This document shows positions 1 to 64,000 of a stretch of 64,000 nucleotides of DNA, in pieces. Position numbers and translations under genes: made by a program. Where the stretch lies: contig CAMYIG010000001.1 of NCBI GenBank assembly GCA_947258425.1, forward strand, positions 866 through 64,865. Direction: 5' to 3'. How positions within the stretch are numbered: position 1 is the stretch's first letter; the number at the start of each line of letters is the position of its first letter. The notes below the pieces were generated by a model that was not told where the DNA came from, did not search any database, and saw only the letters and a program-made list of their open reading frames with translations. The DNA comes from an uncultured Gammaproteobacteria bacterium. GTDB taxonomy: Bacteria; Pseudomonadota; Gammaproteobacteria; SZUA-140.

Positions 1-1283
1 CATAACGCCGCAGGCGCAGTGGATAATGCATCTCAAGGCTTTCGATCGGGGTGTTACGGGTATTGGTCATATGTGTCTGCGCCGCGCTAAGACCATCCAC
101 CTCAGCACCTGCCCCCATACCGCCACCGATGGTTTCGTAGTAATCCCACGCCTGTACAGTGCCATTTCGCGTCACTACCCCGCCCATCGCGACATTATTC
201 ATACTGCCGTGGCTCGCGGCCGGTACCTTATGCGGGATCGCCTGCGCCAATGCGCCCATCACGACATCAACAATGCGCGTGCTGGTTTCAACATTGCCAG
301 CCGCCACGGCCGCTGGACGGCGTGCATTTATGAGTGTCCCAGCGGGAATCGACAGGGTGACCGGGCGAAAGCTTCCCGCACACGCGGGCGTCTGCGCTGG
401 CATCAGGCAGCGGAAGACATAAAACGCAGCGGCGGCAGCCACCGACAGTGGACAGTTAATATTCCCCATGACCTGTGGCGCAGTGCCCGCGAAATCGAGG
501 TGCATCCGCCCTTGTTTCGCATGCAGCGCGACCTCAATGCGGATATCTTGCTGCCCCATGCCGTCATCGTCCATCACGTCATCAAAATGGTAACGGCCAT
601 CTGGAATCTCGCGAAGACTGCTTAATGCCAACCGTTCGGCGTAATCGTTGAGCGCAACCAACGCCTCACGAAACGATGCAATCCCCATCAGCTCGATCAG
701 CGCTTCAAGTCGCGCCACACCACAGCGGTTGGCGCTCAGCTGTGCCGAGTAGTCACCGTGAGACTGAAAGCTGTTACGGCTCTGCCCGGTAATCTCGGAT
801 AACACTGCCGCATCGAGCACGCCGCCGCGCACGATGAAAGTCGGCGGGATAATCACCCCTTCTTCTACAAGCGTTTGCGAGATCGGCATCGACCCCGGCG
901 TGGTCGCACCAATGTCTGCGTGGTGCGCGCGATTTGCCACAAAGCCCACCAGCACATCGCCGATAAAAAGCGGCGCGATTAGCGTGACATCGGGCAGATG
1001 TGTGCCACCAAGGTAGGGATCGTTCACCACCACCATATCACCCGCCTGCCATTCAAGCGCCGTGACAATCCCGGACATGGCAAAGGCCATACTGCCAAGG
1101 TGCACCGGAATATGCGCCGCCTGCGCGCACAGCTCGCCCGCAGGATCAAACACTGCACAGGAGAAATCGAGCCGATCTTTGATGTTGGGCGAGAGCGCCG
1201 TAGATTGCAGTACCGCCCCCATTTCCTCACAAATGGCATTAATACGGCTGGCAAAGATACTCAGTGAGATAGAATCCATCATG
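1..1283 (-). CDS. Hydantoinase B / 5-oxoprolinase family protein (HyuB-like). N-terminal ~427 aa only; the gene continues past the window start.
   Basis: Reverse-strand translation from ATG at 1283..1281 reads MMDSISLSIFASRINAICEEMG ... WQAGDMVVVNDPYLGGTHLPDVTLIAPLFIGD. NDPY.GGTHLPD is the hallmark motif of the hydantoinase B/oxoprolinase family. No stop occurs before position 1. The plus-strand ORFs listed here (26..625 etc.) are antisense artefacts. Confidence 0.7.
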
Positions 1284-1388
1284 CCGCTTATCTTAACAGA
1301 GCAGACAGGCACTGCGAATCACATTGATTTATGCACGATTTAGCGTTAGTTTATGCGCCATCCAGTGATTACAATAAAGGAAACTGAC

Positions 1389-1970
1389 ATGGAACATAAA
1401 CTCCCCGAGCTACCTTATGCAATGAATGCCCTAGAACCTCACATCTCTGCGGAGACACTTGAGTTTCACTACGGCAAACATCATCAGACTTACGTCACCA
1501 ATTTGAATAACCTGATTAAAGGTACTGAATTTGAATCGATGACACTGGAAGAGATCATTCAAAAATCAAGTGGCGGCATGTTTAACAATGCGGCACAGAT
1601 CTGGAATCATTCATTCTACTGGAACTGCCTGAGCCCTAACGGCGGCGGCGAACCTACCGGCGCACTGCTGGATGCGATCAACAGCAGCTTCGGTTCATTC
1701 GACGAATTCAAAACCAAGTTCAGCCAGACCTCCATCACCACCTTCGGTTCTGGTTGGGGTTGGCTGGTCAAAAATAGTGATGGCTCACTGGCACTGGCGA
1801 GTACCAGCAATGCTGGCACCCCAATGACCTCAGATCAAACTGCACTGCTCACCTGCGATGTGTGGGAACACGCCTACTATGTTGATTACCGCAATGCACG
1901 CCCCAAGTATGTCGAGGCGTTCTGGAACCTGGTTAACTGGGAATTTGTAGCGAAGAATTTCGCGGCATAA
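1389..1970 (+). CDS. sodB: Fe superoxide dismutase
   Basis: [45 protein letters not shown] ... [37 protein letters not shown] is near-colinear with E. coli SodB. An AAGGAA RBS sits 6 nt upstream of ATG 1389. The ORF-track start at 1353 is probably too early. Confidence 0.95.
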
Positions 1971-1983
1971 GCAACACTAAAAA

Positions 1984-2010
1984 ACAGGGGAGGCAGTACG
2001 CCTTCCCTGT
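1984..2010 (+). terminator. Weak hairpin after sodB
   Basis: caggggaggc-agtac-gccttccctg is a 10-bp stem with one G-T wobble, but no clear U-tract follows, so it is at best a weak or partial terminator. Confidence 0.25.
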
Positions 2011-2037
2011 CCTCAATGCTCATTCGTTTACATCGTT

Positions 2038-2583
2038 ATGAATCAAGCCCTACACCTCAGACAAATCGCAGCAGTCACGCCACTTGATGACACCGAGGCA
2101 TCCCACCAACAGGCCATGCTTTCGTTTGTGGAGCGTCATCATGATTTCTACAAAAGAACGCTGACGACAGGCCATGTTACTGGCTCTGCATGGATCATCA
2201 ATCCAGCATGTAGCCATGCGCTGATGCTTCACCACAAGAAACTTGATCGATGGTTACAGCCCGGCGGCCATATTGAAGAGGAGCTTGATATACTCAATAG
2301 CGCCCTGCGTGAGGCGCAGGAAGAGACTGGCATCTCAGATCTTAAGATCGTCAGTGATGCCATTTTTGATCTTGATATTCACGTCATTCCAGCCAATAAG
2401 AAAGAAGCAGAACATCAACATTATGACATTCGTTATCTGTTTGAAGCGGAACTCGATGCAACACCTGCGGTATCCGATGAATCAAACGACGTCAGGTGGT
2501 TTACCCTTGATGAGATCTCAAAAATCAATAGTGACGCATCCATTCAACGGATGATTTTAAAGACGATTACCCTTAAAATATAG
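2038..2583 (+). CDS. Nudix hydrolase
   Basis: Nudix box GGHIEEELDILNSALREAQEETGI (GX5EX7REUXEEXGU). 181 aa. Confidence 0.8.
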   Translation: MNQALHLRQIAAVTPLDDTEASHQQAMLSFVERHHDFYKRTLTTGHVTGSAWIINPACSHALMLHHKKLDRWLQPGGHIEEELDILNSALREAQEETGISDLKIVSDAIFDLDIHVIPANKKEAEHQHYDIRYLFEAELDATPAVSDESNDVRWFTLDEISKINSDASIQRMILKTITLKI

Positions 2584-2649
2584 CGTTCAGACCATCAATA
2601 TACTGCTAATTAAGCACTAGAGTCTTGCGTATATCCCTGCCACTCGTAA

Positions 2650-3849
2650 TTAAAAATCGGGTTCGTTTTCTTTCACCAGCTCACGTTGCAATTCGTTTTC
2701 AGCATCTGCATCATCCAGACATTTTGAGATAACACTCAAGCCATCATCCTGCTCTTGCAGATTTTGCAATCCTCCCTCAAGAATGCGGGCATTGAGCCCT
2801 TGCTGTGCCATTAAAAACGCCGCTATCGTGCTGCGCTTGCCAATATCACAACAGACTACATACTCTTTACTCTTATCAAGAATGGATGCCGCCTTCCACA
2901 ACGTCGCCAGCGGCAAGTTGATACTGCCTCGCAGGCTCATTTTTTCAAATGCCGAATGGATTCGAACATCCAGTAACACCGCGCCCTCATCCTGCATCAT
3001 CAACATCTGCTCATATGACACCCGTTTGATGTAAGGGGTTACCAGCAGTGTCATAAACTCACTCTTGGGAATACGCACCAGTGCGCCATCTTCCAGCATT
3101 GTCACGGTGCTACTGTGCGGGGTATCGCCAATCAACGCACTCTCGCCAAATCCGCGCCCAATACCCAGTTCCGCCAGGCGGCTCTTTTTATCGGTTCCCT
3201 TAATAGAGCGGGTCACCACGCAGCTACCCTTTGTAATCACATAATAAAAATCACCCTCATCGCCTTCTTTCACCACGGCTTCACCCGCTTTTACGCAGAT
3301 CTCTTCTAAACGACGGGTCAACACCTGCACATGCGGACTTGGCAGGCGGAAAAAAAGTGGGGAATTTAACACCCACTCAATGCGTGCCGATCTTGAACGA
3401 TTATCTTTACTGCTCTCCATCCGATCTGTTTTATTAACAGCGACCATCGGTGTCGTTTTATTCAGCTTATAGAGCAGCTCAGTCGCCACGGAAAGCAGTG
3501 TCACACTACTCCTGGCCAATGCCGTCACCTCTCGGGGCTTGCTATCTGCGACTGCCTCCAACGCCTCATTACTGCCCGCCTTGATAGTAATCGCGGGATG
3601 CCCTTCCGCAATCAATGCAATTTGACCGGAGAGTAAAAAGACACTCTTACCATCCATATCCCCTTGATTGAAAATACGTCGCCCCGGTGGCAAGCGCTCA
3701 ACCGTGGCTTCATTCGCGATCGATTCCAGCATTTCAGCCGTAAAAGCAGTAAAAGGCTCAAATACGCTGAGATCAACGGTTTCAGGGATTTGATTTTTAT
3801 CTGGAGTTTTCAGGGGCTGCACAACTGCCTCACCGCTCATATTGACCAT
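2650..3849 (-). CDS. Two cyclic-nucleotide-binding (CAP-family) domains fused to a C-terminal rhodanese domain
   Basis: Two cNMP-binding-like segments (FNQGDMDGKSVFLLSGQIALI.. and VVKEGDEGDFYYVITKGSCVV..). A C-terminal rhodanese-type active-site loop YVVCCDIGKRSTIAAFLMAQQG carries the Cys. Confidence 0.65.
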   Translation of the reverse strand: MVNMSGEAVVQPLKTPDKNQIPETVDLSVFEPFTAFTAEMLESIANEATVERLPPGRRIFNQGDMDGKSVFLLSGQIALIAEGHPAITIKAGSNEALEAVADSKPREVTALARSSVTLLSVATELLYKLNKTTPMVAVNKTDRMESSKDNRSRSARIEWVLNSPLFFRLPSPHVQVLTRRLEEICVKAGEAVVKEGDEGDFYYVITKGSCVVTRSIKGTDKKSRLAELGIGRGFGESALIGDTPHSSTVTMLEDGALVRIPKSEFMTLLVTPYIKRVSYEQMLMMQDEGAVLLDVRIHSAFEKMSLRGSINLPLATLWKAASILDKSKEYVVCCDIGKRSTIAAFLMAQQGLNARILEGGLQNLQEQDDGLSVISKCLDDADAENELQRELVKENEPDF

Positions 3850-4226
3850 CCTTCATTAAGAAGTTTTTTATATCGAATTGATACCTAAAAAACACCCGAT
3901 TACGGAATAATTAATAAATATCATTAAGTTAAACTTGTTATTTCGCTATTATTGAGGCAATAAACTGTTCTCTGATGAGAAAACGGTGCGCATGTCACCC
4001 ATGATCTCAACCTGACCCGTAAATGATATATCGGCTATTTACCTATAAAAATGAAATATTTGATTCAGCCGCAACTACCCCACCATCGAAAAAACAGGGG
4101 TATTTATCGTAGGTACATACTTTCCGAAACAGTAAAATCCGCTATACTTTCTCGTTTGCTACGAAAGTGGCGGCCGGCATAATCACTGGCTGCCTTTTTG
4201 CTTTATGGAATATGAAGAATTTAACC

Positions 4227-5414
4227 ATGCCTGATTCAATTATGCCGACCTACGCACGTCTGCCAGTCACCTTTAAAAAAGGTGAAGGCGCCTGGCTGTG
4301 GGATACCCATGACCAGCGTTACCTCGATGCACTGAGCGGCATCGGCGTCTGTGGGCTGGGGCACGCCCACCCGGCCGTTGCCGCGACACTCGCTCAACAG
4401 GGCAGCACACTGATCCACACCAGCAACCTTTACCACATCCCACAGCAACAGCAGCTGGCCGATCAACTGATGCGCCTTTCTGGCATGGAGCAGGCCTTCT
4501 TTACCAATTCTGGTGCCGAGTCCTGCGAGGCTGCGATCAAGATTGCCCGGCTTTATGGGCACAATAAGGACATCACCACCCCCACCGTGGTGGTCACCGA
4601 AGGGAGCTTTCACGGGCGCACCCTCGCCACCCTCTCGGCCAGCGGTAGCCGTAAGGTGCAGGCCGGCTTTGAGCCACTAGTTCAGGGCTTTGTGCGCGCT
4701 AAATTTAACGACATCGATGAGCTCCGCGAGATCGCTAAAAACAGCGGTGATACTGTGGCGATTCTAGTCGAACCCATTCAGGGCGAAGGCGGCATCAATG
4801 TGCCCGATGACCACTACCTCACGGCAGTACGTGAACTCTGCGATGAGTATGGCTGGTTGATGATGCTAGATGAGGTTCAGACCGGCATCTGTCGCACCGG
4901 CAAATGGTTTGCATGGCAACACAGTGATATTCGGCCAGATGTCGTCACGCTTGCCAAAGGGCTCGGCAACGGCTTCCCGATTGGCGCATGCCTGGTTTCA
5001 GGCCCGGCGACCAATGTATTGCAGGCGGGTAACCACGGCTCTACCTTTGGGGGGAATCCGCTGGCCTGTAGCGTCGCGCTGACCGTGCTTCAGACAATGG
5101 AAAAAGAACAGCTTGCTGCACGTGCCGAGCAACTCGGCGAGCGCCTCCGCACAAACCTGACACAGGCGTTTGCCGAGGAAACGGGCGTAGCCGCCATTCG
5201 AGGTAAAGGGCTCATGATCGGCGTTGAACTTGATCGCCCATGTGGTGTGCTGCTCAAGGATGCCCTTGAAGCAGGTCTGCTGATCAGCATTCAGGCCGAC
5301 AACGTGATTCGTCTTCTACCACCCCTGATCATCAGCGATGAAGAGGCGGATGAGATCGTGGCGCGTCTGAAGACAATCGTGACAACATTCCTCAAAAAAG
5401 AAGCCCCATTATGA
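4227..5414 (+). CDS. argD: Acetylornithine/succinylornithine aminotransferase
   Basis: [21 protein letters not shown] ... class-III PLP aminotransferase, colinear with E. coli ArgD (LPIYAPAEFIPVKGQG ...). The start is ambiguous: in-frame ATGs at 4212, 4227 and 4242, or GTG at 4167. Confidence 0.85.
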
Positions 5415-6319
5415 TTCGCCATTTCCTCACCCTGAATGACCTGACGCCGGCCGAACTGGAGACGTTAATACAGCGCGCCATCGAATTAAAACGGATGCGG
5501 GCTAATGGCGAAAGCTATGAGCCATTCCGCGGCAAAGTGCTCGGCATGCTGTTTGAAAAGTCGTCCACCCGTACCCGCGTCTCGTTCGAAGCGGGCATGG
5601 CTCACTTCGGCGGCAGTGCGATCTTCCTCTCGCCACGTGATACGCAGTTTGGCCGCGGCGAGCCGGTTGAAGATACCGCCCGCGTGCTATCGCGCATGGT
5701 CGATCTTATTATGATTCGCACCTATGCCCACGAGACCCTGGTTACCTTCGCCGCCCATTCTCAGGTCCCGGTGATCAACGCCCTGTCTGATATGTATCAC
5801 CCCTGCCAGCTCCTCGCGGATATGCAGACCTGGTACGAACAGCGCGGCAGTATTCGCGGCAAACAGGTGGCATGGATCGGCGACGGCAACAATATGTGCC
5901 ACTCTTATATTAATGCCGCGCGTCAATTTGGCTTTCAGTTACGTATCGCATCGCCGCCGGGCTACACCCCCGATGCCACACTGCTTGCGTCACATCAGGA
6001 CTGCGTCACACTCACTCATGACCCGCTCGAAGCGGCCAGCGGAGCGGATCTCATCGTTACCGACGTATGGGCCAGCATGGGCCAGGAAGAAGAAAGCAGC
6101 AAACGCATCCTCGACTTCAAGGCGTACCAGGTCAACAGCCACCTCATGGCTGCCGCTGACAAGGACGCCCTATTTATGCACTGTCTGCCGGCACATCGCG
6201 GCGAAGAGGTCAGCGCGGAGGTCATTGACGGACGCCAGAGCGTGGTATGGGATGAGGCGGAAAATCGCCTGCATGCGCAGAAGGCGCTGATCGAGTTTCT
6301 ACTTAAATTAAGTGCTTAA
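5411..6319 (+). CDS. argF: Ornithine carbamoyltransferase
   Basis: STRTRVSFE carbamoyl-phosphate-binding motif, [10 protein letters not shown] ornithine-binding motif, 302 aa. The ATGA overlap with the argD stop indicates translational coupling. Confidence 0.9.
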
Positions 6320-7373
6320 ACATCAGATGAGCGCCCTACTCGACATTAAAAACATTGAGTGCCACTACCAGGGCCAGGCGATCATTCGTGAGCTCTCATT
6401 TCATGTTAATCAAGGAGATATCTCCTGCCTGCTCGGCCCCAGTGGTTGCGGAAAAACAACCGCACTACGGGCGATCGCCGGCCTTGAACCTATCCATCAC
6501 GGCAGTATCACACTGCGCGATAGGCAGGTCTCCACTCCCAGCAATATGCTCGCGCCAGAGAAACGCAAACTGGGGATGGTATTTCAGGATTACGCCCTGT
6601 TTCCACATCTCAATGTGTACAACAACATCACCTTTGGCCTGCGCGATATGAATAAAGCTGAGAAGCAGCAACGCGCCGATGAACTCCTGGCACTGGTCAA
6701 TCTTGAGGGTTTCGGCAGACGCTACCCACACGAGCTCTCAGGAGGACAACAGCAACGTATTGCGCTGGCACGAGCCATCGCATCAAAACCCGACCTGTTA
6801 CTGCTCGACGAGCCGTTCTCCAATCTCGATATCGATCTACGAGAAAAACTGGGGCTTGAGATCCGTAATATTCTAAAAAGTCAGGGCATTACCGCTTTGT
6901 TGGTCACTCACGATCAACACGAGGCCTTTGCGCTAGGTGACATGGTTGGCGTCATGAATGAAGGGCATATCCTCCAGTGGGATACCCCGTTCAATCTCTA
7001 CCACGAACCCACCAGTCGCTTCGTCGCCAATTTTATCGGGCAGGGCATTTTCATCAAGGGGACGCTGCTCGCACCCAATTTGGTCAAAACTGATATCGGT
7101 GAAATTCAGGGCGACCGTGCCTACCCATGGCCCCTCCATTCAGATGTCGAGGTGCTGATTCGACCCGACGATATCCTCCCCGAGAGCGATAGTGGCCTAC
7201 GCGCTGAAGTTGTCGATAAGGCCTTCAAAGGGGCCGAAATTATGTACACATTGAAGCTACCCAACGGCAGCCGGGTGCTTTCACTATTTCCAAGTCACCA
7301 CCACCACGCGGTGGGTGAACAAGTTGGGATTCGCATCGCTGCAGACCACCTGGTCGCATTTCCAGCATCGTAA
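6312..7373 (+). CDS. ABC transporter ATP-binding protein (PotA/FbpC/CysA-like importer ATPase with a C-terminal TOBE-like domain)
   Basis: Walker [13 protein letters not shown] signature [14 protein letters not shown], Walker B LLLLDEP, H-loop VTHDQ. It overlaps the argF stop. No permease or substrate-binding-protein gene is adjacent. Confidence 0.8.
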
Positions 7374-7447
7374 ACAGGCAAGCCTGACACCGCAGGAAAA
7401 CTGCCCCCTGGCGGCTACGTAACACCCAACCTTTCAAACAAAAAAAA

Positions 7448-7475
7448 CGGTAGGCTGCAGCAGCCTACCGTTTTT
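7448..7475. terminator. Bidirectional rho-independent terminator
   Basis: Perfect 10-bp stem cggtaggctg/cagcctaccg with a 3-nt loop. It is flanked by an A7 run upstream and a T5 run downstream. It sits between the convergent ABC-ATPase gene and the cytochrome c4 gene. Confidence 0.75.
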
Positions 7476-7527
7476 CTTTGCTTCCACTGCTCACCTGACC
7501 GAAATCAGGCACTACCACCTAAATAAA

Positions 7528-8178
7528 TTAAGGTAATTGAGCCGAAAGGTAATTAGCAGCGGCGTTCACCTCTCTATCCGAGAGCTTTTTCGCAATATCA
7601 CCCATCATTCCAGCGGGATCATTTGCGCGTGCACCGCTCTTAAAATCCTTCAGCTGCTTGATGATGTAGTCACGATGCTGGCCACCAATTCTTGGAAATA
7701 CCGCGATGTTTGGCGCTTTCCCTTTACCACGATCGCCATGGCAATTCACACAACCATATACACCGGTCTTTGGGTTTCCTTCATAAAACAATTTCTTACC
7801 TTCAGCGGCTAGCTTCTTATCCACAGGTACGAGCGGTTTTTTCGCCATTTTCTGTGCAGCAAAATAAGAACCAATATCCTTGGCATCCTGTAAAGAGGCT
7901 ACCATGGCCGCCATACCCGCCATGGTGTCATTATTGGCGCGATGGCCTTTCTGAAAGTCTCTGATTTGCTTAACGATATACATTTCATACTGCCCAGCAA
8001 GACGAGGAAATGTAGCGTCAGGACTGTTGCCATCACCACCGTGGCAACCGCCACATAATCCAGCCTGCATTTCACCGGCGACTGGGTCACCTACCTTAGC
8101 AGCATGCGCCCCACTAACTAGCACCAGTGACGCCAGCCCCCCCAAAAGTGCTATCAATATGCGTGATTTCTTGATCAT
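7528..8178 (-). CDS. Dihaem cytochrome c4
   Basis: Signal peptide plus two CxxCH haem-binding motifs (CGGCHG, CVNCHG), each in a ~100-aa cytochrome-c domain. 216 aa. Confidence 0.85.
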   Translation of the reverse strand: MIKKSRILIALLGGLASLVLVSGAHAAKVGDPVAGEMQAGLCGGCHGGDGNSPDATFPRLAGQYEMYIVKQIRDFQKGHRANNDTMAGMAAMVASLQDAKDIGSYFAAQKMAKKPLVPVDKKLAAEGKKLFYEGNPKTGVYGCVNCHGDRGKGKAPNIAVFPRIGGQHRDYIIKQLKDFKSGARANDPAGMMGDIAKKLSDREVNAAANYLSAQLP

Positions 8179-8333
8179 AAAATGGACCCTTTTATTTTTA
8201 TATTGTGCTCCCCAAACACCATATCACGCACACGAACTCGTTTACACTATCAATCTCTCTGCCTTACGTCAATCCGAAGCTGATCGAAATTACCACAATT
8301 AACGCAATTCCACACCAGGCGATCACCCCATGC

Positions 8334-9332
8334 TCATTTTGATTGCCATAATCCAGTCAATTTGGATTGATGCGACTTCAATCCCCCCTCAAGCACTTCG
8401 ACCTTTTCTTCTAATGTGCACAGTCTTTGCTCCACATCAATCATCTTCTGGTTCACCTTATTATCTGCGCGATTATCCGCCCGACCATCCACATGGCTAG
8501 CCGAGTTCTCTGGCGCATAAGTAACCTCCCCCCGCAACTCAGCGGTCACCGCTTTAACGACTTCACTATCTATTTTATGTAGCTCCTCGAGATACCCAAA
8601 GAGCATCAGTCGATCACATAATGTATTGATTTTTCTTGGTGTACCCAAGGTATAGGCAAAAATTTCATCGTAGGCTGACGCATCAAACTCGGGGTCATTT
8701 TTCCATCCCGCAGCCTCCAGTCGATGAGTGATATACCCTTGAACCTCATCGCGCTCAAGCGCCTTCAGATAATAGGAAGCAATCACACGTTGGCGCAGCT
8801 GCTCCAGCCCTTCAGCCTGCAAGGTCTTAACAAACTCCCGCTGCCCGAGGAGAAAGATCTGCAAAAGCGCAGCGCCACCGGCCTGAAAGTTAGACAGCAT
8901 ACGTAGCTCTTCCAGAGATTTAAGCGGGATATTCTGCACCTCATCAATCACTAGCAAAACCCGTTTACCGAGGCGCGCCTGTTCCACAAAAAAGGTTTCA
9001 AGCGCCTTTAACAGTGATGCCTTGTCGAGCCCTTCATGGGATAGATCAAAAGCAGAGGCGACCATCCGTAACATGTCATCGGCCTCTAACTGCGTCGTCA
9101 CAATTTTGGCGGCAACGAGATTATCCTCGGTCAGATGATCGAACATATTCTGTACCAGCGTCGTCTTGCCGGTGCCAATATCCCCCATGATGACAATAAA
9201 ACCTTCACCCTGCGTAATCCCGTAACGCAAGTAAGACATGCCACGCTTATGGCCACGGCTATTGTAAAAAAAGCGCGCATTTGGGCTCAGCTGAAACGGC
9301 TTGGCATGCAGGTTATAAAATGACTCGTACAT
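8334..9332 (-). CDS. ExeA/GspA-like AAA ATPase (the putative secretion ATPase type found in PEP-CTERM loci)
   Basis: P-loop GDIGTGKTTLVQ; ExeA-like N-terminal AAA domain; coiled-coil C-terminus with RADNRADNK repeats. It sits at the left edge of the XrtA locus. Confidence 0.6.
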   Translation of the reverse strand: MYESFYNLHAKPFQLSPNARFFYNSRGHKRGMSYLRYGITQGEGFIVIMGDIGTGKTTLVQNMFDHLTEDNLVAAKIVTTQLEADDMLRMVASAFDLSHEGLDKASLLKALETFFVEQARLGKRVLLVIDEVQNIPLKSLEELRMLSNFQAGGAALLQIFLLGQREFVKTLQAEGLEQLRQRVIASYYLKALERDEVQGYITHRLEAAGWKNDPEFDASAYDEIFAYTLGTPRKINTLCDRLMLFGYLEELHKIDSEVVKAVTAELRGEVTYAPENSASHVDGRADNRADNKVNQKMIDVEQRLCTLEEKVEVLEGGLKSHQSKLTGLWQSK

Positions 9333-9636
9333 AGTATTGTATTAATGGGTTTTAACAAATATCACTTATTCAGTAAAAAAGACAAACAAACGCACTCTGC
9401 TCAACCACATCTCATATTGTTCAAAGAGCAACATAATACAACTAACAGCGTCGTAACGCTCTCTATCATTAATCGCCAGTAGCAAACTATTTAATAGCAA
9501 TTTGGATTACTCAACCGATTTTCAATACACAAAAACCAGCAGACAATGATACCATTTTCGGGGTAATGCCTGAATATGCGCTAGAAATGAGAAGGCGTCG
9601 TCACTCAATCACCAAACGACTGGATATCATACGACC

Positions 9637-10866
9637 ATGCAACACAGACCACAGACAACACCCTCGGCAATACTGCTCATTTTAACGCTACTGGTCACCC
9701 CCGCGTTAGCGTACGCCACAGCGCCCTGTGACGAAAACCATGAAGATATCCCCGCCATTGCGCTTGAAGAAGTTGTCAGCGGCCTGTCACTGCCAGTACA
9801 TATCACCCATGCAAACGATGCAAGTGGGCGATTGTATGTGGTTGAACAGCGAGGAGTGATCAAGATCATTAGTCAGGGGCGCCAAACGCTAAGCGACCCA
9901 TTTCTGGACATCAGAAATCGCGTTGCCAGCGGCGGTGAAAAAGGGTTATTAAGCTTGGCATTCCACCCAGATTATCGTAAAAATGGCTTTTTCTTCGTCA
10001 ACTACACACAAAAAATCGCTGGCAAACTCAACACCGTCATTTCGCGTTTCAGTCGTAATACGAAAGATCGTGCAGACATCAACAGCGAAGTTATCTTGCT
10101 GCGCATTTCACAACCTTACGATAATCACAATGGTGGCCAGCTTGTATTTGGCCAGGATGGCTATCTTTACATCGGTATGGGCGATGGCGGCTCACAAAAT
10201 GACCCGCATAATAACGCACAGAATCCAGCCACACTATTGGGCAGCTTACTCAGAATTGATGTAAACACGAGCGATGATCAAACATCAGTGCCTTATACCA
10301 TCCCACAGAATAATCCATTCGTCGGCAAAAAAGGCTTCCGCGGTGAGACGTGGGGTTATGGCCTGCGCAACCCATGGCGCTTCTCTTTTGATGCGCTCAC
10401 CGGCCAATTATATCTGGCCGATGTTGGGCAAAATGATATGGAAGAGATCAACCTCATTCAACGCGGTGGAAATTATGGCTGGAATATCATGGAGGGAGAT
10501 ATCTGCACACCCGCTGTAAAAGCCCCGTGCCAGCGAGACGGCATGATCCCCCCATTACATACCTATTACCACTCAAAAGGCTACTCCATTACGGGCGGCT
10601 TTGTTTACCGAGGTAAAGAGATCCCTTCACTCTGCGGCACTTATCTTTATGCCGACTATGTCACTCAACGGATATGGGGCATGAGGCACCACGACGGAAA
10701 ACTACTGGCCGAGGCTGAAATCTATCGCCCCTCGCTTACAGACAAAATCGCCCGCAAACTGGGAAAGTACAACCTCAACATCAGTAGCTTTGGCGAGGAT
10801 GAAAACTTCGAACTCTACATCGCGGAACATACATCGGGGAAAGTTTTCAAGATTGTCGCCCAGTAG
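9637..10866 (+). CDS. PQQ-dependent soluble sugar (glucose/sorbosone) dehydrogenase family beta-propeller, secreted
   Basis: Signal peptide; GLLSLAFHPDY..NGFFFVNYT and NHNGGQLVFGQDGYLYIGMGDGG motifs typical of the GSDH/YliI family. Confidence 0.7.
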   Translation: MQHRPQTTPSAILLILTLLVTPALAYATAPCDENHEDIPAIALEEVVSGLSLPVHITHANDASGRLYVVEQRGVIKIISQGRQTLSDPFLDIRNRVASGGEKGLLSLAFHPDYRKNGFFFVNYTQKIAGKLNTVISRFSRNTKDRADINSEVILLRISQPYDNHNGGQLVFGQDGYLYIGMGDGGSQNDPHNNAQNPATLLGSLLRIDVNTSDDQTSVPYTIPQNNPFVGKKGFRGETWGYGLRNPWRFSFDALTGQLYLADVGQNDMEEINLIQRGGNYGWNIMEGDICTPAVKAPCQRDGMIPPLHTYYHSKGYSITGGFVYRGKEIPSLCGTYLYADYVTQRIWGMRHHDGKLLAEAEIYRPSLTDKIARKLGKYNLNISSFGEDENFELYIAEHTSGKVFKIVAQ

Positions 10867-10886
10867 ATACCCCATATCCGCCACCG

Positions 10887-11537
10887 ATGATTAAGGCGCT
10901 TTTTCCCTCACAAGTTGTCACCGTCACGGCAACGCCTGCCATGTGGGATGGCAAACTCTACCCCGAAGAGGCCGCTTTCATCCAGAAAGCGGTCATTAAA
11001 CGGAGACGCGAATTCACTGCTGGTAGACTATGTGCAAAAGCGGCGTTAAAAGCATTGGGGGTCACCGGCTTTCCAGTGCTGTCAGGGGGAGAGCGTGAAC
11101 CACTCTGGCCACCCGGCATCACCGGTAGCATCTCCCATTGCGATGACTATTGCGGAGTCGCACTGGCGCGTCAAGCAACGCTCACAAGCATTGGGCTAGA
11201 CATTGAAACCATTAGACCGTTAGACGACGACCTCGAAGCGATGATCTGCACACCGCAGGAAATAACACGCGCTAACCTATCTCCACCACCCTCAGGCAGC
11301 AATTGGCAAAAATTTATATTCAGTGCCAAAGAGTCTGTCTATAAATCACTGTTTCCAGTCACGCGAATTTACCTGGATTTTCAAGACCTCGACATAACCT
11401 TCGACAGTGACAGGTTGCAATTTTCAGCCACTCTGCTCACCCAGCTTCCAACAGAATATAACCTGCCAGACACCCTGACTGGCCACTTCAGGTACAACGA
11501 AAGTCACATCTTTACCGGAATTTCACTATCCCAATAA
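10887..11537 (+). CDS. 4'-phosphopantetheinyl transferase (Sfp/EntD type)
   Basis: EFTAGRLCAKAA, GSISHCDDY, GLDIETI and FSAKESVYK motifs of EntD/Sfp PPTases. It is adjacent to the NRPS genes. Confidence 0.85.
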   Translation: MIKALFPSQVVTVTATPAMWDGKLYPEEAAFIQKAVIKRRREFTAGRLCAKAALKALGVTGFPVLSGGEREPLWPPGITGSISHCDDYCGVALARQATLTSIGLDIETIRPLDDDLEAMICTPQEITRANLSPPPSGSNWQKFIFSAKESVYKSLFPVTRIYLDFQDLDITFDSDRLQFSATLLTQLPTEYNLPDTLTGHFRYNESHIFTGISLSQ

Positions 11538-11539
11538 AC

Positions 11540-12142
11540 CTAATATTTACCCAGAATAAGCCGCGCCTCACCCAGTAACATTGAGGGGTCATCCGCTGAT
11601 ACCGCTTTATAGACAGCCATTACATCCACATAATAAGTATTCCCAATCCCCCCTGAGCATGGCGGCAAATAACCGCCTACATCACCGCGATCGCTTCGGT
11701 GAAGTGCCTCAACATAAACGCCTTCCGGCAGGGCAGTGGTCTCAGCCGGAACAGAAGGGAACACAATGGAAGTCGTATCATTCGCCAGCGACATTCCTAT
11801 AACGCCATGGCCACCATTCAGCATCGGCTCGTAAGTTAAATCCCCAAATGCGAGCAGCACAGCATTTGCCTGTAATGGAATGTCAGAAATTAAGAGTGAA
11901 GGACTAGCCCCGCTGCCACCAAAATTGCGGCACTGCTGACCGTCTGGCACCGAGACCCCATCCCATTCTGAATCTGTGAAAGCGACCGCCAGTTGTGCGA
12001 CCTGTTCAGCTGGCGGGTAGGCACTCAATGGCAACTCAGGTTTGGCATCACGTTTAACGTAGAAAATAATGCCGACAAGCAGCCCTATAAAAATGATCGT
12101 GGACAGCAGGTATATCAGTTTATATGACTTATTAATATGCAT
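11540..12142 (-). CDS. Hypothetical membrane-anchored protein (N-terminal TM, periplasmic domain)
   Basis: 200-aa ORF with an N-terminal hydrophobic helix. I found no recognisable motif. It converges on the PPTase gene with a 2-nt gap. Confidence 0.4.
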   Translation of the reverse strand: MHINKSYKLIYLLSTIIFIGLLVGIIFYVKRDAKPELPLSAYPPAEQVAQLAVAFTDSEWDGVSVPDGQQCRNFGGSGASPSLLISDIPLQANAVLLAFGDLTYEPMLNGGHGVIGMSLANDTTSIVFPSVPAETTALPEGVYVEALHRSDRGDVGGYLPPCSGGIGNTYYVDVMAVYKAVSADDPSMLLGEARLILGKY

Positions 12143-12169
12143 TTAACCAACCCGGGGAGCTCTCAAACC

Positions 12170-13009
12170 TTAGTCTCTATTTAATTCGCGCGCATAAGCT
12201 TGCGCCATCCAGCCACTAATAGTCTCAATTAACTTTTCTTTATCTTTTCTCAGGATATAGGTGTGGTCTGATTCCGGAAAATAATTAACCTGTAGCTGGT
12301 CATTAAAATTCACGGCGCTGAACATATCCTTAAATTGTCCGGCATAATTATAGTCCTCATGGCCGCCACTGTAGACATACAACAGGTTTACTTTGCGCTC
12401 AACCAACTCGCGCAACTCTGCCTCGGTCTGTTGCTTTGGGGGTAATACCCAGAAGTAATCATCCTGACCTGGTCCATCGTCGACACCATCCCCTGAGGGT
12501 GAAATTAGACGTTTAATTCGGTTAAACCATCCACTCAACGAAAACAGACGGGCGCCATAGCGGCGCATCAGAAATGCAGGGGTACGATATGCGTAGCCGT
12601 CAAGAAAAATGGCACCGACCACTCGAGGGTCAATCACAGCCCCCTTATGCGCATTGGCAGCGCCGGTACATAACCCAAACAGGATGAACTTTTTGACGCC
12701 GTATTTACTCGTAAAGAAATCCATTGCAGCCTGAATATCACCAATGATCTGTTCTTCATAAGCACGCGTATCTTTATGCTTCTGGCTATCACCAATCCCA
12801 GATAGATCGAACCGAAAGGATCGCACACCCTGCACTGCTAAACGACGGGCTAATTCAACATGTAACCTAAAGGGGCCGACTCGATGGAGTAAGCCTGCAT
12901 TGAGCATAATAACGGCAGGCAACGTATCGTTAGCGACGGCCTCATCCACTTCGGTCGCAATGCCAACGAGGTCTTTATCCTGCCCAAAAGTAAATACGCG
13001 CTCCATCAC
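12170..13009 (-). CDS. Alpha/beta hydrolase-fold protein with a Cys nucleophile (candidate XrtA-associated hydrolase 1/2 type; possible acyl/peptidyl transferase)
   Basis: FRFDLSGIGDS loop; nucleophile elbow FILFGLCTGA (GxCxG, Cys where Ser is usual); C-terminal ESDHTY His. Its 4-nt overlap with the upstream gene indicates coupling. Confidence 0.7.
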   Translation of the reverse strand: MMERVFTFGQDKDLVGIATEVDEAVANDTLPAVIMLNAGLLHRVGPFRLHVELARRLAVQGVRSFRFDLSGIGDSQKHKDTRAYEEQIIGDIQAAMDFFTSKYGVKKFILFGLCTGAANAHKGAVIDPRVVGAIFLDGYAYRTPAFLMRRYGARLFSLSGWFNRIKRLISPSGDGVDDGPGQDDYFWVLPPKQQTEAELRELVERKVNLLYVYSGGHEDYNYAGQFKDMFSAVNFNDQLQVNYFPESDHTYILRKDKEKLIETISGWMAQAYARELNRD

Positions 13010-13788
13010 TTAGCACCCTCCGAAAGCATCATCACAATATCCTGCAATAATGTACTGAGTAGTAGTGCTGATTCGAGTTCTGATAACGCATCCCAATTGC
13101 CAGCGTCATCAATCACGCGGTATTCGACATCGGCACTCTGTAAACAATCGTAAAGCGCTTGATACTCGTCTTTAGCATCAGAACCTACTATAAATACCCG
13201 CTTTGCTTTCGCTAAAAAATCTTTTTTCAGATCTAATGCTTCAATCTCAGAACACATTTCCTCAGAAAATGAAAAACCCAACAGTTCATTTTCGCCTTCG
13301 CCCTGCCGAGGTACGCTAAAACGATCAGGGTCAGCCAACATCTGCTGATGCATAGACTTTTGTGACGCGATGTAGTCTCGTCCACTGACCACGGGATCCC
13401 AGAGCACGAGCTCTTCAATATTCAAAGACTCTATTGAGGACGCAATCACAGCCCCCAGGCGCAACCCCACTAATGACACTCGCGTATTGCCCGACAGGCT
13501 CTTTAACTCTTCCACCGCCATCGAGACATCTTCGCAGCTTTGTGTCAGACGCCACTCTTCTGACGAGCCAGATGAATCACCCGTTCCATAGTAATCAAAT
13601 CGAAGCACATGAAAACCGGCCTTCGCCAGCAGGTCGGCCAGGCGATTAAACATTTTAAATGACCGCATGTATTCCTGGCCGAATGGATAGCAAAGCACAA
13701 CACTCGTATCTCGTAAGTCACGAGATCTTGGCGGGTGATAGATGCCAAACAGCTGCTTATTGGAAGCGCCAAAAAAGAATGGATTCAT
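13006..13788 (-). CDS. Alpha/beta hydrolase-fold protein, apparently nucleophile-less (pseudo-hydrolase?)
   Basis: LRFDYYGTGDSSG loop; the expected nucleophile elbow reads SLVGLRLGAV, with Arg in the Ser position; no obvious C-terminal catalytic His. ATGA overlap with the downstream hydrolase gene. Confidence 0.65.
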   Translation of the reverse strand: MNPFFFGASNKQLFGIYHPPRSRDLRDTSVVLCYPFGQEYMRSFKMFNRLADLLAKAGFHVLRFDYYGTGDSSGSSEEWRLTQSCEDVSMAVEELKSLSGNTRVSLVGLRLGAVIASSIESLNIEELVLWDPVVSGRDYIASQKSMHQQMLADPDRFSVPRQGEGENELLGFSFSEEMCSEIEALDLKKDFLAKAKRVFIVGSDAKDEYQALYDCLQSADVEYRVIDDAGNWDALSELESALLLSTLLQDIVMMLSEGAK

Positions 13789-13929
13789 TTTTAAATCTCA
13801 AACGCCAAAAAGAAAGTGAGGTGCCACTTATAAAAACCTAAAATAGCACTCATCATAAAAAACCATTATAAGCATAAATACTGTTATCCCGAAACTGACC
13901 TATCATCAAGCATTCAAAAACAAGCACAT

Positions 13930-16900
13930 CTATTTATTGAGCAACCTATTTTTAATTTTATTAAAAAAACCGGGAGATGCCGCAGCTTTTCGCTCAACGT
14001 TCGCTGACGAATCGACCGATCGTTGTTGTTGCCCCCCTGTGTCCTGTATATCAGGCTTACTGTCCACATCAGGAAGCGAATGCGTTGCCGCAATGGCTCC
14101 CAGCGACTCCATCAATAAAACCCTTGGTGAAATCACAACCGCGGTCTCTTTCCGAATGCGTTCAATCACCTTCATCGACAACAATGAGTGCCCACCCAGA
14201 TCAAAAAAATTATCGTGCACACTCACTCGTTCAATACCCAGTGCTTCACACCACACGGTAGCAAGGTATTTTTCTGTCCCTGTTTCAGGGGAGACATACT
14301 CATCATTTTCATAACTATCACCAAAGGGCGCTGGTAAACGTTTCCGATCTAATTTACCGTTCGGTGTCACCGGAAAACCGTCCATTTCAACGATGTGCTG
14401 AGGCACCATATATTCGGGTAACAGGGCACGCAAGTGCGTCCTTATTTCTGTCACTGTGGCGCCTTCGCCTCGCTTATAAATAAGATAGGCCACCAGGCGA
14501 TGATCACCAGGACGATTTTCCCAGACGTTCACTACAGCTCGCTCAATGGCATCATGTTCGCTGAGCGCAGACTCAATCTCACCCAGCTCTATTCTAAAGC
14601 CTCGCACCTTTACCTGATTATCAATACGTCGCATGTACTCAACATTACCATCATCGTGATAGAACGCGAGGTCACCTGTGCGATAGAGTCGACTATTTTC
14701 ATCAAATGGATTTGGAACAAAACGCTCTGCCGTCAATTCTGGGCGATTCAGATAATCGCGCGCAAGGCCAGCGCCACCAATATAAATCTCACCCGGGACA
14801 CCAACAGGCACAGGAAGGAGATGCTCATCAAGCAGATAAATCTGCGTGTTTTCGATCGGTCGACCGATCAATACTGTTGCCTCATCCGCATCACGTTTCA
14901 CTTGATAACGCATCGACCATACTGTCGTTTCTGTCGGGCCATAGAGATTCCATAACTCATCGCATTTTTCAACAAGTTGGCTTGCCAGTTCACGCGGCAT
15001 TGCTTCACCACCGCATAATACCTTCAGGCCTGATGTGCCCTGCCAATCTGATTCCAGTAGTAAACGCCAGGTAATCGGGGTTGCCTGCATAACAGTGATA
15101 TTTTCACTGGCGATAAGCGCCAGTAGACGGGTGCCATCAGAAGCCGCATCACGACTTGCGATGACCGTTGTAGCACCGGTCGTCAGTGGCAAATAGAGTT
15201 CAAGTACTGCAATATCAAAAGAGATAGTGGTCACAGCAAGCAGACGATCAACTTCTGTCAAACCTGGCGCACGCCGCATCGCACAAAGAAAGTTGACCAC
15301 GGCACGGTGCGGCAGCGTCACTCCCTTGGGCTTTCCGGTTGAACCGGATGTATAAATCACGTAAGCAAGATCATCAGATTGACCTTGCTTTAGCGGGTTT
15401 CGATCATCTTCTGCAGCAATCTTCGACCAGTCACTATCGATAAAGACGGTGCGCCCCGCATAACCCGTCAGACGTTCTTTTAACGCCGCCTGAATCACCA
15501 CTAACGGGGCCTGACTATCGCTCAACATATATGCCAGACGTTCTGTTGGATACGCAGGATCAAGCGGCACGTAAGCGCCCCCTGCTTTCAAAATGCCCAA
15601 CAACCCCACCATCATATCCAGTGAGCGCTCAACACATATGCCGATTAGTTGGCCGGGCTCGACACCTGCTTTAATTAAATAATGCGCTAGCTGGTTTGCT
15701 CGCTTATTTAGTTCGGCATAACTTAAATGCTTATCCTCAAAAACGCATGCGGATTTATCGGGAAAACGTTCAACTTGCGCCTCGAAGAGCTCATGCAGCT
15801 TGCTTTCAGCAGGAAACACTACGTTTGTGTTGTTCCACTCATTAATAATAAGTGACCTCTGCTCATCATCAAGTAACGACAGTGTTGCCAATTTTGCATC
15901 AGGTTGCTCAACAACCCGCATGAGCAGCACCTCAAACAGTTTAACCAAACGTTCAATGGTGTGTGCCTCGAATATATCAGCATTATATGCTAGTGCACCT
16001 GAAATTCCATCCGCGCTATCAGACAACATTAAATCAAGGTCAAAATGAGCAGTACCTCTTTCAAATTGATATTCACTCACTTCCACGCCAGACAAAGGAA
16101 AGTTATCGCACAAGGTTTCATTATGAAGCATAAACATCACCTGAAACATTGAGGTATGATTCAATGCTCGATGATGAGGAATCTTCTCCAGAATACTTTC
16201 GAACGGAAGATCCTGATGCGAAAAACAATCGACAGTAGACTCAGCAACATGCTCGACAATATCTCTAAACGTTGAGTCTGATGAAAACTCTGTACGCATC
16301 ACCAGATTATTAGAAAAATCCCCGAACATACTATCTAACTCTGGTCGGCTGCGGACCGTCGGTGACATACCCGTTAAAATATCTTCCTGGTTAGTATAGC
16401 GATACAGCAGACACTGGAATGCAGATAACAGCGACATAAATAAAGTCGAACCTAACGTTCCGCTTAATATTTTAAGTTGCTGGGAAAGCGTCTTCGGCAA
16501 TAAAAACCGATGGGTCCTACCCTTAAATGACATCACTCTTGGCCGCGGATGATCAGTCGGTAGATCAAGCACCGTGTTCGCATCCTGTAGATAGGCTTTC
16601 CAGTACTCCAGCTGGTTATTCACCTCATTAGACGCCAGCCAGTACTTTTCCCATAATGCAAAGTCACGGTACTGCGCAATGAAATTATCACCAGCCCCAT
16701 CGCCTACAGGGTTAGAGCCATCCGTTTTATGCGCGTTATAAGTAGTACTTATCTCGTTAACAAGTAACCGTACAGAAAGACCATCCATTGCGAAATGATT
16801 CGTTGTCATGATGAACACATGCTCATCTTCCGCCAACTGAATAACCAACACCCGTAAGTTAATATCATTGGTAAGATCAAACGGCGTACTAATTTCAGCA

Positions 16901-17325
16901 TTCACCGTTTCGAGCAGTTGACGTTCTTGCGCCTCAGAGGAGATAGCCTTCAAATCATCAACGACCATGCTAAACAGCGTCGATGGCAACAACTTCTGAT
17001 AAAGTTCATCCTCGCCCTCTAAACAGGCAGTTCGTAACACTTCATGACGTTGTACTACCTGCTGAAGACTTTTCTCGAGAATTGTAAGATCTAACTCACC
17101 CTTGAGTCGCACTATAAAAGATTCATTATAAGCAGAGCTTGCAGGATCCATCTGATAGATAAACCAGAAACGTCGTTGCGCTGATGACAAAGGCACCATT
17201 ACATCTTCAGCAACACGTGGCAGCGGTAATTGTTTCAATCCAATCTCGATGTCATCCAGCATTACGTCAAATAATTCGAGCTGATCTGAAGAGAGCGCAT
17301 CCAGCGCTTGATATACATCCTTCAT
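13930..17325 (-). CDS. NRPS module C-A-T with predicted Gly specificity; no TE domain
   Basis: C-domain core TNHFAMDGLS (HHxxxDG variant). A-domain cores LSYAELN.., YVIYTSGSTGKPKGV, NLYGPTETT, YRTGDL, GRIDNQVKVRGFRIELGEIE, NGKLDRK. Stachelhaus positions read by eye against GrsA give D-I-L-Q-L-G-L-V-W-K, close to the Gly code DILQLGLIWK. PCP FFDLGGHSL. A ~60-aa Ser/Gln-rich tail follows, with no thioesterase. ATGA overlap with the upstream NRPS gene. Confidence 0.9.
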   Translation of the reverse strand: MKDVYQALDALSSDQLELFDVMLDDIEIGLKQLPLPRVAEDVMVPLSSAQRRFWFIYQMDPASSAYNESFIVRLKGELDLTILEKSLQQVVQRHEVLRTACLEGEDELYQKLLPSTLFSMVVDDLKAISSEAQERQLLETVNAEISTPFDLTNDINLRVLVIQLAEDEHVFIMTTNHFAMDGLSVRLLVNEISTTYNAHKTDGSNPVGDGAGDNFIAQYRDFALWEKYWLASNEVNNQLEYWKAYLQDANTVLDLPTDHPRPRVMSFKGRTHRFLLPKTLSQQLKILSGTLGSTLFMSLLSAFQCLLYRYTNQEDILTGMSPTVRSRPELDSMFGDFSNNLVMRTEFSSDSTFRDIVEHVAESTVDCFSHQDLPFESILEKIPHHRALNHTSMFQVMFMLHNETLCDNFPLSGVEVSEYQFERGTAHFDLDLMLSDSADGISGALAYNADIFEAHTIERLVKLFEVLLMRVVEQPDAKLATLSLLDDEQRSLIINEWNNTNVVFPAESKLHELFEAQVERFPDKSACVFEDKHLSYAELNKRANQLAHYLIKAGVEPGQLIGICVERSLDMMVGLLGILKAGGAYVPLDPAYPTERLAYMLSDSQAPLVVIQAALKERLTGYAGRTVFIDSDWSKIAAEDDRNPLKQGQSDDLAYVIYTSGSTGKPKGVTLPHRAVVNFLCAMRRAPGLTEVDRLLAVTTISFDIAVLELYLPLTTGATTVIASRDAASDGTRLLALIASENITVMQATPITWRLLLESDWQGTSGLKVLCGGEAMPRELASQLVEKCDELWNLYGPTETTVWSMRYQVKRDADEATVLIGRPIENTQIYLLDEHLLPVPVGVPGEIYIGGAGLARDYLNRPELTAERFVPNPFDENSRLYRTGDLAFYHDDGNVEYMRRIDNQVKVRGFRIELGEIESALSEHDAIERAVVNVWENRPGDHRLVAYLIYKRGEGATVTEIRTHLRALLPEYMVPQHIVEMDGFPVTPNGKLDRKRLPAPFGDSYENDEYVSPETGTEKYLATVWCEALGIERVSVHDNFFDLGGHSLLSMKVIERIRKETAVVISPRVLLMESLGAIAATHSLPDVDSKPDIQDTGGQQQRSVDSSANVERKAAASPGFFNKIKNRLLNK

Positions 17326-20300
17326 TTCACGACTCCTTTTTGCTCAACTAAACTGCGCGCGCTCAGTTGGTCACTCACTTCCCCTTTCGACAACTGTTTA
17401 ATCCGTTCAATCAGCCCTATCACACGCGAGTTAACATCCTCTTTAATCGCTACATTATTTTCACCATTCCGATATATTGCGCCACCCAATAGTGAGTGCA
17501 CAAAATAATGCCGCTCTTCAACATCAAACAACGCTCTAACCTTGTCAAAGTTTGCACCACCAATCTGACAAACAGCCAAATCGTGCTCACGCGCAGATTC
17601 ATCAATAAGGTGTGCGATGATCCCTGTTTCGAGTTTAGCCAGATAAGTAGAATACTTACCATAAGATGGCGCAACGGCACCAAGATCAGTGACAAAAAAT
17701 AGTGAAAATGCAGCTTCATCATAGATAGGAGTATTAACATACGGGACATGAATCGCGCGACTGATCTGCGCATCCTTTGTTAACGTGACCAAACGATGTT
17801 CAATGGGATGATAATAATATGTGCCCGCAGGAATGCCTTCGATTCTTCCTGGTTTAACATGCAGATAAACCTGCGTAGCGTAAAGCCCACCAGGGGAGGA
17901 ATAAAGATACTTTGGTTTACCATCCACCTCTATCTGATAAAAACATGACAGAAAATCACTAAACTGATCAAAAGGGATACACTCCAGTGAAAAACGTCGA
18001 TGACTAAAACGGTTCGCATATTTTTTCCTGAACGCTTCATCATCCACTGGTTTTTTGAGTTGTAAAAACTCTTTGCCTTCATCATTTTTTCGTATACCGG
18101 GCTGCGAATTCTTAAATGCCTCTCGCTCCGCGGGGTCGCGTAACTGCTGATATGAGGCAATCAGTGCTTTGACGCCCGAAAGTTCGCCTTCATCCTCGAC
18201 CGTTTTTTCCTTGTTGTCCTGCGCGCTATTGCTACGACAATAATCAGCAATGGCATTGACACTCTGAAGACGAAATATCTCATCCATACGCGGCCGAAAA
18301 CCAAACATCTTCTCCAGTTGATTACCAATCTTCACCATATCAAGCGAATTGGCACCCATTGATATCAGGTTCGCTTCATTCGACAGGTTATCCATTGATA
18401 ACAGCTCACAGATCATCGCATTCAACTGCGTAACAATCTCAGAATTATTAGCGGAGAGTGCGCTCTCTGAAGGACTGTCCTGCGGCTCCGGAAGTGATTT
18501 TCGATCCACTTTTCCGTTACGTGTCAGTGGCAGCTCATCCAGCGTTATAAACATGGCAGGCACCATGTAGTCTGGAAGTCTGCTAGCGAGATGTTCACGC
18601 AATTTATTTTCATCGATGGCATATCCCGGCGCCTTAACGAGATAAGCCAGCAGTCGCTGTTTTCCCGTCTGCGCAACCGTTACAACAGCGCTTATCACTG
18701 ACTCATGCTGTTGCAGTGCAGCCTCTACTTCACCACACTCAATCCGCTGCCCCTGAATCTTTATCTGAAAATCGGTACGGCCGACAAATTGAATATTGCC
18801 ATCGGGGAGGTAACGTCCAAGATCGCCAGTACGGTAAATCCGTTCACCAGTCTCCGGATGTTTTACAAATTTTTCAGCGGTTTTCTGTTCGTCCTGCCAG
18901 TACCCCATCGCAACGCCGATGCCGGCGACACACATCTCACCAGCCACCCAGTCAGGACACGGCGCAAGCGCCTCATCAAGAATATAATAGCGAGTATTCG
19001 CGATCGGCTTTCCGTATGGGATGCTTTTCCACGTGGGGTCAATCTGCTCAACGGGATACCAGATATTCCAGAGTGTCGTCTCCGTCGGCCCACCCACACT
19101 CACCAGTTGCGCACCTGTTTCTTTTTTAAGCCGCGCTGGCAACCCCAGTGGAATCCAGTCCCCCCCCAGAAATGCAGTCCGTAGACTATCGGGCGCGGTA
19201 CCGGGGTGACTCTCTACGTAGCACAGCAGCATATCCATCATTGCCGGTACAGAATTCCAGATGGTGGGCCTAAACTTCTGCATCATATCCACCCAATGAG
19301 CCGGGTCTCGACGCTCTTCTGGATCGGGCATCACGATTGAGCCGCCAGCACCCAGCATGCCAAACATGTCATAAATCGACATGTCATGATGCAGTGCAGT
19401 GACCGCTAATACACGGTCATCCGAACCCACATTAAAACAGCGGTTGGTTTCAACGATGGCATTCACCACGCCTCGATGGTTTAACATCACCCCTTTCGGT
19501 GTTCCGGTCGAACCAGAGGTATAGATGACATAAGCAAGATCATCTGGGGTCTGCAAATGAGCTAATGGCCCATCATCATATTCAGCGATATCATCGCTAT
19601 CCACACATAGCAGGGTTAAACCTTCAGGCCAGTTAATTTTATCAACCAACCACGACTGCGTTAATACTAGTTCAACGCCACTATTTGCTAACAACTTGCA
19701 TAAGCGCTCGCTCGGCTGCAAGGCATCCATTGGCGCATAGGCAGCACCCGACTGCAGCACACCATAGGCCGCAACCGCTTGCTCCCATCCTTTATCCATT
19801 ACAATCGCGACCAGCTTATTCGGCATGGCGTTCAGTTCACGTAAGCGTCTTCCCCAGCGGTTTGCTAACCCCAATAACTCTCTATAATTTAATGTTCGTT
19901 GAGTGGTAATCACGGCATCACTATCACCGGCTGTTTCAGCATGCGCAATAAACAGGTCTTGCAGCAGCCCTTGTGGCACATCGCGCTGATTATCATTGAC
20001 CTGTGCTCGACGTATTTTCTGCGACTCAGGCAGTAATCTCGTCGTAATCTCAAGCCAGCTCGCCTGCCATGCAGATTGATCAGCGGCTAGCCACTCCAGT
20101 AGCTGAATATAGGCATGTCCCATATCCTCCTGCAGCCCATCCGGGAAAAGCTCGCTGACATAGTCCCAGTCAACACCTAAGACACCCTTATATTCATAAA
20201 TATGATTATCAAGCCAGACCTGCGGCGTCTGATTAACGGCAAAAGTGACATTACCAATCAATCTTGCCGCATTAACGGTATACGCACTCGTGCCATCGGG

Positions 20301-21503
20301 GGCCTGTGGTGCACCGGTAAACACCACCGGTTTCAGACTCTCAGAACCACTCTTACCCTGCGTTGAAAGCTCTCTCAAAATATCTACGCCAGTAAAATAG
20401 TTATGATCCAGGTCATTCCATAACTGCTGCTGCACCACTTTCGCCTCATCGAGAAAATGGGCCTTGTCACCAATATCGATATCCAGCAGGCTAAATGAAG
20501 CGGCCTCACCGACAATGTTGTTGACCTGAGGGTCGAGTGGAAAACGATTAAACTGAGGGATATTCAGACAGAAATTTCGACTTTGACTCCACATCGCAAT
20601 CACATAAGCGTATGCCGTTAGCAAAACCACAATGGGGGTGACACCACTTTGATTGCAGTGCTGTTTAATACTGTTCCAGCTAGTTGCGCCCAGTTTAAGG
20701 CCTAGCCGGGTAAAGCGTCCCTCGTCAACTTCCTGAGGTGTTTTGGCAAGCGGCAGATCTGGTGCTGCAGACATGCGATCAATGCGTTGCTTCCAGTAAT
20801 CGGCATCTGCTTTAAATTTACTTGATTTTTTTAACGCGCGCTCAGCAAATACATAATCTCTAAATGTCAGATTAAGCGGGGGCAATGGCTCATCAGGACG
20901 ATGATAAAGCTGCGCCCATTCGGTGAAAATCACCGTCAAACTCCAGCCATCTACAATCAGCGCATCGAAACCGATATGCAGCCGTAACAGTCCATCTCTC
21001 AATTGTGCCGCAGTAATGGTAAACAGTGGCCACTGGTCTGAAGGTAGCACCTGATGTGAAATATTGTATCGCAGCTCCGCCAACTTCTTCTCGCGCGCAC
21101 CTTCATCGTGCTGCGTAAGGTCGACATAATCTATTTTATAGTCGGGTGTCTCCTCTAAAATCCGCTGATCACCATCGCGACTGATCACAACCCGCATCAT
21201 TTCATGCCGCACTATAAGCTTACAAAACGCCTCATTTAAACGCGCATAGTCAAGTTCATCTTCAATTTCATGATAAGCATAGCCCGCGACTTTACCCATC
21301 TCAAATGCGCCACTGCGTCCAATCCAGTACGCCTGCTGAAGTTCAGTCAACGGAAAAGGATCATAACGCTGGGCAGGGTTCGCCGTGATTTTATCAGATG
21401 CGATGTCAATCTTTTCAGCCGCCTGCTTCTGCGCAAGCTTCTTGATTAATAAAGCTCGCTTTTCAGGAGTAAGCCCTTCTAGCCGTTTTTTAAGGTCTGT
21501 CAT
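17322..21503 (-). CDS. NRPS module Cy-A-T-Ox (heterocyclisation, Cys-like adenylation, PCP, C-terminal FMN oxidase; thiazole-forming)
   Basis: Cy1 FPLTELQQAYWIGR; Cy2 RHEMMRVV..DGDQ; the Cy signature DALIVDGWS (DxxxxD) replaces HHxxxDG. A-domain cores YVIYTSGSTGTPKGV, GGPTETT, YRTGDL, GRTDFQIKIQGQRIECGEVE, NGKVDRK. Specificity residues ~D-M-Y-N-F-G-V-L-W-K resemble the Cys code DLYNLSLIWK. PCP LISMGANSL. The C-terminal ~285 aa carry YLYSSPGGLYATQVY, a McbC/SagB-like nitroreductase-fold oxidase signature, arranged as in BlmIII. The basic N-terminal helix KKRLEGLTPEKRALLIKKLAQK is a possible docking element. Confidence 0.9.
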   Translation of the reverse strand: MTDLKKRLEGLTPEKRALLIKKLAQKQAAEKIDIASDKITANPAQRYDPFPLTELQQAYWIGRSGAFEMGKVAGYAYHEIEDELDYARLNEAFCKLIVRHEMMRVVISRDGDQRILEETPDYKIDYVDLTQHDEGAREKKLAELRYNISHQVLPSDQWPLFTITAAQLRDGLLRLHIGFDALIVDGWSLTVIFTEWAQLYHRPDEPLPPLNLTFRDYVFAERALKKSSKFKADADYWKQRIDRMSAAPDLPLAKTPQEVDEGRFTRLGLKLGATSWNSIKQHCNQSGVTPIVVLLTAYAYVIAMWSQSRNFCLNIPQFNRFPLDPQVNNIVGEAASFSLLDIDIGDKAHFLDEAKVVQQQLWNDLDHNYFTGVDILRELSTQGKSGSESLKPVVFTGAPQAPDGTSAYTVNAARLIGNVTFAVNQTPQVWLDNHIYEYKGVLGVDWDYVSELFPDGLQEDMGHAYIQLLEWLAADQSAWQASWLEITTRLLPESQKIRRAQVNDNQRDVPQGLLQDLFIAHAETAGDSDAVITTQRTLNYRELLGLANRWGRRLRELNAMPNKLVAIVMDKGWEQAVAAYGVLQSGAAYAPMDALQPSERLCKLLANSGVELVLTQSWLVDKINWPEGLTLLCVDSDDIAEYDDGPLAHLQTPDDLAYVIYTSGSTGTPKGVMLNHRGVVNAIVETNRCFNVGSDDRVLAVTALHHDMSIYDMFGMLGAGGSIVMPDPEERRDPAHWVDMMQKFRPTIWNSVPAMMDMLLCYVESHPGTAPDSLRTAFLGGDWIPLGLPARLKKETGAQLVSVGGPTETTLWNIWYPVEQIDPTWKSIPYGKPIANTRYYILDEALAPCPDWVAGEMCVAGIGVAMGYWQDEQKTAEKFVKHPETGERIYRTGDLGRYLPDGNIQFVGRTDFQIKIQGQRIECGEVEAALQQHESVISAVVTVAQTGKQRLLAYLVKAPGYAIDENKLREHLASRLPDYMVPAMFITLDELPLTRNGKVDRKSLPEPQDSPSESALSANNSEIVTQLNAMICELLSMDNLSNEANLISMGANSLDMVKIGNQLEKMFGFRPRMDEIFRLQSVNAIADYCRSNSAQDNKEKTVEDEGELSGVKALIASYQQLRDPAEREAFKNSQPGIRKNDEGKEFLQLKKPVDDEAFRKKYANRFSHRRFSLECIPFDQFSDFLSCFYQIEVDGKPKYLYSSPGGLYATQVYLHVKPGRIEGIPAGTYYYHPIEHRLVTLTKDAQISRAIHVPYVNTPIYDEAAFSLFFVTDLGAVAPSYGKYSTYLAKLETGIIAHLIDESAREHDLAVCQIGGANFDKVRALFDVEERHYFVHSLLGGAIYRNGENNVAIKEDVNSRVIGLIERIKQLSKGEVSDQLSARSLVEQKGVVK

Positions 21504-21641
21504 ATGCTATTAATTTTTTTATTGAATACTTTTTTAGCTTAATACCATCATCATAATCATCAGTTAAATACAGGATTTAAACCGAATACAACGACAGCGA
21601 TTATCACAATCAACATGCAAAAGTGAGGATAATATTCTTTA

Positions 21642-24600
21642 TCATTCGTCTTCAAGCTCACCCAATAGCGCAAGCAACTCATCTTCGTTTACATTCTCCA
21701 GCATCATCTGTTCAATCTTGCTGGAAAAATCGACCAATCGAGGCGAAAGAAAGATCGCTTGAAGTGGAATATCAATCGCAAAGTCCTGTCGGATGCGTGT
21801 AATCAACTGCACCGCGATCAACGAATGCCCGCCAATCTCGAAGAAATTATCGTACAACCCCACCTGCTTGAGCCCCAGTAACGCCTGTAAAATAGTAGCG
21901 ACCTGAATCTCAACTTCGCTAGCAGGTGCGACATATTCTGCCTGAGTATCAATATTCCCTTGCTCCGGCACTGGGAGTTTTTTACGATTAATTTTTCCAT
22001 TCGGTAATAATGGCAATCCCGCTAGCACGACGTAATTTACGGGCACCATAAATTCAGGTAAATGTTGTCCCAGATAGTTGCGTAGCGCATTGATATTGAT
22101 GTCAGTGCCTGTGTCTGGCACCACATACGCAACAAGCTTTTTATTCCCGGGCTCATCTTCTCGCAGTAGCACAAGCGCGTCATTCACTTCGGTATTCTCT
22201 AACAGAAGCTTCTCGATCTCACCCAGCTCAATCCGATAGCCATGTAGCTTGACCTGATGGTCGATGCGCCCCATGAACTCCAGCCGCCCATCACGACCCA
22301 TGCAGACCAGGTCGCCCGTTCGATACATACGGTCATTTAAATCACCACTCACACTGTTTTTTACAAACTTTTCAGCAGTGAGCTCGGGGCGATTCAGATA
22401 ACCCCGTACCACGCCGTCACCGGCAATTACCAGTTCACCCGGCACACCCAGCGGCTGAAGTTGCATATTGTTATCCAGCACATAGGTCTGTGTATTCGCA
22501 ATCGGGGAGCCCAATGGAATATCTGCGTCTGCCTCATGTAAATGATACGTGGTTGACCAGATCGTCGTCTCAGTCGGCCCGTACATATTCGTCACTTGAC
22601 CTTTCACCAATGAACGCAGCTTTACTGCCAACTGACTCGAAAAGGCTTCACCGCCCACCATCATATGAGACAAGCATCCCAGTGCGTGATGCATCTGCTG
22701 GTCTGATGCCAGCATATTGGCCATCGTTGGCGTACATTGAAAATGCGTGACGTTGTGTCGCTCGATAAGTGCAGCGATGGAATAATCCTTATCCGCCCCA
22801 TCAGACTGCGGCGGGTTAGCCGCCTCCTTCACCTGGCTTAGATAATGGAGGTGGGCCAGTACTTTTTCGGTCTCGATGCCAAAATCGATCAGACAACCGA
22901 TCTCATCCACCCCTATTTCCTTGAGTTGATCTGCACGTTCAACGCATCGTTCAACATTCCCAAAGAGCCCGCTGTGGTTATAATAGCGATCAAACGCGAA
23001 GGCCAGCAGGCTATCTCTATCCTCATCAGAAATATTATTAAAAAACTCATCCATGGTCTGCTCTGTACCCTCGGATACCTGCTTCCACGCCGGGCTATGC
23101 CACGCGGCCGCTTTCACCAGAGAAACTGCACTTTCCAGATAGTCCATCATCGGCTGCTGTGCAACATCACGCACCTGCGCCTCATCATCGCCGATGAAGG
23201 TGTGTAGCATTAATGTGACTTGCCCATCACCTGCATGACCGGCCTCTTTCCAGGCGCTACGATAGAGCCGAATATTCTCTGCCACCTTTTCAATATCCTG
23301 TCCGAGCAGGTGCGTCAGCACATGTGCACCAATTGATCCAGCCTGTCGGAAGGTGTCAGGATTCACCGCAACCGTTACCCAAATTGGTAACTTTTCCTGA
23401 ATAGGTCTAGGGTAGGTGCGGACTTCAACATCGCCTTTCGGCCCCGCAAACGTGACAGCCTCACCTTTCCATAATTGCTGGATAGTCTCAACGGAATCAA
23501 ACATGATCTCTTTTGCGCGCGCATGATTCTCAGGCTTGATCACAAAATCATTCGGCTGCCAGCCGGGCGCAATCGAAAGCCCCGCACGGCCATTGGAAAG
23601 GTTATCCACCACCGACCACTCTTCTGCGATGCGAATAGGGCTATGCAGTGGCACCACACAACTGCCCGCACGAATACCGATGTTTTGCGTAGTGGCCGCC
23701 AGTGCGGCACCGATGACTGAGGGGTTAGGGTACAGTCCGCCAAAGGCACCGAAATGTCGCTCAGGTGTCCATAGCGCTTCGAAGCCATTTTTGTCGGCGT
23801 ATTTAGCGCTTTCGAGCAGTAACTTATACTTATCTGCCTCGCGAGATGCCTCGTCTTTTACAAAATTCCAGTAAAAAAGACTAAAGGCAATCGGCTGAGC
23901 GGGGTATCGTGTCGCCACTTCCCCAGCCTTCAGGTCATCACCGGCGTAGAGCACCAGTTTAAACCCTCGACAGAGACTCCAGAAAATCTCAAGCACGGAG
24001 ATATCAAACGATATACTGGTCACAGCCAACCACACACCCGGGGAATCATGCGCAATGCGCTCATCCATGCCTGCGAAGAAATTCACCACATTACGGTGTT
24101 CGACCATCACCCCTTTGGGACGCCCGGTCGAGCCCGAAGTATATATCACATAAGCCAGACTCGATGACGCGCACGGGATTTCAAGATTATTATCGCTCTC
24201 GACATCGATTCGACTTCGCTCAAGATCAACCTGCAACAACTTTTCACCGGGCAGATAATTTGCGTAATCAGACTGGGTAACTACCAACGCCAGCTCTGCG
24301 TCATCGGCCATATAAACCAAACGATCTTTGGGATAAGTGGGATCCAGTGGCACATAGGCCGCGCCTGTTTTCCACGTTGCCAATAGCGCGATCACCATAT
24401 CAAAGGAACGATCCAACATCACACCGACCAGATCATCTACACCCACGCCATGTTTTACCAGATAGTGCGCCAGCTGATTTGCGCGAGCATTCAACTCATG
24501 ATAACTGAGGCTGTCATTGTGAAATGCCAGCGCGGATGTATCCGGTGTAGACACTACTTGTTGTTCAAACAGCTGAAATACACATCGATTTTCAGGGTAT

Positions 24601-27600
24601 GCAGTGGCAGTACCCGTGGCTATTTTTAATATGGCCTGTTGCTCTTCTCTCGGTAAAATCGGCACACTCGCTACCGGCGTATTGAGATCTTCAACCATGA
24701 CCTCCAGCACTTTTAGATAGTGCGCCAGCATACTTTCCATACGCGCTTGCGAGAAAAGGTCGGTGCAATATTCAAGTACCGCCTCCAGTCCAGAGGGACG
24801 CTCCCACATATAAAGGGTCATGTCATATTTTGAAGTACCACTATGAGTGTCCAGCTGTATCGTCCGCATGCCGGGAAGATTCATCACCGATTCATGCTCA
24901 AGCGCATCAAAAATAAACATCACCTGAAAAACCGGTGCATAACGTAAATCACGCTCTGGATTGAGCGCCTCAACCAATTTATCGAATGGCAATCCCTGAT
25001 GCGCAAAATCTGCAATGGTCGTCTTACGCACGCGGGCGATCAACTCTCTCAGTGAAACATCGCCTGATAGATCACAACATAAAGGGAGTGAGTTCATAAA
25101 CAGTCCGAGCATCGCTTCGGTCTCGAGCGGCTCGCGGTTCGCGACCGCAGTACCGACCACAAAATTCTCCTGTGATGAGTAGCGGTGGAGCAGTAATTGA
25201 TAGGCCGCCAACAGCAGCATAAATAGACTGGAACGCTCCTGTTGCGCAATGATATTAAGTCGCTGATGTAGCGCAGACGGTATCTTCAGGGTCACAGAAC
25301 TGCCATTAAATTGCTGCACGGACGAGCGTGGGAAATCAGTTGGTAACTCCAGTACCGGCGGCATCTGCTTTAACCGAGGCAGCCAGTAATCAATCTCCGC
25401 CTGAAGACGATCATCGGCCATATAAGTACTTTGCCAGGCAGTATAGTCAGCGTAATCGGCTGAGAGCTGAGGTAATTGCGGTTCAACGCCACTCACCATC
25501 GCACCATATACCTGCTCGAGCTCGCTTGCCAGCAGACGCACTGACCAGCCGTCAAACACGATGTGATGGATCACAAACGTCATCACATATTTTGATGGTG
25601 CCAGTTTGATAATATTGCAGCGCCACAACGGTCCCTGTTCGATATCGAACAGAGTGTGCGCCTCATTTGTGATCAACTTATCTATTTCCGCCTGCGGATC
25701 TGACGCCTGACTCAAGTCATGCATGAATACCGGCAAGTCGACCTGACCCGCTATCACCTGTGTCGGCGCGCCCCCTTTCACTGAAAACGTGGTACGCATT
25801 GAAGCGTGGCGCTTAACGATTACCGCCATCGCTTGTTTAAAGAGCTCGGGATCAAAATCACCATCGATCTTAAATGCATAAGGGATGTTATAGAGTGCGC
25901 CCACCTGCTCCATTTGCTCAAAAAACCAGATGCGACTCTGCATAAATGAAAGCGGGATATCGCCAGCATGTTCTTTTTTGTGTAGCACTGGTTGTGTCAC
26001 GGCCACATCCGTTACTGCCGATGACGAGATATATTTCGCAAGTTCAGCAATGGTGGGGGAGTTAAAGAGTGCAGTAATAGAAAGCTGCACACCGAACTCA
26101 CGCCGCAACCGGGCGACCATCTGCGCGGCCAGCAGGGAGTGGCCACCGGCATGAAAAAAATTAGCGTTCACACCTACTCTCTCTACACCCAAAAGGGCCT
26201 GCCATATCGCTGCGATCCTGGTTTCTGTATCGCCTGTCGGTGCAACATAATCACGATCTTCGAACAGGTCCGCGTACCGAGGATGGGGTAGCGCCTTTTT
26301 ATCCACCTTGCCATTCGCCGTTAAAGGAATCTCCGCAACAAAGACAAAATGCTGTGGAACCATATGGACAGGCAGACCATTGGCGACATAATCACGTAGT
26401 GCATCGACCTGTAGGCTGTCAGACTTTTTAACCACATACGCCACCAGGCGCTGGTCACCCACACCCAATTCAATGACATTCAATGCAACCTGCTTAACCT
26501 CGGGGTACGCAATGAGAAGCGATTCGATCTCACCAAGTTCTATTCTAAAGCCGCGCAATTGCACCTGGTCGTCAATTCGCCCTAGGTATTCCAGTTCATT
26601 ATTGGAGAGGCGGCGCGCTAAATCGCCAGTACGATACAGTCGGATGACAGTGCCGTTTTCTAACGTGTGGTTAATAAAACGTTCTGCGGTCAAGTCAGGC
26701 CGATTCAAATAGCCCTTCGATAGACCATCGCCGGCAACATACAGCTCCCCTTTCTGCCCATCGATAACAGGCTTCATCGCGTCATCAAAAAGATAGAGTT
26801 TCAGGTCTGGAATGGCCCGGCCAATCAGACTCCCCTTCGGGTGATCCACATCATCACGAGAAATGGGACGATACGTCACGTGCACGGTTGTTTCGGTGAT
26901 ACCGTACATATTAATCAATTGCGGGGCGTTGTCTCCGTGACGGGAAATCCACGGTTTTAAAGCGGCCAGGTTGAGCGCTTCACCGCCGAAGATCACATAA
27001 CGTAACGCCAGTGTATCTGCTGTGTGTCGCTCTTCATCCACCAGCTGTAGCTGCTGGAATGCTGAGGGGGTTTGATTCAGGACGGTGACCCCTTGCGATA
27101 TCAGCAGGGTATAAAACAATTCCGGGGTGCGTGCTGTTTCCGCTGACACAATCACCAGGCTGCCACCGTAGCTCAGCGCGCCCCAAATCTCCCACACAGA
27201 AAAATCAAAGGCATATGAGTGAAACAGGGTCCAGACATCATCCACACCAAAATCAAACCAGTGGTTAGTGGAATCAAAAAGCCGGGATACATTTTTATGA
27301 GTTACCTGCACTCCTTTGGGTGCCCCGGTAGAGCCCGAGGTATAGATGACATAGGCAAGGTGCTCGTCAGTCACCGCTACAGCAGGATTTTCTACTGTCG
27401 ATGAACCCTTCTCCATCGCATCAATCAATAAAATTTTAGCCGAACAGGCGGGTAAATTTTCGACCAGCGTCTGCTGCGTTACCAGTACAGCAGGTTTGGC
27501 ATCATTCAGGGTGTAGGCAATACGGGAAGCGGGGTAATTCGGGTCAACCGGCACATAGGCAGCGCCTGCCTTTAAAATACCCAAAATACCGATCACTGTA

Positions 27601-27815
27601 TCAAATGAGCGCGAAACACATAACCCAACCAGTGAACCCGGCGTGACCTCCTGTGTGATAAGCGCATTGGCGAGCTGGTTTGCCTGAGCATTAAGCTCAC
27701 CATAGGTAAGCTGGCGATCCTCCCAGATCAAGGCCGTCTTATCAGGATTACGTTGCGCATTGAGTTCAAAGCGCTGGTAACAGGTCGAAAGAGTAGTCAC
27801 ACAATCACCATTCAC
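21642..27815 (-). CDS. NRPS A(Thr)-T-C-A(Gly)[MOx]-T: loading module plus an elongation module whose A domain is interrupted by a luciferase-like monooxygenase
   Basis: A1 cores YVIYTSGSTGAPKGV, FDFS, NMYGITETT, YRTGDL, GRIDDQVQLRGFRIELGEIE, NGKVDKK; its Stachelhaus residues D-F-W-N-I-G-M-V-H-K match the Thr code exactly. T1 FFHAGGHSL. C-domain HHIVFDGWS. A2 cores YVIYTSGSTGRPKGV and FDIS, then a ~375-aa insert starting IAFSLFYWNF (bacterial luciferase-like monooxygenase), then NMYGPTETT, YRTGDL, GRIDHQVKLHGYRIELGEIE, NGKINRK. The A2 code D-I-L-Q-M-G-M-I-W-K is near the Gly code. T2 FFEIGGHSL. The acidic C-terminal tail EDELLALLGELEDE is a possible docking partner. Confidence 0.9.
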   Translation of the reverse strand: MNGDCVTTLSTCYQRFELNAQRNPDKTALIWEDRQLTYGELNAQANQLANALITQEVTPGSLVGLCVSRSFDTVIGILGILKAGAAYVPVDPNYPASRIAYTLNDAKPAVLVTQQTLVENLPACSAKILLIDAMEKGSSTVENPAVAVTDEHLAYVIYTSGSTGAPKGVQVTHKNVSRLFDSTNHWFDFGVDDVWTLFHSYAFDFSVWEIWGALSYGGSLVIVSAETARTPELFYTLLISQGVTVLNQTPSAFQQLQLVDEERHTADTLALRYVIFGGEALNLAALKPWISRHGDNAPQLINMYGITETTVHVTYRPISRDDVDHPKGSLIGRAIPDLKLYLFDDAMKPVIDGQKGELYVAGDGLSKGYLNRPDLTAERFINHTLENGTVIRLYRTGDLARRLSNNELEYLGRIDDQVQLRGFRIELGEIESLLIAYPEVKQVALNVIELGVGDQRLVAYVVKKSDSLQVDALRDYVANGLPVHMVPQHFVFVAEIPLTANGKVDKKALPHPRYADLFEDRDYVAPTGDTETRIAAIWQALLGVERVGVNANFFHAGGHSLLAAQMVARLRREFGVQLSITALFNSPTIAELAKYISSSAVTDVAVTQPVLHKKEHAGDIPLSFMQSRIWFFEQMEQVGALYNIPYAFKIDGDFDPELFKQAMAVIVKRHASMRTTFSVKGGAPTQVIAGQVDLPVFMHDLSQASDPQAEIDKLITNEAHTLFDIEQGPLWRCNIIKLAPSKYVMTFVIHHIVFDGWSVRLLASELEQVYGAMVSGVEPQLPQLSADYADYTAWQSTYMADDRLQAEIDYWLPRLKQMPPVLELPTDFPRSSVQQFNGSSVTLKIPSALHQRLNIIAQQERSSLFMLLLAAYQLLLHRYSSQENFVVGTAVANREPLETEAMLGLFMNSLPLCCDLSGDVSLRELIARVRKTTIADFAHQGLPFDKLVEALNPERDLRYAPVFQVMFIFDALEHESVMNLPGMRTIQLDTHSGTSKYDMTLYMWERPSGLEAVLEYCTDLFSQARMESMLAHYLKVLEVMVEDLNTPVASVPILPREEQQAILKIATGTATAYPENRCVFQLFEQQVVSTPDTSALAFHNDSLSYHELNARANQLAHYLVKHGVGVDDLVGVMLDRSFDMVIALLATWKTGAAYVPLDPTYPKDRLVYMADDAELALVVTQSDYANYLPGEKLLQVDLERSRIDVESDNNLEIPCASSSLAYVIYTSGSTGRPKGVMVEHRNVVNFFAGMDERIAHDSPGVWLAVTSISFDISVLEIFWSLCRGFKLVLYAGDDLKAGEVATRYPAQPIAFSLFYWNFVKDEASREADKYKLLLESAKYADKNGFEALWTPERHFGAFGGLYPNPSVIGAALAATTQNIGIRAGSCVVPLHSPIRIAEEWSVVDNLSNGRAGLSIAPGWQPNDFVIKPENHARAKEIMFDSVETIQQLWKGEAVTFAGPKGDVEVRTYPRPIQEKLPIWVTVAVNPDTFRQAGSIGAHVLTHLLGQDIEKVAENIRLYRSAWKEAGHAGDGQVTLMLHTFIGDDEAQVRDVAQQPMMDYLESAVSLVKAAAWHSPAWKQVSEGTEQTMDEFFNNISDEDRDSLLAFAFDRYYNHSGLFGNVERCVERADQLKEIGVDEIGCLIDFGIETEKVLAHLHYLSQVKEAANPPQSDGADKDYSIAALIERHNVTHFQCTPTMANMLASDQQMHHALGCLSHMMVGGEAFSSQLAVKLRSLVKGQVTNMYGPTETTIWSTTYHLHEADADIPLGSPIANTQTYVLDNNMQLQPLGVPGELVIAGDGVVRGYLNRPELTAEKFVKNSVSGDLNDRMYRTGDLVCMGRDGRLEFMGRIDHQVKLHGYRIELGEIEKLLLENTEVNDALVLLREDEPGNKKLVAYVVPDTGTDININALRNYLGQHLPEFMVPVNYVVLAGLPLLPNGKINRKKLPVPEQGNIDTQAEYVAPASEVEIQVATILQALLGLKQVGLYDNFFEIGGHSLIAVQLITRIRQDFAIDIPLQAIFLSPRLVDFSSKIEQMMLENVNEDELLALLGELEDE

Positions 27816-27882
27816 ATTTTTATATTAGCATTGATTTCAGCCTGTTTAAGTTCAGACCCTGTTGGACAACAAATAACATTAA

Positions 27883-28617
27883 TTAGTGCGGTGAGTTACT
27901 AGACCGCCAGAATGTCACGGCCTGTGACATCCCCTCAAATACATGAAATCCCGGATATTGTTCAACATTCCATGTATCATATTTTTCTAGCCAACCGACC
28001 GATGCAAGTACTTTATCGTGCACTGGTGTGACATACACCAGTCGAAAAGCACGAGGATTCTTATCCAGCGAGCAGCGAATCGCCGCAAGTACTTCTAACA
28101 CTGTAATTTCCCCAAAGGGGTTGAACATAAACACGACGGTTACATCGTCAAAATCATACGCCTGAGCCAACCCTTCACGAAGCTCGATGTCAGCCTTCCG
28201 CCCGCGCAATTTCTGAGCATTTAAACGCGCAATGGGTAAAAAACTGCTGTTATATTCAAGCCCAATCACGCGCCCAACGTCTGTTCGCGCAGCGACGCTG
28301 AGTGTTCGCCCTTTACCACATCCCAGATCGACAAAGACATCTCGAGCATCTAAAGCGAGATGTTTCATGATGTCATGCAACAACAGGTACGGCGTTGCTT
28401 CATAACGAAAGCCGTCCTGTGGCATACCGATATCAACGATTGCCTCGGTATTGATCCCTAAATAGCGCTCCCAAAACTTGTCATGGAGTCTTATTTCATA
28501 GGGTGCAGCCCCAATTGCCTCACCCTTTCTAAAAATATAACGCGCCAGAAGAACATCTTTGTTTTTGATAATGAATCTGGGTAACTTCACAAAAAGAAGT
28601 TTCAGCTGGTTTAACAA
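27883..28617 (-). CDS. Class I SAM-dependent methyltransferase
   Basis: Motif I VDLGCGKGRTL and a Rossmann-type fold order. 244 aa. Immediately upstream of the NRPS operon. Confidence 0.7.
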   Translation of the reverse strand: MLNQLKLLFVKLPRFIIKNKDVLLARYIFRKGEAIGAAPYEIRLHDKFWERYLGINTEAIVDIGMPQDGFRYEATPYLLLHDIMKHLALDARDVFVDLGCGKGRTLSVAARTDVGRVIGLEYNSSFLPIARLNAQKLRGRKADIELREGLAQAYDFDDVTVVFMFNPFGEITVLEVLAAIRCSLDKNPRAFRLVYVTPVHDKVLASVGWLEKYDTWNVEQYPGFHVFEGMSQAVTFWRSSNSPH

Positions 28618-29254
28618 TGCTTCCGCCTTATTTTTTCTGTTTTATAATTAACATGGTCGCATGATCACAGCCAGAAGTGGACATCACAATACCCATCTTT
28701 AAATAACTAAAATGACTCAAAATTGATTTCACCTCGGATAAACATTACTTTATGACACAGCAACGTGGCCCCAAAACTGGATAAAGTCACAAACATTCCC
28801 CATCATTCTATCGTCGACTCACTCATAAAGCTTTAAATATAGTGGGACAACAATTAAACTCACTACCCTTTATCTACAGTCAACGACAGTGAGGAGATAT
28901 CCCTGCCTCTGAACAATCGTAACCCATTATTCTCATGATGAATATAGGGGAATTACCTCTGGTGATTAAACTTAATTAAATCTACTGCAAACCAGTTAAA
29001 ACTGATTATTCGGATTCACAATATGATATGTACTGCCACGCTTCGCAACACATGAACAAACGATCATAAGATACCTGCCCATTTAAATAACTACTGCAAT
29101 ATATAATCTCACCAAATCCGGGGCAACGACCCCTAATTGATTATACCGCGATATCCCACTTTTTAATCAATACGATGCCCGATGAGTTAAGTAATTACCA
29201 TCTCAAGACATGCTATTATTGGCCGCTGACTAAACTGGTCTTAACCTTACAATA

Positions 29255-30481
29255 ATGATAAACACTCAGGCACCAATGGCACATATCCCAACACACGAAT
29301 TCACTGTAGAGATATTGCGTTCAACAAAAGAGATCGAACAAATCACACCAGAATGGCAGGATTTTATTGCGACGCAGATCCGAGAAAAAAATATCCATCA
29401 AGACCCTTACGTAATACAGTCAAGATTAGCGACAGTTGAAGGCGTCACTGTATATAAACCACTGATTATAACCCTTCGAAATAATCATCAGATTATCGCT
29501 ATAGCACCTTTCTATAGCAATAAATCTAAATTTGACCTTAAGCTGGGTATCGTCAAGCTATTCTCTCTCCCAATCAATAAATTGCAGTTATTCGGTGATA
29601 GCGTGCTCATTCACAAAGATTATCAGCCAGCTGAGTGCCTCGATAAGATATTTGATACGCTAAGGGCGTTTAACAATGATTTTGATATTATTTCTATCAA
29701 TAGCACTCACGTGCCAGGAACCCTCTGGGACTATTTTGAAAGTGAGCAATGTTGCAAACAGAATATAAAGTTAGTGCCTGCCAGCAAAAAAATGGAGGTC
29801 AACAGGCAAATAAAAATGGCTGATAGCCTGGATGATTACCTGGGCGCGATGAAGAAAAAGACCCGCTACAATCTCAAACGCACTGCAAAAAAGCTTTCTG
29901 AACTCGATGACGGGACAATTAAGACCATTGAAGTCAGACAGCCAGATGACGTAAAGCAGTTTCTCCAGGACCTCGACACTATCTATAATTGCACATGGCA
30001 ATCAGGTACATTTGGTAAAAAAATAAGAAACACTGCTGCTGGCATCGCTTTCTTTGAAAATATAGCGGCTAAAGGATGGCTGAGATCTTATATACTCAAA
30101 AGTGACAAGACGCCTATTGCCTTCATCCTTGGCTATCAATACAACGGTATTTATTACTATGATGAGATCGGGCATGACCTCAGCTGGCGTAAAGAGAACC
30201 CGGGGAATGCACTTAATCTACACATGATGGAATTTCTTCATGCAAGCGATACCCCTGATATCGTCGATTTTGGGTATGGAGAAAATGACTATAAACGCAT
30301 CTTCGGTAACCTGGAGTTTGATGCTCGAAAAATATACCTTATAAAAACCTCACCCAATTACGGTGCCTGCTTGCTCCGCGCCCACCAACTGCTCGATTCA
30401 ATATACCTTACGCTACATACTATGGCCGTTAAGTATAAACTTGACGACTATTTGAGAAAGCTCACCAAAAAAAGAGCCTGA
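29255..30481 (+). CDS. FemAB/CelD-like GNAT-fold acyl(aminoacyl)transferase (candidate PEP-CTERM-associated FemAB-family protein)
   Basis: The C-terminal half (..WLRSYILKSDKTPIAFILGYQYNGIYYYDEIGHDLSWRKENPGNALNLHMMEFLH..) resembles BioF2/CelD/FemAB-type Acetyltransf_6 domains. 408 aa. This is recognition by eye, not a computed score. Confidence 0.5.
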   Translation: MINTQAPMAHIPTHEFTVEILRSTKEIEQITPEWQDFIATQIREKNIHQDPYVIQSRLATVEGVTVYKPLIITLRNNHQIIAIAPFYSNKSKFDLKLGIVKLFSLPINKLQLFGDSVLIHKDYQPAECLDKIFDTLRAFNNDFDIISINSTHVPGTLWDYFESEQCCKQNIKLVPASKKMEVNRQIKMADSLDDYLGAMKKKTRYNLKRTAKKLSELDDGTIKTIEVRQPDDVKQFLQDLDTIYNCTWQSGTFGKKIRNTAAGIAFFENIAAKGWLRSYILKSDKTPIAFILGYQYNGIYYYDEIGHDLSWRKENPGNALNLHMMEFLHASDTPDIVDFGYGENDYKRIFGNLEFDARKIYLIKTSPNYGACLLRAHQLLDSIYLTLHTMAVKYKLDDYLRKLTKKRA

Positions 30482-30821
30482 CCAAGGCCTCAGAGAGCAG
30501 TAACGCTGCGAATTCCTCTCGGCGTCGGTTAAATTCAAGGCATACCTTAGACATCCCAAGTATGGGCCTCCTGTCGCCCGCTAAAAACTATCAATTCAAT
30601 ACTACAAAAGCTAAAAATCGACAAAGGTTACCTCCGTCTCATCCGGGTTGTGATGGACCTAACAAAATCCAACTCCCAGTCTAAGAATACGTTCCGTAAG
30701 CCGAATTATAGTGACATGGTAGCCAACGTTTTCACGCTACCCCTGAATAAGCGCAAGGAAAGAAAAACAGCATCTGTTTTTACTTCAGGTCACCAGAGTC
30801 GTATAGCGGAGTTTACTTTCC

Positions 30822-32942
30822 ATGAGCACACAGCAACAAGCCACCAATAGCACATGCTCTAAAACCCCCTTAAGCAAGCTCTCAGGGCTTTTTTCACTAG
30901 GTCTTTGCATATTAATCGCGGGTTGTGGCGGCGGCGGCTCATCATCTGAGAATGATTCTGCAGCCAGCACCACCACTAGCAGTATCTCTACAACCACAGT
31001 AGTCCTGCCGGTTATTAGTGCGCTGATTAATAACACTTCGGATGATGCTGAAGAATCTGTTGCTAACGGAGAAATGGACCTCATGAGCAGTGATATTGAA
31101 CTGATTAATGAGACTAATGGTGTGGGCGACCAGCTGGTTGGCTTACGTTACGCACTTCTGGTGCCAGACAACAGCACCATTACAAATGCATATATACAGT
31201 TTACTACAGATGAAGTGTCAACAGGCACCAGCAATTTAGTAATTAAAGGTGAAAATGCTATCGATGCTGCTGGCTTCACAACGACTAACTACAACATCTC
31301 TTCAAGGCAGACAACGAATACATCCGTGAACTGGACACCCCCAGACTGGAACGAAGTCGGTGAAAGTAATAATGCACAACGCACACCCGATCTGAGCACG
31401 ATCATTCAGGAAATCATTGAATTACCTAACTGGCAGATCAACAACCATATTGCCTTTATTATCAGCGGCAGTGGCACACGTACTTCTGTGTCACATAATG
31501 GCTCCCCAGTATTTGCACCAAAACTTCATGTGGAATACACAACATCACTAGCACCAGTACTCAACGATAGTATTCCAGTCGCATATCCAGACACATTGAC
31601 CACACCAGCGAATACCCCTGCAACGATTAATATCCTAACCAACGACCAGGGCATTGCTGATACACCTGTTTCTATCAGCATCAGCAGTGCGCCTTCAAAT
31701 GGCAATGTAGTGATTGGACAAAACGGTGCCATTACATACACACCTAATGGCGGTTATTCAGGTGCCGATTTGATCACTTACCAAATAACTGATGCAGATG
31801 GTGATACTGACACCGCTACTATTACGATTAATGTAACACCCACTGCCGTTGATTATATTCCAGTCGCCAATAGCGACAGCATTAGCCTCGATATCAACAC
31901 CGCTGCTTCTATAAATGTACTCACTAATGATACCGGGCTTGAAAATGGCGGCATCGTTGTGAGCATCAATAGCACTGCCTCAAACGGCACCATATCCATT
32001 GGTCAAAATGGCAACCTGACATATACCCCCAATAACAACTACATCGGGAATGATGGCTTTAGTTACAGAATCACCGATATTGATGGTGATACTAGCAGCG
32101 CCAGTGTCAATGTCACCGTGAGTGACATCGATCACTTTCCAGTCGCTAACGACGATAGCATCATGACTAACACCAACATTGCTGGCGCTATAAACATACT
32201 CACAAATGACACCGGCCTGGAAGATGGCAGCATTACCGTTAGCATTAATAGCGCACCAGCCAATGGTAATGTCTCAATCGGACAAAATGGACTGCTATCA
32301 TATACCCCAAATAATAATTACACAGGTAACGATGCATTTAGCTATGTGATTACAGATGCTGATGGCGACAGTGATAACGCAACCGTCAACATCACCGTTA
32401 CTTCAAATGATATCGATTACACGCCTGTTGCCAACACAGATAATGCCACCACACAAACCGTCACTCCCGTTACCATCGCGGTACTGAGTAATGACACGGG
32501 CATAGAAGATGGGCCAATCACAGTGTCGATTACAAGTGCGCCCTCTTATGGCAGTGTTGTCATCGAATCAGACAACACCGTTACTTACACCCCAAATGCA
32601 GGTCACTTCGGCCCTGATAGCTTTATCTATACCATTACTGATACTGACAGTGATAATGCAGCAGCCAACGTTGCGATCACGGTGGTATGCACATCCGGAA
32701 TCTGCACTAAAACCATTCGAGTTTCATGGAACGCTAACCCCGAGTCTGATCTCTCCGGTTATTACATCCATCATGGGACTCAATCAGGTGTTTATACCGA
32801 TAAAATATGGGTAGGTAACGTCACTTCGTATGACTATGAAACATCTGACTTAACCGGCCATTTCTTTGCCATATCTGCCGCAAATACGGCAAGTGATGAA
32901 TCCGGCCTGTCCAGTGAAGTCTCCATATCATTAGCGCTTTAA
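30822..32942 (+). CDS. Surface lipoprotein with four tandem ~94-aa Ig/cadherin-like repeats and a C-terminal FN3-like domain
   Basis: Lipobox LIAGC(35); S/T-rich linker. Four repeats share the pattern PVAN.D..........INILTND.G.EDG.I.VSI.SAP.NG.V.IGQNG...YTPN..Y.G.D.F.Y.ITD.DGD.D.A.V.I.V. Confidence 0.7.
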   Translation: MSTQQQATNSTCSKTPLSKLSGLFSLGLCILIAGCGGGGSSSENDSAASTTTSSISTTTVVLPVISALINNTSDDAEESVANGEMDLMSSDIELINETNGVGDQLVGLRYALLVPDNSTITNAYIQFTTDEVSTGTSNLVIKGENAIDAAGFTTTNYNISSRQTTNTSVNWTPPDWNEVGESNNAQRTPDLSTIIQEIIELPNWQINNHIAFIISGSGTRTSVSHNGSPVFAPKLHVEYTTSLAPVLNDSIPVAYPDTLTTPANTPATINILTNDQGIADTPVSISISSAPSNGNVVIGQNGAITYTPNGGYSGADLITYQITDADGDTDTATITINVTPTAVDYIPVANSDSISLDINTAASINVLTNDTGLENGGIVVSINSTASNGTISIGQNGNLTYTPNNNYIGNDGFSYRITDIDGDTSSASVNVTVSDIDHFPVANDDSIMTNTNIAGAINILTNDTGLEDGSITVSINSAPANGNVSIGQNGLLSYTPNNNYTGNDAFSYVITDADGDSDNATVNITVTSNDIDYTPVANTDNATTQTVTPVTIAVLSNDTGIEDGPITVSITSAPSYGSVVIESDNTVTYTPNAGHFGPDSFIYTITDTDSDNAAANVAITVVCTSGICTKTIRVSWNANPESDLSGYYIHHGTQSGVYTDKIWVGNVTSYDYETSDLTGHFFAISAANTASDESGLSSEVSISLAL
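31575..32687 (+). repeat. Four in-frame tandem DNA repeats (period ~282-285 bp) encoding the Ig/cadherin-like domains
   Basis: Repeat units start at ~31575, 31860, 32139 and 32424, each beginning ccagtcgc(c/t)aa.. (PVAN..). They are clearly similar at the nucleotide level. Confidence 0.8.
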
Positions 32943-33018
32943 ACAAAGCATAAATAGCTATCCATATCGCACCAGTGATTTAGTACTAAAAAGCACCAAC
33001 TACGTCAGGAAGATTACA

Positions 33019-34614
33019 ATGAAAGTTACATCAAAATTCAGATTACTACTACCCACAGCACTGCTTATAATGCTTGGAAGTAACAACTGTCTTGCTGCCG
33101 ATTATTATGTTGCCATAACCGGAAGTGATACTGCCGGTCAGGGCACTACTGGCTCACCGTGGGGTACGATTGGCTACGGTATCAATCAATTAGCATCGGG
33201 TGACACACTGATCGTCAAAGCTGGCACTTATCTCGGAAGAGAAAACTTCATCAATTCTCGACTATCCGCTCTACCTAGCGGAACACCCGGCAACTACACT
33301 ACGATTAAAGCAGAGTCGCCATTAACCGCAGTCATTAGAAACAGTGGTTCCATTAATTACTATGACAATTTACTGCGCCTCGAAGGGAACTATATTCACG
33401 TTGATGGCTTCGTAATTGATATGATCAATCAACGCGAACCAGAATACAATGCAGAAGTCACAGGTAATTATAACAAGATCACGCAGAGCCTGTTTCGCAG
33501 AGAAGGCGATGTGAATGAATTTGGTGGCTGGGTATCAATACTAGGGGACTATAATCTTGTTGAAGACAGCGCCGGAGTAGGTGCAGCACGATACGGTTTT
33601 TATACCGGCGGGCCGACTTCATCTGCCAGCCAAAATATTTTTCGCCGCATCGTCGCACGCGTTGATTACTCCAACTCACTACAACCCAAATCAGCGTTTG
33701 CCGCCTACGGAAATAATGATGGCCACAACATGCATGATGTCTTATTCCAGAACTGCATTGCTATCGACGGACGCCGTGGCCCTACAGGCTCAGAAGAGAC
33801 TTACGGGGGCTTTTATTTCCCTAAAAACGCCGCCAATGTCACAGTTCAAGGCAGCATCGTGCTCAATAATGAAGCTGCACATGCGGGCTATTTTGCAAAA
33901 GAATTACACGGCGAAAATATTCGCCTGGAACACTCGATTGCCTGGGATGTGTATGGCACCTCCTATATTGCAGGAGTACGTATTAACGGCGCGGGCGGGC
34001 CCTACTTTGGCATGGATCATATGACCATTGGTGAGTCACCTGTCGCCTATTATAATCAGGACAGCGCGCAACAACGTGTCATGACTAATTCCTTATTACA
34101 CAATAACGGCGCACGCTCTAATGGATCAGATTATGGTTGGACGAGCGCAACACACAATGCATTTTCCCCCGCTCCGCAGGCCACTGGTAGTAACTCAGTA
34201 ACAGGGAATGTAGACCTGAAATATATTCTGCGCGCAGAATCAGACAGTGCACTTGTGGGGGCCGCCAGCGATAGCGGTAACATTGGTGCAGATGTTACAC
34301 AACAATATGGCGTATCAGGGACTTTATGGGGGGAACCCGGTTATGATCAACGTACTACTAATAACCTCTGGCCCTGGAATCATGAAGACACCATTAAACA
34401 GTGGTTCAGCGTTACCAATAATCCGCCAGCAGGCAATGTGCCTAGCACTAACAACACCATCCGTGGGTTTACTGTTGCAAACGATCAGTTTGGTAAAAGC
34501 ATGACCTTAACCCGCTATATCTGGCAATACCTGGGGAATGAAATCCCAGCTGGCATCTATACGATATCATCAATTTCTACACCAACGGGAGCCTCTGCCA
34601 CCAAACTCCCATAG
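33019..34614 (+). CDS. Secreted right-handed parallel beta-helix protein (pectate-lyase-fold; candidate polysaccharide lyase/depolymerase)
   Basis: Signal peptide, then DYYVAITGSDTAGQGTTGSPWGTIGYGINQLASGDTLIVKAGTY, typical of the N-terminus of beta-helix (DUF1565/pectate-lyase-like) proteins. Gly/Asn-rich periodicity throughout. Confidence 0.55.
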   Translation: MKVTSKFRLLLPTALLIMLGSNNCLAADYYVAITGSDTAGQGTTGSPWGTIGYGINQLASGDTLIVKAGTYLGRENFINSRLSALPSGTPGNYTTIKAESPLTAVIRNSGSINYYDNLLRLEGNYIHVDGFVIDMINQREPEYNAEVTGNYNKITQSLFRREGDVNEFGGWVSILGDYNLVEDSAGVGAARYGFYTGGPTSSASQNIFRRIVARVDYSNSLQPKSAFAAYGNNDGHNMHDVLFQNCIAIDGRRGPTGSEETYGGFYFPKNAANVTVQGSIVLNNEAAHAGYFAKELHGENIRLEHSIAWDVYGTSYIAGVRINGAGGPYFGMDHMTIGESPVAYYNQDSAQQRVMTNSLLHNNGARSNGSDYGWTSATHNAFSPAPQATGSNSVTGNVDLKYILRAESDSALVGAASDSGNIGADVTQQYGVSGTLWGEPGYDQRTTNNLWPWNHEDTIKQWFSVTNNPPAGNVPSTNNTIRGFTVANDQFGKSMTLTRYIWQYLGNEIPAGIYTISSISTPTGASATKLP

Positions 34615-34903
34615 GTATGGATTTTAGTTTTCACTAGTTAATTAAAACTATTATCTGCGTTACTCTACGCTCTGGTCATACGTTTGTCGTAACTTAGGGT
34701 GTTTACGGCCAGGGCAATCATACCAAGACTCACACTGAAACTCAGTCCTGAAACGCTCTCCAGTATAATGTTATTCACTTGTAGTAGTGGCGAGGTGACC
34801 CGAAAGCGCAAATCATCATCAATGATTCAAACCACATCATGGATTTCAGCAGCCCACAGAAAGGGCTTATTATCTGTGACAACCAGGTCTTATTTGGAAC
34901 TTC

Positions 34904-36070
34904 TTAACTGGATACCGGAAATGGCCTTGGGATCACATAGTCACGGTAATCGCTCGGCTCACCTGTCTCGCCTGCCTCAGCGGCTTTAACGATGTTATAC
35001 GCCTCTCTTGCAGTCACATAATGCAGCGCATAGTCAGTGCCATCGTTATATCTATTTTCTAAATGCTGACACATTCGCTCCAGTGCCCCGCCAAATAAAA
35101 AGTCCGCATTAAGTTCTGTTGCGCCGTGCGTATGAACCTTAACGAAGACCCACTCTGGTCGCCCCTTGACATGAATATCCTGTTCCACCCATTGATCTAT
35201 TCTTCTCTCAAAAGGCAGCTCGGTCGGAGTGACATCGCCATTTTCTACCTTCGGCCAGATACCCAGTTTTCGATGTTTCCAGTCGAGTGTTAATGGCCCC
35301 TGAAATATCATCAGGTCACCACATTCAGGCTTGCCAACCTCAACCCGAACGCCGATATCATGTGATTTCGGCTTATCAGGATCATCCGTCGCATAATAGA
35401 TCTCATTCATTGCCTGAGTCTGAGTGTCACTGGGTGCTGAGGGCAGCGTGTAGTCCACATAGCAACCTAACTCTTTTAGGATCGTTATTTCGTTATTCAG
35501 CCCGCACCATTTTCCGTCTGCTCGCGCATTATCCAGCGCCCAGTTTCCATGGATAAATGCGAATCTGGGCTTTCCATCCACCATAGGCACTAAGCCATGT
35601 CGTTCAGATAGCATGTCAAGAAAGCCGTTTATTTTATCTTTAAATTCCTGTTCCGTATCACCATCGTGGTGAATGTGAATATCCACTTCGCCATAGCCAT
35701 CACGGCATAGCTGTTCGATCAAATTCATATGACCAATGCGATACTCTTCCTCGGGACAGAAGAAAGAATGCGTGGGCGGCTTGCCATCGGCATCACTGAA
35801 CTTTGATGCGATCTTTGGATACTCCTCATACCATCGATCCACACGATTTTGCGCATGCGTTTCATCGACACCACCGGCCAGCGGCTCATAATGATCGACA
35901 AAACAGAACATCACATGCTTCTTGCCAGTGTAGGTAGACTTCTTCCGCTCAAACACACCTCTAACATAACTCACTATCCATATATCTATTTGGCGCTGTT
36001 GTAAACCGACATAAAACACCACTAGTGCAGCTAGCATCCCTAATAAAATAGTGATAAAGATCGTCATCAT
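34904..36070 (-). CDS. Hypothetical membrane-anchored protein with a His-rich putative metal site (HIHHDGD, HGNW), last gene of the EPS operon
   Basis: N-terminal TM helix. I do not recognise a family; it is possibly a divergent carbohydrate esterase or deacetylase. Confidence 0.4.
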   Translation of the reverse strand: MMTIFITILLGMLAALVVFYVGLQQRQIDIWIVSYVRGVFERKKSTYTGKKHVMFCFVDHYEPLAGGVDETHAQNRVDRWYEEYPKIASKFSDADGKPPTHSFFCPEEEYRIGHMNLIEQLCRDGYGEVDIHIHHDGDTEQEFKDKINGFLDMLSERHGLVPMVDGKPRFAFIHGNWALDNARADGKWCGLNNEITILKELGCYVDYTLPSAPSDTQTQAMNEIYYATDDPDKPKSHDIGVRVEVGKPECGDLMIFQGPLTLDWKHRKLGIWPKVENGDVTPTELPFERRIDQWVEQDIHVKGRPEWVFVKVHTHGATELNADFLFGGALERMCQHLENRYNDGTDYALHYVTAREAYNIVKAAEAGETGEPSDYRDYVIPRPFPVSS

Positions 36071-36073
36071 GGG

Positions 36074-37243
36074 TTATCGTCTCTCCGCCTGTTCAACAAG
36101 CTCAAGAAACTGTTCGCCAATTTTCTCCCATGTATATTTTTCCATCGTCACCTGATAGCCTTTCATTGCCTTCCCATGCGCCTCTTCTTTATGCTCAACG
36201 ACGTGCTCAATCACATCAATCAATTCCTTTGCGGTATCTGCATAATAAAGGAAGTCTTCGTCAATATGTTTTAATTCATGTAGCCGCGTACTGATCACCG
36301 GTTTTTTTTGACTAAGGTATTCAAATAACTTGATCGGACAGGCTCGGTGTGAGACTGGGATCGGTGTGAAAATATTCAGGCAGACATCCATCTTATGAAT
36401 ATACTTAAAGACATCAATATGCGGTACACCCCCCGTTAGCTCCACATTCATTAACCCGCGAGTTTCGACCTTCTGCTTCACCGTCTGCCAGTCCCGGCCC
36501 GTCCCTACCAGTAAAAAATGGATATTCGGTAGCGCCTTCGCAGCCTCCAGAATAACGTCAAAATCGATAAAGTATTCAAAGGCGCCAATAAACCCGACGA
36601 CAGGTACCCCTTCCGCTGCGTTAATAGCGACAGGCTTATCGCCACCTGACTCATCAACAATCGATTTTCTAGCGCCCACACCATTAGGCAGCACATGCAC
36701 ATTTCCACTCGCGAGCGTTGCCAGTTCATGCGAGACAGATAGCGTTAACGAAGCGTTTTTCATCATTTTATCGAGCATCTTACCCGCCAGACCCAGCGCC
36801 AGTGGATTGCTAAACTTACCCAGTTCAACGCCCAGCATATCGACATAATCGTCGGCAAAATCGAAGACCTGAACAACATTTCCGCGCAGTGAGCTGAACT
36901 GAAATTGCGGAATGTTATAGAGCAAAACTACATCGATTTTATTTGTCTTCAGATATTGTTTTGCATAACGGTAGGCGCAATAAGAAAAAATTGCTTTTTT
37001 TGCCAGTTTCTCGAAAGGTAGCTTTAGCTTCCAGAGCTTTTGGTTAATCGGCACATCGCGTACTATGACATTAGCCTGATCAACCACCTCTATTTCCTGG
37101 TAATTAGTCTCAGCCGACTCTAATGAAGGCGGTTGTAACACATGGACCTCATGCCCCATCTCGGCCAGTGCAGAGAGCAGTGAATGGTATCGGGTCCAGT
37201 TAACCGCATGCCAGCGGGCCATGTACGGAAATAATATTTTCAC
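36074..37243 (-). CDS. Glycosyltransferase, GT4 family (GT-B fold)
   Basis: C-terminal half GFIGAFEYFIDFDVILEAAK..HFLLVGTG..CPIKLFEYLSQKKPVIST is typical of the Glycos_transf_1 family. Confidence 0.75.
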   Translation of the reverse strand: MKILFPYMARWHAVNWTRYHSLLSALAEMGHEVHVLQPPSLESAETNYQEIEVVDQANVIVRDVPINQKLWKLKLPFEKLAKKAIFSYCAYRYAKQYLKTNKIDVVLLYNIPQFQFSSLRGNVVQVFDFADDYVDMLGVELGKFSNPLALGLAGKMLDKMMKNASLTLSVSHELATLASGNVHVLPNGVGARKSIVDESGGDKPVAINAAEGVPVVGFIGAFEYFIDFDVILEAAKALPNIHFLLVGTGRDWQTVKQKVETRGLMNVELTGGVPHIDVFKYIHKMDVCLNIFTPIPVSHRACPIKLFEYLSQKKPVISTRLHELKHIDEDFLYYADTAKELIDVIEHVVEHKEEAHGKAMKGYQVTMEKYTWEKIGEQFLELVEQAERR

Positions 37244-37244
37244 C

Positions 37245-38381
37245 TTATACTCCCAGACGTGCTGCTAATACATCGATTATTTTTGTCGCCGCATTCCCAT
37301 CACCATAGGGATTTTCATTAGCGACCATCTGTTCATAATACTGTTTATCATTCAGCAGGCGCGTAATTTCATCAATAATTTTATGCTGATCTGTGCCTAC
37401 AAGCTTAGCAGTCCCAGCCTCAATGCCCTCGGGTCGTTCTGTAGTTTCACGAAGGACAAGAATCGGTTTCTTCAATGAAGGCCCCTCTTCCTGAACGCCA
37501 CCAGAGTCGGTCACAAGGATTTCAGCCTTACTCATTAAATGAGAAAAGTTTACATAATCCATCGGTTCAATCAGGTAAATATTATCCTGAGACGAAAGCA
37601 TACCCTCAGCCTGTTTTCTCACATTAGGATTAGGATGAACGGGGAAGATGATGGAAACATCCGGAAATTTCTCGGCGATCTCAATAATAGCGCTAAACGT
37701 TCTCATCATGGGTTCACCAAAACTCTCTCTTCGGTGGCTTGTCAGTAGAATAAAACGACCATTGATCGCTTCACATACCGTATCAGACAGAATACTGCTG
37801 AAGTCCGGTTGCCGATTCTGCAACACCCACTGGATCGCATCAATGGATGTATTTCCTGTGACAATCACATCATCTGCAGGCACGTTCTCCGCCAGTAAAT
37901 TTTGAGCTGATTGGTCTGTCGGGGCAAAGTGAAGATTCGCAATAGCACCGCTCAATTTGCGGTTCACCTCTTCCGGAAATGGAGAATATTTCTGATGTGT
38001 TCTAAGCCCTGCCTCGACATGGGCTACGGGAATACGCCGATAAAAAGCCGCCAGCGCACCGATAAATGTAGAGGTTGTATCACCCTGCACGATCACATAA
38101 TCTGGTTCATACGAATCTAGCACGGGCTTGATACCACTTAATGCGTCAATTGTGACATCAAACAAGTCCTGATTATCACGCATAATATTCAAATCATAAT
38201 CTGGAGTCATAGAGAATATCTTCAGCGACTGATCCAGCATATCGCGATGCTGCGCTGTAACCAGTACCTTCACTTCAAACGTATCTGCGCGCCTCTTTAG
38301 CTCATGAAAGATCGGGGCTAATTTGATAACCTCCGGGCGTGTCCCAAATATCAACAGTATTTTTTTCAGCGCCATTACCAT
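37245..38381 (-). CDS. wecB: UDP-N-acetylglucosamine 2-epimerase (non-hydrolysing)
   Basis: KKILLIFGTRPEVIKLAPI, DYVIVQGDTTSTF, HVEAGLRT and PFPEEVNR are motifs colinear with WecB/MnaA. Confidence 0.9.
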   Translation of the reverse strand: MVMALKKILLIFGTRPEVIKLAPIFHELKRRADTFEVKVLVTAQHRDMLDQSLKIFSMTPDYDLNIMRDNQDLFDVTIDALSGIKPVLDSYEPDYVIVQGDTTSTFIGALAAFYRRIPVAHVEAGLRTHQKYSPFPEEVNRKLSGAIANLHFAPTDQSAQNLLAENVPADDVIVTGNTSIDAIQWVLQNRQPDFSSILSDTVCEAINGRFILLTSHRRESFGEPMMRTFSAIIEIAEKFPDVSIIFPVHPNPNVRKQAEGMLSSQDNIYLIEPMDYVNFSHLMSKAEILVTDSGGVQEEGPSLKKPILVLRETTERPEGIEAGTAKLVGTDQHKIIDEITRLLNDKQYYEQMVANENPYGDGNAATKIIDVLAARLGV

Positions 38382-39331
38382 TAATCCTCAATATGCATGC
38401 CACGCTCGATGTATTCTTGATACGTCACGACCTCAAGCTCATCATCCACTAACAGATCCAGCATCTCTTCAAAACCAGGAATCTTTTTAATATCCATCGG
38501 GTCCATATAAATATTGATGTACGAACCGGTCTGTTTTCCCATCTCGATCAGATCTTTAAAAAGCCCCAGATAATCCTCTGGCCCGCGATGGATTAATCGA
38601 TGAGATAATCTTTGTGCATTTAATGAATGCCAGGTATCGAAAACGGTAAATGGATGTTTGGGACAGGTGCTGAGTGGAATTTCAATAATCCCGTCACTCG
38701 CCATATATGGCAGCCCTGATGTGGTTGTATTTGTCAGCCAGGTCGATGAAGAGTAGGTATAATTCAGCTCTTTAAGAATTGAATAGATCTCGTCAGTAAA
38801 CAGGTTTTTAAAGTGCGGAATGCGTAGTCCAGTCGGCTCAACACCTAACACTCGCTGACATATCTCATGACACCGCGCGACCTCTTCCACCTTTTCATCA
38901 CGCGAGATATCTTTAAACTTTCGTCCTGGATTTAATAACTCGTTATCAGGGTGGGAATAGGTGTGGTTCATCAACTCATGCCCACCCAATAATACCGATT
39001 CATGCTCTTTGGGGTAGTCTTCTATCCAATGTCCCACTGCTGCAAAGGTTGCCTTAAAAGGATAAGGCTCCATCATCTTGACGATATCGGGTAACGCCTC
39101 AACATCCTCTGGATAATCACAATCAAAAGATAATGTGAAACAAGCCTTCTTCCCGTTCCACAATGACCTGCCTTTATTAACATTATAAATGGATCTGACA
39201 AACGCCTTAGGAAAGGTAAATGTAATCAGTCCAATCAGTGGAAGATTGTGATTTTGTGTTGAAATCCATCGATAAAGTCCACTTGGAATTTTCACAGTAG
39301 CGCCCCTGTATTTATTGCTTATCAAGCGCAA
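38381..39331 (-). CDS. Polysaccharide deacetylase (NodB/CE4 family)
   Basis: TLSFDCDY (motif-1 variant of TFDDG); HELMNHTYSHP (H-x-x-x-H motif 2). Confidence 0.7.
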   Translation of the reverse strand: MRLISNKYRGATVKIPSGLYRWISTQNHNLPLIGLITFTFPKAFVRSIYNVNKGRSLWNGKKACFTLSFDCDYPEDVEALPDIVKMMEPYPFKATFAAVGHWIEDYPKEHESVLLGGHELMNHTYSHPDNELLNPGRKFKDISRDEKVEEVARCHEICQRVLGVEPTGLRIPHFKNLFTDEIYSILKELNYTYSSSTWLTNTTTSGLPYMASDGIIEIPLSTCPKHPFTVFDTWHSLNAQRLSHRLIHRGPEDYLGLFKDLIEMGKQTGSYINIYMDPMDIKKIPGFEEMLDLLVDDELEVVTYQEYIERGMHIED

Positions 39332-40493
39332 AGTTCAACGAAACCTTTGCATTATTAAACCAGTTATGGGTTTCAACCACATGTTGTCTTGCAGCAACAC
39401 CCATCTGATGAGTTAGTTCATCACTCGACAGGAGTTTACTTAAACATTTCTCCAGTGAAGCGACATCTTTTTTATTGAAAATCAGCCCTTGTTTGCCATC
39501 TTCAATGGCATCCAGTAGTGGCCCGTAATCCGGCCCAACCACAGGCTTGCACATGGACATGTATTCAAAAATCTTCATCGGTGAGCCATAGTCATTTGAA
39601 TCCGGCATCACGCCAATCGTGAACGCAGACATATAGTGGGGAAGTTCAGCATGGTTCACCTTGCCAGCAAAAATGACATTCGCTAACAAACCTAATCGCT
39701 CCACCTGCACCTCAATTTTCTCACGTTCAGGACCATCGCCAATCAGCAACAACATAGTCTCTGGATTATTTTCCACAACCTTAGCAAAGGCGTTAACGAG
39801 TAAATCCAGACCATGCCAGGGATAAAATCCGCCGACAAAACCAACCACTTTTTTCCCGGCTAAAGAGGTACCCTTTACCTCCGCAATAGCGGGAATATCT
39901 GGAGAGAATTTATCCGGATAGGCCGCATTTGGTACCACCAGAATTTTCTCCTCGCTCATTCCGTAATCATTTATCAGGTGCGCTTTTAAATGGCTAGAGA
40001 CAGCAATTAAGGTCGTCGCCTGACAAAATATTAGCTTATCGACCCATTTCGCCAGCGGCATTAGTAATGCACTCCTTTTACGTACTAAAGCAGTTTTCGC
40101 GGTATAATTCACCTCGATAATCAACGGTACTTTCCATATCCGGGAATAGAGCGCCCCCGCTACCGCGAATATAGCGTAACGCTCATAAATTGCGCCATAA
40201 CTTTTGCCTCTCGACGCGCTTCTCACATTAGCGATCGCAATAGCATTGTAGGCAATCTCAGCCAACTCAAAAACAGCAGAAGGTGAGTACTGGCTAATTA
40301 CTTTAAACAATCGGCTTTTAAACGATGGTCGCTGTTCACTTGCGACTGCTGGCTGATCAGATTGCCTGTCACCACCCACCGGAGAGACAACATTAACTTC
40401 ATGCCCAAGTGCCGTCAGGCCATCGATAATGCCCCAGATATGCACACCTTCGACACCGCCCCCCTGGGTTCTATGCAGATAAAGTATATTCAT
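39312..40493 (-). CDS. Glycosyltransferase, GT4 family
   Basis: LLLIGDGPEREKIE..; MKIFEYMSMCKPVVGPDYGP.. C-terminal Glycos_transf_1 pattern. Confidence 0.75.
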   Translation of the reverse strand: MNILYLHRTQGGGVEGVHIWGIIDGLTALGHEVNVVSPVGGDRQSDQPAVASEQRPSFKSRLFKVISQYSPSAVFELAEIAYNAIAIANVRSASRGKSYGAIYERYAIFAVAGALYSRIWKVPLIIEVNYTAKTALVRKRSALLMPLAKWVDKLIFCQATTLIAVSSHLKAHLINDYGMSEEKILVVPNAAYPDKFSPDIPAIAEVKGTSLAGKKVVGFVGGFYPWHGLDLLVNAFAKVVENNPETMLLLIGDGPEREKIEVQVERLGLLANVIFAGKVNHAELPHYMSAFTIGVMPDSNDYGSPMKIFEYMSMCKPVVGPDYGPLLDAIEDGKQGLIFNKKDVASLEKCLSKLLSSDELTHQMGVAARQHVVETHNWFNNAKVSLNFALDKQ

Positions 40494-40535
40494 AAAATTT
40501 CAGACTTAATGCACCATCGCTCACTGTTCATCCCT

Positions 40536-41177
40536 TCACCCTTTCAATAATTCCGAGACTGTCACTGACTGCAGCCCACTCGCCGCGAGCTGATCTAATA
40601 ATGATTTGAGTGCCAATGGGGTATATGGTGTCTTATCGTGCAAAAGAGCAATATCACCAGCGATTAGTGGATGTTGCTCAAAAAAATCCGTAATCTCATC
40701 AGCAGAGGTTACTTTATAGTCCTCTGGATCCACATTCCATAATATGGCTTTCTGCCTTTTAGCTAAAATATACCGAAGTAATCCCAATGTAATCACCCCT
40801 TTAGGCGGCCGAAAAAGTGACCGGCTCTCAGGCGCCTGGTCGTCAGACCTAAGTAGCTCCCACACATCATCAAGTTCATCGCTTATCGCATGGTAGCCCA
40901 ATAAGCTGAACTCGGGGTGCGTCATAGAATGGTTACCTAATTCATGGCCTCGTGCTTCAATCATTTTCGTTATTTCAGGATATTTCTTAACCTGCTCTCC
41001 CACTACGAAAAATGTTGCCTTCATACCCGCCTCATCCAGCACATCCAGCACCTGTTCTGTATAGGGGTGGAATGGACCGTCATCAAAGGTCAGCGCGACC
41101 TTTTCAGCACCTGTTGTTGAACGGCAAACAAGAAAATGAGACAAGATAACTTCTTTTACCCATTTCTTAAGGTTCAT
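40536..41177 (-). CDS. Polysaccharide deacetylase (NodB/CE4 family)
   Basis: VALTFDDGPF (motif 1), HELGNHSMTHP (motif 2). Probable start MNLKKW at 41177; the longer ORF reaching 41249 would overlap the upstream GT by 83 nt. Confidence 0.85.
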   Translation of the reverse strand: MNLKKWVKEVILSHFLVCRSTTGAEKVALTFDDGPFHPYTEQVLDVLDEAGMKATFFVVGEQVKKYPEITKMIEARGHELGNHSMTHPEFSLLGYHAISDELDDVWELLRSDDQAPESRSLFRPPKGVITLGLLRYILAKRQKAILWNVDPEDYKVTSADEITDFFEQHPLIAGDIALLHDKTPYTPLALKSLLDQLAASGLQSVTVSELLKG

Positions 41178-42387
41178 AACCGTTATCCTGTAATTGATCA
41201 AAAACCTTGATATACGCTTGCGCAGTACTATCCCAGTTCGCCCAGGCAACGGTCTCGGTGATCGCTAGCGGGTCCCACTGTTTATGGATAACATCAAATA
41301 ACCCCTGAGCAAGCTCATTGGCATCTTCTTTCTGCACCAACAGACCGTTACTACGATTAACCAATTCAGGAATCCCGCCAACATTTGATGCTATCGCCGG
41401 TAACCCACATGCAAACGCTTCAATCAAAACACTTGGGCGTCCCTCCATGCGGCTGGGCAGGCACAGGGCATCAGACACCTTCATCCAACGATGAATCTCA
41501 TCGTGCTGCATCGTGCCTAAAAAACTAACACTCTCAGAAAGATTATTATCTCGCACATAATTCTCTAGTAATTGACGCTGTGGGCCATCGCCAATCAAAT
41601 GGGTATAAAAATTGAGCATACCCTTATTTTTCAACAACAATAAAGATTCCAGTAAAACATCAAGCCCCTTTACCTCATGGAGCCTGCCTACGAATAGCAG
41701 AAATTTTTTATCATGATCCAGGTTCAACATTGACCGAAGACGCAATTTTTCTTCTGCAATAAAATTGAATCGATTGGAATCCACACCATCTGATATAAAA
41801 ATACCTTTTTCTTTCGGCAAGCCTATTTCAATCACTCGATCCAATAACGCCTGACTCTTCGTTGTTACCATTCTGGATTTCGTAAACGCCCACCGTAACT
41901 GCGGCTTACTCCACCAGATATTGCTATAGACATTGATGTCAGAACCCAGCGTCGTCTGCACAACAGGAATTTTTAGTAAGATGCCTAGCAACGTCGCAGC
42001 GATTCCCGCAGGATAAATAAAATGCGCGTTGATTACATCAAGCCCTTTTTCATCGCGGATACGCTTCAGCACACGATAGCTTCCTAATACCATCCACAAT
42101 GCCTGAATAGCACGAAATACAACTGGCACATATAAATACTTCGGATAGTAAATCGTTATACCGTCACGTTCATCACACTCGGGGAGTCCAATAAATTCGG
42201 ACCACGCACGATTATTACGTAGAAATGTCAGATTGGGGCACCACGGGACTGGGCACACGACGGTTACATCTGAATATTTCTGTAGCGCCTTAACAAGCTC
42301 CACATTAAAAGTGCCACCCGCGATATCATTCCGGGTCGGAAACTCCCGGGTGAAAATAACAATTTTTTTATTATTCTGAGATTCCAT
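41167..42387 (-). CDS. Glycosyltransferase, GT4 family
   Basis: LIGDGPQRQLLENYV..; PSRMEGRPSVLIEAFACGLPAIASNVGGIPELV is the EX7E-type motif region of GT4. Confidence 0.8.
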   Translation of the reverse strand: MESQNNKKIVIFTREFPTRNDIAGGTFNVELVKALQKYSDVTVVCPVPWCPNLTFLRNNRAWSEFIGLPECDERDGITIYYPKYLYVPVVFRAIQALWMVLGSYRVLKRIRDEKGLDVINAHFIYPAGIAATLLGILLKIPVVQTTLGSDINVYSNIWWSKPQLRWAFTKSRMVTTKSQALLDRVIEIGLPKEKGIFISDGVDSNRFNFIAEEKLRLRSMLNLDHDKKFLLFVGRLHEVKGLDVLLESLLLLKNKGMLNFYTHLIGDGPQRQLLENYVRDNNLSESVSFLGTMQHDEIHRWMKVSDALCLPSRMEGRPSVLIEAFACGLPAIASNVGGIPELVNRSNGLLVQKEDANELAQGLFDVIHKQWDPLAITETVAWANWDSTAQAYIKVFDQLQDNGYEP

Positions 42388-42390
42388 ACA

Positions 42391-43533
42391 TCAAGCACCG
42401 GAACGATAAGCTTTTTCATAAAGCGAACTATAACGAGTAATCATAGCACTTTTACTAAAATGACTTTCGACGACGGCCCGACCCTCATTTCCCATCGCCT
42501 CTCTTTTTTTCTCATCTTCCACTAATTCAAGCACTTTCAGAGACATCGTATCAGCATCGCCAACCGGCGTAAGTAGCCCACTAACATGATTCTTTACCAA
42601 CTGAGGATTTCCACCCACATCTGTGGCTATTACTGGTAATGCACTACTCATTGCTTCGAGAATACTTAGGCTCATCCCTTCGCTTATTGAGGAGACCATA
42701 TAGATATCCATCGCGCAATAATAGGGGCTCACATCTTCCTGCTCACCTGCAAAAATAACATTATTTTCTACCTTGGCACTCCTTACAAACTGCTCCAGTT
42801 CTTCACGCAGAATGCCATCTCCTACAATGATGAGCTTTATATCACTTCTGAGGTTTGTAATTAATGCTAACGCGGCAATCATTGTCTTATGATCTTTGAC
42901 TGGCACCAGCCGACCAATCGTACCTAATACAATGTCACTGTTATTAATTCCCAGACTTTCACGAACTTGACCGCCAACAACCGCATCCTTTGCAAATCGT
43001 TTAGTATCTACGCCATTCGGTACTACCTGAATATTGTTACTGTCGATACCAGAATCTTCAATCATCACTTTTCTGACCTGATCTGATACAGTCACCACGC
43101 TATCTGTAAAGTAGGTCAAACATCTCTCCAATATAAAGCGATGTTTCTTTTTTGCTGTTTCATTGGAGTGCGCCGTATACACTACCCGTGTACCACGACA
43201 AAGTAGAGCGGCAACTACAGAATACAGCCACGCGGAATAGTTATTGCTATGAACAACGTGAATTTTCTGTTCTTTTATAAATCGAATTAATTTGAAAAAT
43301 AAAAAAAGATCTATCCCTTCTTTTTTATCAAACACATGCACAGGCACTTTTGCCCTCTGTAGGTCTTGCTCTAAAACACCACCACCCTCGAATACCGCAA
43401 CCTGCACTGAATATTTATCATTTTCAAGGCCCGAAACCATTTCAACGATCATCCGCTCGATACCACCCATGCCCATTGAGTGATTAACAAACAGCAAATT
43501 AATTTTCTGTGAGGAAACCACCGATTTGCTCAT
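42391..43533 (-). CDS. Glycosyltransferase, GT4 family
   Basis: IIVGDGILREELE..; SISEGMSLSILEAMSSALPVIATDVGGNPQLV. Confidence 0.8.
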   Translation of the reverse strand: MSKSVVSSQKINLLFVNHSMGMGGIERMIVEMVSGLENDKYSVQVAVFEGGGVLEQDLQRAKVPVHVFDKKEGIDLFLFFKLIRFIKEQKIHVVHSNNYSAWLYSVVAALLCRGTRVVYTAHSNETAKKKHRFILERCLTYFTDSVVTVSDQVRKVMIEDSGIDSNNIQVVPNGVDTKRFAKDAVVGGQVRESLGINNSDIVLGTIGRLVPVKDHKTMIAALALITNLRSDIKLIIVGDGILREELEQFVRSAKVENNVIFAGEQEDVSPYYCAMDIYMVSSISEGMSLSILEAMSSALPVIATDVGGNPQLVKNHVSGLLTPVGDADTMSLKVLELVEDEKKREAMGNEGRAVVESHFSKSAMITRYSSLYEKAYRSGA

Positions 43534-44792
43534 ATAATTTCCTTAACCGCTGCCAACCAAATCATAAATATCAAGCCAAACATGCCCGATATAATTATCA
43601 ATAAATCCTTTTTTGATAATGAAACCACTGGAACTTGATCCGATTCTTTACGTGCAACCAGATATGCAGCCGCAGACAAACCCAGCACAAAATAGAGCAG
43701 GTCAAGTTCCATTACGACAAAAAACGTAGTGGCCAGGTAACCTATTAGCGCCGCTGTTAGCATTCCATTTGCAGCCACTATTCGCCCATCAAGTCCCTCT
43801 ACCTGCTTGCTTACATAGTAATTACCTTTAAAGCTAAACCACAAAATTGCAGTAAAACAGAAAAACCCAAGCAATCCTAACTCTGCAAAATTCTGCACAT
43901 AATTATTATGAGCGATCAGCTTCAATTCAGAGGCCGCAGCAAACTGCCCTCGTCCAATACCTAATAATGGGTTATCGACCAACATTTCGAGCCCTTGCTC
44001 CCATAGCCATACCCGCTCACCGGCAGATGACTCCGAAGAACTCACTTCGCTCATTCTAGAAGGTCCGACAAGTACGATCGCAGAAATGACAGCAACACCT
44101 AACAGTACCGCCTTCCAGAGCTTAAAATAACTTTTAAAATAAAAAATAAGTGCGCAAATCACGGCAAGTACTGCGCCTCTTGAATTTGTGAAATATATCG
44201 CGTACATAAACAGCCCAAAAAGTCCCATACCAAACAACTTTACACCCAGCGAATTAGTCTTTCTTGCGAATAGATCGATAGACATTGCTGCCGAGATAAC
44301 AAATAGCAGCCCATACACATTTGGGCCGTCCCAATCGCCATACCAACGCACTCGTATTTCGGTATAGCCAGGATAAGAAGTAAGTCCACCCCAGCTTTCA
44401 CCGGTAAGCGCTTGCAAAATCGCCTGATACGCAAGGAATATCGACATCAAAAATACCATGTAAACAACTGATATTAATTTTTCTTTGGTATTTACTAGCC
44501 ATACGACCATAATAAAAACTAATACGCGTTTAAGAAAAATAATAAACTGCTCTATCGCGGTCCCTGCATCCACAGAAATAAATGTAGACAGAAAAATAAC
44601 CACTAAATAGAAAACAAGTAATTTAATTTGTGGGATCTGGAATTCTGAAGGGTTTTGTGAATAATTCATAAACCCAATCACTAACCCCAGTGGGATCAGA
44701 ATATCATTCGTGGGCATCCCCATGAGTGACGGCACCCAATCCTGAGGCCTCACATATAGCGAGACCAGATATAAAAATATAATTATGCGCAC
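43530..44792 (-). CDS. O-antigen ligase / Wzy-like polymerase family membrane protein (of the type annotated 'O-glycosylation ligase, exosortase A-associated')
   Basis: ~12 predicted TM helices with a large periplasmic loop. AT-rich and hydrophobic. Position in the EPS operon. Confidence 0.6.
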   Translation of the reverse strand: MRIIIFLYLVSLYVRPQDWVPSLMGMPTNDILIPLGLVIGFMNYSQNPSEFQIPQIKLLVFYLVVIFLSTFISVDAGTAIEQFIIFLKRVLVFIMVVWLVNTKEKLISVVYMVFLMSIFLAYQAILQALTGESWGGLTSYPGYTEIRVRWYGDWDGPNVYGLLFVISAAMSIDLFARKTNSLGVKLFGMGLFGLFMYAIYFTNSRGAVLAVICALIFYFKSYFKLWKAVLLGVAVISAIVLVGPSRMSEVSSSESSAGERVWLWEQGLEMLVDNPLLGIGRGQFAAASELKLIAHNNYVQNFAELGLLGFFCFTAILWFSFKGNYYVSKQVEGLDGRIVAANGMLTAALIGYLATTFFVVMELDLLYFVLGLSAAAYLVARKESDQVPVVSLSKKDLLIIISGMFGLIFMIWLAAVKEII

Positions 44793-44829
44793 TGAATAGT
44801 ACCCCGCGCATCCATTCCAACCATCACCA

Positions 44830-46293
44830 TCACAAAAACTTTTCCTTCAATGATGAGGCTCGAACAGCTAACTCTTTAAACATCCCCCTTACCTTGCTAT
44901 CAATCAGGTACAACACCAGCACAAATCCGAGAATCAGACCCGTTTTCACAACAATACCCCAAATTATTTCTGCCGGAACAAGAAACAGGCTAAGCACATA
45001 GAAAGTTATTGCGACTAACGTGACAATGAGCGACCTTACATGCAGGTATGACACAGGGTAAATTTTCTGCGACACGTAGAACGTAAGAAAAGAGAAAATG
45101 ACACCAGAAATAATAAACATGGTTGCCGCGCCGTACACTCCCATCAACTGGATGAGGATAAAATTTCCGGCCACATCAATCACGAAAACAACCATACTGA
45201 TATACAATATATATTTGGTCTTTTTCTGATATAAAAGACCGGTTTGATAGCAATATGACATTTCTCGAGCGGCCACACCCACTAACAAAAGTGGGACAAC
45301 TGAACTTGCAGTCCAAAACGCCTCGCTCGAAGCTATCACTAAAACATCTGATGCAAATAAAGATATGCCTAGCGCAACAAAAGAAACCGCTACGACAAAA
45401 TAATGGGTGACGACTATCTGAATATCCTTAGCATCATCCTGATTCATTATTGAAAATCTAAATGGACCGTAGACCCTCTGAAATGGTTCTACCAGCATAA
45501 ATCTCAATAACAGACCAAACTTCATTGCAAGCCCGTAAACACCAACGGCTTCTAATGATGCATAGGTACGCAACATCACTTGCCCAACATTAATCATCAG
45601 CACCATCACAATAGCGCTACCCGCAAATGGTACGCTGTACTTTATGACTGGAATGGCCTTGGCAAGATCAAAACTGAAGCCACAGTGTCTAATCACGTAG
45701 AAAATTAATATTGTACCAACCAGCCCAGCACATATTAAATTAGCTTTTAATACACCAACAATTCCTTCTTCCCAATAGGCCACAAACAACACACTAAAGA
45801 CCAACTGTGTTATCAACTTTGCAATGGATAATAAAACATAAAAAATAGAGAGTTCTTTTGCTCTGAGGTATGCATAACCGATTTCTGAACTTAACTCGAT
45901 CACTATAATAACTAAAACAAGCTGTAATGCTTTCTCATACCCACTATCACCGAGCAAAAGCACTGTCATTTCTGGCACCCAGCTAGCCAGCAATAGAACC
46001 CCAGCAATGGACAACCCTAATGATGTAAATAGATTTGTGGTAATAACAGCATTACGATCTTTTTTACTTTCGTAATCAAAATAGAATCTTAATGTTGCAT
46101 GTGATAACCCAGCGCCAAGCAGTACCGATAGCGTTGCACTACTCGCGTAGAGTAGCTCTAGTGCGCCATACTCTGATAGTGAAAGATAATGCGTATATAA
46201 AGGAAGTAAGACGAAAGCCCCAAGCCTGTTAATTGCATTGCCAATCCAGTATATCGCACCGTGATGAAGCAGACGCTGTATGTCCTTCTTCAT
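44830..46293 (-). CDS. Wzx-type polysaccharide flippase (MOP superfamily)
   Basis: 487 aa, ~12-14 TM helices, with the conserved N-terminal basic/aromatic pattern of Wzx/RfbX proteins. Adjacent to the polymerase-like gene. Confidence 0.7.
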   Translation of the reverse strand: MKKDIQRLLHHGAIYWIGNAINRLGAFVLLPLYTHYLSLSEYGALELLYASSATLSVLLGAGLSHATLRFYFDYESKKDRNAVITTNLFTSLGLSIAGVLLLASWVPEMTVLLLGDSGYEKALQLVLVIIVIELSSEIGYAYLRAKELSIFYVLLSIAKLITQLVFSVLFVAYWEEGIVGVLKANLICAGLVGTILIFYVIRHCGFSFDLAKAIPVIKYSVPFAGSAIVMVLMINVGQVMLRTYASLEAVGVYGLAMKFGLLLRFMLVEPFQRVYGPFRFSIMNQDDAKDIQIVVTHYFVVAVSFVALGISLFASDVLVIASSEAFWTASSVVPLLLVGVAAREMSYCYQTGLLYQKKTKYILYISMVVFVIDVAGNFILIQLMGVYGAATMFIISGVIFSFLTFYVSQKIYPVSYLHVRSLIVTLVAITFYVLSLFLVPAEIIWGIVVKTGLILGFVLVLYLIDSKVRGMFKELAVRASSLKEKFL

Positions 46294-46294
46294 A

Positions 46295-48130
46295 TCAGTA
46301 CGGTTTATTATTAGAATTGTTATTTTCTTGGATATCTATTGCTTCGATCATTCGAATAAGTACTTCTTTAATGTTCTCGCGCGCAAAATCAGGATGGGAC
46401 TTTAATCCTGATGAAACTCTATCGCGTAGATGAGTTAACCAAAACAAACACTTAAGCGGAAATAAAAGTTCTGTGGGCAGCGCATACTTAGCGCATGCCA
46501 TTTCAATAAGATCTTTATAAAAAACGTCTGTTTTTCCAGGAAGCAGAATATTTTTATATACATCAGCCAACGACTGCCCTGTTTCAGATGAAATCCTGTA
46601 CAGAATCAGCGTATAGATATCCAGTAGTGGCATGCCATTCTTTTCAGACATATCCCAGTCGATAATTCCGCCAAGCTGGCCATCATCTAAAAAGAGAATA
46701 TTACCTAGCTTATAATCACCGTGAGACCTGACAAATGGAATATTTTTATCCTTAAAGGCCCCAAACAAAAACTCACCTATTATAGACAGCAGGGGCTTCA
46801 CATCATCATCACATAAGGCTGCCAATGGTGATATTGCGCCAACAATAAATTGATTAATTAATATTTCATCGAACGCTCTATTTTTTACTCCATTCATTTG
46901 CATATCAATAAAAAGCTCGCAAGATTGCATTATCATCAACTCTGCTTTCTCACCAAAGCCGTCTAACTCCTTCCCTCGTATTTTCTCTTCAATGATATAA
47001 CCCTTAGACTCTTGAACTTTATCTACGTAAAGTCTTGGAACAAAGCCTGAAAATATTTCATTTGATAATGCCTTAAGTGCATCAGCATTTCGCTGTACTG
47101 CCATTAAACCTTCAGACGTCCTTGGATGGCGCACGACAATATCTCGATCATTTTCATCCTCAGGGCCGACTATCAGAATGGTAACGCCAGAGTTCCCAGC
47201 AACAATTTTCTTTACAACTACGCGGCCTACCCCCCAATTAAGCATTACACCTATCCGCTCAGACTCAATAACTTCATCAATGACTCGCTTATGAGATACC
47301 CGAGAAGCAATCAGCATAAAGGATGGCCAAAGATTTGATGGTAAAAAGCGATGTTTTATATACTGCTTAATTTTATAGAATGCGCTCATGCAGTACACAC
47401 TCAAATCGCCTAAACTACCATTTTTCACAAACACGGGAAGCGGCATAAAACTAGATGTGTAATAAAAATCGCCAATATACTTATCTATAATACTATATTG
47501 CTGGCAGGATAAAATCCGCTTTAAACGCTTAACGGGGACTCCATTCAATTCTTTATCACGTGAAACCCCATGCAAATTGTGCAACCAATCTCGATAGTTT
47601 TGAGCATTATTATCGATAATAACGAGTGAACCATTCAGAGATAACAAAGCCTTACTGTTAGCTACAAATATGCGGTAGCGGTCACATACGCTCATCTCAC
47701 TTTGAAATGAACGGCTATTACTTACATGCAACAATATAACAAGTGAAACAGCTTCAGCGGCTATAGGTAGTGGCTTAGACAAATCAGCCTGCACTGGAAT
47801 CACATTATCCACTGATTTTTTCAGTGCCTCACGCTTTACCTTCATCAACGCATTCACATCACTATGAATGGCAATTACAGTTAAAAAATGCGGTGCAAGT
47901 TTACATGAGATATTTCCATCCGTATCATCGATCACTAACGCAACACTCTGGTTCTTCACATAATGTGGTAACAGCGGCAACCAGAAGGCGTGATCCGCGT
48001 TCGACTTCCCTAATAAATCTTTATACTGCGAAAAGCTCTCCGATTGATCCAGCATTGAACGTAGTGAATCCTGACAATCAGTTATGTCACCACTAGAATC
48101 GCAATAATTTTCTGGATAACTCTCTTTCAC
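46295..48130 (-). CDS. Two-domain protein with a C-terminal APH/choline-kinase-like phosphotransferase domain
   Basis: HGDYKLGNILFLDDGQLGGIIDWDMS is the Brenner motif (HGD.K.GN) plus the D-W-D metal-binding motif of the APH/ChoK/CotH kinase fold. The N-terminal ~300 aa are unassigned. Confidence 0.5.
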   Translation of the reverse strand: MKESYPENYCDSSGDITDCQDSLRSMLDQSESFSQYKDLLGKSNADHAFWLPLLPHYVKNQSVALVIDDTDGNISCKLAPHFLTVIAIHSDVNALMKVKREALKKSVDNVIPVQADLSKPLPIAAEAVSLVILLHVSNSRSFQSEMSVCDRYRIFVANSKALLSLNGSLVIIDNNAQNYRDWLHNLHGVSRDKELNGVPVKRLKRILSCQQYSIIDKYIGDFYYTSSFMPLPVFVKNGSLGDLSVYCMSAFYKIKQYIKHRFLPSNLWPSFMLIASRVSHKRVIDEVIESERIGVMLNWGVGRVVVKKIVAGNSGVTILIVGPEDENDRDIVVRHPRTSEGLMAVQRNADALKALSNEIFSGFVPRLYVDKVQESKGYIIEEKIRGKELDGFGEKAELMIMQSCELFIDMQMNGVKNRAFDEILINQFIVGAISPLAALCDDDVKPLLSIIGEFLFGAFKDKNIPFVRSHGDYKLGNILFLDDGQLGGIIDWDMSEKNGMPLLDIYTLILYRISSETGQSLADVYKNILLPGKTDVFYKDLIEMACAKYALPTELLFPLKCLFWLTHLRDRVSSGLKSHPDFARENIKEVLIRMIEAIDIQENNNSNNKPY

Positions 48131-48176
48131 ACCCTATCCTATAAACAATTATTTACCAGAAAGCATTAGCTTTAAA

Positions 48177-49205
48177 TTACATAAAAATTGATGGCAAGGA
48201 GAGCATCGCGGCAAACTCTTCCCTTGACTGATATCTTTCTACATGAAGCCGCTTGAGTGCATATTTTTCATAACATACGAACGAGTTAGTACCATTTACA
48301 TAACTAGTAGAAAACTCATACCCACACTGCTCTGCCATCTTCAACGCTCTTTTATCAAAAGCATTTTTGCCGCCCACAGGATATGCAAGTACCTGGCAAG
48401 GTTTGGCTAGCTGATCTTCAAGTACATTTTTTGAGTGTTCTATCTCGTAATATAATTCATCATCATCTAAATTAGAAAAAATTGGATGCGTGACTGAATG
48501 AGAGCCAAATTCGATATTACTTGCGGACATCTCTTTTACTTGCTCCCAGGTTAATGGAGCACTCTGGGAAAACTTTTCTTTGTTTTTTACAAACCCCGTT
48601 TGATGCTCAAGAATTTCTATAGTAGTAATCCTGGAGCTATTAGGTATTTCTTTCAGGCGTTGTAACAAAGTTTTCAGTAGTAATTTACGTTGATTACGGT
48701 CACTGTTTAGCTCAAGCACTAAATCTGCACTGTGAAGATCAATCATCATATTATCCGCGCAAAGAATCATATACGCGACCCAATCAAACCAGAATGGTTT
48801 AGTGCCACCGATATAATCCGTTGAGATAAAAATGGTTGCCGGCACATTACATTTTTTTAATATAGGAAACGCCACTGTATAGTTATCATCAAAGCCGTCG
48901 TCAAACGTAACAATGAGTGGCCGCGGCGGCATCTGCATCCTTCCTGCGGTTATTTCCACGAGATCGAAAAAAGTTATAGGATTGTAGTGTTTTTTAACAA
49001 AAGTCATTTGCCATTCGAAATCATCACTGGATGCACTAATCAGATCTAAATCAAACTTGTATTCTGTATCATCAGCAAGGTCTACTATTCTATGGTAGGC
49101 TAAAATCATTAACTCGCTTACATATCTCGATCGCAGTCCTGCAATAACTGGCAAAAGCCCTAAAGCGCTTAATGCCCGCCCTGCGAATGCTTTTTTACTA
49201 CCCAC
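48177..49205 (-). CDS. Polysaccharide deacetylase (NodB/CE4 family)
   Basis: LIVTFDDGFDDN (motif 1); FGSHSVTHP (motif 2). 342 aa. Confidence 0.75.
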   Translation of the reverse strand: MGSKKAFAGRALSALGLLPVIAGLRSRYVSELMILAYHRIVDLADDTEYKFDLDLISASSDDFEWQMTFVKKHYNPITFFDLVEITAGRMQMPPRPLIVTFDDGFDDNYTVAFPILKKCNVPATIFISTDYIGGTKPFWFDWVAYMILCADNMMIDLHSADLVLELNSDRNQRKLLLKTLLQRLKEIPNSSRITTIEILEHQTGFVKNKEKFSQSAPLTWEQVKEMSASNIEFGSHSVTHPIFSNLDDDELYYEIEHSKNVLEDQLAKPCQVLAYPVGGKNAFDKRALKMAEQCGYEFSTSYVNGTNSFVCYEKYALKRLHVERYQSREEFAAMLSLPSIFM

Positions 49206-49294
49206 TTATTTATTAATCCAGTTTGTCATTCTAGCTTTCCTATCAACTAGCCCATTAAAATATTTACAACCAACAGCACCACTAATTCTTAAAC

Positions 49295-50842
49295 TCACAG
49301 AATCAGAACTAACTGCATGCGAATAACATTTTCTTTATAGTCATTTATAACAAAATTAGAATCTCGCTCTGTATATCTATATTCAATAGTGCCTGTCAGG
49401 CGCTGCGTTATTTCATTAGCCATCTCAATTGACGCAGTTCGTGCCCAGTCAATTCTAATTCCATCCCTAAACTTCTCTTTCATCCACTCATGGTTAAAAC
49501 CTAATGTCGTACGAATACCTACGCGTAACGAGATATCAATGTCTGCACTCAGCCTATTTTCTTTATCCTGCACGATTTGATACTCAAGCTTCCTTTCGTC
49601 AACATTAAACTCCCAAACGAGTTTACGCCCGGTATATTTATAACCTATAGATGATGTTTTACGAACAAATGCCTCAGCATTCAATTCGGCATTCAATCCC
49701 AGTCGAGAAACAGAAAGCCCTTCGTCCGATTCAAAAACTTGCTGTCCAATTTGAGACTTCGATGTTGTACTAACGTCTTCGTTATACCGCGCTCGCCATC
49801 TTGTCCGATCTATTTCTCTGTCATATATAAGCAGGTATGTGTCACCAAAAAACCGCTCGCCAGCCCGCGCTTCTACTCTTGTATACCTGTCTAACTGCCA
49901 TCCAAACCCGACATTCCAGAACTCACCATCTAAATCAATCTCCGACTCAGGCATAACCATTCCGAAATCAACTTCTTCATAGCCCCCACCCGTCAATAGC
50001 TCAAGACGTCGCGTAGCCTGCCACCGTAAATCGTAGATCAGTACTTTGAATCTGGAATCTACAGCTGATTTATGATCTATTTTTTCATCGCTATAACCCA
50101 GCGCCCAAAAAAAACGATCCCGCTTAACACGGTTATTTACATCTATGCTAAATTTACTTGTATCTACATCAGCGATATCATTCTCAGTCCTTACTACATC
50201 TGCATCGTAACGTGTTTCAACAACAATACCGGCGCCATATACATAGCGCCAACTGGGGCTAGCGCCAAGCGTAAAAACATTTCTCCGATCTTCTGTAGAA
50301 GAAAGGTTTTCTCTAAGTATCGGCTCCTCATCTCCCAAAACTTGCTGAAAATAACTACCCCTCATATCAACCAAAAATTGATCGGGGATGACTTCATAAG
50401 CTGCATTGGTTCTAAACTGATGAAACGTTGCGTTACGACTACGCTCTTTTGAAAAATACAGGTTTTGCATATTATAGTTAAGAAAGAAATTAGACCTTCC
50501 CCACTCATTCTCTATAGCAACACCAGGCATCACTTCAGTAATATACTCTTCGGTAACGCTGTCTCCCTGTGCAAGACTTACATTATCGGTATAGATCTCA
50601 CTTAATGAGACCTGAGGTGTAATCATCCAGTTTGCAGCAAGAGTATTAGAAAAAAACAATAGCGGAAGTACAAAAACAAAAGACGTGGATAGCCTTTTCT
50701 TCGCCGAGGAAAAATAACTTGAAGCCTTGCTTGCACTCGATATTTTTAACGGCATGATTGATAATATTCTCAGTATCATTTGCTTAATATATATAGCGGC
50801 TACCCGCAAAAGAAACGTATAAACAGACCTCCTATTATTCAC
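49295..50842 (-). CDS. Predicted outer-membrane beta-barrel protein (PEP-CTERM-system-associated OMP type). Start uncertain.
   Basis: Internal signal-like segment STSFVFVLPLLFFSNTLAANW; amphipathic beta-strand-like composition rich in Y/R/D/N/T with alternating hydrophobics. Position between the BY-kinase and deacetylase genes. The C-terminus (..MQLVLIL) lacks the usual terminal aromatic. Confidence 0.45.
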   Translation of the reverse strand: MNNRRSVYTFLLRVAAIYIKQMILRILSIMPLKISSASKASSYFSSAKKRLSTSFVFVLPLLFFSNTLAANWMITPQVSLSEIYTDNVSLAQGDSVTEEYITEVMPGVAIENEWGRSNFFLNYNMQNLYFSKERSRNATFHQFRTNAAYEVIPDQFLVDMRGSYFQQVLGDEEPILRENLSSTEDRRNVFTLGASPSWRYVYGAGIVVETRYDADVVRTENDIADVDTSKFSIDVNNRVKRDRFFWALGYSDEKIDHKSAVDSRFKVLIYDLRWQATRRLELLTGGGYEEVDFGMVMPESEIDLDGEFWNVGFGWQLDRYTRVEARAGERFFGDTYLLIYDREIDRTRWRARYNEDVSTTSKSQIGQQVFESDEGLSVSRLGLNAELNAEAFVRKTSSIGYKYTGRKLVWEFNVDERKLEYQIVQDKENRLSADIDISLRVGIRTTLGFNHEWMKEKFRDGIRIDWARTASIEMANEITQRLTGTIEYRYTERDSNFVINDYKENVIRMQLVLIL

Positions 50843-50845
50843 TTC

Positions 50846-51718
50846 TTAGCGACGGCGGTTATCTACCCCATAACCATAATGGTCAGAGCTTTTTACGTGG
50901 TCACATTTATTCAATAACAACCCAACAGCTTTATCTTTTCCTAAAAGCTTCAGTGCATTTTTCACATCTGACTGCTTACTTTCCTCTGCCGCTACAACCA
51001 TGACAACCTGCCCAACCATCTCAGACAACACTACCGCTTCATTGGTTACAAGCAGCGGTGGAGCATCAAATATCACAATTCTATCGTTATAGCGCGATGC
51101 AAATTCAGCCATCAATTTCTTCATATTATTACTTGAAAGCAGCTCAACTGAATGAGGGTGGTGGCGGCCAGAAATCATCACTTTTAGATTAGGAATATCT
51201 GTTTCACAAATCAGGCCATCTAGCACAGAAGCCTCATCAAGCAAATAATCTACAAGCCCCGCCCCACCATCAGCATTCAATAACCGACTAATTGAAGGCC
51301 TCCCAAGATCAACATCCACCAGTAGTACTTTTTTGTCACGCTCCATCGCAATGCTTTTTGCAAGATTAATCGCGGTGAATGTTTTTCCTTCACCAGAAAG
51401 CGCACTCGTCACCATAATTAGATTGCCATTCTTAACAGGGGCAGTTTCAAACCCTGACGCATTATTGATTAATGGTCTTTTAATCCGTCTAAACTGCTCA
51501 GTAATGATGACGCCATCTTCACCATGTCCCATCACTTTATCAGACTTACTCCATATCAATACTTTATTACCGGACGATTGCGCCTGACTTGTTTTAACCC
51601 CGCCATCTACTTGTTGCTTGTCATGGTCAGGCATAGAGGAGGCACTTTCATCACTACGTTTTTTTCTAGCTTTATTATCAGTAATTTTATCAATTGCTTT
51701 CTCGATAATGCTCATCAC
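50846..51718 (-). CDS. BY-kinase catalytic protein (exopolysaccharide/PEP-CTERM-locus tyrosine autokinase)
   Basis: MinD/ParA-type Walker A SALSGEGKTFT; Walker A' VLLVDVDLGRPS; Walker B IVIFDAPP; Tyr-rich tail SSDHYGYGV. Confidence 0.8.
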   Translation of the reverse strand: MMSIIEKAIDKITDNKARKKRSDESASSMPDHDKQQVDGGVKTSQAQSSGNKVLIWSKSDKVMGHGEDGVIITEQFRRIKRPLINNASGFETAPVKNGNLIMVTSALSGEGKTFTAINLAKSIAMERDKKVLLVDVDLGRPSISRLLNADGGAGLVDYLLDEASVLDGLICETDIPNLKVMISGRHHPHSVELLSSNNMKKLMAEFASRYNDRIVIFDAPPLLVTNEAVVLSEMVGQVVMVVAAEESKQSDVKNALKLLGKDKAVGLLLNKCDHVKSSDHYGYGVDNRRR

Positions 51719-53292
51719 TAACCACCTATTCCTGTAGATACAATTGACATTAGAGCGTCAACATCAAATAAGGCAATAGCCAATACGATTAGGTATGAAG
51801 CAAACAAGCCAATGCACGCAACAATAAATACTGACAATGATAATTTTTGCGCCCTTTTTTCAGAGCCAGGAACTATCTTTGTCACTGATCCTAATGCCGT
51901 AGCACCTTCTATCTGAGACAGATCATCTTCCGTAATAAAGGTCGCCTTTAACATTCCAAATAATATCGCCAGTCCAACACCGCCGCCAATGCCCAGGAAC
52001 AAAACCATAGTGATGAACAGTCCTCGATGAGGCCAAACGGGCACCAGTGGAACTGCGGGAGGATCGATGATACGAAATTGCACGTCATCAACGCTTTGAG
52101 ACGCTTCTCTTGAAATTTTAGCCGACTCACGTCTAACTACTAACGCCTCATAATTTTGCTTATTAATAGTATAGTCTCGATTAAGTTTTGCGAGCTCAGC
52201 CTCTACCCGAGGCACAACATCGACCAGTTTTCTCAACCCCGCCACTCGGCGTTCATGCTCTACGACACGCACTTTCAACACTGAAACATCCGCTTCTGCA
52301 CGACCTAACGAGATTTTTAATTCCTGAAAAATCGGGTTATCTGCGTCACCGTCCGCCCATTGTGTCAGTTTCCGCGACTCAAGCTTGCCATCTCTTTGTG
52401 CTTTTAACTGCTCTATTGTCCGCTTCGCAGCAATCACATCAGGATGCTTGTCAGTAAACTGCAATAACAAACCATCCAGCGTCACTTCAAGCCCACTAAT
52501 CCGGCTATCAATGTCATTGACCCCTTGCACCATCCTGTCTTGCGTCAGCGGGATATCTCCATCAATTTGGCGCTGAAGCTCATCTCTTCTTCTTTCAGCT
52601 TCTCGTAAATCAAGCTTTGCTCGTTCCAGACCTTCCATGCCAATTCTTAAACGATCAAAATAGCCACCCGCTTCTGTCGGCATAAAACCAACATTTTTCC
52701 TTTTAAATACTTTTAGCCGTTCTTCTGCTTCTTCTAATTTCGCCTCATATTCGTCAATTTGCTGATCTAAAAACACTTCCGTTCTGCTTGTGTCTTTACG
52801 CGCTGTCATCAGGGTCGTTTCGACAAAAAGAGCCAGCAACTTTTCGACTACATTTTTTGCTAGAAGCGGGTTTTTATCCTGATATGAAATTACATATATT
52901 CCATCACCAGACGAGCCCTTCACATTTATTTTCTCACTCAGCCTGTTTATCACTCTCTCCAGATCTTCCGGGGTTTTTACCTCCAGATCTAACGCAGATT
53001 CCTTAACAATTTTTTCAAGATTTGGACGACTTAATAAGGTCCTACGGGTTGTCAGCGCCACTGCTGAACGCACATCACTATCAACTGCAATACCTCGCAA
53101 CACTGGCTGCAACATCGATTGAGTGTCGAGATAAACTCTCGTCATCGCCTCATACCGATCTGGCAAGACATAAACAACGCCCCAGCCTACCGCACAGATG
53201 ACCGCTGCTGTGACAATCGCAAGCCAGCGTCGTATCCAGGCAAGATGTGCCATTCGCGTATACTTCTTAAACTCCTCAAATGCGCCACTCAT
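51718..53292 (-). CDS. Polysaccharide chain-length determinant (Wzz/PCP family; the partner of the BY-kinase)
   Basis: N- and C-terminal TM helices flank a long coiled-coil periplasmic region. It shares 1 nt with the BY-kinase gene start, which indicates coupling. Confidence 0.75.
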   Translation of the reverse strand: MSGAFEEFKKYTRMAHLAWIRRWLAIVTAAVICAVGWGVVYVLPDRYEAMTRVYLDTQSMLQPVLRGIAVDSDVRSAVALTTRRTLLSRPNLEKIVKESALDLEVKTPEDLERVINRLSEKINVKGSSGDGIYVISYQDKNPLLAKNVVEKLLALFVETTLMTARKDTSRTEVFLDQQIDEYEAKLEEAEERLKVFKRKNVGFMPTEAGGYFDRLRIGMEGLERAKLDLREAERRRDELQRQIDGDIPLTQDRMVQGVNDIDSRISGLEVTLDGLLLQFTDKHPDVIAAKRTIEQLKAQRDGKLESRKLTQWADGDADNPIFQELKISLGRAEADVSVLKVRVVEHERRVAGLRKLVDVVPRVEAELAKLNRDYTINKQNYEALVVRRESAKISREASQSVDDVQFRIIDPPAVPLVPVWPHRGLFITMVLFLGIGGGVGLAILFGMLKATFITEDDLSQIEGATALGSVTKIVPGSEKRAQKLSLSVFIVACIGLFASYLIVLAIALFDVDALMSIVSTGIGG

Positions 53293-53341
53293 CTTAACTT
53301 GCCTTTAGTATTAATATTAATGTACAGCCGTAAAATAGGCA

Positions 53342-53983
53342 TTAAAACCATGATTCCGGAATAATTAATATGTCACCAGGTCTCATTTCAACATTGGCAG
53401 AAATTTCCCCACCTGACATCAAGTCTTCAATCTTGACACGAAACTCTCTTCGTTCGCCGTCAATTTCACGAACAATATGAGCCTTATTGCCGGCGGCAAA
53501 CTCGGTTAATCCACCCACTGCAATCATCACATCTAGTAGTGTCATTGCCTCACGATATGGAAGCGCCTGAGGCTGTGCCGCAGCCCCTACCACTCTGATT
53601 TGCTGGTTATAAGGGCCGCCAAAGCCACTCACAATCACAGTAACAACAGGCTCTTTTATATATTTCGATAGCACACCCTCGATGTCTCGAGCCAACTGGG
53701 TGGGGGTTTTACCAATGGCGACCATATCCTCAACAAGTGGACTGGACACTGTCCCATTTGGACGTACCGGCACCGTGATAGAAACATCGGGATTACGCCA
53801 AACAAAAATATTTATCGTGTCACCCGGACCGATCAGGTATTCAGAGTGAGTCCTATCAGAACTCACACCGTCTAATGCCGGTGTTGGGAGCGACGTAGTC
53901 GATGCACAACCCACCAGTAAAACGGGTACAAAAAGAAACCCGGTAATGGCCCTTGCGCAAGATTTAAGTGAAAACATTTTCAC
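53342..53983 (-). CDS. Polysaccharide export outer-membrane lipoprotein (Wza/EpsE-like, Poly_export domain)
   Basis: Lipobox LLVGCAS; YLIGPGDTINIFVW..P Poly_export motif; SLBB-like C-terminal portion. Confidence 0.8.
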   Translation of the reverse strand: MKMFSLKSCARAITGFLFVPVLLVGCASTTSLPTPALDGVSSDRTHSEYLIGPGDTINIFVWRNPDVSITVPVRPNGTVSSPLVEDMVAIGKTPTQLARDIEGVLSKYIKEPVVTVIVSGFGGPYNQQIRVVGAAAQPQALPYREAMTLLDVMIAVGGLTEFAAGNKAHIVREIDGERREFRVKIEDLMSGGEISANVEMRPGDILIIPESWF

Positions 53984-54351
53984 GTAATAGCCCTTCCTTA
54001 GTTCAAATTTGGTTAACCCGTTATTATAAATGAAATATCGTCATAATATACGAGCACTTTAACTACTCGCTCATTAAATCAGTCTAGCGTCGCACCTAAT
54101 TTAGCCAATTGACCCCTTCAATAATTATCGATAATAATATGTTTTATCGGGTACCAATATGCTGCAGCACTTTCAATCTATCGGCACAAGCTGGGGATCA
54201 AGCAAAAAATATAAATCAACACGCCAATTTCCATTCTTTGTTCATGGTCATTAGGTTTTTTAGTATACTTAATGTCGGATTATTTTACAGGCCATTAAAG
54301 ATAATTATCACAATAAATTTTATTTTGATAGATATCAACTAGTTATATTTA

Positions 54352-54367
54352 TGGCACGGTTAGTGCT
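54352..54367 (+). promoter_or_regulatory. Sigma-54 (RpoN) -24/-12 promoter of the PEP-CTERM gene
   Basis: aTGGCACGgttaGTGCTt versus consensus yTGGCACGrnnnTTGCw. GG at 54353-54 and GC at 54365-66 have the canonical 10-nt spacing. It lies 40 nt upstream of ATG 54407, with a GAGGA RBS at ~54394. An IHF-like TATCAACTAGTTA (WATCAANNNNTTR) sits at 54333-45. Confidence 0.6.
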
Positions 54368-54406
54368 TAGAGTAAAGTAGATGTAAAATAATCGAGGATT
54401 TATCAA

Positions 54407-54970
54407 ATGAACAAAGTTTTTGCAGCAGCCCTGATACTACTATTAATAGTTGCAGGAAATGCACACGCAACATTATCAAACCCATACAGCTATACTCCAG
54501 AGGATCTGCAGACATTTTCACTGCAGCAGGATGCCCCTGGCGGTAGCGCACAAGCTTTTTATGGCATTTTCCCAGATGGCACCTTCACCACAATATGGGA
54601 TCGTTCAAATACAGGTGGAACGGCATATATTGGTGCGAGCGGCACCAAAGACCTGAGCGCTTTTGACGGCATAAGCTTGAATATTACCAATAGCTCATTT
54701 GCACCGATCTCAGCAGCACTCTATGTAGTCGAAGACGCCATGATCTATATAGGTAGCATCATTGAGCTGGATGACAATGAGACAGGCATCATGAAACTCG
54801 CTTTTGGTGGTCCAAGCCAGTCAACGACGATGGATGACCAGTACGGCTTCTTTACCGCACAGACTACAGGCTATATGACCCATGCAAAAGTGCCTGAGCC
54901 AGCAACCATCGCGATGATGGGACTTGGCCTGATCGGCCTGGGATTCATGGCAAGACGTAGAAACAGCTAA
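54407..54970 (+). CDS. PEP-CTERM domain protein (exosortase substrate)
   Basis: N-terminal signal peptide MNKVFAAALILLLIVAGNAHA. C-terminal VPEPATIAMMGLGLIGLGFMARRRNS, i.e. PEP motif plus TM helix plus Arg cluster at the extreme C-terminus. Confidence 0.85.
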   Translation: MNKVFAAALILLLIVAGNAHATLSNPYSYTPEDLQTFSLQQDAPGGSAQAFYGIFPDGTFTTIWDRSNTGGTAYIGASGTKDLSAFDGISLNITNSSFAPISAALYVVEDAMIYIGSIIELDDNETGIMKLAFGGPSQSTTMDDQYGFFTAQTTGYMTHAKVPEPATIAMMGLGLIGLGFMARRRNS

Positions 54971-54997
54971 CAACAAAAAGGTGCCTAAGCACCATTG

Positions 54998-55033
54998 GCC
55001 CTCAGATAGCGAACCTATCTGAGGGCTTTTTTT
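54998..55033. terminator. Bidirectional rho-independent terminator
   Basis: gccctcagata-gcgaacc-tatctgagggc is an 11-bp perfect stem followed by T7. It is flanked by A-rich sequence on the other side. It sits between the convergent PEP-CTERM gene and prsT. Confidence 0.75.
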
Positions 55034-55042
55034 ATTCTCCAT

Positions 55043-57322
55043 TCACAAGCTATCACGTAACGCTTTAGCTAGCGCGTAGCTTGAGAACGAACCCGGTTTT
55101 GCAACTAGCAACTCATCCAGCAGATCTCTTGCTTTGTCAGCATCACCTGTTTTCGCATAACCTGCTGCCAGATGATACTGTATATCAGGCATCTTTGGTG
55201 CCCGCTCATGCGCATCCTCAAGTAAAGACAGACCTCGCTTCAATCGCCCTTCTTGAACCAGGATCCAGCCAAGCGTATCCAGAACCGAAGCATTCTCTTT
55301 ATTTAGCGCATAAGCACGCTCAGCAAATGACAATGCACGCTTATCACCAGCTTGTGAAAAAAACCAGGCAAGATCATTCAGGGCGATCAAATTTTCCGGA
55401 TCATTTTCGAGCAGTATTAAATAATGCCTGATTGCAGAGTCACTATCATTCAACTGGTTATAGCCCCCCACCAGCACTAACCGAGCTCTGGCGTCATCTG
55501 TAAACTCATCAAGCCACTGCTCAAGAAATGCCTGTGCCTGTGCAAGCTGATTAGCCTGTGCATAGGTCCGATGCACTTTGATCGCGATCGTACTCCGCCG
55601 TTCTTTTTGTAGTCCCATTTTATACTCAGCAAGGGCATCACTGTATCTCTTCTCCGACATCATCAAGTCGCCTGCCAGCTCAAATCCAACCGCGACATCA
55701 GGCGCCGCGTTCTTTACACCTTCAGCGACTTTTAATGCACTATCCACCTTGCCTTCACTAAGTTCAAGACGTACCAGATTGATCGCAGCAGGAAAATAAT
55801 CACCTTTAAGCTCCAATGCACGTTTCAGATATTGACGCGCATCATTATTATTACCCTTATTTAAATAAACTGTACCAAGCAAATGGTTAAAAACCGGTTG
55901 ATCTGGTGAACTGGAAACCATTTTCTTAGCAACTACAAGCGCTTGATCAAGGCGTTTCTCGCGCAGATAAAGCATCACCAGCAATACGCCTGCACGATCT
56001 GTGCGTTTCTCTAGCCCCTTCGCGTTTTCTAGCTCATTAATTGCAGCTTCAACGTGACCCTGCTTTAAATAGGACACCGCCAGCTCAGTTCTTGCAAAAT
56101 GATTATCCGGATCGTTATCAATCGCGGATCTGAGATAACGAACACCATTTTCAACATCGCCACTATAATTAGAAGCCGCCCCTATCAGTGCAAGTAACTG
56201 AGCATCAGTAGACGCATTCTTAAGTGCAGGGGAAAGCAGGTCAACCACCCCCTCGTGGTGTTGCTGCTGAAGCCGCAACGATGCCAGCATCTTACGTGCA
56301 GTAGTATTGTCAGGTTGTAAAATGACATAACGACTCAATAACTGGTCAGCTTGTTCCAAATTACCCATCGCATAATTGACCGCACCTAACATCAACATGG
56401 TCGGTTCATGCTCAGGCGCGAGTTGCTGAACAATTATCAGATATTTGCGTGCCGTATCGAGGTCACCACTTTCATATGCTATTTTTGCACGCATAAAATT
56501 GGGTAGTGGATGTTGAGGCAGAAGCGCTATAAGCTCATCGACTACCGCGAGTGCCTCTTCGTTCTTTTGCTGTGCATTCAATACGCCTACCAGGCCTAAG
56601 CGTGCCTGCACTGAATACTGACTAGACACTTGCTTAGGTTCATTTAACAAAACAAATTTATAGCTATTCTCAGCCACAGAAAAATTCGCGTTGATAGTGG
56701 CTACTTTTCCTTTTAGAAGCAAGGCCTCCGCATTTTTATCATCGATAGCCAATAAATTATCAATATATTGCGATGCCTGACCAATCTTATCCTCTAATAA
56801 ACTTAACCTCGCCAAACCAATATTTGCAAAAGCTGATTGACTGTTAATCTTTAATGCGGCGCTAAAATCAGCTCGTGCCTCATTAAATTTCTGAGAACCC
56901 AGTAGCGCTTCACCCCTTAGTGCGAGTAAATCAGACTTTGACTTTTTCGACAGGTCCTGATCGATGCTAATTTCATCCAATAATTGAGTGTATTTTTTCT
57001 GTATTAATAATGACCGCGAAAGTAATATTACAACATCGTCATTACCTGACGTCTGCATACCCAGCACTCGTCGAAGTTCTCGTTCACCACTTTCACCGTC
57101 ACCGGTATCAACATAGATAGCACCTAACAGATATCGCGCACGCACACTTGACTCATCTTGCTGGAGAACATTCTTTAGCTCAATCACTGCTGAACGATAG
57201 TTTTTCTCCTGAAAAAATACTTCGGCTCGCTGCATATGCTCAGCCGGATCCAGACTTGCTTTCTCACAGGCCGCGACCAAAAAAATCAAAAAGACAAGAC
57301 ACCAGAAACGTTTTTTCTTCAT
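55043..57322 (-). CDS. prsT: PEP-CTERM-system TPR-repeat lipoprotein
   Basis: Lipobox LVAAC; ~20 TPR units throughout. 759 aa. Immediately downstream of xrtA. Confidence 0.8.
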   Translation of the reverse strand: MKKKRFWCLVFLIFLVAACEKASLDPAEHMQRAEVFFQEKNYRSAVIELKNVLQQDESSVRARYLLGAIYVDTGDGESGERELRRVLGMQTSGNDDVVILLSRSLLIQKKYTQLLDEISIDQDLSKKSKSDLLALRGEALLGSQKFNEARADFSAALKINSQSAFANIGLARLSLLEDKIGQASQYIDNLLAIDDKNAEALLLKGKVATINANFSVAENSYKFVLLNEPKQVSSQYSVQARLGLVGVLNAQQKNEEALAVVDELIALLPQHPLPNFMRAKIAYESGDLDTARKYLIIVQQLAPEHEPTMLMLGAVNYAMGNLEQADQLLSRYVILQPDNTTARKMLASLRLQQQHHEGVVDLLSPALKNASTDAQLLALIGAASNYSGDVENGVRYLRSAIDNDPDNHFARTELAVSYLKQGHVEAAINELENAKGLEKRTDRAGVLLVMLYLREKRLDQALVVAKKMVSSSPDQPVFNHLLGTVYLNKGNNNDARQYLKRALELKGDYFPAAINLVRLELSEGKVDSALKVAEGVKNAAPDVAVGFELAGDLMMSEKRYSDALAEYKMGLQKERRSTIAIKVHRTYAQANQLAQAQAFLEQWLDEFTDDARARLVLVGGYNQLNDSDSAIRHYLILLENDPENLIALNDLAWFFSQAGDKRALSFAERAYALNKENASVLDTLGWILVQEGRLKRGLSLLEDAHERAPKMPDIQYHLAAGYAKTGDADKARDLLDELLVAKPGSFSSYALAKALRDSL

Positions 57323-57339
57323 CCTATTCCCCTTGAATA

Positions 57340-58929
57340 CTAGTTATCACGTCGCGTATATTCTGCATTTAACTGTCCATTCAGCTCATCAAGCCGCACA
57401 CTTATATGCGGCATCATCTGCCTATAAAACAGCGCCAACTCCCTCCGAGCAGAATCAGCACCCTGATCGCTATCTATAGATATTGAAACCACCATTGCAC
57501 TTCTATTTGAAATGATCGCGCCCCAGATATCCAGTAGCTTGGCGGTGATTTGACTGGTCGTAGATATCCCCGCGACATTGTACCAATACCAGATTACTTT
57601 TTCTTTCGATGAGCGAAACTCAACTTCAACCACCTGTTGACTTTCAAAATCGCTGACTAAAATATGTCGCACACCACCTGGTACAACAACCTCATTGGCG
57701 CCCGTAAAAAAACCATTTTCTGAATTGATTAACTCCGCCCCCTGTCGTTGATGCGCATAGTATGCAACATACAACATGACTGACTCATCGCCCTTGTGAT
57801 ATTTTGCGGCGAGTACTTTGTCCGCGCCATGAAATAAGGGGCGCCAGCCATCATCAATATACTCAGGACCAATCCATTTTTCAGCCCCTTTAGGAAACAC
57901 TAAATCGACAGAAGAAAATGTATTAGGCAACGACAGGGCTTGTGACTCTACATTCTTTATCACTACAAAAAAAATAATTAACCCCGTTAGCACGCCGCCA
58001 TATAAATATTGCTTACGCAGGGGTAATACTTCATCTCTAACATTTCTCGGCTTAAATTTAGTTTCACTAATAATGCCTGTCTTTTGTTTTTCTTTAGGCA
58101 TCAGTATCCATAATAAAGGATACATCAACCCTGCGTATAACGCCCACCCAAGGCCTTCATGATCCTCGACCATCCAGTGTTGCATATCGGTCAGGTGTCC
58201 AATCCAGATGATGATCAACACCCGCAACCAGTTTAATGCAATCGACCAAAAAACGATGATCGAAAACACCATCAAACGTTTACGATTACCCTCGAAAAAA
58301 ACATATACGTAAAGAGAACCTAATGCCATAGATGCGAGTAAGAACCTAAGCCCGCCACATACCTCTTCGATTAAAAATCGTCCTTCAGGTATTGTCAGAT
58401 AGTACCCCTCCATTAGCGTTGGAATACCCTGAAACTGCAGTACTTTATATGCAACCACTGCCGTCATATCCTGCAGTATAGACGCGACTGGGTCCCATAT
58501 AGGTGTTGCGAAAATAAGATAGCTCAGCGGAAAGAAAAGCACGCGGCCAGTTTGATTTCCAAAAACAGCCCATATCAGCGCAGGAAACATCATGATAAAA
58601 CTTACATATTCTACCGTCATCACGCCAACAAGCCTTGAAACCAACCAGAGTAGCGATAACGCTATTAACACACTCAAGCCAAGCTTCGATGGTACAGGCA
58701 CGATATCACCAAGCAGCATCCTACGCTGCCAAATCAAATACGCGCTTACTATGACCACAAGAAAACCGTAGCTGTATTGGCTGGACTCCCACCAAAAAGT
58801 AACGACCGAAGCAGCAGTATCGGAAAATAATGTCGCTAATACTAATATTAAAACAACACTGGAAACTAGCGGGACAGTCCATAGTGAGTGGCCAGACTCA
58901 ACTCCCCCTCTAGCCCCCGTTTTATCCAT
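57340..58929 (-). CDS. xrtA: Exosortase A with a fused C-terminal EpsI-like periplasmic domain
   Basis: Eight-TM N-terminal domain with a YSYG motif and the putative catalytic-Cys region EEVCGGLRFLLAS; conserved Arg/His positions follow. After a further TM helix comes a ~200-aa soluble domain (EpsI-like). 529 aa. Confidence 0.85.
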   Translation of the reverse strand: MDKTGARGGVESGHSLWTVPLVSSVVLILVLATLFSDTAASVVTFWWESSQYSYGFLVVIVSAYLIWQRRMLLGDIVPVPSKLGLSVLIALSLLWLVSRLVGVMTVEYVSFIMMFPALIWAVFGNQTGRVLFFPLSYLIFATPIWDPVASILQDMTAVVAYKVLQFQGIPTLMEGYYLTIPEGRFLIEEVCGGLRFLLASMALGSLYVYVFFEGNRKRLMVFSIIVFWSIALNWLRVLIIIWIGHLTDMQHWMVEDHEGLGWALYAGLMYPLLWILMPKEKQKTGIISETKFKPRNVRDEVLPLRKQYLYGGVLTGLIIFFVVIKNVESQALSLPNTFSSVDLVFPKGAEKWIGPEYIDDGWRPLFHGADKVLAAKYHKGDESVMLYVAYYAHQRQGAELINSENGFFTGANEVVVPGGVRHILVSDFESQQVVEVEFRSSKEKVIWYWYNVAGISTTSQITAKLLDIWGAIISNRSAMVVSISIDSDQGADSARRELALFYRQMMPHISVRLDELNGQLNAEYTRRDN

Positions 58930-58938
58930 AAAAACTGC

Positions 58939-60312
58939 TCACTTTAATCCGTGTCTTTCTAATAAGGTGTACAGCGTCGGACGACTCACACCAAGCAACT
59001 CCGCCATCTGAGAGATATTATTACCACACACCCCCATCGCTCTACGAAGTGCCTGTAGTTCTGCTGCATGTTTAATCTCACGTAAGTTAAGCTGGATATC
59101 AGCATCAGCCGTTATCGATTCTAAATCAAGATCTTCGGCAGTAATGTGACTTTCATCTGCCATGATCACCGCCCGCTTAACACGATTTTCTACTTCTCTA
59201 ACATTACCCGGCCATAGGTGAGCTTCTATCTCAACCAGCGCATCTCTGGAAAACCCTTTTATATTCTTATTGTTCTCTCGATTAAAACGCTCCAGAAAGG
59301 TTCTAGCGAGCAATAGCGCATCATCTGATCGCTCACAAAGCGGTGGGATTTTGATTGTCATTTCGCTAATCCGATAATATAAATCTTCTCTAAACCGTCC
59401 ATCACTCACCTGGCCTTCCAGATTCTGGTGTGTTGCACAGACAACTCGCACATCGACAGGAATTTCATCTCGTCCCCCAATGCGCTCAATCACTCTTTCT
59501 TGTAAAAAACGTAATAATTTTGCTTGCAGCGGCTGACCAAGATCACCTATCTCATCAAGAAAAAGCGTACCGCCGTGTGCACACTCAATCTTGCCCAGCG
59601 TCTGCTTAGCCGCCCCGGTAAAAGCACCTTTCTCATAACCAAAAAGCTCACTTTCTAAAAGATTCTCTGGAATCGCAGCACAATTTATTGCAACAAAACG
59701 CTTGCTGGCGCGATCACTCATATCGTGTAATGCACGCGCAAGCAACTCCTTTCCTGTGCCGCTATCACCAAGTAGTAATGTAGTGATATCTGTCGGCGCA
59801 ACCTTTTCGATCGTCTTACAGATTTTCTGCATAACATCACTTGCGAAAACGATCCCGCCAAATGTAGTTTCAAAACCCTGCTTTAATAACATCTTATTTT
59901 GCAGTTCAAGCGCCCTAAGGTAAGCTGCGCGATCAACGACAAACTTCAATGTATCCGGTTTCACCGGTTTCTGATAAAAATCATACGCACCGAGACCAAT
60001 GGCTCTCATTGCATTTTTATCATCATCATTACCTGTCACAACAATTACTTTTGCACTCGCATCATGCTCAATGATCTCAGTCAGCGCAGCAAGCCCTTCA
60101 CTTGCATTTTCTGGGTCAGGCGGTAAACCCAAATCAAGCGTGATCACATCTGGACAATGTTCAGTTAACTGTTTGATGCCTTCCGCACGATCAGCGGCAA
60201 CGATCACTTCATAGCCATCAAAACACCAACGCATCTGACTCTGCAAACCAGGGTCGTCTTCAATCACTAACACCTTTTTCAAAGCCTGCTTCGATACTGC
60301 CACAGTAGTCAC
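58939..60312 (-). CDS. prsR: Sigma-54-dependent response regulator (PEP-CTERM-box type)
   Basis: REC domain (DD..D..K); AAA+ sigma-54 activator domain with GDSGTGKELLARALH, the GAFTGA motif (EKGAFTGAAKQ) and ESELFGYEKGAFTG; C-terminal HTH. Confidence 0.9.
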   Translation of the reverse strand: MTTVAVSKQALKKVLVIEDDPGLQSQMRWCFDGYEVIVAADRAEGIKQLTEHCPDVITLDLGLPPDPENASEGLAALTEIIEHDASAKVIVVTGNDDDKNAMRAIGLGAYDFYQKPVKPDTLKFVVDRAAYLRALELQNKMLLKQGFETTFGGIVFASDVMQKICKTIEKVAPTDITTLLLGDSGTGKELLARALHDMSDRASKRFVAINCAAIPENLLESELFGYEKGAFTGAAKQTLGKIECAHGGTLFLDEIGDLGQPLQAKLLRFLQERVIERIGGRDEIPVDVRVVCATHQNLEGQVSDGRFREDLYYRISEMTIKIPPLCERSDDALLLARTFLERFNRENNKNIKGFSRDALVEIEAHLWPGNVREVENRVKRAVIMADESHITAEDLDLESITADADIQLNLREIKHAAELQALRRAMGVCGNNISQMAELLGVSRPTLYTLLERHGLK

Positions 60313-60315
60313 CTT

Positions 60316-62400
60316 TTATTTAGTTTGCTCATTATAACGAGGTATCTTGATAAAAAACCTCGTCCCACGCTGAAGTTGACTATCGACGGCTATGGTTCCA
60401 TCCAGACCACTAATAAACTCTCGGGCCTCATAAACACCTATTCCCATTCCAGCATTTCCCTTAGTTGTGTCAAACGGACGAAAGAGGCGTTCACGTATAA
60501 ACACTTCATCCATACCACTGCCACTATCTTCTATCGTAATATTAGCCCAATCGTTACTTGACGCTAATCGAATTTCTACACTACCGTTTTCGTCTGTGGC
60601 TTCTTGCGCATTTTGTACCAGATGTTCAATCACAGACAGCATTCTGTCATATTCAGCTAAAATTAAAATCTCATCGTCGCATCCAACCACCCTCGGAACA
60701 GGCTGAGTGACTGACCTGTTCTCAACCGCACTTTTTAATAATGAACCCAACCTCACTACAGCTTTACCACTTGAAAAGGTACTTTCGCCCTTTAACTGCG
60801 ATAGCATTCGATTCATTTTTCCTACCGAATTATTAACAGTCCCAAGTGCGTCATCAATAAATTCTGGCTTATTCTTGAACTTTTTTGCGTTCTCGACCAC
60901 CAATGACAGCTGACCAACCACATTTTTAAGGTCATGCACAACATAAGCGGACAAACGATTAAAGGCCTCAAACTGACGTGCGTCTAATAACGCCTGATTT
61001 GCTTCGAGTAATGCTAGGTAACTGGCAAGTTCGCGCCCCGCGATCCTTAACAGATCGATATCTTCCCAGTTGAAATGGTCTCCACCACGTGATTTAGCCA
61101 ACACAACAAAACCGAAAATCTCTGTTTTTTTCATTAGTGGAACAATAAGCCAGACATCCTGTAGTTCACTTAGCCATGCGGGTAACTTAAGACCGCGATA
61201 TAAACTTGTGTCAATCTTATACTCATTCAAGTTCACTACCCATTGCCATTTTTCCATAAACATCACCAGTGAGCTATTTCTATCCTCTATTGCATGCTCA
61301 GGGAGCCCCATATCCCAGCCACTTACGGGCTTATACCCTTTATCATGTTCACTATATAACCATAGTCCCCCACCCGAACTTTCCACGATATCTGCAATCG
61401 CTTTAATTGCGCGCACACGCAACTGTTCGTCTGTCCCCCCCATAGAAAGCGCTCGAATAAATGTTATCCACTGTTCACGGTAATCGTATTTATATGCAAA
61501 GAAATTCTTCGCCAAGTAGACCTTTAGGTATGCACGTATTTGCCCAGAAAACATTAATACAAGCAATAAAATCAGAGCGCCCATAACAAAAACGACCTGA
61601 ATAACCCCGCCCCAGTCACCCCCAAAAAACTGTATGTAATAGCCAGCTACCGCCATTATCAGCAAGTATATACCGGCACTTATTATCGACACTGTATGAA
61701 AAACAACTCGATGTGATACCGCCTCATTGATCGCCCAATTACGATTTCGCTGCATTGAGATTGCAATCAAAGGCATAGCAAGTGCGCTTACAACTCCTCG
61801 CGCATTCCAGAAATCAGGATTAATAGACCCAAAGAGCAATGCCTCTGAATAGAGAAACAGGTCGTATACAAACATACTGCCGACCCCCAAACATAGAAAC
61901 TTATATACCCATCGTTCATCTGCCCAAATATTTCGAGCCAGCTGTTCTACCAGGACCAGCCCCGCTACCGCTAAAATGACATGTCCAAATAAAGCGGAAT
62001 ACCCCCCCATAAAACTTAAAGGCATAGCACCTACGACCGCGAGATATAAATACCTAAAGAAAAGAGCAAGCGCACAAACACCACATATCAGGGCAAGTAC
62101 AATTAGTTTCAGATTGAAACCCTTACCTCGCTCATCAGAGTTCCGTACCAACTGCACCAACCAGAAGAAGAGCGTTAGCCATGCCACATTTTTGGCAATC
62201 TCGAGCAAAGGGAAAACTGAGGATATAGCTGCGAATGCAGCCTGATATGCGCCAGCCGCCGACCACAAAGTAGTGACGCCTAGTGTTATCGCAAGAATAA
62301 TGCCGCCTGAGCGTTGACGCCAGCCGAACAACGAAATAATTGTTAACAGCAGGAATAACGCCGCCGAAATAGAGTAACTTGCTGCGCCTACATTCAACAT
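60316..62400 (-). CDS. prsK: PEP-CTERM-system sensor histidine kinase
   Basis: ~8-10 N-terminal TM helices; GAF-like middle domain; HisKA H-box SAYVVHDLKNVV; HATPase_c (GSGMDEVFIRERLFRPFDTTKG..GMGIGVYEAREF). 3-nt gap to prsR. Confidence 0.85.
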   Translation of the reverse strand: MLNVGAASYSISAALFLLLTIISLFGWRQRSGGIILAITLGVTTLWSAAGAYQAAFAAISSVFPLLEIAKNVAWLTLFFWLVQLVRNSDERGKGFNLKLIVLALICGVCALALFFRYLYLAVVGAMPLSFMGGYSALFGHVILAVAGLVLVEQLARNIWADERWVYKFLCLGVGSMFVYDLFLYSEALLFGSINPDFWNARGVVSALAMPLIAISMQRNRNWAINEAVSHRVVFHTVSIISAGIYLLIMAVAGYYIQFFGGDWGGVIQVVFVMGALILLLVLMFSGQIRAYLKVYLAKNFFAYKYDYREQWITFIRALSMGGTDEQLRVRAIKAIADIVESSGGGLWLYSEHDKGYKPVSGWDMGLPEHAIEDRNSSLVMFMEKWQWVVNLNEYKIDTSLYRGLKLPAWLSELQDVWLIVPLMKKTEIFGFVVLAKSRGGDHFNWEDIDLLRIAGRELASYLALLEANQALLDARQFEAFNRLSAYVVHDLKNVVGQLSLVVENAKKFKNKPEFIDDALGTVNNSVGKMNRMLSQLKGESTFSSGKAVVRLGSLLKSAVENRSVTQPVPRVVGCDDEILILAEYDRMLSVIEHLVQNAQEATDENGSVEIRLASSNDWANITIEDSGSGMDEVFIRERLFRPFDTTKGNAGMGIGVYEAREFISGLDGTIAVDSQLQRGTRFFIKIPRYNEQTK

Positions 62401-62535
62401 TCAATTATCATCGGCGATGAGAAAACCCTAAAATGGCAAAATATTATAAATTATGAACATCAAAATATAGCGCACTTACACGCAGTCCGTGACATTCCAG
62501 ACAGGACTCGCCTCATCAGTGAAACCAGTTAACGA

Positions 62536-63927
62536 CTACCTGCCACCTTTACCCCACAAAACTGCACCTGCCGTTTGAAACAGAATGACAAGATCGAGAA
62601 AGACGCTGTAATTTTTCACATAATAAAGATCAAACTGTAATTTTTCACGTGAATCTTTTTCAGAGTCGCCATAGGGATAACATATCTGCGCCCACCCCGT
62701 AATACCCGGTTTCAAACGATGGCGTTCTGAGTAATATGGAATATTTTCAGATAACTTCTCAACAAACTCTGGTCGCTCTGGGCGCGGCCCGACAAAACTC
62801 ATATCGCCCTTCAATACATTTACTATCTGCGGAAGCTCATCGATGCGAAGCTTTCTTATCAGGGTACCCACTCGCGTCACTCGACTATCATTCTTTGTTG
62901 CCCACTGAGCCTTACCATCGCCTTCTGCATCTACTCGCATGCTGCGAAATTTTAACACCTGAAAAAGTTTCCAGTTTTCACCAACCCGTACCTGCTTATA
63001 GAGAACAGGCCCACGGTCTTCCAGATAAATAGCAATCACTGTAATAACAATAGCAGGGGACGAGATCAGCAATAAAAGCAGACTGGCCCCAACATCAAAA
63101 ATTCGCTTTATATAGACCCTTAAAATGCCATATTTGAAGCCATCAGAGAAAATAAGCCAACTCGGATTCAAGATGTCCAACATAATCTTACCCGTTTGCC
63201 GCTCAAAAAAACTGAGGAGATCCAGCACCTCCACGCCACTCATACGACAATCGACAATCTCGTGCATCGGGAAATTTTTCCGCCGGTCATCAATCGCCAC
63301 AATGATTTCATCAACCTGATATTGCTGTGCAAGCTCCAACAAGGTCATATCATGCGGCACTATCTTCTCATCCACAACGCTACGTTCCCCAGGAAACCTA
63401 ACGTAGCCTACGATCGTAAACCCACGCTGATCTGTTTTACGACGAAGTAAACTGTTGATTGCGGTCGCACGCTTACCTGTGCCCAGCACCAGTATCCGCT
63501 TATTCATTGCCTCCTTATCAACCAGCTTATAAAACACCAGCCGAACGATAACCACGCCAACTAAAGCGACCAGAAATGAAATGGCAAACTCACCTCGCCC
63601 TAAAATTAACGTGGGAAAAATATAGAAAAAGATACTAATTAATACAAAGCCGAAGAGCAGACCACCCATCACTCTCATCAACATACCGCCAAAACCATCT
63701 CTGAGATTACGCTGATAAAGCCCCATGACGGTCATGGAGCTCAGCATCACAAAGGTATATTGTGCTGCCTTAAGAAAAAAGACCCCGCCACCAACACTAA
63801 CGTGTTCTTCATCGATAAAACGTATCGTGGCACCAATATAGACTGATGCCAGCAGAATACAGGCCTCAAGCAACCCCAACATCAAAAATGAAACAGGAAT
63901 ATAGTGCCGAAAAATTCTTACCATCAT
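62536..63927 (-). CDS. Initiating polyprenyl-phosphate sugar phosphotransferase (WbaP/EpsB-type 'sugar transferase, PEP-CTERM system associated')
   Basis: Four N-terminal TM helices, a central Rossmann-like domain, and a C-terminal Bac_transf domain (KRIFDVGASLLLLLISSPAIVITVIAIYLEDRGPVLYKQVRVGENWKLFQVLKFRSM..DELPQ). Confidence 0.85.
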   Translation of the reverse strand: MMVRIFRHYIPVSFLMLGLLEACILLASVYIGATIRFIDEEHVSVGGGVFFLKAAQYTFVMLSSMTVMGLYQRNLRDGFGGMLMRVMGGLLFGFVLISIFFYIFPTLILGRGEFAISFLVALVGVVIVRLVFYKLVDKEAMNKRILVLGTGKRATAINSLLRRKTDQRGFTIVGYVRFPGERSVVDEKIVPHDMTLLELAQQYQVDEIIVAIDDRRKNFPMHEIVDCRMSGVEVLDLLSFFERQTGKIMLDILNPSWLIFSDGFKYGILRVYIKRIFDVGASLLLLLISSPAIVITVIAIYLEDRGPVLYKQVRVGENWKLFQVLKFRSMRVDAEGDGKAQWATKNDSRVTRVGTLIRKLRIDELPQIVNVLKGDMSFVGPRPERPEFVEKLSENIPYYSERHRLKPGITGWAQICYPYGDSEKDSREKLQFDLYYVKNYSVFLDLVILFQTAGAVLWGKGGR

Positions 63928-64000
63928 ATTTTTATTACCTTAATCGGATTAATCACATATCGGACATTTACGTAAAATGCTTTACGATTAAATCATCACG

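Follow-up and report, generated by a model that had tools for sequence, protein, structure and literature searches.

In the 64-kb window, the whole 64,000-nucleotide stretch of DNA analysed here, we find a functional-looking four-module NRPS operon that lacks a TE domain and lies within an XrtA/PEP-CTERM polysaccharide locus, between the XrtA-associated ATPase and the remaining XrtA/PEP-CTERM genes. The NRPS genes are followed by genes for a hydr2-like and a hydr1-like protein, and the recurrence of this terminal pair by carrier proteins and polysaccharide genes suggests, as far as gene context can indicate, that the peptide may be handed to a polysaccharide.

An NRPS operon embedded in an XrtA/PEP-CTERM locus

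The window had been read from its sequence as carrying PEP-CTERM/XrtA machinery around the NRPS, and profile searches bore this out: the ATPase, the PEP-CTERM protein and every member of the XrtA core exceed their NCBIfam cut-offs (Table 1). XrtA scores 233.9 against a cut-off of 208 and contains an EpsI domain. A sigma-54-like site (TGGCAC-N5-GTGC) lies at 54352-54367(+), 40 nt 5' of the PEP-CTERM gene; another such site, upstream of the hydrolase genes, matches poorly in its -12 element, and the motif is no more frequent than expected by chance. When canonical proteins were used as blastp queries, the 64 kb yielded no homologue of a stand-alone ligase, an ACP, the PLP decarboxylase, the XrtA amidotransferase, stp1 or TIGR03019; the ligase and decarboxylase had already been reported as missing beside the hydrolases.

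Table 1. Features of the XrtA/PEP-CTERM locus and its NRPS island (positions in the window)
Position	Strand	Feature	Evidence
8334..9332	-	XrtA/PEP-CTERM system-associated ATPase	TIGR03015, 363.3 bits (cut-off 324.5)
9637..10866	+	Periplasmic glucose/sorbosone dehydrogenase-like (PQQ) protein (GSDH), signal peptide	PF07995 GSDH, 173 bits; N-terminal hydrophobic segment
10887..11537	+	Sfp-type 4'-phosphopantetheinyl transferase (PPTase)	4PPT_N + ACPS; best NCBIfam matches PptT/Npt/EntD
11540..12142	-	Membrane-anchored 200-aa protein, last gene of the NRPS operon	One N-terminal TM segment
12170..13009	-	hydr1-like alpha/beta hydrolase, Cys114-His249-Asp137 triad	Best NCBIfam match hydr1_PEP, 81.4 bits (cut-off 168.45)
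13006..13788	-	hydr2-like alpha/beta-fold pseudo-hydrolase, Arg109 at nucleophile position	Best NCBIfam match hydr2_PEP, 103.9 bits (cut-off 202.75)
13930..17325	-	NRPS3, module 4: C-A(Gly)-T, 1131 aa	Pfam; code DILQLGLVWK (Gly); C motif NHFAMDG
17322..21503	-	NRPS2, module 3: Cy-A-T-Ox, azoline formation and oxidation to azole	Code DMYDFGVLWK (Cys-like, non-canonical)
21642..27815	-	NRPS1, modules 1-2: A(Thr)-T-C-A(Gly, MOx-split)-T, 2057 aa	Pfam; codes DFWNIGMVHK (Thr), DILQMGMIWK (Gly)
27883..28617	-	Generic class I SAM methyltransferase	Methyltransf_25/11
29255..30481	+	GNAT, Acetyltransf_6 (FemAB/CelD-like) family	PF13480, 74.3 bits; divergent from NRPS operon
30822..34614	+	Two secreted proteins: Big_9/cadherin-like tandem-repeat lipoprotein (30822-32942) and 531-aa signal-peptide protein (33019-34614)	
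34904..49205	-	Polysaccharide cargo block, part 1: GT4 (four), WecB, three apparently cytoplasmic polysaccharide deacetylases	
34904..49205	-	Polysaccharide cargo block, part 2: Wzy_C/O-antigen-ligase-like protein, flippase, APH-like kinase-domain protein, TM-anchored 388-aa protein	
49295..63927	-	XrtA core: TIGR03016 outer-membrane protein (OMP), tyrosine kinase, chain-length determinant, exporter, PrsT, XrtA, PrsR, PrsK, EpsB_2	All above NCBIfam cut-offs
54407-54970	+	PEP-CTERM protein, inside the XrtA core span	Above NCBIfam cut-off

Pfam and motif analysis of the NRPS gave the layout A-T-C-A[MOx]-T / Cy-A-T-Ox / C-A-T, confirming the anatomy and coordinates first read from the sequence. 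In NRPS1 a luciferase-like monooxygenase (aa 1314-1638, nt 22902-23876) splits the second A domain between A4 (aa 1270) and A5 (aa 1743), and this module, with its in-line monooxygenase, is a Gly module of the MtaG/MelG type that supplies the second residue. Judged by domain content, the line should carry Thr-Gly-(Cys/Ser-derived azole)-Gly on its last T domain, and the predicted product has a free N-terminal amine because module 1 (A-T) is without a starter C domain. Pfam detected no TE domain in NRPS3, and searches with NCBIfam and Pfam found no exporter, regulator or self-resistance gene in the NRPS island. A full-text literature search yielded no paper connecting exosortase loci to an NRPS, in line with the earlier remark that no described XrtA system of this kind was known to its author.

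The operon runs from the methyltransferase, whose gene precedes NRPS1 by 67 nt and is co-stranded with it, through NRPS1-3 and the hydr2-like and hydr1-like genes to the small membrane protein, and a two-gene unit of GSDH and then PPTase is convergent to it. The small membrane protein has no family match at E<0.01, resembles PEBP/YbhB faintly (E about 0.1) and is conserved only within the same or sister species. The 4PPT_N and ACPS domains of the PPTase establish it as the Sfp-type enzyme that the NRPS had been credited with, and 16 of 88 loci have a PPTase gene next to the hydrolase pair, including L003, L006 and the Variovorax locus L089. GSDH homologues also recur close to the pair in Gemmatimonas-type loci.

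Two genes at the upstream end of the island fit the earlier description in part. The methyltransferase is present beside the NRPS and is a class I SAM enzyme, but the surroundings of its homologues (<=39% identity) contain GT2, DegT, flippase and Acetyltransf_6 genes, and the 25 most frequent of the 78 families there include no NRPS domain family. The divergent gene, described as a FemAB/CelD-type transferase, does fall in the Acetyltransf_6 (FemAB/CelD-like) family, with a FemAB_like match at E 0.0014 only, but it is not a pepcterm_femAB protein and gave no match to TIGR03019, the XrtA FemAB family, even at E<=10. A methyltransferase-GNAT gene pair also lies close to an exosortase and an asparagine synthase in locus L106. 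Since homologues of both genes occur in NRPS-free polysaccharide loci, the two may belong with the EPS set and not with the assembly line; for the methyltransferase the options are a role in NRPS tailoring and one in the EPS pathway.

The hydrolase pair combines a Cys enzyme with a pseudo-hydrolase

The sequence-only reading had named the two hydrolases hydr1 and hydr2 of the XrtA system. These families are their best NCBIfam matches, but the scores are about half the curated cut-offs and the matches cover only the N-terminal half of each protein; the window hydrolases are relatives of hydr1_PEP and hydr2_PEP, not members by these cut-offs, and form part of a distinct, large pair of families present in at least 527 species genomes. 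Nor are both Cys-nucleophile enzymes, as had been supposed, since the nucleophile-elbow motif is GLCTG in the hydr1-like protein and GLRLG in the hydr2-like protein. Among hydr1-like homologues the Cys and the His are each conserved in 79 of 79 and the Asp/Glu in 74 of 79, and in the hydr2-like family the Arg of G-L-R-x-G is invariant (121/121 sequences) and the catalytic His is absent. Alignment of the two families with hhalign (probability 99.2%) placed R109 opposite C114 with no equivalent of the His; the two families are paralogues. The AlphaFold model of the hydr1-like protein (pLDDT 88.6) has an alpha/beta hydrolase fold, the hydr2-like structure model has a pLDDT of 89.6, and the acyl-ACP-cleaving LuxD shows weak sequence and fold similarity to the pair.

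The two genes overlap by 4 nt, the start of the hydr1-like gene with the stop of the gene upstream, and they are fused as hydr2-hydr1 in Azospirillum, Mycetohabitans, Cupriavidus and Burkholderia. In three Kangiellaceae a hydr2-like domain (GFRFG) is fused to a T domain at the TE position, and the hydr2-like protein is thus probably a docking site for the carrier protein or for its pantetheine arm. We propose the hydr1-like protein as a candidate catalytic off-loading enzyme and the hydr2-like protein as its candidate carrier-protein docking partner. Signal peptides were found on neither the hydrolases nor the deacetylases of the window.

The pair terminates NRPS/PKS lines and recurs in polysaccharide loci

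We surveyed the 80 best-scoring of 527 species-level genome loci, a sample that is not random and whose enrichments stand without a matched control. The pair genes are adjacent in 75 of the 80. Of the 76 loci with enough upstream sequence, 61 have a co-stranded T domain upstream and 48 have one that ends no more than 400 nt away; where an A domain lies upstream, the hydr2-like gene is preceded by a terminal A domain of the Gly type in 30/43 loci. Across hundreds of species the pair mainly closes TE-less NRPS/PKS lines, most often behind a Gly module, and it is not the XrtA fixture that had been assumed: a polysaccharide-type gene lies within 10 kb in 27/80 loci and is absent in 53/80, including all nine Corallococcus loci. 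Clearly, the pair also serves ordinary NRPS/PKS clusters, and there it is simplest to assume that hydrolysis or cyclisation yields a free product.

The possibility of a chance juxtaposition had also been raised, and the arrangement in fact recurs in several unrelated lineages. Three Kangiellaceae species have an NRPS and the pair with EpsB_2, pepcterm_export and pepcterm_ATPase above cut-off, an NRPS with the pair is also found in an exosortase locus of Gemmatimonas and in an XrtW locus, and in Variovorax the NRPS, PPTase, pair and Wza-Wzc-GT genes are all co-stranded; in total, at least five independent lineages have an NRPS and the pair adjoining XrtA, XrtW or Wza/Wzc genes. When 122 ORFs lying downstream of the pair were counted by Pfam family, the leading families included flippase (6), GT4 (5), GT2 (4) and CoA-ligase (6), the last being housekeeping sucCD genes of the three Kangiellaceae loci. 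In polysaccharide loci the pair occurs with three carrier-loading systems, namely the ANL ligase and ACP of a canonical XrtA locus, the Burkholderia Bep/bec system and NRPSs.

The NRPS island occupies a variable slot

The island and the GT/deacetylase block share one variable slot between conserved core genes. In close relatives with the same flanking genes (L097-L099) the OMP adjoins the ATPase with no NRPS between them, and the cargo block is missing at the corresponding position; ATPase orthologues in relatives are 78-85% identical and stand directly after a TIGR03016-type OMP. The ATPase is the conserved right-hand border of the slot, and the ~40 kb between OMP and ATPase in the window are lineage-specific cargo, not a conserved part of the XrtA system. 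In another close relative, L100, the ATPase is flanked by an Acetyltransf_6 gene other than that of the window, and the slot also holds toxin-antitoxin genes, as is typical of a hot spot. The absence of an NRPS from relatives with identical flanks weakens the earlier reading of the locus. Neither secreted protein encoded in the slot has a PEP-CTERM tail, and the 531-aa protein has no family match.

With a GC content of 0.43-0.51, the NRPS part exceeds the GT block (0.39-0.46), a difference that hints at separate origins. Since the NRPS is missing at this site in relatives, its position could be due to horizontal insertion at a recombination hot spot, with no functional tie.

Possible fates of the peptide

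Our preferred reading, which we hold tentatively, is that the peptide is released by the pair onto a polysaccharide and not freed. The NRPS would build Thr-Gly-(azole)-Gly on its last T domain, and release would fall to a two-protein module, as its conservation and fusions indicate: the catalytically dead hydr2-like paralogue would dock the loaded carrier, and the hydr1-like enzyme would accept the peptidyl group as a Cys114 thioester and pass it to a nucleophile. From genomic context, this nucleophile is more likely to be an amino or hydroxyl group of a cytoplasmic lipid-linked repeat unit or sugar precursor than water, and the three deacetylases of the cargo block could expose acceptor amines, in the way that NodB prepares the amine for acylation by NodA from NodF-ACP. 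For transfer we count the island without exporter or regulator, the homologues of the operon's first gene in polysaccharide loci, the slot shared with the GT/deacetylase block, the lack of signal peptides on hydrolases and deacetylases, and the recurrence of the pair in such loci with three loading systems; against it, the loci without a polysaccharide-type gene (53/80), the relatives without the NRPS, the GC difference from the GT block and the hydrolase scores below the XrtA cut-offs.

A serious rival, itself rather doubtful, is an ordinary metabolite cluster acquired horizontally in a recombination-prone EPS region, in which the pair acts as a trans thioesterase and frees a small azole peptide, for instance a signal, metal binder or antibiotic, unconnected to the polysaccharide. 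The main use of the pair in TE-less lines of hundreds of species and the 53/80 loci agree with it, as do the NRPS-free relatives with identical flanks, the GC unlike that of the GT block and the toxin-antitoxin genes of L100. Moreover, the closest pair in a different context (L003, 59% identity) is found with an NRPS, PPTase, aldo-keto reductase, Acyl_transf_3 and PKS, and no XrtA gene is visible around it. Against a free product are the absence of exporter, regulator and self-resistance genes from the island, the five or more independent lineages with NRPS and pair beside XrtA, XrtW or Wza/Wzc, including the single-strand Variovorax array, the homologous pairs in EPS clusters without any NRPS, and an invariant Cys nucleophile with a dead partner, unusual for a simple hydrolytic TE.

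It is unlikely that the peptide is instead moved to a lipid or small amine, giving a lipopeptide, aminolipid or polyamine conjugate that acts as a membrane or surface factor, co-regulated with the EPS but unattached to it. Some related loci do have FAAL-ACP-KS-AT-aminotransferase or PKS modules, Acyl_transf_3, GDSL lipase or sulfotransferase, and the PLP decarboxylase of canonical XrtA cassettes could supply an amine acceptor; however, the window NRPS has neither a lipid-loading starter C domain nor a FAAL, and decarboxylase and lipid-synthesis genes are absent from the window. A further point for this reading comes from 2011 work cited in PMC7293339.

Sortase uses a pentaglycine bridge built by FemABX. 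On this model, an EPS-linked peptide (ester or amide via its C-terminal Gly) could present its N-terminal amine to XrtA, joining the cleaved PEP-CTERM protein to the polysaccharide, and the A-T first module without starter C or formylation domain, the missing FemAB-family gene of canonical XrtA loci and the carrier-loading hydr2/hydr1 cassettes that accompany exosortases in several lineages would suit it; we nevertheless regard it as very improbable, as it is pure analogy, no exosortase's acceptor is established, most pair loci have no exosortase within 10 kb and close relatives operate the same XrtA core without the NRPS.

Relation to known cassettes

As an evolutionary idea, an NRPS in the place of the XrtA ligase/ACP holds up, and the gene order matches: the canonical Sphingomonas cassette runs from ACP to a hydr2-position ORF to hydr1_PEP, and the window from T domain to hydr2-like to hydr1-like, with a Cys nucleophile in both hydr1_PEP and the hydr1-like protein. 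The Sphingomonas hydr2-position ORF has an elbow Arg by inspection, and its profile match to the window hydr2-like family is marginal (E 0.14). Canonical XrtA cassettes differ in pairing the ligase/ACP with a PLP decarboxylase, and canonical loci in having a FemAB-family gene, both of which the window is without. The Burkholderia Bep/bec biofilm EPS cluster has an aaRS-like (aa:[ACP]) ligase, an ACP, an acyl-CoA dehydrogenase and a fused hydr2-hydr1 protein in the absence of an NRPS; Bcam1334 is annotated TIGR03100, and mutants of the cluster lose biofilm (PMC3584217, PMC5507470). If the peptide is indeed passed to the polysaccharide, the XrtA ligase/ACP/hydr2/hydr1 and Bep/bec cassettes would be simpler versions of the same carrier-to-polysaccharide logic.

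Results

Organization of the XrtA locus

Judged by curated family models, the window carries an XrtA system. PrsK, PrsR, PrsT, the exporter, the chain-length determinant, the tyrosine kinase, the OMP, the ATPase and EpsB_2 each score above their curated NCBIfam cut-off, as does XrtA itself, and one PEP-CTERM tail is found in the window. Compared with usual XrtA systems, the locus is without the FemAB, amidotransferase and stp companions. HMM searches and blastp with canonical proteins returned no homologue of TIGR03019, the amidotransferase or stp1 in the window, the top stp2 match there reaches 264.5 bits (cut-off 409), and the window deacetylases, at 40 bits against a cut-off of 276, are not members of TIGR03006. 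The sequence-only reading had called the GNAT protein a FemAB/CelD-type transferase. It is not a member of the XrtA FemAB family, as it gives no TIGR03019 hit at E ≤ 10 and matches only Pfam Acetyltransf_6; blastp of two PGAP-named pepcterm_femAB members against the window likewise gave no hit to it.

The interval between the ATPase and the OMP spans ~40 kb and consists of three parts, an NRPS unit, a stretch with the GNAT and two secreted proteins, and a polysaccharide block. No PEP-CTERM tail is present on the Big_9/cadherin-like lipoprotein, the 531-aa secreted protein, the 388-aa TM-anchored protein or the 611-aa APH-type protein.

Features of the window and of homologue loci discussed in the text
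Feature	Sequence	Position	Strand	Remarks
Housekeeping genes	window	1-8178		sodB, NUDIX, cNMP/rhodanese protein, argD, argF, ABC ATPase, cytochrome c
XrtA ATPase	window	8334-9332		above NCBIfam cut-off
NRPS unit	window	9637-28617		
GSDH-type gene	window	9637-10866	+	PQQ sugar dehydrogenase-like, periplasmic; adjoins PPTase
PPTase	window	10887-11537	+	Sfp-type; convergent with NRPS operon
Last NRPS-operon gene	window	11540-12142	-	200 aa; one N-terminal TM helix; faint PEBP/YbhB-like region (E ~0.1)
hydr1-like	window	12170-13009	-	
hydr2-like	window	13006-13788	-	
Sigma-54-type site TGGCACCTCACTTTCT	window	13811-13826	-	23 nt upstream of hydr2-like start, in 141-nt gap after NRPS3; weak -12 element
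NRPS3	window	13930-17325	-	C-A-T
NRPS2	window	17322-21503	-	Cy-A-T-Ox
NRPS1	window	21642-27815	-	A-T-C-A-T
Methyltransferase	window	27883-28617	-	
GNAT and two secreted proteins	window	29255-34614		
GNAT	window	29255-30481	+	
Lipoprotein	window	30822-32942	+	four Big_9/cadherin-like repeats
Secreted protein	window	33019-34614	+	531 aa; no Pfam family matched; lone N-terminal hit (30 bits) to pectate-lyase family PelN
Polysaccharide block	window	34904-49205		GT4 x4, WecB, deacetylase x3, Wzy_C-like, flippase, APH-like
TM-anchored protein	window	34904-36070	-	388 aa; no family matched
APH-type protein	window	46295-48130	-	611 aa; sole match is C-terminal APH-type kinase
TIGR03016 OMP	window	49295-50842		above NCBIfam cut-off
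Sigma-54-type site TGGCACGGTTAGTGCT	window	54352-54367	+	40 nt upstream of PEP-CTERM gene; consistent with PrsR control
PEP-CTERM protein	window	54407-54970		tail VPEP...RRRNS; TIGR02595 sorting-domain model 27 vs 16
XrtA	window	57340-58929	-	TIGR03109 233.9 bits vs 208; EpsI C-terminal domain
NRPS ending A-T-hydr2-like	L014 (Kangiellaceae)	2761-6159	-	GFRFG
NRPS ending A-T-hydr2-like	L023 (Kangiellaceae)	2604-6059	-	GFRFG
NRPS ending A-T-hydr2-like	L025 (Kangiellaceae)	2598-6056	-	GFRFG
Related TE-less line	L007/L008	1-4209		
Methyltransferase-GNAT	L106 (metagenomic contig)	9824-11707		adjacent, co-oriented
Fused hydr2-hydr1 and loading cassette	L102 (B. cenocepacia NZ_CP091013.1)	2165-8189 and 23907-25706		~16 kb apart

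Three close relatives (L097-L099; ATPase 78-85% identical) carry the same housekeeping flank with the OMP directly beside the ATPase, so that the slot is empty and a compact core of PrsT, the PEP-CTERM gene, exporter, chain-length determinant, kinase, OMP and ATPase remains. The relative closest by ArgF (L100) has a filled slot, which holds a GT4, two toxin-antitoxin pairs, a GT2, a DegT and an Acetyltransf_6 protein. XrtA loci are thus seen to hold variable cargo, much as capsule loci do, in a slot flanked by conserved core genes. Because the slot is empty or differently filled in relatives, the NRPS of the window is lineage-specific cargo in a hypervariable slot, which counts against a functional tie to the XrtA system. 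Gene order also varies: xrtA is divergent from prsT in the relatives, while prsK-prsR-xrtA-prsT is co-linear in the window.

Architecture of the NRPS assembly line

Pfam and motif analysis bore out the NRPS architecture claimed from sequence, with colinear modules, intact core motifs and a PPTase. In NRPS1 a MOx insert lies between motifs A4 and A5 of the second A domain; in NRPS2 the Cy domain has the DxxxxD motif and the Ox domain is of the FMN nitroreductase type; and NRPS3 ends ~50 aa past its T domain. All four T motifs (GGHSL, GANSL) keep their Ser. The specificity codes read, in order, DFWNIGMVHK (Thr), DILQMGMIWK (Gly), DMYDFGVLWK (unassigned, Cys-like) and DILQLGLVWK (Gly). Since module 1 has no starter C domain, the product would have a free N-terminal amine. 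By Pfam, NRPS1-3 contain no TE, R or terminal C release domain, and the hydrolase pair stands in place of one.

Cy-A-T-Ox modules make azoles, as in the epothilone, bleomycin and myxothiazol type, and NRPS2 shares with them both the Cy DxxxxD motif and the FMN nitroreductase-type Ox. However, its code DMYDFGVLWK differs from the canonical Cys code DLYNLSLIWK, so the azole in the product could be a thiazole or an oxazole. The MOx insert (PF00296 at 170.8 bits) sits inside the Gly-code A domain of module 2. MtaG and MelG of myxothiazol and melithiazol likewise carry a luciferase-like monooxygenase within a Gly-specific A domain, in C-A-MOx-A-T-TE modules that form the terminal amide (summarized in PMC11411415). 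In contrast to MtaG/MelG, the MOx module of the window is internal (module 2 of 4), lacks a TE and precedes a Cy module. Were alpha-hydroxylation and dealkylation to proceed here as they do there, they would release Thr-amide and leave a glyoxylyl starter. The outcome in the window may be a retained alpha-hydroxy-Gly or a cleaved chain.

The hydrolase pair

The hydr1-like gene overlaps the hydr2-like gene by 4 nt, with a T domain upstream and the XrtA locus around them. As had been predicted, the best NCBIfam matches of the two proteins are hydr2_PEP and hydr1_PEP, but they reach only about half of the required score: 103.9 bits against 202.75 for hydr2-like with TIGR03101 (profile positions 2-143 of 266) and 81.4 bits against 168.45 for hydr1-like with TIGR03100 (positions 6-159 of 274). 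By curated cut-offs the window hydrolases are not members of these families, and the matches are restricted to the N-terminal halves of both proteins. They belong to large families of their own (1686 clusters for hydr2-like and 1328 for hydr1-like at E ≤ 1e-5), present in at least 527 species-level genomes of Gemmatimonadota, Myxococcota, Kangiellaceae, Acidobacteriota and others. This family is larger than and separate from hydr1_PEP/hydr2_PEP and occurs mostly alongside NRPS/PKS lines; no member found is informatively named, and none has had its structure solved.

The two proteins are paralogues in which an Arg lies opposite a Cys (profile-profile alignment, probability 99.2%). In hydr1-like, Cys114 (GLCTG) and His249 are invariant and Asp137 is conserved, with Cys in 79 of 79 sequences across the family. 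The earlier description of both proteins as Cys-nucleophile hydrolases therefore stands for hydr1-like, but was rejected for hydr2-like, whose elbow Arg is invariant (121/121) and which has no counterpart of the catalytic His. Predicted models have the alpha/beta hydrolase fold for both (pLDDT about 89). Apart from LuxD and DcsB, at TM values of 0.55-0.73, sequence and fold searches of the PDB gave nothing but generic S33-type esterases and lipases; the PDB holds no solved close relative, and the models are compatible with a hydrolase and a transferase alike.

Company of the pair across genomes

The surroundings of the pair were surveyed in the 80 best-scoring of 527 genome loci, with 10 kb taken on either side. 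The hydr2 and hydr1 genes are adjacent in 75/80. In 76 of the loci the upstream sequence is long enough to look for a T domain: one ends no more than 400 nt before the pair in at least 48, and one lies anywhere upstream on the same strand in at least 61, both counts being lower bounds from a single blastp query. With 8 further loci included, A domains occur in 70, C domains in 58 and MOx, as MOx-split Gly A domains, in 23 of 88 loci; because domains were detected by blastp or phmmer with window queries, these counts are too low. Of the 43 loci in which an A domain directly precedes the hydr2-like gene, 30 have one of the Gly type (code DILQLGMVWK or a near variant), and for this release module a terminal Gly seems close to a rule. 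Gly-terminal examples span many phyla (among them L003, L011, L024, L027, L041, L046 and NRPS3 of the window); apart from a few other codes, the remaining loci show Ala or, in Kangiellaceae, a basic-residue-like code.

The pair is also found fused. In three Kangiellaceae, NRPS proteins end in A-T-hydr2-like, which places a dead alpha/beta-fold paralogue in the exact thioesterase position. A separate C-A-T, hydr2-like and hydr1-like set adjoins on the opposite strand. Azospirillum, Mycetohabitans, Cupriavidus and Burkholderia have hydr2 and hydr1 fused into one protein of ~600 aa, whose elbows again carry Arg and Cys. The fusions suggest that T, hydr2 and hydr1 would form a complex. From its genomic company the pair is predicted, with high confidence, to off-load the assembly line and to belong to the NRPS unit rather than to be a resident XrtA fixture. 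Its distribution shows it to be a general carrier-protein partner, which accompanies an ANL ligase with an ACP, an aaRS-like ligase with an ACP, or full NRPS/PKS lines.

Related TE-less lines are found in Gemmatimonadota and Gammaproteobacteria (L007/L008, L030, L031, L054). They open with Formyl_trans-A(MOx)-T as a loading module or with C-A(MOx)-T, followed by PKS and then the hydrolase pair. In such MOx loading modules, we speculate, N-acyl-Gly would be hydroxylated and dealkylated to leave a glyoxylyl starter unit.

Association with polysaccharide loci

The association of the NRPS and pair with polysaccharide or exosortase genes recurs independently. In the three Kangiellaceae a different, single-module NRPS and the pair lie directly beside EpsB_2 and pepcterm_export, and pepcterm_ATPase is 8 kb off, past a TCA-cycle block; all three score above their cut-offs. 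Contiguity of this ATPase with the NRPS was rejected, since TCA-cycle genes separate the two; of the three markers, EpsB_2 and the exporter alone adjoin. In one MAG an exosortase W (544.9 vs 425) lies 3 kb from the pair. A Gemmatimonas locus contains two pairs beside an exosortase, the one linked to NRPS/PKS and the other to A-T, and a Variovorax chromid carries on one strand two NRPS genes, PPTase, hydr2, hydr1, Wza, Wzc, a priming transferase, GTs and a flippase. Among 122 ORFs downstream of the pair, frequent Pfam families include flippase (6), GT4 (5) and GT2 (4); CoA-ligase also reaches 6, owing to housekeeping sucCD in the three Kangiellaceae loci. Across the 80 loci a polysaccharide-type gene lies within 10 kb of the pair in 27, at least two classes in 16 and three classes in 10, raw frequencies taken without a matched control set, which count against a functional tie. 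In full-text literature searches we found no paper tying exosortase/PEP-CTERM loci to NRPS, and no characterization of TIGR03098-03101, the sole mention being the annotation of Bcam1334.

Comparison with the canonical XrtA cassette

The XrtA type-1 accessory cassette consists of the ligase TIGR03098, an ACP, hydr2 (TIGR03101), hydr1 (TIGR03100) and the PLP decarboxylase TIGR03099. Since the ligase, ACP, hydr1 and hydr2 genes of exosortase A systems were first catalogued, no role has to our knowledge been assigned to them. Cassette and window share the order carrier protein, hydr2, hydr1, the setting in an XrtA locus and the Cys nucleophile of hydr1, the elbow reading GLCTG in the window and GNCDA in the one canonical PGAP-named hydr1_PEP sequence inspected. 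They differ in that a 4.6-kaa NRPS replaces the ligase and ACP, and the decarboxylase is missing. That the window has no ligase or decarboxylase, as the sequence-only reading had it, was borne out: in the 64-kb window canonical Sphingomonas queries hit nothing but the NRPS A domains (27-30% identity), and that for the decarboxylase gave no match at all. The canonical cassette of Sphingomonas runs ACP, ORF, hydr1_PEP, with ligase and decarboxylase divergent. Its middle ORF, unnamed by PGAP, has SIRGG at the expected spacing; it was rejected as a firm canonical hydr2 example, as its match to the window profile is marginal (E 0.14).

Accessory genes and promoters

Homologues of the methyltransferase and GNAT sit in polysaccharide loci, not in NRPS clusters, and in a metagenome scan for the same island with the methyltransferase the homologues were at most 39% identical, none of them beside an NRPS. 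Their role as NRPS tailoring enzymes is therefore downgraded, and the two may be an EPS-modifying gene pair. The genes are divergent in the window and co-oriented in L106, which also carries a homologue of the XrtA-type asparagine synthase and an exosortase. Homologues of the last gene of the NRPS operon were found only in the same or sister species. Several Gemmatimonadota loci (L019, L020, L038, L054) have a homologue of the GSDH-type gene only a few kb away from the pair.

Scans for sigma-70 promoters and terminators at the operon ends gave the same counts as shuffled sequences. A sigma-54-type search found two one-mismatch sites against 2.56 expected; as this is chance level, the sites are not taken as evidence of co-regulation.

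Discussion

A close counterpart with genetics behind it is the Bep/bec biofilm EPS cluster of Burkholderia (BCAM1330-1350), in which Bcam1334 was noted as TIGR03100 (PMC3584217) and whose mutants, that in the acyl-CoA dehydrogenase gene becG included, lose biofilm (PMC5507470). Bep/bec and the window share a hydr2-hydr1 module with Arg and Cys elbows (VRAGA ... GICSGA in Bep/bec) and a carrier-loading cassette in an EPS cluster, that of Bep/bec being an ACP, an acyl-CoA dehydrogenase and an amino acid:[ACP] ligase. Unlike the window, Bep/bec has fused hydrolases (~600 aa), an aaRS-like loading ligase and a Wza/Wzc system, and no exosortase. Bep/bec is a genetically validated EPS cluster. The loading cassette that accompanies the fused protein comprises ACP, acyl-CoA dehydrogenase, aaRS-like ligase, DUF1839 and GH2; the fused gene directly adjoins it in Azospirillum, Mycetohabitans and Cupriavidus (L090, L092, L091) and is set apart from it in B. 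cenocepacia. The role published for Bcam1334 is a guess, polysaccharide hydrolase, which looks unlikely because of the carrier-loading cassette in its company.

Metabolite genes tied to exosortases have their nearest precedent in N-acyl amino acid synthase (NAS), which is linked to exosortase loci (Craig et al. 2011, as cited in PMC7293339). The NAS genes set a precedent for small-molecule biosynthesis linked physically and probably functionally to such loci. However, NAS belongs to an unrelated, GNAT-like enzyme family, has no carrier-protein line, and its products are free lipids.

From the directly observed domain order, dead and active status of the paralogues, fusions and gene neighbourhoods, we propose that hydr2-like would dock the last T domain or its pantetheine arm, that Cys114 of hydr1-like would accept the peptidyl group as a thioester, and that this group would then be handed to a nucleophile. 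From context, the favoured acceptor would be a sugar amine or hydroxyl of a cytoplasmic lipid-linked repeat unit or precursor; signal peptides are absent from the three deacetylases and both hydrolases. The logic would resemble that of NodB, NodF and NodA. In Nod factor synthesis, the NodB deacetylase bares a sugar amine and NodA moves an acyl group from the thioester of the NodF carrier onto it. Like the Nod system, the window has NodB-like deacetylases (TIGR04243, 106.6 bits, below the cut-off) beside carrier proteins; unlike it, the window lacks a NodA homologue, would use a Cys alpha/beta hydrolase as its transferase and would start from a peptidyl donor, not a fatty acyl one. The Nod system serves as a mechanistic analogue only.

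We tentatively favour the combined reading, which we place somewhat below an even chance, that the pair would transfer the peptide to a sugar acceptor of the polysaccharide pathway. Quite possible too, if on balance doubtful, is that the peptide is released by hydrolysis as a free metabolite. The variable slot and the polysaccharide-gene frequencies, which weigh against a functional tie, fit such a product. In favour of a functional tie are the independent recurrences of the association, the families downstream of the pair, the polysaccharide-locus homologues of the methyltransferase and GNAT, the lack of an exporter or regulator gene in the NRPS island of the window, and the occurrence of hydr2/hydr1 homologues in polysaccharide clusters without NRPS, namely the canonical XrtA cassette and Bep/bec. 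Transfer to a lipid or amine acceptor is unlikely. Least probable is that the free N-terminal amine of the peptide would be the acceptor of exosortase A; we know of no exosortase acceptor identified to date, and the missing starter C domain would leave such an amine, yet we consider the proposal very unlikely.

The finding is of an NRPS that ends in an unusual release module of two proteins and that lies as cargo inside an EPS locus; there is a small chance that it leads to something categorically new. The strongest version, to which we give little credence, is that the pair would represent an unrecognised transacylase class acting from carrier protein to glycan, with Thr-Gly-azole-Gly grafted on the EPS and its amine serving as the XrtA acceptor. 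If true, XrtA would covalently join PEP-CTERM proteins to polysaccharide, which would make it the Gram-negative equivalent of the pentaglycine bridging by FemABX and sortase. For natural products, returning to the favoured reading of the pair as an off-loading device, it is a candidate release module for TE-less lines in at least 500 species, often after a terminal Gly module. For EPS and biofilm biology, some exopolysaccharides may bear aminoacyl or peptidyl decorations built on carrier proteins, and Bcam1334 of Burkholderia is an existing, genetically tractable test case for such carrier-made decorations.

Follow-up and report, generated by a model that had tools for sequence, protein, structure and literature searches.

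The locus raises the question of what two adjoining alpha/beta-hydrolases with different residues at the nucleophile elbow contribute to a nonribosomal peptide synthetase (NRPS) cassette and to the exosortase A (XrtA) genes around it. The window, meaning the whole 64,000-nucleotide stretch of DNA that was analyzed, encodes both open reading frames on the minus strand where the initial annotation had placed them, in the order B, then A (Table 1). The junction between them reads 5'-GCT AAG TGA TGG AG-3' on that strand (GTGATG) rather than the ATGA overlap reported before, and it can be taken either as a 4-nt overlap (GTGA) or as a 1-nt overlap (TGATG). Protein A is 279 aa long if translated from the GTG at 13009 and 278 aa long from the ATG at 13006, the latter being the public gene call. 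Overlapping or abutting stop and start codons are found for the hydr2 and hydr1 genes in 40 of 46 homologous loci, with ATGA as the commonest form. The proposed coupling of the two proteins is further backed by natural hydr2-hydr1 fusions (for example, L014 at 5927-7720). One such fusion is among 47 hydr1-like genes taken from a collection of species-representative genomes, and others are in Cupriavidus metallidurans CH34, Mycetohabitans rhizoxinica (a 616-aa protein), and two cluster representatives (P0251 and P0365). From these arrangements we infer that A and B may form a heterodimer.

Table 1. Positions of the hydrolase pair, the NRPS cassette, and the XrtA/PEP-CTERM genes in the window
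Feature	Position	Strand	Remarks
B, hydr2-like alpha/beta-hydrolase pseudo-enzyme (probable)	13006..13788	-	260 aa; Arg110 at nucleophile elbow; no catalytic His
A, hydr1-like alpha/beta-hydrolase	12170..13009	-	Putative catalytic pair Cys114-His249; Asp137 candidate acid
B nucleophile elbow codons, G108-L-R110-L-G112	13453..13467	-	Sequence reading and alignment to 9pjb GLSMGG
A nucleophile elbow codons, G112-L-C114-T-G116	12662..12676	-	Sequence reading and alignment to 9pjb GLSMGG
A His249 codon (DHTY)	12263..12265	-	Aligned to DHTF of 9pjb; secondary structure
B stop/A start overlap, GTGA	13006..13009	-	Translational coupling; sequence reading
Terminal NRPS module, C-A-T	13930..17325	-	Thioesterase absent; A-domain code DILQLGLVWK = Gly
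NRPS module, Cy-A-T-Ox	17322..21503	-	Heterocyclization and nitroreductase-type oxidase; Cys-like code
NRPS, A-T-C-A(MOx)-T	21642..27815	-	A1 Thr code; A2 Gly code, interrupted by luciferase-like monooxygenase
Methyltransferase-domain protein	27883..28617	-	Heads the NRPS gene row
200-aa protein with N-terminal membrane anchor	11540..12142	-	No family match; 27 nt downstream of A
Sfp-type 4'-phosphopantetheinyl transferase (PPTase)	10887..11537	+	Convergent with the operon
XrtA/PEP-CTERM exopolysaccharide locus	34904..63927	-	EpsB_2, PrsK, PrsR, XrtA-EpsI, PrsT, export protein, chain-length determinant, tyrosine kinase, outer-membrane protein, deacetylases, glycosyltransferases, flippase, WecB
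XrtA-EpsI	57340-58929	-	233.9 > 208
XrtA/PEP-CTERM system-associated ATPase, TIGR03015	8334..9332	-	363 > 324.5
PEP-CTERM protein, expected exosortase substrate	54407..54970	+	...VPEPATIAMMGLGLIGLGFMARRRNS

Both proteins carry the D..G.G.S-type loop noted previously, LRFDYYGTGDSSG in B and FRFDLSGIGDS in A, and both have the alpha/beta-hydrolase fold with a G-x-Nu-x-G elbow after the fifth core strand. In phmmer alignments to the esterase 9pjb, the GLSMGG of the esterase falls on GLCTG (residues 112 to 116) in A and on GLRLG (residues 108 to 112) in B, and its DHTF falls on the DHTY of A. AlphaFold models likewise place Cys114 of A and Arg110 of B where core strand five turns into the following helix. 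The alignments and the models thus put the Cys of GLCTG and the Arg of GLRLG at the true nucleophile positions. His249 of A is found where the catalytic histidine canonically stands, in the loop that follows the last core strand. The serine of the GDS motif (GDSSG), which the initial annotation had named as the residue that might turn out to be the real nucleophile, is ruled out: the RFDxxGxGDS motif is common to ordinary esterases and is noncatalytic in them, and the esterase nucleophile motif aligns instead to GLCTG and GLRLG.

These residues are not peculiarities of one locus. Cys114 and His249 of A are each invariant in 121 of 121 close homologues, as is Arg110 of B (121/121). Arginine also occupies the elbow in all 48 genome-locus domains in which the elbow was covered (49 were aligned) and in 147 of 151 representatives of 50%-identity clusters, the others having G (three) or K (one) and none having Ser or Cys. 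Among these 151 representatives, His is conserved only at positions 18, 44, and 60, each of them on the N-terminal side of the elbow. As judged from the alignments, conservation of the Cys, His, and Arg residues is far beyond chance. The Cys in the downstream protein and the Arg without a catalytic His in the upstream protein, both noted in the initial annotation, are thus family-wide among these homologues, and the Cys and the Arg recur in one canonical lineage described below. B lacks the combination of a Ser, Cys, or Asp nucleophile and a His after the last core strand that defines catalytic competence, and it has very probably lost catalysis. The homologues of A show no conservation at the canonical acid position, which follows strand 7; Asp137, after strand 6, is 93% conserved. 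A is best read as a putative Cys-His transacylase.

The best family matches are to TIGR03100 (hydr1_PEP) for A and TIGR03101 (hydr2_PEP) for B, which bears out the homology that had been proposed to the exosortase-A-associated hydrolases 1 and 2 but not the orthology. A scores 81.4 bits over residues 7 to 161 only, against a curated cutoff of 168.45, and B scores 103.9 bits over residues 3 to 143 only, against a cutoff of 202.75; both are therefore at about half of the cutoffs, with matches confined to the N-terminal halves. Seven relatives score 59 to 96 bits against TIGR03100, and a genuine hydr1_PEP member (locus L058, 5134-5958) scores 181.1 bits, which is above the cutoff. Since their scores fall below the curated cutoffs, A and B are regarded as sister paralogues of the hydr1_PEP and hydr2_PEP families rather than as orthologues. 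No match to the thioesterase family PF00975 was found for either protein at an E value of ≤0.01, no PhaC family is among the Pfam and NCBIfam matches of A and B, and the partial match of A to dienelactone hydrolase (PF01738; 19.2 bits) is below the gathering threshold of 21. Identities as a polyhydroxyalkanoate (PHA) synthase, a dienelactone hydrolase, or a type II thioesterase are thus unsupported by the family scans. The nearest solved structures are hydrolases, and the structural neighbors of the pair include DcsB, LuxD, and GrgF, which act on carrier-protein thioesters.

The genomic setting resembles that of hydr1_PEP and hydr2_PEP: two adjacent alpha/beta-hydrolases, hydr2 then hydr1, stand behind a carrier protein in an XrtA/PEP-CTERM locus. 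Two features that describe hydr1_PEP, nearness to such a locus and an adjoining second, distantly related alpha/beta-hydrolase, are both present in the window, with B directly upstream of A and sharing a stop/start overlap. The locus with the genuine member (L058) is a canonical XrtA locus that contains the acyl-CoA ligase TIGR03098, a small acyl carrier protein (ACP), and the pyridoxal phosphate (PLP)-dependent decarboxylase TIGR03099, with the order ACP, hydr2, hydr1. Its PGAP-named hydr1_PEP protein has Cys and the partner has Arg, as in the window, although the canonical elbow is G-N-C-D-A rather than the G-L-C-T-G of A. For the canonical families, this Cys/Arg pattern describes a single clade (Sphingomonas), which was reached by searching with XrtA. 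No PGAP-named hydr1_PEP or hydr2_PEP protein was found by tblastn of A and B against plasmids, the plasmid collection held no second genuine hydr1_PEP, a metagenome scan returned only close relatives of the Sphingomonas protein (66 to 99% identity), and the hydrolase pair is absent from the XrtA plasmid of Vibrio alfacsensis. None of the three canonical partners (TIGR03098, a small ACP, and TIGR03099) was detected among the window open reading frames scanned; their place is taken by a PPTase and an NRPS of four modules that includes MOx, Cy, and Ox domains.

The NRPS genes are arranged as A-T-C-A(MOx)-T, Cy-A-T-Ox, and C-A-T, with the pair directly behind them after a gap of 141 nt. The last domain is T, and there is no thioesterase (TE), reductase (R), or terminal condensation (C) domain at the NRPS end; no other release function was found in the cluster. 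A promoter and terminator scan of positions 11300-14200 gave only background-level counts, with no site in the 141-nt gap before B. The predicted peptide would be Thr-Gly-thiazole-Gly, in which the first Gly may be oxidized. The Sfp-type PPTase is found in the same arrangement in three homologous loci (L003, L006, and L011), and the 200-aa anchored protein is found in this lineage only.

The decisive context of the pair is its placement after a thioesterase-less NRPS, together with the fusion of the Arg protein to the last carrier domain elsewhere. In 30 of the 47 hydr1-like genes, the Arg protein either directly follows the terminal carrier domain or is fused to it: 17 genes lie behind a T-hydr2 fusion and 13 behind a stand-alone hydr2 directly after a T-ending NRPS. 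In approximately 22 of 32 loci, spread over several phyla, the A domain before hydr2 has a glycine code, an argument that the cassette is conserved and that the end of its substrate is defined. Five Kangiellaceae loci contain hydr1 without hydr2. Because the pair is placed where an assembly line normally carries its release enzyme, it probably off-loads the peptide, and we consider it the likely chain-release device of the adjacent NRPS. Our preferred explanation as a whole, to which we assign a probability of about 0.55, is that B is a noncatalytic adaptor in the thioesterase position and that A is a Cys-His transacylase that off-loads the NRPS.

According to this explanation, B would fill the place of a thioesterase domain, being encoded directly after the last T domain here and fused to the T domain in many genomes, and would serve as a docking or substrate-binding subunit, in which Arg110 could bind the phosphate of phosphopantetheine or an anionic acceptor. 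A would be the catalytic subunit, with Cys114 activated by His249 and perhaps by Asp137. Cys114 may take over the carrier-bound, glycine-ending chain as a thioester acyl-enzyme, which A would then hand on to an acceptor. The acceptor is a guess: we would expect an amine or hydroxyl of the XrtA/PEP-CTERM exopolysaccharide pathway instead of water. That release takes the form of transfer to a nonwater acceptor is accordingly a tentative part of the proposal. The cassette would then stand in for the set found in canonical XrtA loci, which consists of acyl-CoA ligase, ACP, decarboxylase, hydr2, and hydr1.

The main rival to this proposal is plain hydrolysis or stub clearing, in which A would be a Cys-His thioesterase that empties the last carrier domain and B only a structural partner. 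A would release the finished peptide acid or else remove the glyoxylyl stub that is left when oxidative cleavage of a terminal Gly gives a C-terminal amide, in the manner of MtaG and MelG of the myxothiazol and melithiazol pathways, whose terminal module C-A(Gly, MOx)-PCP-TE forms a terminal amide. As in those systems, a Gly-specific terminal module and a monooxygenase-interrupted Gly A domain both accompany the pair. Flavin enzymes recur near it: a protein of the acyl-CoA dehydrogenase family (ACAD) is the commonest extra neighbor, being present in 15 loci and frequently encoded just before C-A(Gly)-T-hydr2, and Gly A domains interrupted by MOx are seen in the window and in L003, L011, L016, and L019. 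No acceptor-specific gene is consistently near the pair among the homologous loci, and this, with ACAD as the commonest neighbor, fits better with chemistry on a tethered glycine followed by plain hydrolysis. The Gly code of the terminal A domain in most loci and the hydrolases among the nearest solved structures point in the same direction. The argument of the initial annotation that a Cys nucleophile favors transfer holds as a tendency rather than a rule, as dienelactone hydrolase is a Cys-His-Asp alpha/beta-hydrolase that hydrolyzes, so that a Cys nucleophile is compatible with hydrolysis. However, the MOx of the window is in an internal, not the terminal, Gly module and ACAD is absent; compared with MtaG and MelG, an Arg/Cys pair also stands in place of a Ser thioesterase, and ACAD replaces MOx in many loci. 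Hydrolysis leaves unexplained why an invariant-Arg pseudo-enzyme and the change from Ser to Cys should be needed in every member, and in the single-module A-T-hydr2 systems (L005 and L050) and the canonical ligase/ACP system it would amount to a futile cycle on an unmodified substrate. We regard hydrolysis as rather unlikely for the pair.

The NRPS cassette is embedded in a complete XrtA/PEP-CTERM locus, and XrtA genes flank it on both sides, with the TIGR03015 ATPase on the side away from the exopolysaccharide (EPS) operon. Among genome loci, EPS or XrtA-type genes are found within 10 kb of the pair in approximately 12 of 46, and they are also present near the pair in Variovorax and CH34. Approximately 34 of 46 have no EPS gene within that distance; the link to XrtA is thus common without being universal. 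Literature searches that paired exosortase or XrtA with hydrolase, ACP, NRPS, or thioesterase brought up no relevant study, and Haft 2006 makes no mention of the hydrolases, ACP, ligase, or decarboxylase (PMC1569441). In NCBIfam, the hydr1, hydr2, ligase, ACP, and decarboxylase genes of the exosortase A system are typed only as hypothetical equivalogs. To our knowledge, the XrtA-associated genes of these kinds are still uncharacterized. A more specific form of the transfer proposal, which we regard as doubtful, is that the pair is a dedicated conjugating enzyme, which would use thioesters on a carrier protein (acyl, aminoacyl, or peptidyl-glycyl) to modify some component of the exosortase pathway. 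Targets could be a deacetylated aminosugar of the EPS or of its lipid-linked repeat unit, polyamines, or PEP-CTERM proteins at their processed end. If such conjugation took place, nonribosomal peptides would be covalent decorations of the cell surface matrix and not free metabolites, and the XrtA-associated ligase, ACP, decarboxylase, and hydrolase genes would be assigned a function.

Three further explanations appear improbable, each to a similar degree. One is that the pair has nothing to do with the NRPS and is an esterase or binding protein acting on exopolysaccharide, for example, on O-acyl groups. Four loci (L026, L031, L038, and L041) would fit this, as their pairs lie in rows of XrtA-type EPS genes and have neither a carrier protein nor an adenylating enzyme within 10 kb, but the 30 of 47 genes directly behind or fused to a carrier domain do not, and three independent kinds of carrier-loading system accompany the pair (NRPS, ligase with ACP, and aminoacyl-tRNA synthetase [aaRS]-like ligase with ACP). 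Neither A nor B has a signal peptide by sequence reading, which also speaks against this explanation; both look cytoplasmic, and this narrows the range of possible acceptors. Editing in the manner of a type II thioesterase, with clearing of misprimed carriers and true release elsewhere, might be suggested by stand-alone alpha/beta-hydrolases adjoining an NRPS and a PPTase, but is hard to reconcile with the missing PF00975 match and with a cluster that has no other release function; the fusion of hydr2 to the terminal T domain and the Gly-specific cassette indicate a dedicated terminal step instead. Finally, A is a Cys alpha/beta-hydrolase within an NRPS cluster and so might shuttle aminoacyl or peptidyl groups between T domains, as the Cys-dependent CmaE and SyrC do, but the pair comes last in the assembly line, where a TE would be, and neither a free-standing T domain or ACP nor a further assembly line was found in the window, the T-domain search having matched only the three NRPS proteins.

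The preferred reading, release by an adaptor and a transacylase, can be set beside known systems. Recognized NRPS release strategies include Ser/Cys thioesterase domains, reductase domains, terminal condensation domains, and trans-acting hydrolases. The pair shares with NRPS and polyketide synthase (PKS) thioesterases, whether cis-acting type I TE domains or the trans-acting DcsB, GrgF, and LuxD, the alpha/beta-hydrolase fold and the location after, or fused to, the terminal carrier. It differs from them in having no PF00975 match and in that the domain in the TE position has Arg, not Ser or Cys, and no His, while a second polypeptide in the window supplies the putative catalytic residues. We know of no described example of a two-part release arrangement of the hydr2/hydr1 kind, and no report of one was found in the literature. 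In class III PHA synthase (PhaC-PhaE) and in PqsC-PqsB, a thioester-forming subunit with a G-x-C-x-G motif needs a noncatalytic subunit, a division of labor similar to that proposed for A and B. However, no homology was detected, with no PhaC family match for A or B, PhaE is not an alpha/beta-hydrolase, and PqsBC has the FabH fold.

The nucleophile in CmaE and SyrC is Cys, as proposed for A. Together with CouN7, they belong to an established class with the alpha/beta-hydrolase fold, whose members transfer acyl groups from a carrier to a different acceptor, be it a second carrier or the hydroxyl of a sugar (PMC8748450), and thus provide a precedent for movement of carrier-bound groups by such an enzyme. 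In a comparison by description only, these enzymes differ from A in acting alone, without a pseudo-enzyme, and the window has no acceptor carrier. A parallel to B is the TE0 domain of PacP (A-T-TE0), an inactive, triad-less alpha/beta-hydrolase-type domain fused after a carrier domain (PMC8748450). This likeness, also drawn from the description only, does not extend to a dedicated Cys partner, and no invariant Arg is reported for TE0.

If the preferred reading is true, it adds a widespread two-polypeptide mode of NRPS release, in which a dead Arg hydrolase takes the place of the thioesterase and the chemistry falls to a Cys-His hydrolase of its own, and a release module tied to the exosortase A system. 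The hydr2-like family comprises 3,855 clusters at 50% identity (E ≤ 1e-30), and the taxonomic reach includes Gamma-, Beta-, Alpha-, and Deltaproteobacteria, Bacteroidota, Acidobacteriota, Planctomycetota, and Nitrospirota. The NRPS versions show what the carrier is loaded with, usually a glycine-ending chain, and, with cultivable hosts, they make the function of the exosortase A hydrolase, ligase, ACP, and decarboxylase genes directly testable. Such hosts include Desulfoluna (D. spongiiphila AA1, locus L018, and D. butyratoxydans MSL71, L027), Variovorax paradoxus VAI-C (L054), Cupriavidus metallidurans CH34 (L056), Mycetohabitans rhizoxinica (L059), and, with the canonical gene set, Sphingomonas parapaucimobilis YK209 (L058).

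The three-gene NRPS in the window ends in a carrier domain, and no thioesterase, reductase, or terminal condensation domain was found at its end. After a gap of 141 nt comes B, a hydr2-like protein, followed by A, a hydr1-like protein. We regard this pair as an NRPS release device with a probability of about 0.6, in which B is probably a dead hydrolase with an invariant Arg that occupies the thioesterase position. A methyltransferase gene heads the NRPS gene row, and an Sfp-type PPTase gene is convergent with the row that includes the pair. The 200-aa protein encoded after A has no Pfam or NCBIfam match and was seen only in two MAG assemblies of the same organism. The specificity codes of the NRPS suggest Thr, Gly (in a domain interrupted by a luciferase-like monooxygenase insert, MOx), a Cys-like residue (Cy module), and Gly; they were read against what we take to be the GrsA reference and are therefore indicative only. 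MOx-interrupted A domains with a glycine-type code recur beside the pair in four homologous loci (L003, L011, L016, and L019) from unrelated taxa, among them MAGs of a Nitrosomonas and of an alphaproteobacterium.

Features of the window and of homologous loci (L numbers); ACAD, acyl-CoA-dehydrogenase-family protein
Feature	Coordinates	Strand	Remarks
XrtA-associated ATPase TIGR03015	8334-9332	-	far side of NRPS from EPS operon
200-aa protein	11540-12142	-	N-terminal transmembrane helix; starts 27 nt after A
A	12170-13009	-	279 aa from GTG; FRFDLSGIGDS, GLCTG, DHTY
B	13006-13788	-	260 aa; LRFDYYGTGDSSG, GLRLG
NRPS C-A-T	13930-17325		last module; ends in carrier domain (T)
NRPS Cy-A-T-Ox	17322-21503		
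NRPS A-T-C-A(MOx)-T	21642-27815	-	glycine-type code in MOx-interrupted A domain
FemAB-like GNAT	29255-30481	+	PF13480 Acetyltransf_6, 74 bits; between NRPS and EPS operon
Lipoprotein-like protein	30822-32942	+	tandem-95/CshA-type adhesin repeats; between NRPS and EPS operon
Secreted 531-aa protein	33019-34614	+	weak N-terminal pectate lyase PelN likeness; between NRPS and EPS operon
XrtA/PEP-CTERM EPS operon	34904-63927	-	EpsB_2 glycosyltransferase, PrsK, PrsR, PrsT, export protein, chain-length determinant, tyrosine kinase, TIGR03016 outer-membrane protein, three deacetylases, GT4 glycosyltransferases, flippase, WecB
611-aa protein	46295-48130	-	in EPS operon; sole match an aminoglycoside-phosphotransferase-like kinase domain near C terminus
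PEP-CTERM substrate protein	54407-54970	+	one present
XrtA fused to EpsI	57340-58929	-	within EPS operon
ACAD	L005 6110-7261		ETF alpha and beta genes also present
ACAD	L030, L033, L034, L036, L039, L046, L048, L049 (about 4.4-5.9 kb)		
ACAD	L013, L017, L021, L050		
TIGR03098 ligase	L058 7736-9226		Sphingomonas parapaucimobilis
Third-context operon	L059 8805-16803; L055; L056		Mycetohabitans rhizoxinica pBRH01; Azospirillum; Cupriavidus metallidurans CH34

Both proteins belong to the alpha/beta-hydrolase families Abhydrolase_1 and Hydrolase_4 (Pfam). In phmmer comparisons with PDB sequences, the GLSMGG elbow of esterase 9pjb aligns to GLCTG of A and GLRLG of B, and its DHTF matches DHTY of A. 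The AlphaFold2 models are confident (pLDDT of 89.7 for A and 91.0 for B) and place the Cys of A and the Arg of B at the strand-to-helix turn following the fifth core strand, with the His of A in the loop following the last core strand. The assignment of Cys and Arg to the nucleophile elbow in the initial annotation is thus borne out, and the competing possibility that the GDS serine is the nucleophile fails on the elbow alignments, on the models, and because GDS belongs to a motif common to ordinary esterases. Among solved structures, feruloyl esterases, lipases, and PET46 come closest, and the top ten structural neighbors of B include the carrier-thioester enzymes DcsB, LuxD, and GrgF. The junction of the two genes, proposed initially to be an ATGA overlap, reads instead GCT AAG TGA TGG AG, a GTGA or TGATG overlap; in the public gene call, A has 278 aa and starts at an ATG one codon later.

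Cys114 and His249 of A are invariant among its 120 best homologues, as is Arg110 of B among its own 120 (40 to 60% identity in both sets), and the latter have no conserved His at the catalytic position, in agreement with the earlier remark that the upstream protein has no evident catalytic His. From independently fetched genome loci, 49 hydr2-like domains were extracted, and Arg is present in all 48 with the elbow covered (the other, from L045, is a fragment cut by a contig end), including domains in which the Gly next to it is not kept. When 1.84 billion cluster representatives were searched with a profile, 3,855 clusters had an E value of <=1e-30; in an alignment of the best 150 of these with B (151 sequences), the residue at the elbow is R in 147 sequences, G in 3, and K in 1, and never Ser or Cys. 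Cys and Arg are thus family-wide rather than specific to this locus. Cys conservation in the scanned genome loci is biased, since the search pattern included Cys; the protein homologue searches for A and B are free of this bias.

A scores 81.4 bits against TIGR03100 (hydr1_PEP; cutoff, 168.45) and B scores 103.9 bits against TIGR03101 (hydr2_PEP; cutoff, 202.75), each over the N-terminal half only. Seven relatives are likewise below the cutoff (59 to 96 bits), and a CH34 fusion is intermediate (125 bits). The pair is related to the exosortase A-associated hydrolases 1 and 2, of which it had been considered the probable counterpart, but these scores place it in a large sister family outside the curated equivalogs. 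Family scans gave no match of A or B to thioesterase family PF00975 or PhaC, and none to dienelactone hydrolase above threshold. Hydr1_PEP and hydr2_PEP are catalogued yet uncharacterized, and no literature was found on either family, nor any describing a two-part NRPS release module with Arg and Cys.

One genome per species was scanned with a pattern from the alignment of A and annotated with our own ORF calls and HMMs, which yielded 47 hydr1-like genes. In 17, hydr1 follows a C-A-T or A-T protein that carries hydr2 as a C-terminal fusion; in 13, it follows a stand-alone hydr2 directly behind a T-ending NRPS; 8 are pairs with no carrier domain directly upstream, and 1 (L014) is a hydr2-hydr1 fusion, an architecture also found in CH34, M. 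rhizoxinica, and cluster representatives P0251 and P0365. The remaining eight were scored as alone, several through contig ends or ORF calling; five Kangiellaceae loci seem to be true orphans (L022, L032, L035, L053, and possibly L029). Their hydr1-like genes keep the Cys motif and have no hydr2-like gene or NRPS within 10 kb, so any partner must be encoded at a more distant site in the genome. A gene for the Cys-His hydrolase always lies beside that for the Arg protein; translational coupling of the two is frequent, and in some cases they are fused. In 40 of 46 loci, the hydr2 stop overlaps or adjoins a potential start codon, a count that is weak taken alone because the prevalent [A/G/T]TGA is often expected by chance; in L003, L005, and L012, the loci checked, the overlapping start opens the hydr1 frame. 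Two copies of the pair occur in L044 (two pairs) and L014 (one pair and the fusion), and P0362 (1184 aa) alternates hydr1 (325-605), hydr2 (644-896), and hydr1 (921-1183).

In about 22 of 32 loci, which span several phyla (L010 to L052, read against the same GrsA reference and indicative only), the A domain that immediately precedes hydr2 has the glycine code DILQLGM[VI]WK or one close to it; the other codes are for Ser (L024 and L025) or are Asn-like, the latter in single-module A-T-hydr2 proteins. This recurrence suggests a conserved cassette of C-A(Gly)-T-hydr2 plus hydr1. The substrate of the pair is most likely a carrier-bound thioester that, as far as the codes indicate, usually has glycine at its end. 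Besides NRPS and hydr2, the commonest neighbor is an ACAD (15 loci), which in many cases immediately precedes C-A(Gly)-T-hydr2; a PPTase is present in 9 loci. The recurring ACAD hints that a carrier-bound glycyl unit is oxidized.

In the proposed mechanism, B would dock at the terminal carrier domain or close to it and recruit A, the chain would be transferred to Cys114 as a thioester, and it would then be handed on. The acceptor that we favor would be one other than water linked to the XrtA pathway, a tentative idea that we hold at less than even odds. It is favored because the nucleophile is Cys, because the pair is embedded in EPS loci, because simple hydrolysis would be futile in single-module systems, and because CmaE, SyrC, and CouN7 are precedents for transfer to a non-water acceptor (PMC8748450). 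The main rival, hydrolytic release, is made plausible by the recurrence of ACAD and MOx as partners of the pair, and includes the case in which a glyoxylyl stub is cleared once the terminal glycine has been oxidatively converted to an amide, for which MtaG/MelG is the model.

The window carries a complete XrtA/PEP-CTERM exopolysaccharide (EPS) system, with most core genes above curated cutoffs, the exceptions being the GT4 glycosyltransferases, the deacetylases, and an O-ligase-like gene. The TIGR03015 ATPase, which the NRPS separates from the EPS genes, shows that the NRPS-hydrolase cassette is embedded in the XrtA locus, from which the canonical ligase, ACP, decarboxylase, hydr1, and hydr2 genes are absent. 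In about 12 of 46 genome loci, the pair has XrtA-type EPS genes no more than 10 kb away, and such genes adjoin it in Variovorax paradoxus and CH34 too.

The canonical gene order is seen in S. parapaucimobilis, where an ACP, a 231-aa “hypothetical” hydr2, and a hydr1_PEP that passes TIGR03100 (181.1 versus 168.45) are divergent from a TIGR03098 ligase and a TIGR03099 decarboxylase. This hydr1 has FGNCDAA, placed on C114 by hmmalign, and TDSHSY, and the hydr2 has SIRGG at the elbow, placed by eye; fourteen metagenomic relatives retain these motifs, the canonical family being sampled in this one clade. The ligase reaches 254 bits with the amino-acid adenylation domain model (cutoff, 317.4) and retains, in its FDxS motif, the Asp that contacts the alpha-amino group; its substrate may therefore be an amino acid and not a fatty acid. 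A third context (Mycetohabitans, Azospirillum, and CH34) is a separate conserved operon of an ACP, an ACAD, an aaRS-like amino-acid:ACP ligase, DUF1839, a GH2 glycosidase-like protein, and a fused hydr2-hydr1 of 610 to 620 aa that retains Arg, Cys, and His; in CH34 it is beside Wzc and GDP-mannose genes. A loaded carrier protein is the constant partner of the pair, and glycan genes often make up a second one.

FemAB-type enzymes transfer amino acids, glycine among them, onto amines; the FemAB-like GNAT of the window falls short of the XrtA-associated FemAB family model. Neither the lipoprotein-like protein nor the secreted 531-aa protein ends in a PEP-CTERM signal.

Follow-up and report, generated by a model that had tools for sequence, protein, structure and literature searches.

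A degenerate alpha/beta-fold protein and its cysteine partner as the candidate off-loading device of a thioesterase-less NRPS in an XrtA/PEP-CTERM exopolysaccharide locus

The window analysed here, a 64,000-nucleotide stretch of DNA from an uncultured gammaproteobacterium, forms a complete XrtA/PEP-CTERM exopolysaccharide locus enclosing an NRPS island, whose terminal protein has no release domain. Two alpha/beta-fold proteins, which we term h2 and h1, are encoded immediately downstream of this protein and very probably constitute the off-loading device of the NRPS. The best explanation of the whole, which we favor with some reserve, is that the pair unloads a dedicated terminal carrier domain and transfers the peptide into the polysaccharide pathway. 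Three points go beyond an earlier sequence-only reading of this DNA: one member of the pair is a predicted pseudo-enzyme; the pair apparently belongs to the lineage of the exosortase-A-associated hydrolases 1 and 2; and the NRPS lies within an exosortase locus.

The terminal NRPS protein (13930-17325, minus strand; 1131 aa) is a C-A(Gly)-T module, in which Pfam recovers a Condensation domain (residues 43-492), AMP-binding (514-859), AMP-binding_C (916-991) and PP-binding (1020-1079). Its A domain has the Stachelhaus code DILQLGLVWK, pointing to Gly, whose canonical code is DILQLGLIWK. The earlier description of a final Gly module without TE, R or terminal C domain thus stands, as does the same statement for all three NRPS proteins: Pfam detects in them neither a PF00975 thioesterase nor a thioester-reductase nor an additional C domain, and PF00975 has no match at E<=0.01 in these proteins or in h1 and h2. 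The domain search, which took in the C-terminal tail as well, found no release domain; TE, R and terminal C domains are equally missing from the remaining large ORFs to which Pfam, NCBIfam or both were applied, those scanned with NCBIfam alone each having a confident non-TE assignment. The earlier reading had also considered a TE gene outside the visible contig. The operon terminates inside the window, with h1, a 200-aa ORF and a convergent phosphopantetheinyl transferase at its end, and therefore no TE gene is concealed past the contig edge. The 200-aa ORF (11540-12142, minus strand), the last operon gene, begins 27 bp downstream of h1 and encodes an N-terminal membrane helix; it has no Pfam or NCBIfam match and was found in none of the related loci. 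The Sfp-type 4'-phosphopantetheinyl transferase (10887-11537, plus strand; Pfam 4PPT_N and ACPS) also follows the pair in loci L001, L005, L012, L015, L016 and others.

The terminal carrier domain (residues 1020-1079; 14089-14268, minus strand; phosphopantetheine-bearing Ser1047) scores 104 bits against an HMM built from 36 terminal T domains of other genomes, versus 83, 71 and 15 bits for the internal T domains of the window and at most 88 bits for those of related loci. By this profile it belongs to a distinct subtype, apparently common to the carrier domains that precede h2. The tail beyond it (13933-14088, minus strand) had been described as about 60 residues of low-complexity Ser/Gln/Lys sequence. 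The protein does end shortly after the PCP, at a Pfam-delimited distance of 52 rather than 60 residues; the low-complexity description holds only in part, as the polar linker ends in an amphipathic basic motif, GFFNKIKNRLLNK (13933-13971), and the helical hydrophobic moment peaks over the last 11-12 residues of the tail. A similar basic motif closes the terminal NRPS protein in L001, L005, L009, L012, L013, L014, L016 and L060.

Upstream in the operon, whose first gene encodes a class I SAM methyltransferase (27883-28617, minus strand), modules 1 and 2 (21642-27815, minus strand) have the architecture A(Thr, DFWNIGMVHK)-T-C-A(Gly-like, DILQMGMIWK)-T, with a luciferase-like monooxygenase (MOx) inserted in the second A domain between motifs A4 and A5. 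Module 3 (17322-21503, minus strand) is a Cy-A(Cys-like, DMYNFGVLWK)-T protein with a nitroreductase-type Ox domain and is predicted to form a thiazole. From domains and codes we propose the chain order Thr-Gly-Cys(thiazole)-Gly, in which the Gly of module 2 may be alpha-hydroxylated by the inserted monooxygenase.

The genes of the pair are translationally coupled, as had been noted: the h2 stop codon TGA (13008-13006) overlaps the h1 start, whether GTG (13009-13007) or ATG (13006-13004). The first of them, h2 (13006-13788, minus strand; 260 aa; AF2 model pLDDT 89), is a candidate docking partner of the carrier domain. In the place of the Ser or Cys of a G-x-S-x-G box with Asp and His, this protein at the thioesterase position has G-x-R-x-G and no conserved His: Arg110 (13459-13461) occupies its nucleophile elbow, G-L-R-L-G, and aligns with the Ser of GLSMGG in solved hydrolases. 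The Arg is kept in 121/121 homologues, among which a conserved His is absent, and stands in every elbow itemised across loci (77 of the 84 sequences), including all ten copies fused to a T domain. Lacking both a nucleophile and a catalytic His, h2 is predicted to be catalytically dead. Its partner h1 (12170-13009, minus strand; 278/279 aa; AF2 model pLDDT 87), the candidate off-loading transferase, retains a Cys-His-Asp set: Cys113 (12668-12670), in the lipase-type elbow G-L-C-T-G, aligns with the nucleophile Ser of solved hydrolases, the position of the catalytic His (His248) also maps, and Asp136 completes the set. Cys and His are each kept in 121/121 homologues, and in 86/86 and 85/86 loci, respectively.

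Several features of the pair are compatible with a different reading, namely that it is a two-subunit hydrolytic thioesterase, from which h1 frees a diffusible peptide acid such as a signal, surfactant or metal binder. We consider this unlikely, though deserving of serious attention. The fold of the pair and its closest solved relatives are those of esterases and lipases, fold searches yielding only generic members of these classes, and h1 has a weak Pfam match to dienelactone hydrolase (DLH). Dienelactone hydrolase is a Cys-type alpha/beta hydrolase that hydrolyses, and a Cys nucleophile is hence no proof of transfer. Against simple hydrolysis, the replacement of Ser by Cys, invariant across thousands of clusters, is unusual for a plain thioesterase, and such a reaction offers no obvious use for a dedicated dead subunit.

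The comparison across genomes bears directly on the role of the pair. The genes occur in tandem, h2 followed by h1, in 75 of 80 species genomes, and in 35 of them a carrier domain without a TE lies directly upstream, either as a separate protein (25 genomes) or fused to h2 (10 genomes). There is no room for a TE upstream of the pair, because the proteins there are C-A-T proteins of about 1050-1130 aa; the terminal A domain has a Gly-type code in about 27 of 36 loci. The fused forms, C-A-T-h2 or A-T-h2, come from L019, L025, L035, L040, L047, L059, L065, L068, L075 and L077. Fusions of h2 to h1 occur in L027, L089, L090, P0247, P0281, P0345 and P0364, and in P0343 A, T, h2 and h1 are all joined in one protein of 1199 aa. 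These fusions suggest physical contacts of h2 with the T domain and of h2 with h1. The active-site signatures are still intact in Variovorax, Shinella and Azospirillum, where sequence identity is down to 27-31%, and the family of the pair comprises 2736 clusters at E<=1e-30 among 1.84 billion representatives; given this size, the pair is likely to be a widespread device and not part of a decayed cluster. Gene order and fusions strongly support the pair as a conserved partner of TE-less terminal carrier domains across many phyla, and the earlier proposal of release in trans, with the pair as prime candidate, gains strong support from the same evidence.

The best NCBIfam matches of h1 and h2 are, respectively, TIGR03100 (81.4 bits, residues 7-161; curated cutoff 168.45 not reached) and TIGR03101 (103.9 bits, residues 3-143 only; curated cutoff 202.75 not reached), hypothetical equivalogs described as hydrolases 1 and 2 of the exosortase A system. 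At about half of the curated cutoffs (81 versus 168 and 104 versus 203), these matches mark h1 and h2 as probable divergent relatives of those families; our literature search found no paper giving either family a function. The families are likewise a pair of unlike alpha/beta-fold proteins, found in XrtA-system genomes with a carrier-protein loading system, and the context of h1 agrees with that of TIGR03100: it lies in an XrtA PEP-CTERM locus, with the dissimilar TIGR03101-type h2 immediately upstream. The donors differ, being a ligase, ACP and decarboxylase in the TIGR03100/TIGR03101 systems and a four-module NRPS in the window, where the accessory cassette of ligase (TIGR03098) and PLP decarboxylase (TIGR03099) is absent and the NRPS A domains reach only 235 bits against TIGR03098 (cutoff 592). 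A near-canonical cassette is present in Shinella (L089), where the fused pair, with Cys in its h1 half, adjoins an ACP, a TIGR03098-like ligase and a TIGR03099-like decarboxylase; in Azospirillum the pair, again fused, lies next to an ACP and an amino acid--[ACP] ligase. What the donors share appears to be a carrier protein charged with an acyl or aminoacyl group through a thioester bond.

The right flank of the NRPS island (34904-63927, minus strand; Pfam/NCBIfam) encodes the exopolysaccharide locus proper: glycosyltransferases, three polysaccharide deacetylases, a flippase, a Wzy-like polymerase or ligase and a priming glycosyltransferase, along with an outer-membrane protein, Tyr autokinase, chain-length determinant, export protein, PrsT, exosortase A-EpsI, PrsR and PrsK. 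A PEP-CTERM protein (54407-54970, plus strand) is recognized by its C-terminal sequence, VPEPATIAMMGLGLIGLGFMARRR. XrtA (234 bits, cutoff 208), PrsK (764), PrsR (684), PrsT (595), the chain-length determinant (522) and the export protein (238) all exceed their cutoffs, and on the left flank lies the XrtA/PEP-CTERM system-associated ATPase (8334-9332, minus strand; TIGR03015, 363 bits, cutoff 324.5). Exosortase A, its PEP-CTERM protein, PrsK, PrsR, PrsT and the exopolysaccharide export genes of an XrtA system are thus all present.

A link with polysaccharide genes recurs elsewhere. In 40 of the 80 genomes the pair has XrtA-type export, chain-length or kinase genes no more than 10 kb away. This polysaccharide count is inflated by 33 phylogenetically redundant Rhodanobacteraceae-type genomes, where the pair sits within a polysaccharide locus and no carrier protein is encoded within 10 kb. 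In Variovorax (L087), an NRPS, a phosphopantetheinyl transferase and the pair are directly followed by export, kinase and sugar-transferase genes; in Kangiellaceae (L065, L068) and Acidobacteria (L035, L075), a single A-T-h2 or C-A-T-h2 protein adjoins XrtA, PrsT or priming-glycosyltransferase genes; and distant relatives of the pair adjoin other carrier-protein loaders within polysaccharide loci. This recurrence in unrelated lineages, even with no NRPS nearby, argues against the release of a free acid. On the other side, many NRPS-type loci (e.g. L001, L005) have no polysaccharide gene in the 10 kb around the pair, which favors hydrolysis, and published work genetically links free N-acyl amino acids to PEP-CTERM/exosortase loci; on that unlikely reading the polysaccharide neighbourhood would reflect co-regulation or use in a common biofilm, not covalent attachment. 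The earlier expectation of transfer to an amino sugar, protein or lipid accordingly receives circumstantial support from the XrtA locus, the relatives in polysaccharide loci and the use of Cys in place of Ser, though the chain may also be hydrolysed.

Under the transfer reading, which we prefer, the four-residue chain would finish on the dedicated carrier-domain subtype and be unloaded by the two-protein alpha/beta-fold module encoded downstream. Here h2, in the place of a thioesterase domain, would serve as an adaptor holding both the terminal carrier domain and h1, and Cys113 of h1 would receive the peptidyl-glycyl chain from the phosphopantetheine arm and carry it as a thioester. The resulting acyl-h1, an intermediate that we infer together with its acceptor, would hand the chain to a nucleophile. 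This acceptor would most likely belong to the XrtA/PEP-CTERM exopolysaccharide pathway encoded around the island and lie on the inner side of the membrane, since the island lies inside an XrtA locus, relatives lie in polysaccharide loci and both h1 and h2 are devoid of signal peptides; a free amine or hydroxyl of a lipid-linked sugar unit is one candidate. That the chain is delivered to such an acceptor rather than to water is, taken by itself, a tentative claim that we hold at somewhat less than an even chance.

The nearest analogies each capture a part of this scheme. A type I thioesterase (PF00975) has the same alpha/beta hydrolase fold and assembly-line position as h2, which is T-fused in 10 genomes; unlike h2, it has the PF00975 match, the Ser and the catalytic His, whereas the pair would delegate catalysis to a separate Cys protein. 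LuxD, a myristoyl-ACP acyltransferase (PDB 1tht; 10th among the Foldseek matches), is weakly matched by h2 in sequence and removes an acyl group from a carrier protein; it acts alone and with a Ser nucleophile, whereas h2 lacks any nucleophile. PHA synthase PhaC is an alpha/beta-fold enzyme in which the lipase-box Ser is replaced by Cys (G-x-C-x-G), with His and Asp; this Cys carries an acyl group from a thioester and passes it to a hydroxyl acceptor. Unlike the pair, PhaC uses a CoA thioester donor and polymerises, its likeness to h1 being in the fold and the Cys box. In the Dlt pathway (DltA, DltC, DltB, DltD), by which teichoic acids are D-alanylated, an amino acid is loaded on a carrier protein by an adenylating enzyme and then moved to a cell-surface polymer (PMC9338922). 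The A-T-h2 plus h1 units beside XrtA genes in the Acidobacteria L035 and L075 match this outline, and DltA is among the family matches of their A domains; the Dlt transfer proteins are MBOAT and SGNH-like as against the alpha/beta pair, and the cargo in the window would be a modified four-residue peptide.

CmaE and SyrC, from the coronamic acid and syringomycin pathways respectively, use an active-site Cys nucleophile in an alpha/beta fold and in this resemble h1, whose Cys113 at the nucleophile elbow is invariant. They and the type II TE-like LgnA are free-standing proteins that hold an aminoacyl group from a T domain covalently and pass it on without hydrolysis (PMC8748450). CmaE and SyrC act in trans between T domains (PMC8748450), and h1 could by analogy be a shuttle that hands the chain to a further carrier protein or assembly line whose genes lie elsewhere, with final release at a distant TE; a second NRPS/PKS gene does lie beyond the pair in some related loci (L001, L003, L027, L030, L043). 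CmaE and SyrC differ from the pair in having no dead partner subunit, and their acceptor is another carrier domain. We give the shuttle very little credence: six-frame translations of the 64-kb window yield only the four NRPS T domains and no free-standing carrier protein as a target. The fused A-T-h2-h1 protein and the minimal A-T-h2 plus h1 loci beside XrtA genes likewise have no second line to feed.

A further candidate is the divergently transcribed neighbour of the operon (29255-30481, plus strand), earlier termed a FemAB-like transferase. Its GNAT-type assignment is clear (Acetyltransf_6, 74 bits), whereas FemAB_like is matched only below threshold (18 bits) and NCBIfam gives no match to the PEP-CTERM FemAB family. 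It might be the true release enzyme, acylating an amine acceptor from the peptidyl- or glycyl-S-carrier, with the pair reduced to an editing or accessory role. Its GNAT/Fem-type fold, its place beside the operon and the presence of homologues within 10 kb of the pair in 15 of the 80 genomes, the NRPS-type L012 and L017 among them, speak for such a role, and a FemAB-like protein, presumably TIGR03019, is part of canonical XrtA systems. As the gene is missing from most TE-less NRPS-type loci (L001, L005, L013, L015, L016, L060), it is improbable as a general release enzyme; moreover, no fusion of it to a carrier domain was found, unlike for h2 and h1, and the pair lacks both the PF00975 match and the Ser-type signature that mark type II thioesterases with an editing role. 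We therefore hold it a poor contender.

Were the pair to transfer the chain, a more specific possibility, which we regard as speculative and improbable, is that the peptide is a small amine handle, with a free N-terminal Thr amine and a C-terminal Gly, grafted by its C-terminus on a lipid-linked exopolysaccharide unit, and that exosortase A then joins cleaved PEP-CTERM proteins to that amine. The grafted amine would supply the long-sought nucleophile for this step and play in a Gram-negative cell the part that the pentaglycine bridge on lipid II plays for sortase, and the simpler A-T or ligase/ACP loaders of other genomes might be handle builders too. If true, this would account for the starter module without N-acylation, the strong preference for Gly at the end, the FemAB-like neighbour, the deacetylases and the position of the island in an XrtA locus.

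If our reading of the pair is correct, a dead adaptor at the TE position and a separate Cys enzyme would together form a release device for NRPS and PKS lines that escapes genome-mining tools and occurs in thousands of sequence clusters from many phyla; gene clusters carrying it are now read as having no TE and an unknown product. For the exosortase field, it would give a concrete, testable role to two families catalogued for years as exosortase-A-associated, and would point to carrier-bound amino acids or peptides as cargo for the exopolysaccharide/PEP-CTERM pathway.

The NRPS operon lies on the reverse strand and comprises seven genes, which in 5' to 3' order are: a methyltransferase (27883-28617); NRPS 1 (21642-27815), with the Pfam domain order A-T-C-A-T (T, carrier or PCP domain) and a luciferase-like monooxygenase within its second A domain; NRPS 2 (17322-21503), Cy-A-T-Ox by Pfam; NRPS 3 (13930-17325), in which Pfam places C at residues 43-492, A at 514-991 and the PCP at 1020-1079 of a protein whose last residue is 1131; the alpha/beta-fold proteins h2 (13006-13788) and h1 (12170-13009), the start codon of h1 overlapping the stop codon of h2; and a 200-aa membrane ORF (11540-12142), with which the operon ends. 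An Sfp-type 4'-phosphopantetheinyl transferase (PPTase; 10887-11537, forward strand) is convergent to it. The A-domain codes are, in order, DFWNIGMVHK, DILQMGMIWK, DMYNFGVLWK and DILQLGLVWK, which correspond to Thr, Gly-like, Cys-like and Gly. Domain orders and codes together confirm the sequence-only reading that the line terminates in a C-A(Gly)-T module with neither thioesterase (TE) nor reductase: the domain search which that reading had proposed finds a TE, reductase or extra, terminal condensation domain neither in the three NRPS proteins (Pfam) nor in the other large ORFs of the window that were scanned, among which there is likewise no TE gene. A cryptic release domain in the tail of NRPS 3 and a TE gene past the contig end were both considered and neither was found: the 52 residues past the PCP have no family match, and the former was rejected; since the operon ends inside the window, there is no room for an unseen TE gene past the contig edge. 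A decayed or misassembled cluster was also rejected, as the layout of a TE-less C-A-T followed by h2 and h1, with or without a PPTase, is seen in dozens of genomes. A promoter and terminator scan of 11300-14100 returned nothing in the 141-bp gap between NRPS 3 and h2, its results being no better than those of shuffled sequences.

Two further features of the operon deserve mention. The monooxygenase insert (22902-23876, reverse strand; residues 1314-1638 of NRPS 1) splits a Gly-type A domain between motifs A4 and A5, in an internal module, the second of four, and comparable interrupted A domains occur in the related loci L005, L010, L012, L016, L030 and L043. MtaG and MelG have the same insertion; there Gly is alpha-hydroxylated, after which the chain is cleaved and a terminal amide results. 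With the insert in an internal module, the product may be cleaved at module 2, or it may contain glycine in an alpha-hydroxy or alpha-methoxy form. The membrane ORF starts 27 bp after h1 and has one N-terminal membrane helix; it matches no family, and the related loci have no counterpart of it. It may be specific to the lineage, or may have a part in handing the product to the membrane.

Both h1 and h2 adopt the alpha/beta fold (Pfam Hydrolase_4, Abhydrolase_1/6), with confidently predicted models (pLDDT 87 and 89, respectively). Their best curated families are the exosortase A system-associated 'hydrolase 1' (TIGR03100) for h1 and 'hydrolase 2' (TIGR03101) for h2; each scores about half the trusted cutoff, and full membership was rejected. 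The pairs from Rhodanobacteraceae are likewise sub-threshold. Homologues at 40-60% identity number well over 1000 for each protein, and the h1 profile recovers 2736 clusters at E<=1e-30 among 1.84 billion representatives. The nucleophile elbow of h1 is a G-x-C-x-G motif whose Cys is invariant (121/121 close homologues; 86/86 fetched loci), and His248 and Asp/Glu136 are each conserved in 85 of the 86 loci; in alignments with solved hydrolases, the Cys falls on their nucleophile Ser and the His on their catalytic His. In h2 the elbow is G-x-R-x-G, with an Arg that is invariant in the homologues and is aligned to the Ser in the GLSMGG motif of solved enzymes, and a Trp occupies the expected position of the catalytic His. 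The Arg and Trp of h2, set beside the Cys-His-Asp set of h1, thus indicate that h2 is a pseudo-enzyme and h1 the sole plausible catalyst of the pair. Fold searches of the PDB return generic esterases and lipases only, plus LuxD for h2, and carry nothing specific on function.

A scan of one genome per species recovered relatives in 265 genomes, the best 80 of which were analysed: h2 and then h1 stand in tandem in 75, and a carrier domain lies directly upstream of the pair in 35. In 25 of these 35 the carrier ends a separate C-A-T or A-T protein too short for a TE; in the other 10, carrier and h2 form one protein (C-A-T-h2 or A-T-h2). Metagenomic contigs with the closest relatives present the order C-A-T, h2, h1, PPTase behind assorted NRPS/PKS lines. 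Fusions of h2 to h1 are found in the loci L027, L089 (Shinella) and L090 (Azospirillum) and in the proteins P0247, P0281, P0345 and P0364, and the 1199-aa protein P0343, from the search of representative sequences, combines A-T-h2-h1 in one polypeptide, its h2 part retaining the Arg (AVRAG) and its h1 part having GLCSG. The order carrier, h2, h1 is preserved across all fusions. These fusions are the strongest evidence that the pair would act on the line's terminal thioester, h2 being situated between carrier and h1. Release by the FemAB-like GNAT (29255-30481, forward strand), a candidate of the sequence-only reading, is very unlikely, as its gene is absent from most NRPS-type loci. A membrane Acyl_transf_3 protein adjoins the pair in two loci of the NRPS/PKS type (L001, 13073-14212; L003, 5681-6850), its gene lying between the pair and a second FAAL-PKS gene; this protein might be a partner in acyl transfer across the membrane.

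The carrier domain itself is distinctive. An HMM of 36 terminal carrier domains from other genomes scores the last T domain of the window at 104 bits, the internal T domains of the window at 83, 71 and 15 bits, and those of related loci at no more than 88 bits; these scores mark the partner carrier out as a subtype of its own. A Gly-type terminal A domain is present in about 27 of the 36 loci, and the remaining domains are Ser-type, Asp/Asn-type and one Cys-type. Transfer of the chain to another carrier protein is very unlikely, there being no other carrier domain in the window; a free-standing carrier protein was also looked for across the window, and none was found. Past its PCP, NRPS 3 continues through a polar linker into the C-terminal GFFNKIKNRLLNK, and an amphipathic basic end motif of the same kind terminates the corresponding proteins of at least eight other loci (e.g. 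GLFGKLKNPFFKKK, GFLKKLFMKLNK, GVLGRLKSKLFKD, SLLKRVKSSLFG). Within the tail, the helical hydrophobic moment peaks in the last 11-12 residues (0.43-0.55 for the motif, no lower than MinD motifs under the same computation). MinD and FtsA have membrane-targeting helices that the motif resembles, an analogy that we offer as no more than a lead; docking to h2 is an equally possible role, because proteins with T fused to h2 lack the motif.

The pair also recurs beside polysaccharide genes: XrtA-type export, chain-length or kinase genes lie within 10 kb of it in 40 of the best 80 genomes. Thirty-three of these 40 are Rhodanobacteraceae-like, with no carrier protein nearby. In Rhodanobacter, Dyella and Luteibacter (L031, L034, L041, L048-L086; e.g. 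L052, 9213-10825) the pair is inside the polysaccharide locus, flanked by an XrtA-type outer-membrane-protein gene and galE, and no NRPS, ligase or carrier protein is found within 10 kb; many of these genomes have a GNAT/FemAB-like gene about 5 kb downstream. Kangiellaceae (L065, L068) have a single C-A(Ser)-T-h2 and h1 beside priming glycosyltransferase, export, chain-length and kinase genes; Acidobacteria (L035, L075) have A-T-h2 and h1 beside XrtA and PrsT; and Variovorax (L087) has an NRPS, PPTase and the pair, followed by export, kinase and sugar-transferase genes. Distant versions of the pair keep the Cys signature in the vicinity of other loaders; the Arg of h2 is kept in Variovorax and Azospirillum, and is Gly in the h2 half of Shinella. 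The fused pair of Shinella adjoins an ACP, a near-canonical TIGR03098 ligase and a TIGR03099 decarboxylase in a polysaccharide locus; that of Azospirillum adjoins an ACP, an acyl-CoA dehydrogenase homologue and an amino acid--[ACP] ligase. The latter locus (L090, 2348-9993) is on the Azospirillum brasilense plasmid NZ_CP059452.1, in the order ACP, acyl-CoA dehydrogenase homologue, amino acid--[ACP] ligase, DUF1839 protein, GH2 protein and the 611-aa h2-h1 fusion. The common element of the loaders is a carrier-protein thioester, usually aminoacyl or glycine-terminated.

The window holds a complete XrtA/PEP-CTERM system: exosortase A fused to EpsI (57340-58929); a PEP-CTERM protein (54407-54970); PrsT, PrsR, PrsK and a priming glycosyltransferase; an export protein, chain-length determinant, tyrosine autokinase and outer-membrane protein; and a flippase, a Wzy-like protein and several glycosyltransferases. 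The NRPS island is inside this locus, as an XrtA-system ATPase (8334-9332) lies on its far side. Three polysaccharide deacetylases of the one exopolysaccharide locus (38381-39331, 40536-41249 and 48177-49205, reverse strand) would free amino-sugar amines, which are candidate acceptors for acyl or peptidyl transfer. The polysaccharide locus also encodes a 611-aa protein (46295-48130, reverse strand) matching only a short APH-type phosphotransferase segment (residues 463-527). Between the GNAT and the polysaccharide genes are a secreted, lipoprotein-like adhesin with four tandem Big_9/cadherin-like ('tandem-95') repeats (30822-32942, forward strand) and a secreted 531-aa protein whose sole match is an N-terminal PelN-like stretch (33019-34614, forward strand); neither C-terminus has a PEP-CTERM signal. 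A 399-aa protein with two cyclic-nucleotide-binding domains and a rhodanese domain (2650-3849, reverse strand) is apparently unrelated to release.

We propose that h2 would hold both the terminal carrier domain and h1; that Cys113 of h1 would receive the peptidyl-glycyl chain as a thioester; and that His248 and Asp136 would activate the incoming nucleophile. Plain hydrolysis at this step, yielding a free peptide, is unlikely, if still to be reckoned with. The neighbourhood points to an acceptor of the exopolysaccharide pathway as the most likely target, which might for example be an amine bared by a deacetylase on a lipid-linked unit. Neither h1 nor h2 has a signal peptide, and hence off-loading would be cytoplasmic, possibly membrane-adjacent.

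One of the closest functional parallels to h1/h2 is PHA synthase, which has a Cys lipase box. Others are CmaE, SyrC and LgnA, aminoacyl transferases that act in trans (PMC8748450), and the Dlt pathway, in which an amino acid bound to a carrier is passed to a polymer of the cell surface (PMC9338922). Our literature searches, via the pair or the TIGR accessions, found no paper on the function of exosortase-associated hydrolases or on an NRPS coupled to them. Because the pair scores below the family cutoffs and h2 lacks the defining features of a thioesterase domain, the system is best classed as a new form of release in trans that is related to the TIGR03100 and TIGR03101 families but does not belong to them. 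The amino acid--[ACP] ligase is a seryl-tRNA-synthetase-like enzyme for whose carrier-bound product no fate is known; the Azospirillum fusion may be the missing downstream step for this orphan family. Gene order, fusions and residue conservation support and sharpen the earlier proposal of release in trans by the downstream alpha/beta pair: that h2 and h1 would constitute the release device can be held with good confidence, and a link between the fate of the peptide and exosortase biology is plausible.
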